Assembly: GCA_043819795.1 (NCBI GenBank)
Contig: JBDREN010000208.1
Span: 1-32,309, forward strand
Length of the DNA: 32,309 bases
Source of the DNA: Elusimicrobiota bacterium
GTDB lineage: Bacteria > Elusimicrobiota > Elusimicrobia > UBA1565
Direction: 5' to 3'
Shown: one piece after another, positions 1 to 32,309 of the stretch
Layout of the letters: every line of letters starts with the position of its first letter
Position numbering within the stretch: position 1 is the first letter of the stretch
Program-made: the position numbers and the translations under genes
Notes under the pieces: generated by a model
Told to the model about the DNA's origin: nothing
The model's input: only the letters and a program-made list of their open reading frames with translations
The model's database searches: none

Positions 1-726
1 CGGCTGGACCCGACGGGCTGCGGGCCCGCGGGGTCCTGGGCGGCGAAGCATCTTTGCTGGCGGGCGGAGGCGGCCATGTTCCGCGGGGACGTCCGCGCGG
101 CGTTCCGGGGCATGGGGGAAGCCCTGCGGCTCAGCGGCGGAGCGCCCTGGGTCCGGGCCTGGCGAGGCCAGATGGAGCTTTGGTGCGGCCGCTACGACCG
201 GGCCTTGACCGACCTGGAGCGGGCCCTGCGAGACGGCGGCAGCGACTGGGCGCACGGCTCGAAGGGCTGGACGCTGGGCTGGCGCGGCCTGGCCAAGCTC
301 AAGCTCGAGCGGGCCGCCGAAGCCGTGCGCGATTTCAAGCGGGCCCTGGAGCTGAAGCCGAAGGACCCGGAGTCCCATGCCGGCATGGTCGAGGCACTTT
401 GGCGGCTGGGCCGCGAGGATCGGGCCCGCCGCGCTTTGGCGCCCGCCCGGAGGGCCGCGCCGGGCTCGGTGTGGCCGCACGTTCTGGCCTCGGTCCTCGC
501 CGGAGACCGCGCCGCGGTCCACTGGAGGCGGGCGGCGCGGATCTGCCCGGCGCTGGCGGCCTACGTCGCTGAGCGTGTGGGGGAGGGGCGCCCGCGCGCC
601 GCGGCCGAGGCGGCGCTCGACCTGTGCGCCGGCAACCGGACGCTGCAGCCGAGCGCGGTCCAGGGTCGCGGCGCGTCCGTCAAGGTCGTGGCCTTGTGGC
701 GGGTCGCGGCGGGGAGAAAACGGTAG
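1..726 (+). CDS. Trp-rich tetratricopeptide repeat protein, 5'-partial
   Basis: Frame 1 is open from base 1 (RLDPTGCG...CWRAEAAMFRG) to TAG 724-726. TPR-like units AWRGQMELWCGRYDRALTDLERAL and DFKRALELKPKDPESHAGM are present. Confidence 0.85.
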   Translation, partial: RLDPTGCGPAGSWAAKHLCWRAEAAMFRGDVRAAFRGMGEALRLSGGAPWVRAWRGQMELWCGRYDRALTDLERALRDGGSDWAHGSKGWTLGWRGLAKLKLERAAEAVRDFKRALELKPKDPESHAGMVEALWRLGREDRARRALAPARRAAPGSVWPHVLASVLAGDRAAVHWRRAARICPALAAYVAERVGEGRPRAAAEAALDLCAGNRTLQPSAVQGRGASVKVVALWRVAAGRKR

Positions 727-745
727 AGGAGTCTTCGAGGAAGCT

Positions 746-3700
746 ATGACGAACGCGGATAAACACTTTCTTGCGGCGAAGAAGAAGCACGAGGAGCGCT
801 TCGGCGACCAGATCGTCGTGGGCCTGGACCAGCTTACGCCGATCGACGCCAAGCATTGGGGCGGCTACTGCATGTGGCGGGTGCTGTGGTACGACCCGTA
901 CCGCCACGGCCGCGCCGTATTCGACCTCGATAAGGTCCTCGCCCAGCGGCCGCGGGACGTCGAGGCCCTGGCCCTGCGCGGCCGGATCCGCCGGATCCTG
1001 GGCGATCTCAAGGGGGCGCTGGGAGATTTTAAGAAGGCGCTGACGATCAGCCCCAACCACGCCTACGCCCGGGCCGCCTTGGCCGAGACCAAGATGGCCT
1101 GCGGCGAGCAGACCTCGGGGATGCAGGAGTTCGCGCGCGCCGAGAAGGCGGACCCGAAGCTGCTTTGGACCTACATCTGGCGCGCCTCCTGGGAGATGAG
1201 CGAGGAGGACCTCGAGGGAGCGGAGCGGGACGTCGCCATCGCCCGCGGGATGGGGCACGAGACCGTCATCGAGTACATCCTCGAGGGACTGCTCGCCATG
1301 AGGCGCCGGCAGTACAAGAAGGCCATCGACATCTACCGCCGCGCCAACAAGATGGACCCCGAGTCCCCCGGGGTCGTGATCATGCAGGGCGAGGCGAAGC
1401 TGCGCTCGGGCGACGAGAAGGGCGCGGGCGAGCTCTACGAGCGGGCCATCGTGATGGACCACGACTGCAAGGTGTCCTATCACACCTTCCTCGACTGCGG
1501 GGAGCCCCCGCAGGACGAGAGGGGGCTCAAGATCTTCGACGAGGCGCTCAAGAAGCGCCCGAAGGCCGCGTGGCTCTACGGCCTGCGCAGTGAGATCCTG
1601 CGCATGCCCAAGCTCGCGGCCTACCGCGAGTCCGTCTACGACCTGGAGAAGGCCGTGGAGCTCGCGCCCAAGAGCTCATGGCTGATGTCGTTTCTCGGGC
1701 GCGGCTACGCCCAGACCGGCCGGCTGGAGAAAGGGGTGGAATGCCTCAACAAGGCCGTGGAGCTCGACCCCAAGTGCGGCTGGGTGATCGCCTGGCGCGG
1801 GGAGGCCCTGCGCATCATGGGCGACCTCAAGCAGGCTATCAGCGACTTGACCGCCTCGATCCGGTTGGAGCGGCGCTACATGTACGCCTACCCGTGGCGG
1901 GGCGGGATCTTCCGCCTGCTCGAGCGCGTGGACGACGCCCTCGACGACCTCGATGCCGGCATGGACCTGCACCCCCGCTACCACCACACCTACCACCAGC
2001 GGGCCATCGCCAGGCTCTACGCGGGGATGGGCAAGCTCGCCATGCAGGACATGGAGCAGGCGGCGCGTTACCTGCCCAAGTACGCCTTCATCATGGGGCG
2101 CCTCAAGGGGCGCGAGAAGGAGTCGGCGCGCATCATGCGCGGGCTCGGCGAGGCGGTCAAGAAGAACCCCCGCGACGCCCGGCCCCTGGCCTGGCGCGGC
2201 GAGTCGCTGATGAAGCTCGGCGACTGGGAGGGCGCGGTCAAGGACCTTACGGCCGCGCTCAAGCGCGACCCCGAGATGGGCTGGGCCCACGCCTGGCGCG
2301 GGGAGGCGAACTTCAAGCTGGGACGCTGGGCCGGCGCGCTCGCCGACCTCGAGGAGGCGACGCGTCTCGACTCGACGTATCACCGCGCCTGGGCGTTTCG
2401 GGGCGCCGCGCTCTACCGGCTCGGGCGCCACAAGGAGGCCATCGAGGCGCTCGACATGTCCATGAAGCTCGACACGCGCTCGGCGTGGGCGTGGGCCTGG
2501 CGCGGCGAGGTCAAGCTGCGGCTCGGCGACTTCGAGGGCGCTCTCGCCGACGTGGACAAGGCCCTGAACTTCGAGATGAACTTCGTGGAGGCGCTCGTCT
2601 GGCGCGGCGACGCGCTCAAGGGCCTGGGCCGCTTCGAGGAGGCCATGACCGCGGTGAACCGGGCTCTGGAGCTCAACCCCGACCACGCGATCGGCTACAT
2701 CACGCGGGCGCTCATCAAGGAGAAGCTCGGCGACTTCTTCGGGGAGATGCTCGACTTCGCGCGCGCGCTGAAGAGCTCCCCCGACCTCCTCGACAAGTCC
2801 GCCCGGGAGACCCTTCGCGGGCAGCTTCTGGCCACGGCCGCCAAGGCGCTCGACGCGGGCGACGACAAGACCGCGCTCACGGCCGCCGAGGCCCTGGCCG
2901 GCATCGATCCGGAATGCGCGCAGGCCCATGCGGCGGTGTGCGAGGCCAAGCGCCGGCTCAAGGAAGAAGGCGCGCTGGAGGCGCTGGACAAGGCCCACGC
3001 GGGCAACGAGTACGGCGTGTGGTGCTACCTGGCCGGTCAATGGGAGAGCTTCGAGGACCTGTTCGGCCGGTTCGAGAGCGGGCCCGGCGGCCTGGGCCAG
3101 CGGACGATCCTGGGGCCGGACACCTACGAGCGCATCCTTTCGGAGACCGATCGTCTCATGAAGGGAGCGGAGGCCCGCGCCTGGGTCCACGGCCTTCGGG
3201 GGGAGGCCCGCTTCAAGACAGGGGACCTGGCCGGAGCCGTCGACGATTTGACCCGAGCGCTGAAGGCGCGGCCGGAGGACGCGAAGGCCTTGGCCTGGCG
3301 CGGCGAGGCGCGCTACTGGCGGGGGGACCGGAAAGGGGCCCTCGCCGACTTCGACAAGGCGGTCGCGCTCGAGCCCGGGTCGGCGTGGGCGCTGGCCTGG
3401 CGGGGCCAGCTCAAGCTTTGGATGGGACGCTACAAGGACGCGGCGAAGGACTTCACCGCGGCCCTCAAGCGCGACCCCAAGCACGCCTGGTCCTACGGCT
3501 GGCGCGGAGCGAGCAGGATGTGCCAGGGCGACATCCGGAAGGCTTTGCCGGACCTGGACCGCGCGCTCAAGCTCGATCCGCGCGACGTGGAGGCCCGGGT
3601 GTGGCGCGGCGAGGCGTACCGGCTGCTCGGCAAGCACGAGCGGGCCCTGACGGACCTCGACGAGGCGGTCCGGCTCTCGCCCGGGCAGTTCTGGGCGTTG

Positions 3701-3889
3701 CTCAACCGCTTCCTGGCCAACCAGGCGCTGGGCCGGAGCGACCAGGCCCGCCGCGACCTCGCCTCGGCGTCGCGGATCGGGAACGGGCGCAGGCTGCCCG
3801 GAAAGGACATGAAACAGGCCGCGGCCGCGGCCGAGCGGATGCTGGCGGAGGCCCGGGGAAGCCGGACCGAACCCGGCGTAGGAGCATGA
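746..3889 (+). CDS. Large Trp-rich TPR protein (TPR-A1), 1047 aa
   Basis: Start moved from 377 to ATG 746 (MTNADKHF): GAGGA lies just upstream and the homology to TPR-A2 begins here. Many ~34-aa repeats such as AWAWRGEVKLRLGDFEGALADVDKALNFE. No signal peptide. Confidence 0.9.
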   Translation: MTNADKHFLAAKKKHEERFGDQIVVGLDQLTPIDAKHWGGYCMWRVLWYDPYRHGRAVFDLDKVLAQRPRDVEALALRGRIRRILGDLKGALGDFKKALTISPNHAYARAALAETKMACGEQTSGMQEFARAEKADPKLLWTYIWRASWEMSEEDLEGAERDVAIARGMGHETVIEYILEGLLAMRRRQYKKAIDIYRRANKMDPESPGVVIMQGEAKLRSGDEKGAGELYERAIVMDHDCKVSYHTFLDCGEPPQDERGLKIFDEALKKRPKAAWLYGLRSEILRMPKLAAYRESVYDLEKAVELAPKSSWLMSFLGRGYAQTGRLEKGVECLNKAVELDPKCGWVIAWRGEALRIMGDLKQAISDLTASIRLERRYMYAYPWRGGIFRLLERVDDALDDLDAGMDLHPRYHHTYHQRAIARLYAGMGKLAMQDMEQAARYLPKYAFIMGRLKGREKESARIMRGLGEAVKKNPRDARPLAWRGESLMKLGDWEGAVKDLTAALKRDPEMGWAHAWRGEANFKLGRWAGALADLEEATRLDSTYHRAWAFRGAALYRLGRHKEAIEALDMSMKLDTRSAWAWAWRGEVKLRLGDFEGALADVDKALNFEMNFVEALVWRGDALKGLGRFEEAMTAVNRALELNPDHAIGYITRALIKEKLGDFFGEMLDFARALKSSPDLLDKSARETLRGQLLATAAKALDAGDDKTALTAAEALAGIDPECAQAHAAVCEAKRRLKEEGALEALDKAHAGNEYGVWCYLAGQWESFEDLFGRFESGPGGLGQRTILGPDTYERILSETDRLMKGAEARAWVHGLRGEARFKTGDLAGAVDDLTRALKARPEDAKALAWRGEARYWRGDRKGALADFDKAVALEPGSAWALAWRGQLKLWMGRYKDAAKDFTAALKRDPKHAWSYGWRGASRMCQGDIRKALPDLDRALKLDPRDVEARVWRGEAYRLLGKHERALTDLDEAVRLSPGQFWALLNRFLANQALGRSDQARRDLASASRIGNGRRLPGKDMKQAAAAAERMLAEARGSRTEPGVGA

Positions 3890-6114
3890 TCATGGGGAAA
3901 AAGAGAAAGAAGTCTGCGGAGCTCAAGGCGGTGGAGCGTAAGCTCATGGCGCGCGGCGTCTTCGGCACGGCCGCGTACCTCCCGGACGTCCTCAACCTGG
4001 ACCAGAGGCTGTATCTGGGATACACGATACCGCACGGCCAGCAGTACGACCTGGGCCGCTACGACGCGGAGCTGGAGGTCCTCAACCGGCTCATCAAGAG
4101 GTCGCCCAACGACGCGCGGCCCTTCGCGCTGCGGGGCAGGATCCGGCGCCACTTGATGCGCAAGCATGACGCCCTCGCGGACCTCGACCGGGCCGTGGAG
4201 CTGGACCCGGAGGACGCCCAGTCCTACGGGTGGCGCGGCGAGCTGTTGCTGGCCCTGGGCCGCTTCAACCTGGGCATGCAGGACCTGGAGAACGCCCGGA
4301 ACCTGGACCCCAAGTGGGTCTGGCCGTATATATGGGCCGCGATCGGCTGGCTGCTCCGCAACGAGATCGAGCCCAGCCTGGAGCTTCTCGATAAGGCGCT
4401 GCGGATCGATCCGGACTGCGGCTTGGCCCTCATACTGCGGGGCCGGGTGCGCCTGCAGCAAAAGAAGCCGCAGGAGGCGTACCCCGACCTCAAGCGCGCG
4501 ACCGAGCTCGACCCCAAGTGCATCGCGGCCCACGGATGCAAGGGCGTGGCGCTGGCGGCCATGGGGGACACCGAAGGGGCCGTGGCGGCGTTCACCGACG
4601 CGACCTACCTCGAGCCCGACGCGAAGACCTTTCACGACATCCTGATCTCCCACGACGGCCTGCTGGAGAACAGCCGGGAGTCGCTCGAGAAGCTCAACGC
4701 CTACATCAAGAAGCATCCCAAGGCCGCGTGGGCCTACACCCTTCGCGGCGACCTCATTCGCAACGCGCGTTTCGGCCGCTACGAGGACGGCATCAAGGAC
4801 CACCTGAAGGCAACGAGCCTCGAGCCCCATAAGTCGTGGCTCTGGGCGTGCCTCGCGCGCGCGCGCATCCAGTATTTCTACGTCAAAGAAGGGCTCAAGG
4901 ACATGGAGAAGGCCTGCGAGATCGATCCCGAATGCCCGTGGCTGCTCATGTGGCTGGGTGAGTCCAGGAGGCGCGACGGACAGTTCCGGGCGGCCATCAA
5001 GGACTTCAACGACACCATCAAGATGCAGCCGGACCTGCCCATGGTCTGGCTGTGGCGGGGCCGCATCCACAACGAGAAGGGGCGCTACCATCTGGCCATC
5101 AAGGACTTCGACCAGGCCATCCGCCTGGACCCGGCCTACGGGTACGCCTACGCCAAGCGGGGCGAGTCCCTGATGAATCTCGAGCGCTACCACGAAGCCG
5201 TGCGCGAATTCGATTGGGCGCTCAACACCCGCCTGCCCAACAACCATGAATGGGTGTTCGGGATGCGCGCGCGGGCCCGCTACGAGACGGGCGACTATCT
5301 GGGGATGTTCGAGGACATCTCCCGGACGCTAAAGCGGGACATCAAGCTCTGCTGGTTCCCGCTCGAGTACACGGCGAGCGTGGAGGACCCTAAGTGCTGG
5401 GAGATCCACCAGACGATCAGCGAGGCCCTGGCCCAGGACTCGAACGCCACCTGGCTCTACGGCTGGCGGGGCGCGGTCAAGCTGGCGCTGAACAAGCCCC
5501 TGGAAGGCGCGGCGGACCTGAGCCTCGCGATCCAGTGCGCCCCCACCTTCGCCTGGCCTCACGCCTGGCGCGGGCGCCTGTACTGGCAGACGGGCCGCAT
5601 GAAGGAAGCGGAGCGCGATCTGAAGGAAGCCGCGCGGCTCGACCCCACGTGCTCCTGGATCCACGGCTGGCTGGCCGAGCTCTACGTGACGTGCGGCGCG
5701 TTCCGGCAGGCCGTCGACGAGGCCACCACGGCGCTGCAGCTGTGGCCCAAGCTCGTGGACGCCTACTACGTCCGCGGGGAGGCCCTGCGCTGCCTCAAGC
5801 GCTACGATGAGGCCAAGCTGGACCTCGGCCGGGCCATCGCGATGAACCACCACCACAAGCTCGCCTTCGTCAGCCGGGCCATCCTGCACGGGGAGACCGG
5901 GGACCACCAGGCCCAGATCCAGGACTTCCGCCGGCTGGCGCAGTTCGCCCCCGAGATGCTCCGCAAGACCCTGGACCAGCTCGAGGTCATCGGCGGCAAC
6001 GCTAGGGTGAAGGTCACCCTCGAGCAGATACTGATGCAGGGGTCCGTGGCCACGCCGCCCGGGTTCGGAGGCAGGGAGCAGGCGGGCCAGCCCCCAAGGG
6101 GAGGAAGGGTATGA
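3886..6114 (+). CDS. Trp-rich TPR protein (TPR-B1), about 742 aa
   Basis: Start moved from 1678 to ATG 3886, an ATGA overlap with the upstream stop. ATG 3892 is an alternative, better spaced from AGGAG 3880-3884. Tandem TPRs, colinear with 16654-18867. Confidence 0.9.
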   Translation: MIMGKKRKKSAELKAVERKLMARGVFGTAAYLPDVLNLDQRLYLGYTIPHGQQYDLGRYDAELEVLNRLIKRSPNDARPFALRGRIRRHLMRKHDALADLDRAVELDPEDAQSYGWRGELLLALGRFNLGMQDLENARNLDPKWVWPYIWAAIGWLLRNEIEPSLELLDKALRIDPDCGLALILRGRVRLQQKKPQEAYPDLKRATELDPKCIAAHGCKGVALAAMGDTEGAVAAFTDATYLEPDAKTFHDILISHDGLLENSRESLEKLNAYIKKHPKAAWAYTLRGDLIRNARFGRYEDGIKDHLKATSLEPHKSWLWACLARARIQYFYVKEGLKDMEKACEIDPECPWLLMWLGESRRRDGQFRAAIKDFNDTIKMQPDLPMVWLWRGRIHNEKGRYHLAIKDFDQAIRLDPAYGYAYAKRGESLMNLERYHEAVREFDWALNTRLPNNHEWVFGMRARARYETGDYLGMFEDISRTLKRDIKLCWFPLEYTASVEDPKCWEIHQTISEALAQDSNATWLYGWRGAVKLALNKPLEGAADLSLAIQCAPTFAWPHAWRGRLYWQTGRMKEAERDLKEAARLDPTCSWIHGWLAELYVTCGAFRQAVDEATTALQLWPKLVDAYYVRGEALRCLKRYDEAKLDLGRAIAMNHHHKLAFVSRAILHGETGDHQAQIQDFRRLAQFAPEMLRKTLDQLEVIGGNARVKVTLEQILMQGSVATPPGFGGREQAGQPPRGGRV

Positions 6115-8513
6115 GGCCTTCGCAAGAGCTCGCACGGATCGTCGGCGCCTCGCGCGTCTCGACGGCGCCCGACGTCATCACGGAGTTCTCCCGCGACTTC
6201 GCGGGCCACGACCTGGGCCGGGCGATCGCGGTCGTGCGGCCGGCCACCGAGCAGCACGTGGTCCAGCTCGTCCAGTGGGCGCGCAGGACCAAGATCCCGC
6301 TGGTCGCGGTCGGCTCGCGCTCGAGCTTCTGGGCCGCCACGAAGGTGGGCGGGCGCGTGGCGGTGGACGTGCGCGGCATGACCAAGGTGATCAACATCGA
6401 TAAGACCGAGCTCATCCTGCGCGCGCAGGGCGGCATCCAGCTGGCCGACCTCGACGACATGCTCCGCGCGCAGGGGCTGTGCCTGCCGATGGTGCCCGAC
6501 GGCTTCGGCGACCCCGTGATCGCCACGTTGGTGAGCAATAACGCCATCACCGGGCTCGGCATGTTCGGCGGCGGGATCTCGCCCATGATCGTCTCGGCCA
6601 ACATCGTGCTGGGGACCGGGGAGGTCCTGAAGGCGGGGTCGTCCTCCGCGGTCTCGGGGCTGCATGACTTCGCCCGCAACGGCCTTCCCGACCTGCTGGG
6701 CCTCTTCTTCACTTCCGAGGGCGCGCTCGGGATCATCACCGAGCTGTCCATGCGCTTCGCGCCCGTCCCGGAGACCCGCACGCTGGCCATGAGCTTCGAG
6801 CCCTGCCTGGAGAACTACCGCAGGGCGAAGTCCGCGGTGATGTCTTTGCGCGGCGAGGATACCGTCTCGTACTGGCGCAACCACTCCTGGATCTCGGGGG
6901 ACCCCGACACCGTGGAGATCCAGGTGACGGGAAAGCCGGAGGAGATGGGCGCAAAGGTCCGCCGGCTGCAGCGGGTCTGCCGGGACCACGGCCTGCAGGA
7001 GCCCCAGCTGCTCCTCAACGAGCCTCCGCGCTGGGAGGAGCGCCCACTTAATAAGGAAAATTGGATGGGCTGCTCCATGCATTTCCCCTACGCGAACGCG
7101 GAGAAGCTCTATTCCATCTGGCTCAATTACATGCGGCCCCGCATGTCCGTCTTCGCGTCGCCCGACGGCTTTCTGAGGAACTACTTCAGCGCGGCCGGCG
7201 TGGCGGGCCTGTTCGCTTGGAACTACCGGGACGGCGAGCCCATGGAGTCGGCCAGCAGGGCCCTGGCGCGCGAGGCGCGCAAGCGCATGGCGCCGCTGGG
7301 CATCCCGTACCGCGTCGGGACGGCGTGGCGGCCCATCCTGGAGCGGCGGCTCGATCCCCTGTATTGCCGTCTTCTCGAGCGGCTCAAGAATATGTTCGAT
7401 CCGGACAACATCCTGAACCCGAACGTGGGATCTTTCGGAATAGCGCCCGCGCCGGCCAACGGCGCGCGTCCCGCGCGCAAGGCCGCCAAGCCCATCGAGC
7501 CTCGCGCCGAGGTCCAGGGCTATCCGCTCCGGCGGCCCTCCGGTACGTTCCGGACCGGCCGGCCCATGGGCACGGGGCTGGAAGCCCTGCTGCGCGAGCA
7601 GTACAAGTCCGAGAAGAGCGGGAAGGGGGGGCCAGCGGTGTCCAAGCCGGGACGCCCGGCCCTGCCTCCGGAGAGCTGGACCGAAGGACAGAGAGAGCCC
7701 CGGAGGCCCGCTCAGCGGCCCGCCCGGGCTCGGGCCCGGACGCTTCCCATGGAGGAAGGGGGCAGGCCCACCTTCCAGGCGCTTTTGGAGAGCAGGCTGG
7801 CCGAGAAGGACGTGCTCCCGGGCCAGCGGCCCCGCGCCGCGCGTCCGGCCAAGGCTCCGGCGCGCGCCCGGCGCGCCAAGACGGGACCGGCCGGCGAGCT
7901 CGAGCGTCCGGAAAAAGAGCCGATGCTGCCGGCTCCCATCGCGGCCGTCCCTCCGGCGGCCCGGCCTCCGTATAAGGTCGCGGTTGAGGACGATCTGGCG
8001 AGCGAGGTCCCCAGCCCGGCAAGGCGGCCCGCCCCGGCCCGGCGTAAACCGGCTCGCGGTCCCGCCCGGAAGGCGGCCACGGGGCGGGTCCGTTCAAAAC
8101 CCTCGCCTAAGCCGGTCGAGGAGACTGCGCTTCCCCCGATGCCGGGCTATTACGAGGAGAGGAAGCTGTTCGGCGGGGTCGCGCGTCCCTCCGCGCCCGA
8201 GCCGGCAAAGCTTCCGGCGGGCAAGCCTCGCCGTCCGGCGCCCGCCAAGGCGCGTCCCAAGGCCGCCAAGCGAGCCGTGCGTGAGCCGTCGAAGCGGCCC
8301 TCCATGTTCGTGCGCCTAGGCGGGGGCGACGGGGCCTCCCGTCCCGCGCCGGTCAAGCCGGCGGTCAAGGCGCCGCGTCCGCGCAAGGCCGCGAAGCGCG
8401 CGCGGCGCCAGAAGGCCGGGACCGGCGAGAAGATGCTCGATCGCCTCTGGGTCTTGATGACCGGGCATCACATCAAGACCCGCCGCAAGAGCCGCCGGAG
8501 GAAGCGCCGGTGA
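6111..8513 (+). CDS. FAD-binding oxidoreductase (FAD_binding_4 / VAO-PCMH fold) with ~355-aa basic low-complexity C-terminal tail (FAD-1)
   Basis: Motifs AVVRPATEQHV, VAVDVRGMTKVI, VLGTGEVL, SEGALGIITE and LKNMFDPDNILNP. ATGA overlap with TPR-B1. P/A/R/K-rich tail after about 7440. Substrate unknown. Confidence 0.88.
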   Translation: MRPSQELARIVGASRVSTAPDVITEFSRDFAGHDLGRAIAVVRPATEQHVVQLVQWARRTKIPLVAVGSRSSFWAATKVGGRVAVDVRGMTKVINIDKTELILRAQGGIQLADLDDMLRAQGLCLPMVPDGFGDPVIATLVSNNAITGLGMFGGGISPMIVSANIVLGTGEVLKAGSSSAVSGLHDFARNGLPDLLGLFFTSEGALGIITELSMRFAPVPETRTLAMSFEPCLENYRRAKSAVMSLRGEDTVSYWRNHSWISGDPDTVEIQVTGKPEEMGAKVRRLQRVCRDHGLQEPQLLLNEPPRWEERPLNKENWMGCSMHFPYANAEKLYSIWLNYMRPRMSVFASPDGFLRNYFSAAGVAGLFAWNYRDGEPMESASRALAREARKRMAPLGIPYRVGTAWRPILERRLDPLYCRLLERLKNMFDPDNILNPNVGSFGIAPAPANGARPARKAAKPIEPRAEVQGYPLRRPSGTFRTGRPMGTGLEALLREQYKSEKSGKGGPAVSKPGRPALPPESWTEGQREPRRPAQRPARARARTLPMEEGGRPTFQALLESRLAEKDVLPGQRPRAARPAKAPARARRAKTGPAGELERPEKEPMLPAPIAAVPPAARPPYKVAVEDDLASEVPSPARRPAPARRKPARGPARKAATGRVRSKPSPKPVEETALPPMPGYYEERKLFGGVARPSAPEPAKLPAGKPRRPAPAKARPKAAKRAVREPSKRPSMFVRLGGGDGASRPAPVKPAVKAPRPRKAAKRARRQKAGTGEKMLDRLWVLMTGHHIKTRRKSRRRKRR

Positions 8514-10819
8514 GGGGACTCGCCGAGCGCCTGCGCCAGGTCGAGCGCTCCCTCCGCAAGGGGCCGCGCGAGGCATGGCTTCGGGACCCGTGGGGAGGGC
8601 GCGCCAAGCGCTCCGAATACCCGCGCGTCCTGCGGGAGCTCGACGAGGCTATCGCCCGGTATCCGCGCCGCGCCTGGCTCTACGCCTGGCGGGCGGAGAT
8701 CCAGCGAGACCAGGGCCGCTGGACGAGGTCCCTCCGGGACTTCGAGAAGTCCGTGGAGCTCGATGCCAACGCCGGTTGGGTCCACGCGCTCATGGCGCGC
8801 CCGCACTTCTTCCTCGGCCGCGGGGCCGAGGCCCTGGCCGACCTGGCGCGCGCCCACCGCCTGTGCCCGAAGGACGGATGGATCGCGGGCTGGTGGGGCG
8901 AGGTCTACCGGCGTCTCGGGCGCGACAAGGAGGCCATCGCGGTGTTCCGGCGCGCGGCCCGCCTCGATCCCAGCGACCCCCTGGTCTTCTCGTGGTGGGG
9001 AGGCGCGCTCAGTCGCCAGGGCAAATATACGGCAGCCCTCGAGCCCCTGACCAAGGCCATCGAGCTCGATCCCGACGGCTCGAAGGGCGGCAAGGCGCTG
9101 GGGACCGCGCTCTTCGAGAGAGGCAAGGCCCGGCTGCACCTGAAGGATTTCGCGGGAGCGCTGGAGGACCTGGACCGCGCCGCGGACGCGGACTCGCGCA
9201 AGGGCCAGCTCTTCGACGCGGAGGCGAACACGGAGATACTCGATATCACGCCGCTTCTCGACGAGGCGGCGCGGCGCCTGCCCCGCGACGGGAGGGCGCT
9301 GGCTTGGCGGGGATGGGGCAAGCGCCTGCGCCGGGATTACGCCGGGGCTCTGCGCGATTTCCGCGCGGCATTGCGCGCGGGCTATCCGCCGCGGGTGGGC
9401 GTGCTGTGGGTGGGCGAGGCGCGGCTGCGCACCGGCGACCTGACCGGGGCGATCCGCGCTCTGACCCGGGCTCTCGCGCTGCAGGAGACGGCGTACGCCT
9501 ACGGATGGCGCGGGGAGGCGCTCTTGCGCCTGCGGCGCTTGGAGGAAGGGGTGCGCGATCTCGAGCGCGCCATCCGTCTCGCGCCCAAGACCTCGCACGC
9601 CTATACCTGGATGGGCTTCGCCCAGCTCGAGATGGGTCGTCCGGACCGCGCCAGGAAGTTCTTGGATAGCGCGGTGGACTACGGCCCCCGGCATCCTCCG
9701 GCCTACCTGTGGCGGGCCACGGCGCGCGAGCGCCTGGGCGACCTCTCCGGCGCCTTCGAGGACATCGAGAGCGCGCTGCGCAAGCATCCCGACTACGGTC
9801 CGGCCCACGCTCTGCGCGCCGTCCTGCGCCTCGACTCCGGAGCGGCCAAGGAGGCCGAGAAGGACATGCGCAAGGCCCTGGAGCTGAGGCCGGGCCATAT
9901 CGATGTCAGGCTCGCGTACGCCGCCTATCTCAAGGGGACGGGAGAGCACGCGGACGCGCTCGCCGTGCTCGACGGGGTCCTGCGCGAGGACCGCTACCGC
10001 GCCGAGGTCTGGGCCATGCGCGCCGAGGCCCGCCGCATGCTGGGCAAGTTCCGGCCCGCGCTCGCCGACGTGGAGCGGGCGATCGCCCTGAGCCCGCGCC
10101 GGGGCTCGCTGAAAGTCCTGCGCGCGGAGCTTCTTCGCGCGGTCGGCGATCACCGCCGGGCCGCGAAGGCGGCGGCCGAGGCCTGCCGGGCCGAACCTCG
10201 CGATCCGTGGCCCTGCGTGGTGGCCGCGAAGATCGAGGCCGATCGCCGGCGATGGGGCGCGGCCCTTCGCTGGTTGGAGAAGGGATCGAAAAGAGGAAAG
10301 AAGGACGCCAAGGTCTTGGCCTGGCGCGGCGAGGTATTCCGGCGCATGGGGCGCTTTCCCGAAGCGCTCCAGGCGTTGGACCGGGCCGTGGCTCTCGATC
10401 CCTCAATTGCCTGGGCGTTCGCGGTCCGGGCCCAGGTCAGGGCGGCCACGGGGCGGTTCCTGGATGGGCTGGGCGACTTCAATAAGGCGGTGCGCATGAA
10501 CCCGCGCTGCGAGGCGTTCCACGATCTCTCCGGCGCGAAGGGGCCGGGGCGTGACCTCGCGTGGCTGCTGGCGTGGCGCGGCGAGGCGGCCCGGGAGTTC
10601 TTCAAAGACCCGCGGTCGGCCAAGAAGGACCTCGACCGGGCGCTCCGCCTCGATCCGGACTCGGTATGGGCGCGCCTCAGCCGCGCCGTCACGCTCGGCG
10701 AGCTCAAGGAATTCAGGGGGCAGGTCAAGGATTTCCAGAGGTTGGAGCGCGCGGCGCCGGGCATTCTCACCGTGCCGACGATCCCCTCGCAGGGGCGGCC
10801 GCCGGGAGGAAAGGCGTGA
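8510..10819 (+). CDS. Trp-rich TPR protein (TPR-C), 769 aa
   Basis: GTG start in a GTGA overlap with GGAGGA 7 nt upstream. TPR units throughout, e.g. LAWRGEVFRRMGRFPEALQALDRAVALDP. Confidence 0.88.
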   Translation: MRGLAERLRQVERSLRKGPREAWLRDPWGGRAKRSEYPRVLRELDEAIARYPRRAWLYAWRAEIQRDQGRWTRSLRDFEKSVELDANAGWVHALMARPHFFLGRGAEALADLARAHRLCPKDGWIAGWWGEVYRRLGRDKEAIAVFRRAARLDPSDPLVFSWWGGALSRQGKYTAALEPLTKAIELDPDGSKGGKALGTALFERGKARLHLKDFAGALEDLDRAADADSRKGQLFDAEANTEILDITPLLDEAARRLPRDGRALAWRGWGKRLRRDYAGALRDFRAALRAGYPPRVGVLWVGEARLRTGDLTGAIRALTRALALQETAYAYGWRGEALLRLRRLEEGVRDLERAIRLAPKTSHAYTWMGFAQLEMGRPDRARKFLDSAVDYGPRHPPAYLWRATARERLGDLSGAFEDIESALRKHPDYGPAHALRAVLRLDSGAAKEAEKDMRKALELRPGHIDVRLAYAAYLKGTGEHADALAVLDGVLREDRYRAEVWAMRAEARRMLGKFRPALADVERAIALSPRRGSLKVLRAELLRAVGDHRRAAKAAAEACRAEPRDPWPCVVAAKIEADRRRWGAALRWLEKGSKRGKKDAKVLAWRGEVFRRMGRFPEALQALDRAVALDPSIAWAFAVRAQVRAATGRFLDGLGDFNKAVRMNPRCEAFHDLSGAKGPGRDLAWLLAWRGEAAREFFKDPRSAKKDLDRALRLDPDSVWARLSRAVTLGELKEFRGQVKDFQRLERAAPGILTVPTIPSQGRPPGGKA

Positions 10820-12360
10820 TCGGCTCGGCCAAGCTCCGCCGCCTGATGGAGGAGACGCGCGTGCGCGGCCGCGCCTCTGTGTGGCGCGCGCGGGCGTGCG
10901 CACGCCGCGCAGACGTGCCCGCGGCGATACGCCATATGGAGGCGGCGATCTTCCAGGAGCCGGACTGCGCCTGGCGCTTCGACCTGGAGCTGGACCGGCT
11001 CTCCGGCCGGGAGGATGCCGTGCGGGTGATGCGCCGCGTGGACGAACTCTTGCGCAGGCCGCGGCCGCTCAACACCGCCGAGGCGCTCGCGTCCAAGCGG
11101 CGGCGCGGTTTCCCGCCGAAGAGCTGGCTATGGACCATACGCGGGGAGACCCTGCGCCTTCCGCACTTCAACCGGCCCACGGAGGCCATCAAGGAGTTCG
11201 AGCGCGCCTTCCGCGCGGAGCCGCGAAGCGCCTGGATCGCGACGCTCCTCGGACGGTCGCATTTTAACTCCGGGAGCCGGAAGACCGGCATGAAGTACCT
11301 GAGCCGCTCCGTGGAGCTCGCCCCCACCATGGGCTGGGGCGTGGCGTGGCGCGGCGAGGCGCGCAGGTTTGACGGCGATATCCGCGGCGCGAAAGCGGAT
11401 TTCGAGCGGGCCATCGAGGTGGCTCCGGAGTATCCTTGGAGCTACGCGTGGCTCGGTGGGGTATTCAGCGCGCTCGGCCGCTACAAGGACACGTGCGCCT
11501 ACCTGGACCTGTTCCTATCGGTGATCCAGGTCAAGCTCTGGGCCTTCTACGTGCGGGCGGACGCGCGGCGCCGGCTCGGGGACATCCCGGGGTGCGTCGC
11601 GGATCTCAAGCGCACCGCGCGCGGGGACCTGAACGTAACGCTCTTGGGCGCCGGCGGCCGGCTCAAGCCCGAGCAGGTGCGGCGCTATCGGGCGGCGGTC
11701 CGCGACTTCGGAGCCTACCTCCGGCGCAAGCCCCGCTACGCCTGGGCACACGCCTGGCGCGGCGAGGCCCGCATCCGCCTGGGACAATACCGGCCGGCCT
11801 TGGCGGACCTGGACGCGGCGCTCGGCTTGAGTCCCCGCCTCTCCTGGGCACACGCCTGGCGCGCGGAGTCCTTGGTGGGGCTCGGCGAATACGCGTCCGC
11901 GGAGGAGGCCGTGGCCAAGGCGATCCGGCTCGAGGCGGACTATCCGCGCGCGTTCGCCCTGCGCGCGTGGCTGCGCCGCCGCCGCGGGGACTTCCGGGGA
12001 GCCGTCACCGATTTCGGCAAGGCGGCGGGGCCGCAGACCTCCTCGGCGTGGTGCGCGGCCTGGCGCGGCGAGGCCCTTCTGCAGGCCGGCGATCCGCGTG
12101 CCGCGGCCGCCGAGCTGGACCGGGCGATCGAGCTCGACCCGCTCTTCGCCGACGCCTACGCCTGGCGCGGCGAGGCGCTTCGCCGCATGGGACGGCGGGG
12201 GCGGGCGCGCCGCGACTTCGACCGGGCTCTGGAGATCCGGCCCGGGCACCAGCTGGCGCTCGTGGGCCGGGGCTTGAGCGCGGGCGCGGCCGGGGACTTC
12301 CGGGCATCAGCCCGGGACCTGGCGGTGGCGGTCCCCGCGGAAGAGGCGATTGTTTTGTAG
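10816..12360 (+). CDS. Trp-rich TPR protein (TPR-D), 514 aa
   Basis: Start moved from 10561 to GTG 10816 (GTGA overlap, GGGAGGAAAGG upstream). Repeats AHAWRGEARIRLG and AYAWRGEALRRMG. Confidence 0.85.
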   Translation: MIGSAKLRRLMEETRVRGRASVWRARACARRADVPAAIRHMEAAIFQEPDCAWRFDLELDRLSGREDAVRVMRRVDELLRRPRPLNTAEALASKRRRGFPPKSWLWTIRGETLRLPHFNRPTEAIKEFERAFRAEPRSAWIATLLGRSHFNSGSRKTGMKYLSRSVELAPTMGWGVAWRGEARRFDGDIRGAKADFERAIEVAPEYPWSYAWLGGVFSALGRYKDTCAYLDLFLSVIQVKLWAFYVRADARRRLGDIPGCVADLKRTARGDLNVTLLGAGGRLKPEQVRRYRAAVRDFGAYLRRKPRYAWAHAWRGEARIRLGQYRPALADLDAALGLSPRLSWAHAWRAESLVGLGEYASAEEAVAKAIRLEADYPRAFALRAWLRRRRGDFRGAVTDFGKAAGPQTSSAWCAAWRGEALLQAGDPRAAAAELDRAIELDPLFADAYAWRGEALRRMGRRGRARRDFDRALEIRPGHQLALVGRGLSAGAAGDFRASARDLAVAVPAEEAIVL

Positions 12361-12389
12361 AGGGATCAGGACGTCGACGGGCACGCAAG

Positions 12390-12436
12390 ACGCATAAAAC
12401 GGTAGAATAATTCGATATCCGAATAGGGGAGGGAGC
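12390..12436 (+). promoter_or_regulatory. Putative internal promoter (-10 TAGAAT) and RBS for TPR-E
   Basis: The largest intergenic gap in the TPR cluster (78 bp) and AT-rich. TAGAAT at 12403-12408, ATTCG-N5-CGAAT at 12410-12424, then AGGGGGAGGGAG. No canonical -35. Confidence 0.45.
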
Positions 12437-12438
12437 AC

Positions 12439-14268
12439 ATGAGCACCATGACCAGCGCGAGGCGAGTGTCCGGGAAAGGAGGCGCGGTCCAAAGGGACCG
12501 GCGGGACGCGCCGGTGGACCGGGCTCAGGACGTGGATCTTTCGACCAACGGGTGGCTCGACCACGCCCGGAAGGCGGCCTACTACGTGGAGCCGCGCGCG
12601 GGCTGGGTCTACGCGTGGAGGGACTACGTGATCCCGGACCCGACGGAGCACCTTCGGCTGCGCGCGACCCTGCGCCGCGTGGTGGGACGCGGCACCGCGA
12701 ACGCCGAACTGTGGTCCTACCTCGGCGAGATCGAGCGCAAGCTCGACAACCCGCAGGAGGCCATGCGCTGCTTCGACAAGGCGCTCAAGCTCGACCCCTC
12801 CTTCGGCCCGGCCTACGCTTGGAAGGGAGAGGCTCTGCGCGACATCCAGCGCTACGATGAAGGACGCGCCGCTTTGGAGCGCGCGGCGAAACTGATGCCG
12901 AGGGAGCCGTGGGTGCTGGCTTTGCTCGCGCGGGCAAACGGGGACTTCAGGCCGGCGCACCTGCACTACTCGCTGCCCATCTTCGCCAAGGCGATCGCCC
13001 TGGCCCCCAAGGCCGGCTGGATCCGCGCCTGGCGCGGGGAGGCCTGGCGGCGGCTCAAGAAGCACAAGGAGGCGCTCAAGGACTACACCTTCGCCGCGAA
13101 GCACGGCTCGCCTCTTTCGTGGACCGTCATGTGCCGGGGTGAGGTGTACCGGAAGCTCAGGCGGATGGACCTCGCGGAGAGGGACTACCGGCTGGCCGAG
13201 CGCATGGACCCGAACAACCCCTGGATTCCCGTGGCGCGCAGCGAGGTCTGCCGTACGGAGCGCAGGTTCGAGGACGCGATCAAGCACCTGAAGGACGCCG
13301 TCCGCCTGAGCGGCAAGGCGGCCTGGGCCTACGGGATGCTGGGCCGCGTGGAGTTCGTCTACGCCTACCCGAAGGAAGGCCTGGAGGATATGAGCCGTTC
13401 GATACGCATGAAGCCCTTGGGCTGGTGCGTGGCGTGGCGCGGCGAGGCGTACCGGCACCTGGGCCAACTCAAGAAGGCCCTGGCCGACCTGACCTGGGGG
13501 CTCAAGCTCGATCCCGACTACGGCTGGACCTGGGCGTGGCGGGGCGGCACGCGCCGCCGGCTGGGCGACCTGAAGGGGGCGATGGAGGACCTCAACGAGT
13601 GCGCCAGGGCGTACACGTTCTATCCGTGGGTGTTCTCAGAGAGGGCGCTGGTCAAGCGCGCGATGGGGGACCTCCCGGGCGCCTTCGACGACATGGAGGA
13701 GGCCATCCACCGGGACCAGAAGTATTTCTGGATCCAGCATCCGTCCCAGGAGAAAGAGGGGCTGAGCTGTCTGGAGCGCTACCTCAAGAAGCGCCCGCGT
13801 GACGCGCGCGGGGTCTCGTGGTACGCCCAGGCCCTGACCCAGGCCAAGCGCATGGAGGAGGCTCTGGAGAACTTCGAGCGCGCCGAGAAGCTTCTCAAGG
13901 GGAAGACGACCGAGTTCCACGGTTGGATGCTGACCTGGTGGGCGGAGGCCCTGTTCCGGGCCGGACGGGGACGCGAGGCCCTGCCGAAGGTCCAGCAGGC
14001 TCTGCGCCTGGCGCCGAAGTACATGCACGCGCACGCCTGGCACGGGCGGATCCTGGCGACTTTGGGCAAGCTGAAGGAAGGTCGCAAGGCGCTTGAGAAG
14101 TCGCTCAAGATCTTCCCGCGCACGGCGTGGGCGTGGGCGTGGCTGGCCGAGGTGACGGTGGCTCTCGGCGACCGCAAAGCCGCGGCGTACGCCGTGGACC
14201 AGGCGTTGATGGTGGAACCGAACTACGTGTTCGCCAAAGAGCTCAAGGCGTTCATCGAGAAGCTGTGA
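12439..14268 (+). CDS. Trp-rich TPR protein (TPR-E), 609 aa
   Basis: Strong RBS and clear TPRs (YLGEIERKLDNPQEAMRCFDKALKLDPSFGPAYAWKGE). Confidence 0.9.
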   Translation: MSTMTSARRVSGKGGAVQRDRRDAPVDRAQDVDLSTNGWLDHARKAAYYVEPRAGWVYAWRDYVIPDPTEHLRLRATLRRVVGRGTANAELWSYLGEIERKLDNPQEAMRCFDKALKLDPSFGPAYAWKGEALRDIQRYDEGRAALERAAKLMPREPWVLALLARANGDFRPAHLHYSLPIFAKAIALAPKAGWIRAWRGEAWRRLKKHKEALKDYTFAAKHGSPLSWTVMCRGEVYRKLRRMDLAERDYRLAERMDPNNPWIPVARSEVCRTERRFEDAIKHLKDAVRLSGKAAWAYGMLGRVEFVYAYPKEGLEDMSRSIRMKPLGWCVAWRGEAYRHLGQLKKALADLTWGLKLDPDYGWTWAWRGGTRRRLGDLKGAMEDLNECARAYTFYPWVFSERALVKRAMGDLPGAFDDMEEAIHRDQKYFWIQHPSQEKEGLSCLERYLKKRPRDARGVSWYAQALTQAKRMEEALENFERAEKLLKGKTTEFHGWMLTWWAEALFRAGRGREALPKVQQALRLAPKYMHAHAWHGRILATLGKLKEGRKALEKSLKIFPRTAWAWAWLAEVTVALGDRKAAAYAVDQALMVEPNYVFAKELKAFIEKL

Positions 14269-16637
14269 AGAGCGCGAACAAGCGCCTCCTCGCCGCGAAG
14301 CGCAAGTGGCTGGATTACCGCATGGACCAGATCGTCATGGGTCTGGACCAGCTCACGGCGGTCGACGCCGCGGACTGGTCCGGCTACGCCATGTGGCGGC
14401 CGCTGGCCGTGGACCCGCACCGCTTCGGCGGCGTGGTCTTCGATCTCGACAAGGCGCTGGAGAAGGCGCCCGAGGACGTCGAGGCCCTGGCCATGCGCGG
14501 CCGGGCGCTCCGGATCGTGGGCGACTTCAAAGGCGCCCTGGCCGACCTGAGGCGCGCGCTCGAGCTGCGTCCCGACGACGGATACGCCCGGGCCTGCCTG
14601 GGCGAGCTGAGGCTCGCCATGGGCGAGGAGGGACAGGCGGCCGACGCCTTCTCCCGCGCCGAGCGGGGCGACCCGGACATGATCTGGACCTATGTCTGGC
14701 GCGGGGCGTGGGCGTTGCTCAAGGGCGACCTGACCCAGGCGGGCAAGGACCTGGAGACCCTGCGGGTGATCGGCGAGGAGAAGGTCGTCATCAACCTGCT
14801 CGCGGGCGTGCTCTCGACGAAGCTGAGGGACTTCAAGGAGGCCATCCGGCTTTTCGACCGGGCAGCTGTTATTGACTCGCATTGCGGAGGGACCCTCGTG
14901 ATGCGCGGGCACTCGCGCCTGTGGGACGGCGACGAGAAGGGCGCGGCCGCGGACTACGAGGAGGCCATCCGCTTCGACCACGACTGCAAAGTGGGCTACT
15001 ACCAGATCATCGGCTGCGGGGACCTGGAGCCCACCGCGAAGGATCTCGCGTTTCTCGATGGGGCGATCCGCAAGCGTCCGGACGCGGCCTGGCTCTACGG
15101 CCTGCGCAGCGAGATCCTGCGGATGCCGAAGCTCTCGCTCTACCTCGACTCGGTCAAGGACCTCGAGAAGGCCGTGGAGCTCGATCCCAAAAGTCCCTGG
15201 CTCATGGCGTTTTTGGGGCGCGGGTATGCCCAGACCGGCCAGCCGGAGAGAGGGGTGGAGTGCCTCTATAAGGCTGTGAAGCTGGACCCGACTTGCGGAT
15301 GGGTCATCGCCTGGCGCGGCGAGGCGGTACGGATAGCCGGGAAGTTCAAGGAGGCTATCGACGACCTGACGAAGGCCATCAAGTACGAGCCGTACTACAT
15401 GTACTCCTACGTCTGGCGGGGCGGGCTCTACCGCCTAATGGAGCGGGAGCGCGAGGCCCTGGCCGACCTGGACTTCGCCATGACTCTGCACCCCCGCTAT
15501 CCGCACGGCTACCATCAGCGGGCGTTCGCGCGGCTCTACGCGGGCATGGGCAAGGAAGCGATGGAGGATATGGCCCAGGCGGTCCGCTTCAACCCGAAGT
15601 ACAGCTGGGTGCACGGGAAGCTGGCGGGTCGCGAGAAGGAGTGGCGGCGCGTCTTGAAGGGGCTCGATACGGCCGTGGCCCAGGAAAAGAAGGGCGGCTG
15701 GCCCCTGGCCTGGCGCGGTGAGGCGAGGCTCAAGCTCGGCGACTGGGAAGGGGCTTTGGAGGATCTGGCCGCCGCGGTGAAGCGGGACCCCAAGCTGGCG
15801 TGGGGCTGGGCCTGGCTCGGTGAGACCAAGATCAAGCTCGGGAAGGCGGGCTCGGCCCTGCCGGACCTGCAGAAGGCGACGCAGCTCGACCCGACCTACG
15901 CCCGCGCGTGGTCCTGGAAGGGCGCGGCCCTCTCGCGGCTGGGGCGCTGCCCCCTGGCCCTCGAGGCGTTCAACGAGGCGATGCGTCTGGATCCGCGCTC
16001 GGCGTGGGCGTGGGGCTGGCGCGGCGAGGTGAAGCTGCGGGTCCAGGACTTCGAGGGCGCGCTCAAGGACCTGGACAAGGCCCTCACCTTCGACCTTCGT
16101 TTCGTCGAGGCGCATATGTGGCGCGGCGAGGCGCTCGCGGGACTGGGCCGCTTCGAGGACGCGATCGTCGCGATCGACCGGGCCCTGGAGTTCAACCCGG
16201 AGCACGCCATGGCCTACGTGACGCGGGCTTTGGCCAAGGAGAAGCTCGGCGATTTCTTCGGGGAGATGCTCGACTTCGCCCGGGCGCTCAAGTTCATGCC
16301 CGAGCTGATGGACAAGACCGCTCGCGAGCGGCTGAGCGAGCAGCTGATGGAGCGGGTCGCCGAGAAGCTCGAATCGGGCGATCCGACGGCGGCTCTCGAG
16401 GCCGCGGAGGCGGTGCTCGGCTTCGATCCCGGCAACGCGGACGCGCAGGCCGTGGTCCGCGATACGAAACGTTCCTCGAAAGACGGAGGCTCGCGCCGGA
16501 CCCGGCCCAAGGGGTCTCGGCACGGCTCCGCTCCGCGGTCGAAGCCGTCCCGCGAGCCCGTTCCGGCCGGCCGCGCGTCGAGGCGCAAGCCGGCGCGCCT
16601 TAGCGCGCCGGTGATCCGGCTGCGCCCGAGGAGTTGA
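14265..16637 (+). CDS. Trp-rich TPR protein (TPR-A2), paralog of 746-3889, 790 aa
   Basis: Start moved from 14127 to GTG 14265 (GTGA overlap). Shares identical blocks with TPR-A1, e.g. AAWLYGLRSEILRMPKL and EKLGDFFGEMLDFARALK. Confidence 0.9.
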   Translation: MKSANKRLLAAKRKWLDYRMDQIVMGLDQLTAVDAADWSGYAMWRPLAVDPHRFGGVVFDLDKALEKAPEDVEALAMRGRALRIVGDFKGALADLRRALELRPDDGYARACLGELRLAMGEEGQAADAFSRAERGDPDMIWTYVWRGAWALLKGDLTQAGKDLETLRVIGEEKVVINLLAGVLSTKLRDFKEAIRLFDRAAVIDSHCGGTLVMRGHSRLWDGDEKGAAADYEEAIRFDHDCKVGYYQIIGCGDLEPTAKDLAFLDGAIRKRPDAAWLYGLRSEILRMPKLSLYLDSVKDLEKAVELDPKSPWLMAFLGRGYAQTGQPERGVECLYKAVKLDPTCGWVIAWRGEAVRIAGKFKEAIDDLTKAIKYEPYYMYSYVWRGGLYRLMEREREALADLDFAMTLHPRYPHGYHQRAFARLYAGMGKEAMEDMAQAVRFNPKYSWVHGKLAGREKEWRRVLKGLDTAVAQEKKGGWPLAWRGEARLKLGDWEGALEDLAAAVKRDPKLAWGWAWLGETKIKLGKAGSALPDLQKATQLDPTYARAWSWKGAALSRLGRCPLALEAFNEAMRLDPRSAWAWGWRGEVKLRVQDFEGALKDLDKALTFDLRFVEAHMWRGEALAGLGRFEDAIVAIDRALEFNPEHAMAYVTRALAKEKLGDFFGEMLDFARALKFMPELMDKTARERLSEQLMERVAEKLESGDPTAALEAAEAVLGFDPGNADAQAVVRDTKRSSKDGGSRRTRPKGSRHGSAPRSKPSREPVPAGRASRRKPARLSAPVIRLRPRS

Positions 16638-16653
16638 TCGGGAGGAGCTTGAG

Positions 16654-18867
16654 ATGAAGAGGAACAAGCGGATGCCGCCGGAGCTGCTCGCGATCGAGCG
16701 CAGGCTCAAGACGCTCGGCTACGAGGACAAGATCGCGGGGCTGCCCGCCATCCTCAACGTGGAGCAGAAGTACTTCTTCCCGTACGCCCTTCCTTTGGGC
16801 CAGCACTACGACCCGGACCGCCACGAGGAGGCGCTGGTCCTTCTCGACCGCTACGTCGCCGGAGCGCCGGACGACGCGCGGGCGCTGGCGCTCCGGGGAC
16901 GGATACTGCGGCTCTTGAGCCGCAAGGACGACGCCCTGGAGGACCTCGACGAGTCGCTCGACCTGGACCCGCAGGACGCGCAGGCCATGGGGTGGCGCGG
17001 GGAGCTGCTGACCCACATGGGGAAGAGCGACCTCGGCCTGGGCGACCTCGAGACCGCGGTCGGCATCGCGCCGGGCTGGATATGGCCGTATCTTTGGATG
17101 GCGGTCTGCCAGCTCACCCGCAACGAGGCCGACCTGGGGGTCGAGACCCTCGATAGGGCGCTCGCCGTGGACCCGCGCTGCGTCCCGGCCTACCTGCTGC
17201 GCGGGCGCGTGCGGTTGGAGGAGAAGAAGACGGGCGAGGCCCTGGCCGACTTCGAGGAGGCGGTGCGCCTAGACCCTCTGTGCACGGGAGCTCTCGTCCT
17301 GAAGAGCCGGGCGCTGGCCGCCGCCGGCGACATCAAGGGCTCCGCCCGGGCGATCTTCGAGGCGACGCGCCTGGAGCCCGACGCGAAGACGTTCTACTCC
17401 GAGCTGATCTCGGGCGCCGGGCCCCTCGAGAACAGCGAGCAGTCGCTCAAGAAGCTCGACGACTTCATCAAGCGCCACCCCAAAGCGGGCTGGGCCCACG
17501 CCCTGCGCGGGGACATGCTGCGCATGGCGGTCTTCGGGCGCGTGGAGGAGGGGATCGAGGAGCTCAAGGCCGCGGCCAAGCTCGAGCCGAAGACTCCCTG
17601 GATCCGCGCCTGCCTCGGCCGCGCGCGCATGCAGTACTTCTTCGTCAAGGAAGGGCTCAAGGACCTCGAGAAGGCCGCGCAGATGGACCCCAAGTGCGCC
17701 TGGCTGCGCATGTGGAACGCCGAGGCGAAGCGCCGCGCCAAGCTCTTCGACGAGGCCCGCAAGGACTTCTCGGCCGCCGCCCGGATGGCTCCGGGCATGC
17801 CCGAGCCCCGCATGTGGCTGGGGCGCCTGCACTGCGACAAGAAGCAGTACGCGAGCGCCATCCCGGAGTTCTCCCGCGCGGTACGGCTGGACCCGGCCTA
17901 CGGGTACGCCTACGCGAGGCGGGGCGAGGCGTTCTTCGCTTTGAAGCGCTACGACGAGGCCGTGCTCGACTTCGACCGGGCGCTGAACCTGAAGCTTCTG
18001 GGATACGAGGACGAGGTGTGGGCCCTGCGGGCGCGGGCCAATTACCTCATCGGCGACTACCTGGGCGCGTTCTCGGACCTGGCCCAGGCGATCCGCCGGG
18101 ACATCAAGCGATGCTGGTTCCCGCTCGAGTACGGCGGCACGGCGATCGATCCGAAATGCTGGGGTGTGCTCGAGTCGCTCAACGACGCCATCGCGCAGAA
18201 CCCGAACGCGGGCTGGCTCTACGCCTGGCGCGGGGCCGTGAAGCTGGCGGTCGAGAAGCCCACCGACGGTGAGCAGGACCTGGACCTCTGCATCCGGATC
18301 CAGCCCAACTTCGCCTGGGCCCGCGGCTGGCGCGGGCGCCTGCACTGGCAGACGGGCCGCGCGGAGAGCGCCGCGGCCGATCTCGACGAGGCGTTGCGGA
18401 TGGACCCGCAGTGCGCGTGGCTGTGGATCTGGCGGGCGGAGCTGCGCATCTCGCTCGGAGCCTACAAAGAAGCGGTCGAGGACGCCGAGCGCGCTCTGGG
18501 GCTGTCGCTGGAGACGGCCGACGCGTACTTCGTCCGCGGGGAGGCGCTGCGGCGCCTCAAGCGCCATCAGGAGGCGAAGGCGGACCTGGACCGCGCGATC
18601 AAGGCCAACCCGCGGCATCGCTTCGCGTTCGCCAGCCGCGGCATGCTCTGCGGCGAGATGGGCGACACCGAGGGCCAGGTGGAGGACTTCCGCCGCGTGG
18701 CCCAGCTCGCCCCGGACCTGTTCCGCAAGACGGTCGAGGCCCTGGGCTCGTTCGAGGGGGCCCAGGAGATGGAGGACCTGGTCCGCCAGATCATGACGCC
18801 GGATCCCGAGCCAGCTCCGGGCGGGATGGGCGAGCTGGCGATGACCGGCGACGAGATCCCCCAATAG
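16654..18867 (+). CDS. Trp-rich TPR protein (TPR-B2), paralog of 3886-6114, 737 aa
   Basis: GGGAGGAG RBS. Shares blocks with TPR-B1: LEPDAKTF, QYF(Y/F)VKEGLKD, LDPAYGYAYA, RDIK.CWFPLEY. Confidence 0.92.
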   Translation: MKRNKRMPPELLAIERRLKTLGYEDKIAGLPAILNVEQKYFFPYALPLGQHYDPDRHEEALVLLDRYVAGAPDDARALALRGRILRLLSRKDDALEDLDESLDLDPQDAQAMGWRGELLTHMGKSDLGLGDLETAVGIAPGWIWPYLWMAVCQLTRNEADLGVETLDRALAVDPRCVPAYLLRGRVRLEEKKTGEALADFEEAVRLDPLCTGALVLKSRALAAAGDIKGSARAIFEATRLEPDAKTFYSELISGAGPLENSEQSLKKLDDFIKRHPKAGWAHALRGDMLRMAVFGRVEEGIEELKAAAKLEPKTPWIRACLGRARMQYFFVKEGLKDLEKAAQMDPKCAWLRMWNAEAKRRAKLFDEARKDFSAAARMAPGMPEPRMWLGRLHCDKKQYASAIPEFSRAVRLDPAYGYAYARRGEAFFALKRYDEAVLDFDRALNLKLLGYEDEVWALRARANYLIGDYLGAFSDLAQAIRRDIKRCWFPLEYGGTAIDPKCWGVLESLNDAIAQNPNAGWLYAWRGAVKLAVEKPTDGEQDLDLCIRIQPNFAWARGWRGRLHWQTGRAESAAADLDEALRMDPQCAWLWIWRAELRISLGAYKEAVEDAERALGLSLETADAYFVRGEALRRLKRHQEAKADLDRAIKANPRHRFAFASRGMLCGEMGDTEGQVEDFRRVAQLAPDLFRKTVEALGSFEGAQEMEDLVRQIMTPDPEPAPGGMGELAMTGDEIPQ

Positions 18868-18884
18868 GGTACGAGGAGACGACG

Positions 18885-19454
18885 ATGGCGAAGAAGGCCC
18901 GAAAGAAGGGCGTCCGGAAAAAGAAGGCGTCACCGTTCGACGGAACGATTTTGCCGCCGATCCCGCGCATCACCATACCCCGGGAGGTGCGCGAGGCCTT
19001 GCCGGAGCCCGTGGATCCCCGGCTCAAGGCATGGGCCGAGCAGGCCGAGGTCGAGGTCATCCGGGACCGGATCGGGTTCGACGTGAGCAAGGAGGTCACC
19101 CACTTCTCTCGCAACCTGGGCCTCAGCGGGGAGCAGAAGAGGCGGGTGACCCTCCACATGTCGGCCAAGAACCGTCTGCTGAGGGAACACGCCACGGTCC
19201 GCCGGGCGCACCGGGAGAAGACCTTCGCGCTGCACAGGCAGATCCTGGCCCTCAACCGCAAGTTCGACAAGATGCTCAAGCGCATGGAGGTCGAGGAGGA
19301 CGAGGTCCAGGCGCGCGTCCGCAAGGAGCTCCGGCCGGACCAAAAGAAGCAGTACGACCTGCTGCTGCAGGAGCGCGACCGCATCGAGAAGGAGTGGCTC
19401 CGCTCCTACGAGAAGCGGGTCAGGGAGCTGCCGCCTCCGCGCGGAAACGTATAG
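18885..19454 (+). CDS. Hypothetical helical protein, 189 aa, with two LTxxQ-like motifs (Spy/CpxP-like)
   Basis: Start moved from 18411 to ATG 18885 (GAGGAG upstream). Basic N-terminus, Pro-rich segment, then LGLSGEQKRRV and LRPDQKKQY flanking a charged helix. The CDS is well supported; the family call is tentative. Confidence 0.7.
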   Translation: MAKKARKKGVRKKKASPFDGTILPPIPRITIPREVREALPEPVDPRLKAWAEQAEVEVIRDRIGFDVSKEVTHFSRNLGLSGEQKRRVTLHMSAKNRLLREHATVRRAHREKTFALHRQILALNRKFDKMLKRMEVEEDEVQARVRKELRPDQKKQYDLLLQERDRIEKEWLRSYEKRVRELPPPRGNV

Positions 19455-21017
19455 GTGAGCGTCCAATCGGAGCTCTCGCGCTTGGCGCCGCGCGGGCGCG
19501 TGGTCTTTTCAAGCGAAGGGCTCAGATACTACGCTTCCGATTTCGCCGGCCACGCCTGCGGCAGGGCGCTCGCCGCGGTCCGTCCCGTCTCGATCGAGGA
19601 GGTCGCGGCCCTGGTGCGATGGGCGCGGCGCCGCCGGATCCCCCTGGTCCCGGCGGGCTCTTTGACCAGCTTCTGGGGCAACATGAACGCGGGCGGCGCC
19701 GTCATCGTGGACATGCGCGGCATGTCGCGGCTGGTCGCCTTCGACGAGGCCGAGCGCACCGTGACCGTGGAGGCCGGCATGAGCGTCGCGGCTCTCGACC
19801 GCGCCCTGCGCGCCAAGGGCTTCTGCCTGCCCGTCTCCCCCACCGGCTTCGGGGCCGCGACCGTCGCTTCCATGGTGGCCAACGACACGAACGCCGGGCA
19901 CGGGATGTTCTCCGGCGATGTGGCGCCGCACCTGGTGGGCCTGACCGCGGTGCTGGGCACCGGGGAGGTCCTCCGGACCGGGGGCTCGGCCCTGCCGCCG
20001 GAGCTGCCCCGGTTCTCGCGCGCCGGGCTTCCCGATCTCGCGGGGCTGTTCCTGGCCTCGGAGGGGGCTTTGGGGATCATCACGGAGCTCGTGCTGCGCG
20101 TGCCCCCGGCCCCGCGGGTCCGCGCCTTCGAGCTGCGAGTCCCGCGGGACGTCGAGTCCTTCGAGCGCGTCGTGGCCGCGGCGCAGGCCGTGCGCGGCGG
20201 GATGCTGTGCCATTCCTGGATCCACGAGAGCTCGACGACGTCTCAGCCGGACGTGTCGCACATCCAGATCGCGGGTTACGGCTCCGGCGAGGAGCTCGAG
20301 GCCAAGCGCCTCTATCTGGCCCAGGCGTTGCGCGCCAACGGCCTTCCGCCCGCCCGGGCGCTCCGGGAGCCTCCCTCCATGTGGTTTTATCCGAAGGCCC
20401 AGCCGCGGGGGGAGGAAGGCCCGCGCCAGGCCACGAGATGGAAGGGGGTGGCGTTCGATCTTCCCTACGCGCGCGCGGTGAGGGCTTACTCGCTCTGGCA
20501 GCAGCGGCTGCGGCGGGACGTCGCGCGGCTCGCCCTGCCGAAAGGCGGGCTTCAGACCTACTTCGGGCGCGAGGCCGTTCTGGCGCTGCCCTGGTGGCTG
20601 CACTCGACGGAGGCCGGAGAGGAGCGGGCGCGCGAGCTCGAGACGAGGTTCCGCGAGGTCCTGGGCCCGCTGGGCGTGCCGTACCGGCTGGGAACGGACG
20701 TCGGCTCCCGGTTCGCGGAGCGCCTCGACCCGTCGTACCGCGAGGCCCTGGGCGCGGTTAAGCGCTGGTTCGACCCCGACGGCGTCCTGAACCCCGGCGT
20801 CGGCGTGTTCGCGGCTGCGGCCCGGAAGGGCCGCAGTGCCGGGAAAAGAATCCCGCGATCGGGCGCCGCAAAGGCGGCGGCCCGGCAGTGCCGCAGTGCC
20901 CGGCCGCCTAAGGCAGGCGTTGCGGTCCGTGGTGCAGTGGCCCGGCAGGGCCGCAGTGCCCGGCCGCCTAAGGCAGGCGTTGCGGTCCGTGGTGCGGCGA
21001 GCCGCCGCCGGCGCTGA
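19455..21017 (+). CDS. FAD-binding oxidoreductase (FAD_binding_4 / VAO-PCMH fold), paralog of 6111-8513 (FAD-2)
   Basis: GTG directly abuts the upstream TAG. Motifs DFAGH..GRA, VIVDMRGMSRL, VLGTGEVL, GLPDLAGLFLASEGALGIITEL and VKRWFDPDGVLNP. Confidence 0.88.
   Translation: MSVQSELSRLAPRGRVVFSSEGLRYYASDFAGHACGRALAAVRPVSIEEVAALVRWARRRRIPLVPAGSLTSFWGNMNAGGAVIVDMRGMSRLVAFDEAERTVTVEAGMSVAALDRALRAKGFCLPVSPTGFGAATVASMVANDTNAGHGMFSGDVAPHLVGLTAVLGTGEVLRTGGSALPPELPRFSRAGLPDLAGLFLASEGALGIITELVLRVPPAPRVRAFELRVPRDVESFERVVAAAQAVRGGMLCHSWIHESSTTSQPDVSHIQIAGYGSGEELEAKRLYLAQALRANGLPPARALREPPSMWFYPKAQPRGEEGPRQATRWKGVAFDLPYARAVRAYSLWQQRLRRDVARLALPKGGLQTYFGREAVLALPWWLHSTEAGEERARELETRFREVLGPLGVPYRLGTDVGSRFAERLDPSYREALGAVKRWFDPDGVLNPGVGVFAAAARKGRSAGKRIPRSGAAKAAARQCRSARPPKAGVAVRGAVARQGRSARPPKAGVAVRGAASRRRR
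20880..20995 (+). repeat. In-frame 60-bp tandem repeat, two near-identical copies plus a degenerate copy at about 20820-20840
   Basis: GCCCGGCAG(T/G)GCCGCAGTGCCCGGCCGCCTAAGGCAGGCGTTGCGGTCCGTGGTGC starts at 20880 and 20940. It encodes ARQ(C/G)RSARPPKAGVAVRGA twice. Confidence 0.95.
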
Positions 21018-21027
21018 TTTCCGGACT

Positions 21028-22731
21028 ATGATCCTGAAGCGCTTCCTCGTCCTCTTCCTGCCGAGCCTCGCGCTGCTCGTCGCCGCCGTCGGGTTCCTGT
21101 ATCTGCAGGACCTCAGGAAGGAGATATCCATCATCGAGTATGACCGGGACCGCGCCGTGGACCTGCAGGTGGAGATCATCGCCAAGGAATACGGTTCCGT
21201 GGCCTCGGACGTCCTGCGCCTGGCGGAGCAGAGGATCCTGCGGGACTTCCTCGTCGGTGATCCGGACCAACGCAGGCTTGCGGCGGAGTATCTCCAGGGC
21301 CATCTGGGCGAAGGGCTTTACGACCGGATCGGGTATCTGGACGGGGGGGGCAGGGAGGTGGTGCGGGTGGAATACGCCGACGGCGGGGCCCGCATCGTCC
21401 CCGACGGCCGCCTGCTTCCGGACGCGCGCCGGCTCTATTCCTCGCAGGTCTTCATCCTCAAGAGGGGGGAGGTCTACGTTTCGCCTTTCGGCCTGGGCGA
21501 GGAGGAGGGCGGGACCGCCGGCAAGCTCGATCCCGCCGTTCGATTCGCCACCCCGGTCATGGACGGCAAGGGGCACCGGCGGGGCATCCTGGTCGTCCAC
21601 TATCAGGGAGAAAGGCTTATCCGCACGCTGAACCAAGTCTCGACGAACGCGTCGGGCTTGGTCATGATCGTCGACGAGGACGGGTTCCGGCTGCGCGGTT
21701 CGGGCGCCGAAGGGGCGTCCGCGCTCGGCGGCCTCGCCTTCGCGAAGGCGCACCCGAAGGTCTGGGAAAGGATATCCAAGACCGGGAGCGGACAGTTCCT
21801 TGGGGGCGAGGGCCTGTTCACGTTCAGGACCCACGATCCCGGGGGCGCGCGTCCGGACGGGATCGTCCTGCGCACGCCTCCGGACGGGAGCTCCTTGAAG
21901 GTCGTTTCCTTCGTGCCGAGGGACCTGCTCTATCGCAAGTCCAAGCGGCTCTTGAGAAGGCTGCTGTTCCCGTTCGCCGTCGCGGTCCTGCTCTTCTCGG
22001 TCCTGGCCGGGTTCCTGTCCTATGTGGGAATGATCCGCGAGAGAGACCAAGGGAGGATCCGGGAATCGGAGTCCCGGCTGCGGCGCCTTTCGTCTCACTG
22101 GATCGCGAATCAGGAGCGGGAGCTGCGCGGGCTCTCGCGCGACCTGCACGACGACCTCGGGCAGCTTGTGACCGCGGTCTGCCTCGATCTGGAGCGGTCC
22201 CTGCGGCCGGGCGGGGGGGCGCGGAGGGAGAAGGCTATCAAACGGGCCCTGGAGGGGGCTCGGGGGGTGCTGGATAAGGTGCATGAGATCTCCTCCCGGC
22301 TCAGGCCGAGGGTCCTGGACGATCTCGGGCTGAAGGACGCCGTTCGGAGCTACCTCTCCGAATACGAGGCGAGGACCGGGATCGAGACGCGGGCCGACCT
22401 AAGGTTCGAGCATCAGGACGTGCCGGCCGACGTTCGCGGCAACGTCTACCGCATCCTTCAGGAGGCGCTGACGAACGTGTCCAAGTACGCCCGCGCCAAG
22501 AAGGTCTTCGTGGGAATGCACGCCTCCTCGGAGCGCATAACGCTGACGGTCAAAGACGAGGGCGTGGGCTTCCGCACCGACGAACTGAAGGGCGATTCGC
22601 TCGGCATTCTGAGCATGAGAGAGCGCGCGGAGCTGCTGGGGGGGGATTTCAAGCTTACGGCGGAGCCGGGCAAGGGGACCGAGGTGCGGGTCTCCATGCC
22701 CATCTCGGCGGCGGAGTCAAACCAAGTCTAA
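21028..22731 (+). CDS. Membrane sensor histidine kinase (two TM helices, Cache-like extracytoplasmic domain, HisKA_3, HATPase_c), 567 aa
   Basis: Start moved from 20836 to ATG 21028. N-terminal TM segment, second TM segment (LLFPFAVAVLLFSVLAGFL), H-box SRDLHDDLGQ, QEALTNV, DEGVGF and LGILSMRERAELLGG. Confidence 0.93.
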   Translation: MILKRFLVLFLPSLALLVAAVGFLYLQDLRKEISIIEYDRDRAVDLQVEIIAKEYGSVASDVLRLAEQRILRDFLVGDPDQRRLAAEYLQGHLGEGLYDRIGYLDGGGREVVRVEYADGGARIVPDGRLLPDARRLYSSQVFILKRGEVYVSPFGLGEEEGGTAGKLDPAVRFATPVMDGKGHRRGILVVHYQGERLIRTLNQVSTNASGLVMIVDEDGFRLRGSGAEGASALGGLAFAKAHPKVWERISKTGSGQFLGGEGLFTFRTHDPGGARPDGIVLRTPPDGSSLKVVSFVPRDLLYRKSKRLLRRLLFPFAVAVLLFSVLAGFLSYVGMIRERDQGRIRESESRLRRLSSHWIANQERELRGLSRDLHDDLGQLVTAVCLDLERSLRPGGGARREKAIKRALEGARGVLDKVHEISSRLRPRVLDDLGLKDAVRSYLSEYEARTGIETRADLRFEHQDVPADVRGNVYRILQEALTNVSKYARAKKVFVGMHASSERITLTVKDEGVGFRTDELKGDSLGILSMRERAELLGGDFKLTAEPGKGTEVRVSMPISAAESNQV

Positions 22732-22744
22732 GGGGGCGGGACGG

Positions 22745-23395
22745 ATGGCGAACCGGAAAGCCGTGCGGGTGCTGCTGGCGGACGACCACGGGATCGTCAG
22801 GGAGGGCTTGGCTCAGGTCCTTAAGGAGAGCAGGGGTATCAAGGTCGTGGGCCAAGCGGAGAACGGAGAGCAGGCGTTGGACCTGGCCGCCACGGCGCGG
22901 CCGGACGTCATCGTTCTGGATTACAGCATGCCCGACATGGACGCCCCGGCCGTGATCGAGCAGCTGGTCCGACGCCTGCCGCGGACCAGGATCCTCATCC
23001 TGACGGTACACGAGAACATCCACTACGCCGTGAAGGTCCTGGAGAGCGGCGCGCACGGCTACGTCATCAAGTCCGCCGCGGTCCAGGAGCTGGTGGACGC
23101 CATCGGCGCCGTGCACAAGGGGGAGCTCTACATCTCCCCGAGGGTGTCGCAGAAGGTCATGCAGCACATCTGGCGCCCCAGGAAGCGCCGCGCCGGCCTG
23201 GAGGCCCTTTCCCAGCGAGAGTTCAGCCTGCTGCGGGTCCTGGGGGCCGGGATGAGCCTCAAGGACTGCGCCAAGTACCTGAACATCAGCACCAGCACAG
23301 CCTCCACCTACCGATCCCGCCTCATGGAGAAGCTCAACCTCAAGAGCACCTCGGAGATCATCCGCTTCGCCCTGGAGAACGACGTCGTAGGATAG
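22745..23395 (+). CDS. NarL/FixJ (LuxR-HTH) family response regulator
   Basis: Receiver motifs VLLADDH, VLDYSMPD and GYVIKS; HTH LSQREFSLL...LNISTSTASTYRSRLMEKL. Confidence 0.96.
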   Translation: MANRKAVRVLLADDHGIVREGLAQVLKESRGIKVVGQAENGEQALDLAATARPDVIVLDYSMPDMDAPAVIEQLVRRLPRTRILILTVHENIHYAVKVLESGAHGYVIKSAAVQELVDAIGAVHKGELYISPRVSQKVMQHIWRPRKRRAGLEALSQREFSLLRVLGAGMSLKDCAKYLNISTSTASTYRSRLMEKLNLKSTSEIIRFALENDVVG

Positions 23396-23470
23396 GCGTC
23401 AGGTGTTAACTTTGTTAACCAGCTCCCGGCCAGTGGGGGCACTTAGTTGACAAAGTTAACACCTGACGCC
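23395..23470. repeat. 25-bp inverted repeat with 26-bp spacer between convergent genes (REPIN-like element or bidirectional terminator)
   Basis: 23395-23419 GGCGTCAGGTGTTAACTTTGTTAAC versus the reverse complement of 23446-23470, GGCGTCAGGTGTTAACTTTGTCAAC: 24/25 match. Confidence 0.9.
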
Positions 23471-23474
23471 CATA

Positions 23475-23780
23475 CTACTTTCCCGTCGGCTGCAGCTTCC
23501 GCAAGGGAGCGGGCCGGGGCTCCCGGATCTTGCCGTGCTCCTTCTCGTATTTGGAGATGGCGCTCTTGAGCTCGTAGAAAAGCCGCTTGGTCTGCGTCGC
23601 GTCCAGGCGGAGCCGGGCGACCATGTGGGTCATCTGGTTGCAGATCGCCGTGTTGTGGATGTGCATGTAGTCGACGACGAAGCCGTCGTCTTCAATCTCA
23701 ACGGCGGTATGATTAACGAACTTGGGCTTACTGACCTTCGGGTCCACGAACACCTGGATGGCTCTTTTCTTGACGGGCAT
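23475..23780 (-). CDS. DUF3467-like small protein, 101 aa
   Basis: Pattern FVNHTAV...FVVDYM...ARLRL...TKRL..EL...ISKYEKEHGKI matches my recollection of DUF3467. GGAGG RBS. Confidence 0.75.
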   Translation of the reverse strand: MPVKKRAIQVFVDPKVSKPKFVNHTAVEIEDDGFVVDYMHIHNTAICNQMTHMVARLRLDATQTKRLFYELKSAISKYEKEHGKIREPRPAPLRKLQPTGK

Positions 23781-23813
23781 GGGTCCCTCCGTGACGGAAA
23801 AACTAACATCGAT

Positions 23814-23822
23814 ATTCTATCA
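23814..23822 (-). promoter_or_regulatory. Extended -10 element (TGaTAGAAT) for the DUF3467-like gene
   Basis: Reverse complement reads TG-A-TAGAAT in an AT-rich patch 33 nt upstream of the start. Confidence 0.55.
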
Positions 23823-23851
23823 AGGCTGTTGTCGCCCCGCAAGCTGTCGCC

Positions 23852-23976
23852 CCCCGCGCTTCGCGCGGGGCTGATGCCTCGCTGCGGAAGGAATCTGCTC
23901 CGCTCGGTGCTCCCCCTGGGGGCTTCCGCCCCCTCGGGCCCGCAAGACCCACATCGCCTGAGTGGGCCTTGCGGGT
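23852..23976. other. Hairpin-rich intergenic element (REP-like, terminator or structured RNA)
   Basis: Stems: CCCCGCGC-ttc-GCGCGGGG (23852-23870); GGGGGC-ttcc-GCCCCC (23918-23933); CCCGCAAGaCCCAC-N9-GTGGGcCTTGCGGG (23939-23975). Confidence 0.6.
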
Positions 23977-24031
23977 CACCCCCACTAAGGTGCGCCGGAC
24001 CATGCCGGCGTCCAATAGGCCGCACCCGGCG

Positions 24032-24595
24032 CTATTTCACGATCTTGAGGATGTCCTTGAAGCGCTTGTCGGTGCAGGCCTCGAGGAGCTCGAAGAGCGC
24101 GCTCTCCACGGTGGTGACGACGGCGCCCTCCGCGCGCATCCTGGAAAGGGCGGTCTCGTAGTCCTCGGCCTTGCGGGAGCCGACGGCGTCCCTGCAGAGG
24201 TAGACCTGATAATCGCGGGCAAGAAGGTCGAGGGCGGTCTGCTGGACGCAGACGTGCGCCTCGATCCCGCAGACGAGCGCTTGCTTGCGTCCCGTGGCCT
24301 CGACGGCTTCCAGGAATCGCTTCTCCCCGCAGCAGGAGAATGCCGATTTCTCTATGGGGGCGAAACTCTCGCCCGCCGCTTGCCGCACGGCCCCATGCGT
24401 GGGCCCGATGCCTTTGGGATACTGCTCCGTGATGACGAGGGGAAGCCCGAGGACGCGGGCGCCGGAGACTAGCCGGGACGCTTCGCTCACGACCCGCTCG
24501 CGGACGGCCGGATCGTAGACTCCGAGGAGCTTCTCCTGGATGTCTATCACGACCAGCAGTGTCTGGTCCCGTCTAAGAAGCGTCTTGTAGCGCAT
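24032..24595 (-). CDS. Isochorismatase-family cysteine hydrolase (YcaC/ISOC-like)
   Basis: Catalytic D/K/C motifs VIDIQEK, TEQYPKGIG, EKSAFSC and GIEAHVCVQQT. GAGGGAGG RBS. Confidence 0.93.
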   Translation of the reverse strand: MRYKTLLRRDQTLLVVIDIQEKLLGVYDPAVRERVVSEASRLVSGARVLGLPLVITEQYPKGIGPTHGAVRQAAGESFAPIEKSAFSCCGEKRFLEAVEATGRKQALVCGIEAHVCVQQTALDLLARDYQVYLCRDAVGSRKAEDYETALSRMRAEGAVVTTVESALFELLEACTDKRFKDILKIVK

Positions 24596-24622
24596 TGAGG
24601 TCCCCTCCCTCGGGACGGCCTG

Positions 24623-24631
24623 AATATAGCA
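24623..24631 (-). promoter_or_regulatory. Extended -10 element (TGcTATATT) for the hydrolase gene
   Basis: Reverse complement of AATATAGCA, in the 64-bp intergenic gap. Confidence 0.5.
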
Positions 24632-24659
24632 AAATCGGTCCTGCCCGCATCAGCCGGGC

Positions 24660-25289
24660 TCATGGCCCGGAGACGATGCGCAGAAAAGGCAGGAACAATA
24701 GGGCCACTAGAATCATGATAGGAACGGCGGCCCAGTAGACATTCCTGAAGACCGAGCCCGCGGACGGCAATGGCCATCTCTCGTCTAGGAAGGCCAGGAA
24801 GATCCCCTTATCGGTCGACCAATCCAGGCTCCAGAACAGACCGGCCGCGAAGTAGACCACGGAGCACGCCACGAGGTTCGCGAGCCACGCCTGCGGATAC
24901 GCGCCGTCCCTCAAGAGGATGTAGAGGTCATAGGACCAGCTCGCGGAAAAGAGCCAGAGGCAGCACGCCACGAAGACCTCGCTCATGCGGGCCCCCATCC
25001 TGCGCGCCCTGTCGAGGATCCCGACGACGCCCGGGGCGGAAAGGAACGTGAGGACCGAGATGAAGGCGGCGTCCACGCGGTCCCAAGTCGGATCGATGTT
25101 GTAGGGTGCGGCGAGGACCAAGGCGGCCGCGGCCAGAAGGAACGTGACCGCCTTCCAGGGCCGCAGCAGGAAGCGCCAATACCTCTTTTGGAAGAACACG
25201 AAGGAGCGGAAGCCCCTGGCGTAGAGGCAGGCGGCGGCCAGGCAAAGAAGGACCCAGCCCGCCAGATACGCCTTATGAAACGCGCTCAT
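24660..25289 (-). CDS. Hypothetical integral membrane protein, 209 aa
   Basis: About six hydrophobic segments, a polar motif APYNIDPTWD and an AGAGGA RBS. No family recognised. Confidence 0.8.
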   Translation of the reverse strand: MSAFHKAYLAGWVLLCLAAACLYARGFRSFVFFQKRYWRFLLRPWKAVTFLLAAAALVLAAPYNIDPTWDRVDAAFISVLTFLSAPGVVGILDRARRMGARMSEVFVACCLWLFSASWSYDLYILLRDGAYPQAWLANLVACSVVYFAAGLFWSLDWSTDKGIFLAFLDERWPLPSAGSVFRNVYWAAVPIMILVALLFLPFLRIVSGP

Positions 25290-25314
25290 CGATCCTCTCT
25301 GTCCTGACGCTCGG

Positions 25315-25974
25315 CTATGTCTTGCTGTCTCCCGTCTTGCACCAGGTTGCGAAGAGCATGAGGCTCACGACGTTGAGCCCCATGGCCCAGTTCCAGAAAA
25401 ACAACGCGGCCCCGACCACCAGGAATACCAGCTCCAGCACGGTCGCGGCCAGATAGTCCGTCAGGCGAGACTGCTCCCGGGGCCGGGCCTGTTCCTCCCG
25501 TATTTCATCTTGCAGGCGCTCCCGGATCTCATCGAGCTCCGGGGCGGTCACGGTCCGGTCGGAAAGCGCGTGAGCCTTCTCGTAGCATTCAAGAGCGGGC
25601 TGCCAGGCCTTCTTTTTCTCCAGGATCTCCGCTTTGGCGGCGTAGGCGGCCGCGTTGTCGGGGTCCCGGGAGATGGCGCGGTCGGCGGCTTGGAACTCTT
25701 CCTCCATGTCCGAGGTCTCCTGGAGCCGCATCCGCGCCGCGGGCGCGGCGGCTCGCCAGTAGAGATAGCCCAATGAGACGGGCATCAGCAGTGCGCAGGA
25801 CGGCGCCAGCAGCATGGAGAGCAGCCATACGGCTATGGGCACGCTGAGCCCGAAGACCATGAACTCGCCCACGGGCATCCCGCGGGGAGGGCTCCAGTAA
25901 AAGCAGGACGCGAGATAGACGATGCCGTAGAGCATCGCGAGCTGATAGATCAAAAAGGCGGTGATGCTTCCCAT
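25315..25974 (-). CDS. Membrane protein with a central TPR-like unit, 219 aa
   Basis: Start moved from 26058 to 25974 (MGSITAFL). N- and C-terminal TM segments flank RDPDNAAAYAAKAEILEKKKAWQPALECYEKA. Confidence 0.75.
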   Translation of the reverse strand: MGSITAFLIYQLAMLYGIVYLASCFYWSPPRGMPVGEFMVFGLSVPIAVWLLSMLLAPSCALLMPVSLGYLYWRAAAPAARMRLQETSDMEEEFQAADRAISRDPDNAAAYAAKAEILEKKKAWQPALECYEKAHALSDRTVTAPELDEIRERLQDEIREEQARPREQSRLTDYLAATVLELVFLVVGAALFFWNWAMGLNVVSLMLFATWCKTGDSKT

Positions 25975-25983
25975 ATCCTCGTC

Positions 25984-26012
25984 ATTGTAATGGCCGAGGA
26001 GAAGGCCCGCAA
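25984..26012 (-). promoter_or_regulatory. Sigma70-type promoter TTGCGG-N17-TACAAT
   Basis: Minus-strand -35 at 26012-26007 and -10 at 25989-25984. Confidence 0.6.
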
Positions 26013-26030
26013 GGAGGCTTCTCCCCGCCC

Positions 26031-26059
26031 TTGCGCCGCCGAGCGGAGTTTTCCACAAT
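26031..26059 (+). promoter_or_regulatory. Sigma70-type promoter TTGCGC-N17-CACAAT
   Basis: -35 at 26031-26036 and -10 at 26054-26059, upstream of the GlpA-like gene. Confidence 0.5.
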
Positions 26060-26123
26060 AGCCCTACGCGGCGTCGGCCTAATCGCGGCCGTATCCGGGA
26101 GCGGCCGGCGCACTCCTAGAGAC

Positions 26124-27569
26124 ATGTACGATGTGGCGATAATCGGAGCGGGGGTGGTCGGTTGCGCGATCGCGCGCGAGCTCTCGCGCTATCGCCTGCG
26201 CGTCGTGGTCCTGGAGAGCTGCGAGGAGGTCGGTTTCGGCACCACCAAGAGCAACAGCGGAATCGTCCATCCCGGGCATCACACATCCTCCGACACCCTG
26301 AAAGGCCGGCTCGTCGTCCGCGGCAACGAGCTCTTCACCCGGCTGCACGAGGACCTGGACTTCGCCTTCAGGCGCATCGGCGAGCTCGTGGTGGCGCAAA
26401 GTGAGGCGGAGCTTCCGGTCCTGGAGCATTTGAAAAAACAGGGGGAGGATAAAGGCGTGCCCGGGCTGGAGATGTGGGGCCGGGAGCGCTTGCGCCGCGA
26501 GGAGCCGAACCTGTCTAAGAGCCTGGTCGCGGCGCTGCACGCCCCGTCGGCGGGCGTGGTCAACCCCTTCGAGTTCGCCTTCGCGCTCATGGAGAGCGCG
26601 GCGGCCAACGGCGTGGAGCTGAGGGTCAATAGCCCGGTGGAGAGGATCGCCGCGGTGGACGGGGGCCTCGCCCTGCATACGCCGGGCGGTCGATTCGCCG
26701 CGCGTTTCGCGCTCAACTGCGCGGGCGTCTTTTCCGACGAGGTGGCCCGCATGCTGGGCCTGAGCGACTTCACGATCCATCCGCGCAAGGGCGAGGAGTA
26801 CCTGCTGGACAAAAGGCTCGAAGGCCTCGTGCGGCGCCTGATCTTTCCCGTTCCCAAGAAGACCACCAAGGGCACTCTCATCATCCCCACCTTCGACGGG
26901 ACGATCATGGTCGGCCCGACCGCCCGGGACACCGAGGACCGCTACGACGTGGCCACCACCCAGGAGGGGTCGGACGAGGTATTCGGCTTCGTCGGGAAGA
27001 TCTGCCCGGCCATCACCGGGAGCGACGTCATCGCCGGCTTCGCGGGGCTGAGAGCCGTCAGCGACACCGAAGACTTCGTCATCGGGCCGACGAAGGCGCG
27101 GGGATTCATCAACGTGGCCGGCATCCAGTCCCCGGGGCTCACCGCGGCCCCGGCCATCGCCGAATACGTGCGCGACCTGCTTGCCGCCGAGGGACTGGCG
27201 CTCCGGGAGAAGGACGATTTTCAGCCTCGCGTCTTGGGCCCGCCGAGGTTCGCCGCGTCGAGCATCGAGGAGCAGGAGCGGCTCATCCGGTCGAACCCGC
27301 TGTTCGGCCGCGTGGCCTGCCGGTGCGAGCTGGTCACCGAGGCCGAGATTCATGACGCCATCGACCATGGGGCGCGGACTTTGGACGGCGTCAAGTTCCG
27401 CAGCCGGGCCGCCACGGGACGCTGCCAGGGCGGCTTCTGCACCACGCGCTGCATGGACATCCTGGCCGAGCGGCTGGGCCGCCCTCTGCACGAGGTCACC
27501 AAGCGCGGCGAGGGCTCTTGGATCGTGACGGAGATGCCGGACGCCGGCCGCAAGGGGGGGCGAGGGTAG
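26124..27569 (+). CDS. FAD-dependent oxidoreductase (DAO/GlpA/LhgO-like) with C-terminal BFD-like [2Fe-2S] domain, 481 aa
   Basis: Start moved to ATG 26124 ([13 protein letters not shown]). Motifs [31 protein letters not shown] and CRCE...GRCQGGFC. Confidence 0.92.
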
Positions 27570-27573
27570 GGCG

Positions 27574-28857
27574 ATGCTGGGACGGATGGAAGGCAAATAC
27601 GACGTGGTCGTGGTAGGCGGCGGCCCCGCCGGCATGGGAGCGGCGCTCGGCGCCCGGGATTCAGGGGCGGAGCGCGTGCTCATCGTGGACCGGGAGCCCG
27701 AGGCGGGGGGGATCCTCCTTCAGTGCGTCCACTCCGGCTTCGGGCTGCACTATTTCAAAGAGGAGCTCACCGGACCGGAGTACGCCGAGCGCTTTCTGGA
27801 GAAGGTCATCGACCGCGACGTGGACCTGGTGACAGACAGCTACGTGGCGGGAGCGGCGGCGGGCCCCGACGGCGTCAAGCGGGTCCGTGTGATGAGCGAG
27901 GCGCGGGGGATGTCCGTCCTCGAGGCGAGGTCCGTCGTGCTGGCCATGGGATGCCGCGAACGCACCCGAGGAGCCCTCCGCATCCCCGGGACGCGGCCCT
28001 CCGGGGTCCTGACCGCGGGGCTCGCCCAGAAATTCGTCAACATGCGGGGGCTGCTGCCCGGCAGGCGCATCGCCATCCTGGGCTCCGGCGATATCGGGCT
28101 CATCATGGCGCGCCGGCTCACGCTGGAGGGCTGCGAGGTCGCGGGCGTGTTCGAGCTCATGCCCTACTGCAACGGGCTCACCCGCAACGTCGTCCAGTGC
28201 CTCGACGATTTCGGCATCCCCCTGCACCTCTCCACCACGGTGGTCGACATCCGCGGCCGTGATCGCGTGGAGAAGGTCACGGTCGCTCCGGTGGGCGAGG
28301 GCTTCAAGCCGGATATGAGCCGCGCCCGGGACGTGCGGTGCGACACGCTGCTCCTGTCGGTGGGCCTGATCCCGGAGAACGAGCTCTCGCGGGGCCTCGG
28401 CATCGACCTGGACATGATCACGGGGGGGCCGCGGGTGTCGAGCACGCTGGAGACGAGCATGCCCGGCGTGTTCGCGTGCGGCAACGTGCTGCATGTCCAC
28501 GACCTGGCGGACTTCGCGACGAGCGAGGCGCTTCTGGCGGGCGGCTTCGCGGGCGAGTGGGCGCGGGGCGCCAGGCGGCCGGCGGACAACATCCGGCTCG
28601 TCGCGGGCGACAACGTGCGCTATTGCGTGCCCCATACCCTGAGCCCCGACCGCGAGCACACGCTCTACATGCGCTGCAAGGAGGCCATGAAGCCCTGCAG
28701 GATCCGCGTGGGGGACCTGATGCAAAAGAAGCTGCGCTTCGTGGTCCCCGCGGAGATGATCACGCTGAAGATCAAGCCGGACGTCCTGGAGCGGTTCCGG
28801 GGCGATACGCTGCGCGTCGACATCGTCCCCGCCGAGAAAGGAGCGACGGGTGGCTGA
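27574..28857 (+). CDS. FAD/NAD(P)-dependent pyridine nucleotide-disulfide-type oxidoreductase
   Basis: Motifs [42 protein letters not shown] and [13 protein letters not shown]. Start may be ATG 27586. Confidence 0.92.
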
Positions 28858-29245
28858 GGCCAAGACCTTCACCTGCATCGGCTGCCCGATCGGCTGTCCG
28901 CTGCGCCTGGAGCACGAGGGCGGTGAGATCATCGAGGTCTCCGGCCACGAGTGCAACCGCGGGGCCAAGTACGCGCGACAGGAGTTCACCGAGCCGCGGC
29001 GGGCCTTGAGCACCACCGTCGCCGTCGCGGGCGCCCGGTGGGAGCGCCTTCCCGTGAAGGTGGCGGGCACGGTGCGCAAAGAGCGCGTGATCGAGGCGGC
29101 GCGCGAGATCCACGCCCTGCGGGTGGAGGCTCCGGTGAGGCTGGGCCAGGCGCTGATCAAGGACCTTCTCGGCGAGCAGGGTCTGGACGTCGTGGCCACG
29201 CGGACGATGGAGCGCCGCGAAAGGAATCCCGCCCCGAACACATAG
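28850..29245 (+). CDS. DUF1667-type Cys-rich small protein
   Basis: CIGCPIGC...GHECNRG, LPVK and APVRLG motifs. GTG start with AAGGAG RBS and an 8-nt overlap. Confidence 0.88.
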
Positions 29246-29246
29246 T

Positions 29247-29255
29247 TGCTATCAT
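29247..29255 (+). promoter_or_regulatory. Possible extended -10 (TGcTATCAT) upstream of the fumarase gene
   Basis: AT-rich patch in a 65-bp gap; a second -10-like TACTAT lies at 29263-29268. Confidence 0.4.
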
Positions 29256-29310
29256 ACCCGAATACTATCCGGGGGCCACGGAAGGCCCGCCGCCAGGAGG
29301 GAGCCGACAC

Positions 29311-30975
<1,665 letters not shown>

Positions 30976-31105
30976 AGCGGGCCGGCGCCGATTCCGAAGC
31001 CGGGGCGCCCGCTGAGCCGCCCGCCTTCCCCGGCCGCGCCCTCTTTTGGGATCCCGGGATGTGTTGTACAATCCGGATACCCGCCTCCGGGGACGGAAGC
31101 GATCC

Positions 31106-32155
31106 ATGAACGGAAATCCCGCGACAGCCGCGCGTCGCCCCTCGCCGGAGGAGGGGCGATCCTTCCTGCGGCGCGCGGCGTGGCCCCTGCTGGTCGCGGC
31201 GGTCTATGCCGGCTGGCTCCTGCTCATGGCGGCGGGGGGAAAGTGGCGCCTTTTCCTGGACGCCTGGTTCATGACGGCGACCATGGTCGCCGGCTCGTTC
31301 ATCGCGGGGGCGACCTGCCAAGGCGGGGGCGCGGTCGCGTTCCCGGTCATGACGATCGTCTTCGGGATCGAGCCCGCCGTGGCCCGCGACTTCAATCTCA
31401 TGATCCAGTCGGTCGGCATGACGTCCGCCGCGTGCGTGATCCTGTCGACGGGCATCACGGTCGAGCGCCGCTCCATCCTTCTGGCCGGGCTGGGAGGCGC
31501 GGCCGGGGTGGTGATGAGCCTCTCGTGGGTGGCCCCGCTGGCCCACCCCGCCTACGTCAAGATCTTCTTCACCTCCCTGTGGTTGAGCCTGGGGGTCATG
31601 CTCTACCTCCTCAACCGCCACGAGCACAGCGGCGTGTTCGACCGCATCCTGCGGTTCGGGCCGCGGCACGGATGGATGCTCGTCCTGGCGGGCTGGGTCG
31701 GCGGCGTGGTCAGCGGATTGACGGGGGTCGGCCTGGACAGCGTGGCCTTCGCGCTGCTCGTCCTGTACTTCCGGGTCAACGAGAAGATCGCCACCCCGAC
31801 TTCAGTGGTCCTGATGGCGGCGATCTCTCTGGTCGGCTTCGCCTGGAAGGCGGCCGTCGGCGGGGGCATGCTCGCGGAGGCCTGGGACTACTGGTACGTA
31901 TGCGTGCCGGTCGTGGTGGTGGGGGCCCCGCTGGGCGCGCTATACATCCGCGCGCTGCCCCGCCTGCTGCTGGTCAAGCTCATCTGCGTCACGATCGTCG
32001 TCCAGTACTTCGGGGCGCTATGGGTGGTCCCCCAGACCCCCGCGTTGCTGCTCTTCGGTCTGGCGACGGTCGCGGCGGGCGTCGCCGCGTGCCTCGTCAT
32101 GAACCGCCTGGGGCTGAGGCGGCTGCGGACCGCCGCTCACGGAAGTCAAACCTGA
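31106..32155 (+). CDS. TauE/SafE family (sulfite exporter-like) membrane protein, 349 aa
   Basis: Motifs GSFIAGAT..GGGAVAFPV, GGVVSGLTGVG, ATPTSVVLMA and VVVVGAPLGA, with many TM helices. Start placed at ATG 31106, downstream of TACAAT 31067-31072. Confidence 0.85.
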   Translation: MNGNPATAARRPSPEEGRSFLRRAAWPLLVAAVYAGWLLLMAAGGKWRLFLDAWFMTATMVAGSFIAGATCQGGGAVAFPVMTIVFGIEPAVARDFNLMIQSVGMTSAACVILSTGITVERRSILLAGLGGAAGVVMSLSWVAPLAHPAYVKIFFTSLWLSLGVMLYLLNRHEHSGVFDRILRFGPRHGWMLVLAGWVGGVVSGLTGVGLDSVAFALLVLYFRVNEKIATPTSVVLMAAISLVGFAWKAAVGGGMLAEAWDYWYVCVPVVVVGAPLGALYIRALPRLLLVKLICVTIVVQYFGALWVVPQTPALLLFGLATVAAGVAACLVMNRLGLRRLRTAAHGSQT

Positions 32156-32160
32156 CCCCG

Positions 32161-32309
32161 CTATCCGCGGAACACCATCCCGTAGTGGGTGTCGTAGCCG
32201 AGGCGGCGGACCACCGCCACCTCGCCCTTGACCTTCATGCCGGTCTTGGGCTCCGGGATGTCGAGCTGGCCCAGCACCCGGACCCCGTTCTCGAGCTCCA
32301 CGATGCCCA
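32161..32309 (-). CDS. 3' end of a DUF35-type (acyl-CoA-associated) OB-fold protein, partial
   Basis: Not in the ORF track. The minus strand reads GIVELENGVRVLGQLDIPEPKTGMKVKGEVAVVRRLGYDTHYGMVFRG*, with the stop at 32163-32161. Confidence 0.75.
   Translation of the reverse strand, partial: GIVELENGVRVLGQLDIPEPKTGMKVKGEVAVVRRLGYDTHYGMVFRG

Follow-up and report, generated by a model that had tools for sequence, protein, structure and literature searches.

The window, by which we mean the whole of the 32,309-nucleotide contig C208, is likely the distal, partly duplicated arm of a His-Xaa-Ser (Hxs) gene cluster that the assembly of this genome has split from its front half on contig C32, and the cluster as a whole is likely a much larger version, from the uncultured Elusimicrobiota, of the known four-gene phage-defence Hxs system. 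As to what the arm does, we give an even chance to the explanation that it belongs to an expanded radical-SAM cluster of the HxsA4 type, in which the tetratricopeptide repeat (TPR) proteins would serve as substrate-holding adaptors that present a His-Gly-Ser repeat peptide. This explanation is built on gene content, orthology, synteny, the conservation of a Trp/Glu ladder, and the fusions of TPRs to radical SAM enzymes, of halogenase to TPR, and of halogenase to flavoenzyme, all of which were observed directly. Genes of the window are numbered G1 to G11 and genomes carry three-digit labels such as G001.

The cluster occupies positions 1–21017 with eleven plus-strand genes (Table 1), and the gene map, together with Pfam, NCBIfam, and HMM searches, bears out the preliminary description of it as eleven co-oriented genes encoding eight TPR proteins, two FAD_binding_4 proteins, and one helical protein, the last being Spy/CpxP-like. 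At six of the ten junctions, neighboring genes overlap by 4 nt or meet without a gap (0 nt), and the widest gap is 78 nt. The paralogue identities given in Table 1 for G2 and G8 and for G3 and G9, together with 39% between G4 and G11 (for the three pairs, 66–71% at the DNA level), indicate that a unit of TPR-A, TPR-B, and FAD genes has been internally duplicated. G10 itself has no Pfam match; its paralogue in G015 shares 30% identity with it (pairwise E 5e-16) and lies above the Pfam LTXXQ cut-off (26.1 > 24.3), and paired orthologues of G10 are present in G001, G004, and G015. A promoter and terminator scan of positions 11500–24500 returned two promoter-like sites (0.7 expected) and nine terminator-like sites (6.1 expected), with nothing informative inside the cluster. 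Downstream, at 20980–23395, lie a histidine kinase and a regulator.

Table 1. Genes of the cluster in the window
Gene	Positions	Strand	Features
G1	1..726	+	Trp-ladder TPR, C-terminal part only, truncated by contig end; Pfam TPR
G2 (TPR-A1, 1047 aa)	746..3889	+	Trp-ladder TPR with family-specific leader; 15 units
G3 (TPR-B1, 742 aa)	3886..6114	+	13 units; 51% identity to G9
G4 (FAD-1)	6111..8513	+	FAD_binding_4; VAO/PCMH-superfamily flavoprotein with Tyr-Arg motif
G5 (769 aa)	8510..10819	+	Trp-ladder TPR; 15 units
G6 (514 aa)	10816..12360	+	Trp-ladder TPR; 9 units
G7 (609 aa)	12439..14268	+	Trp-ladder TPR; 11 units
G8 (TPR-A2, 790 aa)	14265..16637	+	Shorter duplicate of G2; 58% identity to G2 over 743 aa
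G9 (TPR-B2, 737 aa)	16654..18867	+	TPR; orthologues in four relatives
G10	18885..19454	+	Helical protein, Spy/CpxP-like (LTXXQ-like), lacking a signal peptide
G11 (FAD-2, 520 aa)	19455..21017	+	FAD_binding_4; second Tyr-Arg flavoprotein

Since the window spans all of C208, its left edge is where the assembly broke off, and G1 is short by about 90 N-terminal residues relative to its ~318-aa orthologue in the complete relative G001 (contig C43; 43% identity). The suggestion that the cluster continues past this edge, and that key genes might lie there, thus proved correct: synteny with G001 indicates what precedes, and a precursor peptide, radical SAMs, and halogenase-like and prenyltransferase-like genes are found on C32 and in G001. 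In G001, five TPR orthologues and a flavoenzyme stand directly behind the Hxs cluster in a single minus-strand run, which passes from the hxs genes (hxsA4, hxsB, hxsD, and HxsC-like radical SAMs) through a halogenase-like and two prenyltransferase-like genes to orthologues of FAD (43%), G5 (48%), G6 (45%), G1 (43%), G7 (45%), and G2 (44%); an AbiEii-like gene pair is inserted in this TPR array. The same sub-orders recur on contigs of G004, G015, and G434. Orthologues of G2 (43–50%) and of G9 (46–59%, each followed by an A24-peptidase-like gene) occur in all four relatives, with the order TPR-A then TPR-B also kept in G004, G015, and G434, and the G9 search gave four close relatives (40–59%) among the 120 matches listed. 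In G001 and G004 the G5 orthologue (48–50%) stands next behind the flavoenzyme, that of G6 (44–47%) follows G5 in G001 and G015, and G7 has orthologues of 45–46% in the latter two genomes. On the side of this genome, C32 stops open inside a third FAD copy that is 61% identical to G4, while C4 carries another block of the cluster, the third, which has no hxsA. The ends of C32 and C208 have no 21–40-mer in common, the ~90 residues lost from G1 left no trace elsewhere in the assembly, and one sequencing run covering part of the stretch left bases 1–334 uncovered and yielded no contig across the end. The join of C32 to C208 is therefore drawn across an assembly gap, which, like the C4 block without hxsA, counts against the adaptor explanation.

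The genes of the front half were compared with the NCBIfam profiles TIGR03976–03978, NF038313 (HxsA4), and NF038332 (HxsC4). On C32, an HxsB radical SAM (TIGR03978) scores 480.5 against a cut-off of 370 and an HxsD (TIGR03976) 52.0 against 50, whereas five further genes best match HxsC/HxsC4 (TIGR03977/NF038332) with scores under the cut-offs (at best 165 of 268, and 137 of 500). The HxS-repeat precursor of G001 scores 77.2 for NF038313, whose cut-off is 55; the shorter C32 peptide, 75% identical to it, reaches 38.7. In its core the precursor repeats Gly-X-Y, which Pfam Collagen matched in four of six precursors, and no peptidoglycan-binding domain was matched by Pfam in the six, which are 102–156 aa long. 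The HxsA leader may resemble that of Flp pilins, although no such Pfam match was obtained. The halogenase-like gene has a Pfam Trp_halogenase match and a WxWxIP motif, the top structural match of the prenyltransferase-like protein is Trp_DMAT (TM 0.74), and the arm in G015 includes an aKG-HExxH-family peptide hydroxylase (91 > 40).

The cluster shares with the antiphage HXS system HxsABCD (Li et al., Nat Commun 2026; PMC13128918) an HxS-repeat precursor, HxsB and HxsD proteins above their cut-offs, and, with scores short of the profile cut-offs, several HxsC-like radical SAMs. According to that report, HXS blocks phage DNA entry and carries a +8 Da mark on its HxS repeat, antiphage activity is the sole role tested for any Hxs system, and, of the systems published, more than 99.8% consist of four genes and 99.7% come from Pseudomonadota (PMC13128918). 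In contrast, the Elusimicrobiota cluster comprises at least 30 genes, with three hxsD/hxsB-like sets, 8–13 TPR proteins, and additional halogenase-like, prenyltransferase-like, flavoenzyme, HExxH, and A24-like genes; it is expanded and reordered relative to the hxsD-B-C-A order, and its precursor, at about 100 aa, has no counterpart of the peptidoglycan-binding domain found in Escherichia coli HxsA. The main text of Li et al. mentions neither TPRs, Elusimicrobia, halogenases, nor prenyltransferases (PMC13128918), and the literature searched on His-Xaa-Ser/HxsA, Elusimicrobia RiPP clusters, and TPR-radical SAM scaffolds, in which few subscription papers were covered, contained no account of the cluster. 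With orthologous order kept in relatives and no matching description in that literature, the initial impression of an undescribed-looking system stands, and the system is a conserved one.

All eight TPR proteins have NCBIfam TPR-family matches, and G1, G2, G3, and G7 have Pfam matches as well; an HMM built from the window finds 92 repeat units, which cover 49–66% of G2, G3, and G5–G9 and 28% of the partial G1. In line with the preliminary description, which had seen no catalytic domain or signal peptide in them, a Kyte-Doolittle check, the one method applied, found no hydrophobic signal or membrane segment. The named families PrsT, MamA, PilW, Tgl, and NlpI are rejected, with all eight proteins under the NCBIfam equivalog cut-offs. 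Trp makes up 2.7–5.0% of these proteins, compared with 1.1–1.7% of the remaining three, and most of them are net basic. Trp6 of the repeat aligns with the consensus Asn6, so that a conserved Trp/Glu ladder lies at the groove positions where O-GlcNAc transferase (OGT) carries Asn. In orthologue pairs, Trp6 is kept in 122 of 127 cases, Trp2 in 100 of 113, and Glu9 in 94 of 99, compared with 30 of 66 for Trp at other non-outer positions and 93 of 253 for outer-helix Glu; overall conservation is 64% at groove positions, 65% in the structural core, and 32% in the outer helix. As a working analogy only, OGT/SPINDLY and collagen prolyl 4-hydroxylase likewise combine extended TPR arrays with a single residue type recurring at groove position 6, which in OGT/SPY is the place of the Asn ladder (PMC9715652). 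The collagen enzyme is described as having an aromatic-lined TPR groove for Gly-X-Y repeat substrates (PMC12433258), and the C208 TPRs resemble it in that such a groove accompanies enzymes which would act on a repetitive peptide; unlike all of these, they carry Trp/Glu instead of Asn or Tyr and are mostly stand-alone, at 8–13 per cluster.

In the adaptor explanation, HxsB- and HxsC-like enzymes with HxsD would modify the repeat core, as happens in the HXS system of E. coli, while the TPR superhelices, by analogy with OGT/SPINDLY and collagen prolyl 4-hydroxylase, would thread that core along their Trp/Glu-lined groove. The flavin-dependent halogenase and the ABBA-fold prenyltransferases may add further marks on aromatic residues, the flavoenzymes could then oxidize the resulting aromatic, possibly phenolic, group, and the A24-like peptidase would cleave off the leader before export. 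The fusions are suggestive in this respect: four proteins join Trp-ladder TPRs to an HxsC-like radical SAM, one of them with strong matches in 14 of the order's 101 genomes, all in the sister family f2, where a halogenase-TPR fusion and Trp-ladder arrays similar to that of C208 also occur. By hand count, moreover, 12 of the 32 genomes with Trp-ladder matches have one that shares a contig with hxsA and lies no more than 40 kb from it. Several observations weigh on the other side. Genes like hxsA are found in 66 of the 101 genomes and Trp-ladder TPRs in 32, and maturation therefore does not need the TPR array; G013 has hxsA and no Trp-ladder match, and G010, which is 95% complete, possesses the entire front half, with its FAD gene truncated by a contig end, and no orthologue of G5, G6, G7, A, or B was found with the C208 queries. 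Five of the 32 Trp-ladder genomes have no hxsA match, and 9 of 22 Trp-ladder matches in G300 and 2 of 16 in G318 lie away from the cluster. The TPRs are mostly basic, as is the precursor leader, and eight to thirteen large adaptors are many for a peptide of 100–150 aa.

A bolder version of the adaptor explanation, which we advance tentatively and hold to be rather doubtful, sees an assembly line of 30–50 genes in which a dozen Trp/Glu-ladder TPRs, as a new class of RiPP core recognition, would thread a collagen-like (His-Gly-Ser)n past its tailoring enzymes, with radical SAMs, halogenase, prenyltransferases, hydroxylase, and Tyr-Arg flavoenzyme together yielding a heavily modified, exported, polymer-like effector. 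It is unlikely, in our judgment, that the TPR array instead serves an expanded HXS-like defence system in sensing or regulation, recognizing an invader protein or nucleic acid and switching on or localizing the matured HxsA. Such a role would suit the antiphage activity of the only tested Hxs system (PMC13128918), the basic charge of most TPRs, the patchy distribution, the AbiEii-like pair within the G001 array, and the finding that, among the matches listed, the named generic relatives of TPR-B that occur most often are ATPase-TPR proteins of actinobacteria; however, the groove is conserved to the same degree as the core, unlike that of a diversifying sensor, the window TPRs lack an ATPase or effector domain, PADLOC gave no convincing match (one weak among 10 proteins), and the peptide is without the peptidoglycan-binding domain of E. 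coli HxsA. Distinctly unlikely is the idea that the Trp-rich TPRs are themselves the substrates, their exposed Trp ladder being halogenated or prenylated and oxidized by the cluster enzymes, or that they co-assemble into a large cytoplasmic scaffold: the Trp_halogenase and Trp_DMAT matches speak for it, as does the precursor of family f1, which contains no Trp and few aromatic residues, but the TPR fusions to radical SAM and halogenase suit an adaptor better than a substrate, and f2 genomes have TPR arrays without a flavoenzyme.

The flavoenzymes bear on the model of the preliminary description, a free-standing TPR complex in the cytoplasm whose task would be to hold or supply them. FAD_binding_4 is the sole Pfam match of G4 and G11; in G4 the flavoprotein comprises residues 1–450 and is followed by a 350-aa basic Pro/Ala/Arg-rich tail. 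The G4 model (pLDDT 76.7, with active-site and FAD-binding loops below 50) is closest to D-lactate dehydrogenase (Z 30.0, rmsd 3.3, 402 aligned, 20% identity), and the Atlas model of G11 reaches a TM of 0.89 to proteins with FAD_binding_4 and FAD-oxidase_C. The GlcD/Dld-type label given earlier is thus right for the fold, since D-lactate and D-2-hydroxyglutarate dehydrogenases and GlcD share FAD_binding_4 and the two-domain fold of about 450 aa with G4, and wrong for the catalytic motif. The Glu-His pair (metal ligand and base) is strictly conserved in D-2-HGDH, D-LDH, and GlcD (PMC7801405). It is present in three control rows and replaced by a C-terminal Tyr-Arg in all 17 family rows covering the column, on which ground a GlcD/Dld function is rejected; the window flavoenzymes also miss the GlcD cut-off (69 and 94 of 568) and have no GlcE/F or ETF neighbors. 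The Tyr-Arg, present in 47 of the best 150 representatives, aligns with Tyr473-Arg474 of p-cresol methylhydroxylase (PCMH), the position of Tyr503-Arg504 in VAO, in an alignment that is weak alone (E 0.8) and anchored by a conserved motif after it. The 4-phenol oxidases (VAO, EUGO, and PCMH) share the superfamily fold (Z 25–26), although the window flavoenzyme is about 70 aa shorter and 16–19% identical. Their N-terminal phenolate-binding Tyr, in a column that we take to be the position of VAO Tyr108, is Phe in G4 and G11, while distant members have a Tyr aligned with that of vanillyl-alcohol dehydrogenase 8s7w. The low-confidence loops, the D-LDH-like fold, the alignment E value, and this Phe all weaken the oxidizing role assigned to the flavoenzymes in the adaptor explanation.

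We regard a TPR assembly devoted to the flavoenzymes as quite improbable, because the flavoenzymes travel with the halogenase and not with the TPRs. The two are indeed linked in that in G000, G001, and G004 the G5 orthologue comes next after the FAD gene, so that a direct contact between TPR and flavoenzyme may occur, the duplicated unit contains both TPR types and an FAD gene, and the TPR-A leader, found in 5 of 101 genomes, is always accompanied by a flavoenzyme (8 of 101), although these carriers are kin and not independent. The flavoenzyme occurs, however, with no TPR frame in the stretch fetched from G389 and with one in that from G319, and the arrays of about 10–13 Trp-ladder TPR genes in G300, G318, and G034 lack it. 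A halogenase-like gene lies within three genes of the flavoenzyme in seven of eight genomes, immediately before it in three of four distant metagenome loci, and is fused to it in P0166; a profile search of genome contigs with the FAD alignment kept 80 loci, one being a close member and the rest generic homologues of 23–33%. Hitch-hiking, by which a lineage-specific TPR expansion gathered beside the hxs block without common function, is very improbable: stand-alone Trp-ladder TPRs in f2, rearrangement of the arm between genomes, and the kinship of the carriers would fit it, but one-to-one orthologues, conserved order, and translational coupling in two families, the enzyme fusions, and the strong groove conservation argue against it. 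A genome-wide TPR expansion, which the preliminary description had named as fatal to its proposal, is rejected for this genome, where 10 of the 14 proteins with at least four units are Trp-rich and all 10 are confined to the cluster fragments C208 and C4.

A function was assigned to Hxs genes only in 2026, for four-gene systems that block phage entry and whose chemistry could not be reconstituted in vitro, and the Elusimicrobiota version is roughly ten times larger and includes TPR modules both fused and free-standing, as well as further classes of enzyme. Among the testable leads that it provides are a candidate type of repeat-peptide-binding TPR with a Trp ladder, a candidate leader peptidase, and the Tyr-Arg flavoenzyme, which, judged from its sequence, may represent a new kind of active site within the VAO/PCMH superfamily, in partnership with flavin-dependent halogenases. 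If the TPR proteins are indeed adaptors, they could explain how a core of HxS repeats is dealt with and may assist in reconstituting HxsA maturation.

The window is contig C208 in full, part of a genome of 4.99 Mb (67% GC, 241 contigs). The gene run at its left consists of eleven genes that overlap or abut at most of their junctions, and gene calls together with Pfam, NCBIfam and a repeat-unit HMM bear out the composition given in the preliminary description: eight TPR proteins (G1–G3 and G5–G9), two flavoenzymes in each of which FAD_binding_4 is the sole Pfam domain (G4 or FAD-1, and G11 or FAD-2), and one helical protein, the Spy/CpxP-like G10, for which itself Pfam gave no family. A hydropathy check detected no signal or membrane segment in any of the eleven proteins, in agreement with the earlier reading of the TPR proteins as free of signal peptides. 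The run contains internal duplicates, namely the TPR-A pair G2/G8 (58% identity), the TPR-B pair G3/G9 (51%) and the flavoenzymes (39%), and source records label homologues Elusimicrobiota, which suggests the same lineage for this genome. Both flavoenzymes end in a basic tail that their orthologues lack, that of FAD-2 with a short tandem repeat and a 38-nt overlap with the next gene; the genes 3' of the cluster appear ordinary.

Coordinates of features in the window and in related loci
Sequence	Position	Feature	Remark
Window	1-21017	Eleven-gene TPR/flavoenzyme run	Plus strand
Window	7461-8513	FAD-1 C-terminal tail	350 aa, very basic, low complexity
Window	20820-21017	FAD-2 C-terminal tail	65 aa, very basic, low complexity
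Window	20980-23395	Cache/HisKA_3 kinase with NarL-like regulator	
Window	23478-23780	DUF3467	
Window	26124-30975	FAD oxidoreductase operon and fumarate hydratase-like gene	
Window	31046-32155	TauE exporter	
L017 (G001)	10768-12152	AbiEii-like nucleotidyltransferase pair	Interrupts TPR array
G001:C43	44.6-85 kb	About 40 kb between TPR-A and TPR-B	Includes giant repeat protein
L023, G000:C32	11526-11831	HxsA4 precursor	
G000:C120	68.5-77.5 kb	Further Hxs-like locus	hxsA, HxsB-like, long putative radical SAM genes, A24-like gene
G000:C96	21-25 kb	Further Hxs-like locus	HxsB- and HxsC-like genes; precursor not found

A third flavoenzyme copy, 61% identical to G4, lies at the open right end of another contig, C32, of this genome (G000), downstream of an HxsA4-like precursor of the His-Xaa-Ser (Hxs) radical-SAM system. 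The same contig encodes an HxsB (480 bits against a cut-off of 370), an HxsD (52 bits against 50), five HxsC-like radical SAMs that all score under the cut-off, two additional HxsB-like proteins and a flavin-dependent halogenase-like protein, which is followed by a gene with a predicted ABBA aromatic prenyltransferase fold and its 33% paralogue; the prenyltransferase-like protein tested gave Atlas features of 0.95–0.96 and a TM of 0.74 to Trp_DMAT. A third block, on contig C4, holds two more Trp-rich TPR genes with FG-GAP/ASPIC and A24-like genes. In G001, a 100% complete genome of the same family, pieces of all three types form a single minus-strand run on contig C43, in the order hxs genes, FG-GAP, halogenase-like, two prenyltransferase-like, FAD, G5, G6, G1, G7, C4-type TPR and G2, with G9, an A24-like gene and two G10-like genes about 40 kb further on, beyond an insertion; parts of this order are seen again in G004, G015 and G434, on short contigs. 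The window's TPR and flavoenzyme genes are very probably linked to an Hxs cluster. The earlier suspicion that key genes lie past the left edge thus holds for the G001 run with its hxs front half, although a join between C32 and the window's contig was sought in the G000 assembly and not found, nor were the roughly 90 missing N-terminal residues of G1 found elsewhere in it. Breaks in this assembly likely stem from a repeat element, 40 bp or longer, that is present at or near many contig ends (including those of C4, C32, C50, C63, C69, C83 and C131) and in contig interiors, with 18 exact 40-mer matches.

In E. coli, HxsA is matured by HxsB, HxsC and HxsD and gains 8 Da on an HxS motif; the mature product prevents phage DNA from entering (PMC13128918). 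The cluster shares recognizable HxsA, HxsB and HxsD with Hxs systems, but it has neither the four-gene order of the published antiphage system, a source whose supplements may list rare gene orders, nor its peptidoglycan-binding domain. The phage connection would suit a TPR array that serves as the sensing layer of a defence system, a reading that we regard as unlikely.

Across 92 repeat units, Trp occupies position 2 in 51% and position 6 in 61%, and position 9 is Glu in 47% and Arg in 20%; in consensus TPR structures, Asn6 and Asn9 are the aligned counterparts of Trp6 and position 9. OGT and SPINDLY carry a substrate-binding Asn ladder at position 6 (PMC9715652). In 25 orthologue pairs, including one paralogue pair, identity was 64% in the groove, 65% in the core and 32% in the outer helix. 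We take positions 2, 5, 6, 9 and 13 of the unit to form the groove. In 17 full-length pairs the ladder is retained (Trp6 122/127, Trp2 100/113, Glu9 94/99), while Trp at the remaining non-outer positions is kept in 30/66 cases and outer Glu in 93/253; this conservation points to a fixed rather than a diversifying ligand. Among the 120 TPR-B matches listed, only 18 have Trp6 in at least 30% of units, and in four of them the repeats are joined to a radical SAM, for which an HxsC-like gene of C32 is the best match in G000 (35–39%). Strong matches to this fusion occur in 14 of 101 genomes, all of the sister family f2, a few kb behind hxsA wherever the contig covers it, and a halogenase-TPR fusion is present in the TPR arrays of f2. 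We see about an even chance that the TPR proteins are adaptors with a predicted capacity to hold the HxsA core for tailoring enzymes; that they are themselves substrate or structure is decidedly improbable.

For the predicted G4 core (pLDDT 76.7, with poorly modelled FAD-binding loops), the nearest fold is that of D-lactate dehydrogenase (Z 30.0, rmsd 3.3, 402 aligned); 4-phenol oxidases score Z 25–26. D-2-HGDH, D-LDH and GlcD require a Glu-His pair (PMC7801405); this site reads Tyr-Arg in 17/17 family rows and Glu-His in three controls, and a GlcD/D-LDH identity was rejected on this replacement. In VAO, Tyr503 binds the phenolate, and the reduced flavin is stabilized by Arg504 (PMC6017454). 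The Tyr-Arg of the flavoenzymes aligns, weakly (E 0.8), with Tyr473-Arg474 of PCMH, so that they resemble 4-phenol oxidases at the C-terminal motif but not at the N-terminal Tyr, a position at which the window's enzymes have Phe and distant members Tyr. The best 150 representatives comprise 47 with Tyr-Arg, 28 with Glu-His and 75 not callable by motif pattern. The flavoenzyme has a halogenase-like gene no more than three genes away in 7/8 genomes (the G004 contig is too short) and directly upstream in 3/4 distant metagenome loci, and P0166 fuses the two, which makes a halogenase, not the TPR array, the steady partner. This does not support the proposal of a TPR assembly that holds or supplies the flavoenzymes, and a scaffold for them is accordingly a poor prospect. 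A wider Tyr-Arg subfamily of FAD_binding_4 proteins (P0137–P0199, L136–L139), beside or fused to flavin-dependent halogenases, also occurs outside Elusimicrobiota-like clusters; no function was found for it.

The flavoenzyme family occurs in 8/101 genomes of the order and in five of a 401-genome phylum sample, and the TPR-A leader in 5/101, each also a flavoenzyme carrier, the carriers being kin rather than independent. G010 has the hxs front half on a contig that ends inside the FAD gene, and the queries used found no TPR orthologue there. HxsA-like peptides are common (66/101). A five-repeat profile from the window's TPR proteins matches 32/101 genomes, 27 of which also have an hxsA match; in 12 genomes, by hand count, the two lie within 40 kb on one contig. 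In the f2 genomes G300, G318 and G034, arrays of some 10–13 such TPR genes come after the same hxs front end, and frames cut at locus borders could add one to this number. Matches inside the cluster (G001 11/11, G318 14/16, G300 13/22) and their absence from G007 and G013 indicate that the repeat type is concentrated in Hxs clusters, not exclusive to them; it is absent from many hxsA clusters. In G000, 10 of the 14 TPR proteins with at least four units are Trp-rich and all 10 lie on the window's contig or C4, which speaks against a genome-wide expansion, and mere hitch-hiking of TPR genes beside the hxs block is very improbable.

The HxsA4 peptide is short, with a basic leader, a hydrophobic stretch and a Gly-X-Y-like His-Gly-Ser core. 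Across HxsA4 precursors, a conserved acidic motif accompanies the basic N-terminus and the hydrophobic stretch, an arrangement that resembles a prepilin-type leader (Pfam gave no match). Many such clusters (C4, C120, G319:C37, G389:C62) contain an A24-peptidase-like gene, whose product may be the HxsA4 leader peptidase. The number of His-Gly-Ser repeats reaches about 20 in precursors of f2 (L141–L145; G300:C13, G318:C4), which end in a C-terminal tail rich in Cys and Trp; their clusters also hold the TPR-radical SAM and halogenase-TPR fusions.

Collagen prolyl 4-hydroxylase binds its Gly-X-Y substrate in an aromatic-lined TPR groove (PMC12433258), and other peptide pathways have single TPR proteins or domains (PMC12257519, PMC12715798). 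Within an incomplete coverage of the literature, neither a description of such a cluster nor one of a comparable TPR array in peptide pathways came up. Judged from its genes, the cluster would work like an Hxs/RiPP maturation cluster. Gene anatomy, synteny, the ladder and the fusions are directly observed; for the adaptor role we infer a route in which many radical SAMs, a halogenase and prenyltransferases would work on the short HxsA4 peptide, together with an aKG-HExxH hydroxylase (found in the G015 arm) and the Tyr-Arg flavoenzyme. The peptide core would meanwhile be held in the Trp/Glu groove of the TPR superhelices, which would carry it to the enzymes.

Follow-up and report, generated by a model that had tools for sequence, protein, structure and literature searches.

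Among described systems, the HXS antiphage system (HxsD-HxsB-HxsC-HxsA; PMC13128918) is a close counterpart of the gene neighbourhood analysed here and is found in Pseudomonadota in 99.7% of cases. The likeness consists of an HxsB gene and the gene order D, B, C on a further contig of our source genome (C32), where a halogenase-like flavoprotein (HAL), a protein here called unk and a flavoenzyme (FAD) occupy the position of HxsA; the same set precedes the genes T3-T4-T0·T5 in a related genome (G001), and the locus itself is tied to HXS through such shared gene order in related genomes, the two not lying on a single contig. The flavoenzymes have PF01565 and, in a model of one of them (FAD2), the two-domain VAO fold in common with the D-lactate/D-2-hydroxyglutarate dehydrogenase and GlcD branch, but the identity is only about 20%, with matches limited to the FAD domain, and unlike the LDHD/GlcD branch the subfamily carries basic, disordered tails. 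The neighbours of FAD are similar to RiPP and aromatic tailoring sets (halogenase or QhpG/LodB-type monooxygenase, PagF/LimF, radical SAM/SPASM), in a RiPP-like arrangement with SPASM-type maturases upstream and, in relatives, an aKG-HExxH peptide hydroxylase downstream; to our knowledge, no described cluster of this kind contains a run of 500-1050-aa TPR-only proteins. The TPR scaffolds PrsT, BcsC, MamA and PilW are the best partial NCBIfam matches of the window proteins, which consist wholly of TPR repeats, and every named equivalog stays below its cut-off (e.g., PrsT, 221 bits against 312).

The window, by which we mean the whole stretch of 32,309 nucleotides analysed, is an entire contig of an Elusimicrobiota MAG with 241 contigs (90% complete, 1.1% contamination), and its features are collected in Table 1.

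Table 1. Features of the window in order of position.
Feature	Coordinates	Strand	Description
T0	1..726	+	TPR protein of which the C-terminal 241 aa are present; open at contig start; Pfam TPR matches
A1	746-3889	+	1047-aa TPR protein, full-length A type with C-terminal extension
B1	3886-6114	+	742-aa TPR protein; ATG overlaps A1 stop (ATGA)
FAD1	6111-8513	+	Predicted VAO/PCMH-type flavoprotein; start overlaps B1 stop; PF01565 match
T3	8510..10819	+	769-aa TPR protein
T4	10816..12360	+	514-aa TPR protein; overlaps T3 stop
Spacer	12361..12438	.	78 nt, AT-richer; by far the longest intergenic gap in the array
T5	12439..14268	+	609-aa TPR protein
A2	14265-16637	+	790-aa TPR protein, A-type copy
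B2	16654-18867	+	737-aa TPR protein, conservative B copy
S	18885-19454	+	189-aa basic, helical protein
FAD2	19455-21017	+	520-aa predicted VAO/PCMH-type flavoprotein; PF01565 match
Histidine kinase and LuxR-type response regulator	21028..23395	+	HisKA_3/HATPase, Cache-like sensor; 3' of FAD2

T0, A1, B1, T3, T4, T5, A2 and B2 match TPR_1, TPR_2, TPR_11 and other models far above the Pfam cut-offs, and no hydrophobic signal was seen on reading the N-termini of A1, A2, B1, B2, T3 and T5. The array is tightly packed, with ATGA or GTGA stop/start overlaps at 5 junctions; the start of T4 was re-set to a GTG at 10816, which has a ribosome-binding site. An internal promoter is possible in the 78-nt spacer, where a promoter scan gave no flag, and, in the relatives whose B or FAD loci were examined, these loci gave no match to the histidine kinase or the response regulator. 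We regard a merger of two related populations into one contig, as an artefact of assembly or binning, as next to negligible in probability: the fragmentation and contamination of the MAG and its low depth in public runs would allow for it, but the duplicated genes described below are 51-58% identical, far under strain or species variation, the GC and codon-position signal is uniform over the whole array, the junctions carry stop/start overlaps, and the intervening genes are orthologous to G001 and in G001 order.

The original prediction had read this stretch as a diverged duplication of a three-gene module, A-B-FAD, with a small gene ahead of FAD in the second copy. Its six coordinates are the starts of real, uninterrupted ORFs, the pairs A1/A2, B1/B2 and FAD1/FAD2 are all collinear and intact, and the small gene (S) is likewise real, having a ribosome-binding site (GGAGGAG) and a GC3 of the coding type. 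The motifs given for A and FAD occur exactly as written, at residues 21 and 29, respectively, of both copies; that given for B is present at residues 484 and 482, although with five residues, not three, between PLEY and DPKCW. Beyond the reach of a view confined to the letters were the window being a whole contig, a third flavoenzyme gene (FAD3) on C32, and an extension missing from A2 as compared with A1 and its orthologues. As for S, it is distantly related to the LTXXQ/Spy-like periplasmic proteins found 3' of B in the related genomes G001, G004 and G015; the homologue in G015 reaches 25.4 bits for PF07813 (cut-off 24.3) and has a signal-like N-terminus, while S itself matches no Pfam or NCBIfam model, PF07813 included, and has no hydrophobic N-terminus that could pass for a signal peptide.

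In BLASTP comparisons, A1 and A2 are 57.7% identical over 743 aa (positions 1-743 vs 1-743, E = 0) and B1 and B2 51.0% identical over 726 aa (E = 0). Since A and B are only 27-30% identical to each other and either is 22-34% identical to the window's remaining five TPR genes, A pairs with A and B with B specifically, and not through a generic TPR likeness; both A and B have, besides, their own conserved non-repeat motifs at the N-terminus and in mid-protein. A1+A2 are sisters with a support of 100/100 and B1+B2 with 97/98 in trees of 24 rows (just 72/62 for B1+B2 in a smaller tree), and in both the window pair adjoins the G001/G015 clade, as in an earlier 20-row tree. The A and B trees are congruent, and A and B were duplicated within this lineage. 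Identities to A orthologues, at 44-50% (A1 against A of G004, 50% over 1027 aa), lie below the 58% of A1/A2. B2 shares 55-59% identity with B orthologues but 51% with B1, which is the fast-evolving copy, with an end branch 2.7 times longer than that of B2 (0.75 vs 0.28). An about 260-aa C-terminal extension is present in A1, in A of G001, G004 and G434, and in P0037, and absent from A2, which has lost it.

All pairs show the signature of purifying selection, with ω of about 0.05-0.08 (ML GY94-F3x4), and for A1/A2 (0.075) and B1/B2 (0.049) this agrees with the expectation that both copies are under selection. Divergence amounts to dN 0.29 and dS 3.8 for A1/A2, dN 0.25 and dS 3.6 for FAD1/FAD3, dN 0.34 and dS 6.8 for B1/B2, and dN 0.50 and dS 38 for FAD1/FAD2; because dS is saturated (above 3), an equal age of the pairs can only be ranked, not measured.

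Among the flavoenzymes, FAD1 and FAD2 are 38.8% identical over 520 aa (BLASTP, E = 2e-105; about 39-40%), and FAD3, which lies at the 3' end of C32, is 61% identical to FAD1 and its sister in an 18-row tree (100/99). A grouping of FAD1 with FAD2 was tried and rejected, as forcing it costs 89 lnL units (p-AU 4e-62); for the three copies taken together, monophyly is rejected at the borderline (p 0.045), in a tree whose backbone is without resolution. Congruence of the trees therefore holds for A and B and breaks down for FAD. FAD2 is 43-50% identical to orthologues in other genomes, more than to FAD1, and appears to be an older paralogue. A scenario in which A, B and FAD were all duplicated at the depth of FAD1/FAD2, with A and B partly homogenised later by gene conversion, is in our judgement hardly credible: A1 and A2 vary in their identity along the sequence (between 17 and 41 identical residues in blocks of 50), as conversion could produce, but the best block, at 41/50, is no near-identical tract, B1/B2 is flat at 16-31 per 50 residues, and both FAD3 and the failure of FAD2 to group with FAD1 are left without explanation.

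FAD1 comprises a flavoprotein (residues 1 to about 470) followed by a 300-aa tail rich in Pro, Ala, Arg and Lys, and the basic tail of FAD2 holds a 60-bp tandem duplication (20879-20995). All three are predicted VAO/PCMH flavoproteins, matching PF01565 (FAD_binding_4) with 85.4 (FAD1), 103.2 (FAD2) and 89.8 bits (FAD3) against a cut-off of 26.4; the FAD2 model adopts a two-domain VAO fold (pLDDT 80), and its best PDB matches are all VAO-family proteins, namely mouse LDHD, human D2HGDH, LctD and vanillyl-alcohol oxidases (TM 0.70-0.74). With 69.4 and 93.9 bits, FAD1 and FAD2 stay below the cut-off of the GlcD equivalog (TIGR00387, 567.9). The active site of D-2-hydroxyacid dehydrogenases contains conserved catalytic or metal-binding histidines, and no invariant histidine is found in an alignment of 13 sequences of the FAD family. 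The subfamily is tiny: of 1.84 billion representatives, 7 score more than 360 bits, after which the score falls to 279 bits.

Gene order in relatives bears directly on the proposed unit. A and B are a conserved adjacent pair, found side by side in three of six other B contexts (G004, G015 and G434), and to this extent the proposal stands; FAD as its third member does not, as it lies 3' of B in none of the six (G001, G004, G015, G434, G019 and the metagenome locus L055), no match to A or B occurs upstream of FAD in the 6 FAD contexts compared, and the order A-B-FAD was found in no other genome. Since A and B are 41 kb apart in G001 and B is solitary in G019 and L055, the TPR genes are not obligately linked either. 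Elsewhere, the genes 5' of FAD are the halogenase-like flavoprotein and one resembling a prenyltransferase, and T3 lies 3' of it; the relatives carry one A, one B and one FAD, with more in the source genome only; among 16 other genomes of the family, which as kin are not independent, FAD and A co-occur in 3, FAD is alone in 1, A alone in 0 and neither is present in 12. That A-B-FAD is a functional module copied once as a unit, its copies then specialised or hetero-oligomeric, we consequently consider very unlikely. The genes do come in the same order both times, the six are intact and constrained, and, as B1 and FAD1 overlap and S and FAD2 abut, each FAD would be translated along with the TPR genes that precede it; against this stand the sister relationship of FAD1 and FAD3 and the synteny above, as well as the fact that FAD1/FAD2 fall below the FAD2-orthologue identities while A1/A2 exceed those of A.

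Probably, the apparent module of three genes is a larger, single tandem duplication seen out of register. T0 residues 1-222 match residues 1-216 of a G001 ORF in a local alignment (43% identity over 219 aa) and T5 residues 27-602 match residues 218-794 of the same ORF; T0 and T5 are hence two halves of a single G001 gene, with A1-B1-FAD1-T3-T4 sitting exactly between them. Orthologues of T3 lie directly 3' of FAD in G001 and G004 (48% identity over 754 and 256 aa, respectively), T4 is 45% identical to its G001 orthologue, and the G001 order, on one strand and one contig, is HAL-unk-FAD-T3-T4-T0·T5-x-TPR-A. As expected of a tandem duplication, A1+A2, B1+B2 and FAD1+FAD3 are collinear, mutually closest paralogue pairs, and their divergences are similar.

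We therefore favour, with a probability of roughly 0.5 that includes the function suggested by the neighbours (see below), an origin of the A and B pairs together with FAD1 and FAD3 from one tandem duplication of about 13 kb, FAD-T3-T4-T0·T5-A-B. A single event would have placed the junction at B1|FAD1, after which the T5 part would have been lost in unit 1 and the T0 part in unit 2, with the 78-nt spacer as a putative scar of the latter loss, and C32 would be located upstream of the window contig. A, B and FAD would have been kept in two copies, and T0, T5 and perhaps T3 and T4 would have returned to one; no second copies of T3 or T4 are found in the 90%-complete assembly, so unit 1 lost them or they are unassembled. 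The ends of C32 and the window contig do not overlap, and the public contigs of the runs holding this stretch are too fragmented to bridge the two. Counted in events, the model costs three: one duplication and two losses.

A series of events, in which A-B was first duplicated locally and FAD3, alone or together with T3-T4, was separately copied in between the two pairs, splitting T0·T5, is a tentative, somewhat unlikely alternative. It would account for the lack of T3 or T4 paralogues outside the window, for the insertion-like appearance of the block between T0 and T5 relative to G001, and for B1/B2 appearing older than A1/A2 by dS; the inserted block would, however, have to draw on both A-B and FAD-T3-T4, which are not adjacent, its genes stand in precisely the order expected at the junction of a tandem array, and the divergences of FAD1/FAD3 and A1/A2 are nearly equal.

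Upstream of FAD3 lie its ancestral neighbours, four radical SAM genes, HAL and unk, which FAD1 and FAD2 lack. C32 encodes HxsB (TIGR03978, 479.6 bits against a cut-off of 370) among HxsB-, HxsC-, HxsC4- and HxsD-like genes, of which HxsC (147.7 bits against 267.9) and HxsD (33 against 50) are below cut-off; the best match to HxsA (TIGR03979), on another contig (C23), reaches 36.5 bits against 121.65, and no His-Xaa-Ser enrichment is seen in 14 cluster proteins. HAL is a Trp-halogenase-family flavoprotein (PF04820, 140 bits) that also matches CmlS, QhpG and LodB, though below their cut-offs, and in P0078 a HAL is fused to a VAO-type FAD domain, the N-terminus being 31% identical over 377 aa to HAL of C32 (E 8e-43). 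For unk, which precedes FAD in relatives and on C32 and has no Pfam or NCBIfam match, a low-confidence model (pLDDT 62.5) shows an alpha-beta-beta-alpha pattern; the Foldseek matches listed, 35 of the first 50 ranks, are all ABBA prenyltransferases, at TM values of just 0.37-0.50, and the ESM Atlas gives the same aromatic prenyltransferase lead (score 0.93-0.94). In two proteins from Elusimicrobia (P0034 and P0041), a radical SAM domain is fused to about 900 aa of TPR, and an aKG-HExxH peptide beta-hydroxylase lies 3' of B in G015 and shares 69% identity with a homologue in G001. The curated equivalogs reached are confined to HxsB and the HExxH domain, and no precursor peptide was identified.

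By sequence and gene context, this suggests a cluster that modifies peptides or proteins, beside HxsB/HxsC-like radical SAM enzymes. Going by neighbours and gene fusions, the VAO-type flavoenzyme would partner the halogenase-like flavoprotein and the ABBA-prenyltransferase-like protein and, after the HxsB/HxsC-like radical SAM maturases, serve as a tailoring oxidase that acts on an aromatic residue within a peptide or protein; the cytoplasmic TPR proteins would hold the substrate or the enzymes, with A and B likely a heteromeric pair. A bolder reading, which we hold to be unlikely, is that the TPR array and the three flavoenzymes handle the substrate in a non-canonical Hxs-type radical SAM maturation system that has a replacement for HxsA: giant cytoplasmic TPR proteins would grip a peptide or protein for modification by the radical SAM, VAO-type, halogenase-like and prenyltransferase-like enzymes, and A, B and FAD would be parts of one stoichiometric complex, because exactly these were co-retained after the duplication. 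The duplication as such is ordinary; it is the gene cluster that is rare, and we found no published description of it. If the bolder reading is true, the cluster would represent a new class of RiPP-like, possibly defence, system, so far confined to a few Elusimicrobiota.

From base 1 to ∼23,400, all genes of the window, which is a complete 32,309-base contig (C208; GC ∼70%) of a 4.99-Mb MAG with 241 contigs and 90% completeness, are carried on the + strand, and TPR repeats are the sole content of eight genes of this array. By the names of its homologues, the window belongs to Elusimicrobiota. ATGA or GTGA stop/start overlaps join A1 to B1, B1 to FAD1, FAD1 to T3, T3 to T4 and T5 to A2, and the sole long intergenic gap of the array is a 78-nt, AT-richer spacer between T4 and T5 (12361-12438) that contains TAGAAT. 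This spacer could be an internal promoter that divides the array into T0 to T4 and T5 to the response regulator; a consensus promoter scan did not flag it, and promoter and terminator scans between genes gave no convincing element. A terminator-like hairpin with a T-run (19477-19510, + strand) starts 22 nt into the FAD2 coding region and, as this region is conserved as protein, may be a product of chance or an attenuator. At its 3' end, the contig has 25-mers in common, within 150 bases (32160-32309), with contig C133 (+ strand, offset ∼31,600), which may reflect a contig-end overlap.

Genes of the array and of the remainder of the contig.
Gene	Position	Strand	Description
T0	1-726	+	TPR, open at contig start
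A1	746-3889	+	TPR
B1	3886-6114	+	TPR
FAD1	6111-8513	+	VAO/PCMH-type flavoprotein, PF01565
T3	8510-10819	+	TPR
T4	10816-12360	+	TPR
T5	12439-14268	+	TPR
A2	14265-16637	+	TPR
B2	16654-18867	+	TPR
S	18885-19454	+	Small gene between B2 and FAD2
FAD2	19455-21017	+	VAO/PCMH-type flavoprotein, PF01565
Histidine kinase and LuxR-type response regulator	3' of FAD2, to ∼23,400	+	
Isochorismatase-like hydrolase, glycerol-3-phosphate-oxidase-like flavoprotein, class I fumarase	23.4-32.3 kb		Housekeeping remainder of contig

The original prediction, that A, B and the flavoenzyme form a three-gene functional unit duplicated as a whole, is borne out as regards the similarity of the paired copies: A1 and A2 are 57.7% identical over 743 aa, B1 and B2 51.0% over 726 aa, and FAD1 and FAD2 38.8% over 520 aa, with all three alignments collinear end to end. 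The motifs it quoted are present in A, B and FAD, if with a slightly misquoted spacing in B. Between A and B, identity is only 27-30%, which marks them as two old subfamilies. Nei-Gojobori estimates of dN/dS (ω 0.5-0.7) were discarded as biased by the ∼90% GC3, and maximum likelihood under GY94 with F3x4 was adopted, which gives ω of 0.075 for A1/A2 (dN 0.29, dS 3.8), 0.049 for B1/B2 (dN 0.34, dS 6.8), 0.07 for FAD1 and a third genomic copy, FAD3 (dN 0.25, dS 3.6), and 0.013 for FAD1/FAD2 (dN 0.50, dS 38); as dS is saturated, these values speak for constraint and for a rank order of ages, not for dates. The copies diverged asymmetrically: A2 is without the ∼260-aa C-terminal extension kept in A1, in the homologue P0037 and in the A proteins of three relatives (G001, G004 and G434), and the terminal branch of B1 measures 0.75 in a 24-row tree, against 0.28 for B2.

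It is the place of the flavoenzyme in this module that does not hold. FAD3, at the extreme end of contig C32, shares 61% identity with FAD1 and 40% with FAD2; FAD1 and FAD3 are sisters in an 18-row tree (support 100/99), and FAD2 stands apart, grouping weakly with the homologue P0004 and the copy of the relative G050. Constraining FAD1 and FAD2 as a clade costs 89 log-likelihood units (p-AU 4e-62), and constraining all three copies to be monophyletic gives p 0.045. In the 24-row tree, A1 and A2 (100/100) and B1 and B2 (97/98) are sisters, and the nearest neighbour of both pairs is the G001/G015 clade (81/79 for A, 98/99 for B); in a smaller 20-row tree, B1 and B2 group with a lower support of 72/62. 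A and B thus tell a common story that FAD1/FAD3 shares and FAD1/FAD2 does not.

Gene order in the relative G001 points to a larger duplicated unit. On one strand of a single contig, this genome encodes, in the order HAL-unk-FAD-T3-T4-[one ORF]-x-TPR-A, a Trp-halogenase-family flavoprotein (HAL), a protein of ∼310 aa (unk), FAD, and the TPR proteins. Residues 1-222 of T0 align with residues 1-216 of the single ORF and residues 27-602 of T5 with its residues 218-794, so that the 11.6-kb block A1-B1-FAD1-T3-T4 lies exactly between the halves of one gene. The simplest history that we could build would start with a tandem duplication of FAD-T3-T4-T0·T5-A-B, creating the junction B1|FAD1; unit 1 would then have lost the T5 part, creating the junction T0|A1, and unit 2 the T0 part, leaving T4 and T5 joined across the 78-nt spacer. 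FAD3, which retains the ancestral upstream neighbours, would represent the start of unit 1. Contig C32 ends at the start of the low-complexity basic tail of FAD3, a kind of sequence that assembles poorly. No contig-end overlap was found between C32 and C208, and the two public runs with parts of window positions 1-3000 contain contigs so short (150-450 bases, depth 3-5) that the adjacency is neither bridged nor refuted. The assembly, at 90% completeness, holds no T3 or T4 paralogues elsewhere, and those of unit 1 would be either lost or missing from it. The position of FAD2, after S, has a counterpart in no relative, and FAD2 is a paralogue that is either older or was acquired separately.

Wherever A, B and FAD occur in other genomes, each is present in one copy. 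The unk gene is conserved upstream of FAD in C32, G001, G004 and G015 (45-65% identity), HAL precedes it in C32 and G001 and is also found upstream of FAD in G010 and G050, and T3 orthologues directly follow FAD in G001 and G004; neither A nor B was found upstream of FAD in the FAD contexts compared. A lies directly upstream of B in G004, G015 and G434 and 41 kb from it in G001, and B is solitary in G019 and the metagenome locus L055. In G001 (contig C43; loci L029, L051 and L100), GC3 is lower over the 2.4 kb that follow A, which may be an insertion that separated the two genes. FAD was never seen downstream of B in the B contexts compared (G001, G004, G015, G434, G019 and L055). The predicted module is supported in part: A and B are duplicated pairs, but a FAD1+FAD2 clade is rejected and the order B-FAD is missing from the B contexts compared. 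Downstream of B, G015 encodes an aKG-HExxH peptide hydroxylase (TIGR04267, 90.7 bits vs a cut-off of 40; the G001 homologue is 69% identical), and relatives also encode, at this place, two Spy/LTXXQ-like proteins whose N-termini are signal-like. S itself starts with a Lys- and Arg-rich segment and lacks a signal peptide; the homologues of S located 3' of B in G004 and G015 begin with typical signal peptides, and the one in G015 reaches the LTXXQ (Spy/CpxP) Pfam model.

The gene cluster is rare. FAD homologues were found in 6 of 61 relatives, the window's genome included; in a phylum-wide sample of 401 genomes, 5 have them. Of 101 genomes from the order, 6 have B orthologues, and A orthologues were found in G001, G004, G015 and G434. 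Among the 16 other genomes of the family, which as kin are non-independent, 3 have both FAD and A, 1 FAD alone, none A alone and 12 neither. A search with FAD among genome contigs returned distant relatives only (28-36% identity), and one with B among metagenome contigs gave two useful loci, L055 and L054, the matches of the latter being identical to those of the G004 contig. Our literature searches turned up no account of this cluster, and the main text of a preprint on groundwater Elusimicrobia (10.1101/765248) never uses the terms TPR, tetratricopeptide, halogenase or FAD.

The flavoenzyme subfamily comprises 7 representative clusters above 360 bits among 1.84 billion proteins; the next scores 279 bits, and the names of the next-nearest relatives are generic. 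The FAD2 model has a VAO fold (pLDDT 80) and is closest, at ∼20% identity, to D-lactate/D-2-hydroxyglutarate dehydrogenases and vanillyl-alcohol oxidases; the GlcD equivalog was not reached, and no histidine is invariant across the subfamily. The FAD_binding_4 domain listed for protein P0025 is a spurious 31-residue match within TPR repeats. FAD1 ends in a 300-aa low-complexity tail rich in Pro, Ala, Arg and Lys (7611-8513), and FAD2 in a shorter, basic one (20820-21017) with a 60-bp tandem duplication (20879-20995) that, at 98% identity, must be recent; the genome holds no further copies of this unit.

Partner enzymes offer a reading of function. P0078 is a 1032-aa gene fusion of a halogenase-like flavoprotein and a VAO-type flavoenzyme, and P0034 and P0041, both from Elusimicrobia, fuse ∼900 aa of similar TPR repeats to a C-terminal radical SAM domain. 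The low-confidence model of unk matches, among those listed, solely ABBA aromatic prenyltransferases, including the peptide prenyltransferases PagF, LimF and PatF; the C-terminal 280 aa of P0075 were rejected as an unk relative (E 0.48). On C32, HAL, unk and FAD3 are preceded by one above-cut-off HxsB and by HxsB-, HxsC- and HxsD-like genes. The set (L013 1-14927, C32:28000-42926) comprises an HxsD-like gene, two HxsB-like genes (one above cut-off), three HxsC/HxsC4-like radical SAM genes, a halogenase/QhpG/LodB-like flavoprotein, the probable ABBA prenyltransferase and FAD3. A 365-aa ORF that separates HxsB from the HxsC-like genes, begins like a signal peptide and contains 15 cysteines is a candidate substrate. 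From the TPR-radical SAM fusions and the HAL, unk and Hxs-like partners, we read the TPR proteins, whose N-termini, as read for A1, A2, B1, B2, T3 and T5, appear to be without a hydrophobic signal, as putative holders of the substrate or the enzymes of a pathway that would modify peptides or proteins; the flavoenzyme would be its tailoring oxidase.

In the HXS antiphage system, the effector is a protein, HxsA, whose maturation depends on HxsB and HxsC, and the published survey found almost no such systems in the window's phylum (PMC13128918). HxsA is without a counterpart in the window's genome, the cluster proteins hold no HxS repeats, and PADLOC returned generic TPR and radical SAM matches only and no defence family.

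As genome evolution, the duplication is unremarkable. It is valuable as a marker, in a long, unannotated operon, that A, B and the flavoenzyme were kept in step, and it illustrates how, when a MAG is fragmented, gene order repeated within a contig can suggest the wrong duplicated unit. A TPR-only run is now tied to a VAO-type flavoenzyme subfamily that is very rare and whose conserved partners, backed by a gene fusion, are a halogenase-like flavoprotein, a probable ABBA prenyltransferase and HxsB/HxsC-like radical SAM maturases. Should peptides or proteins indeed be modified by this cluster, it would count as related to HXS but lacking HxsA.
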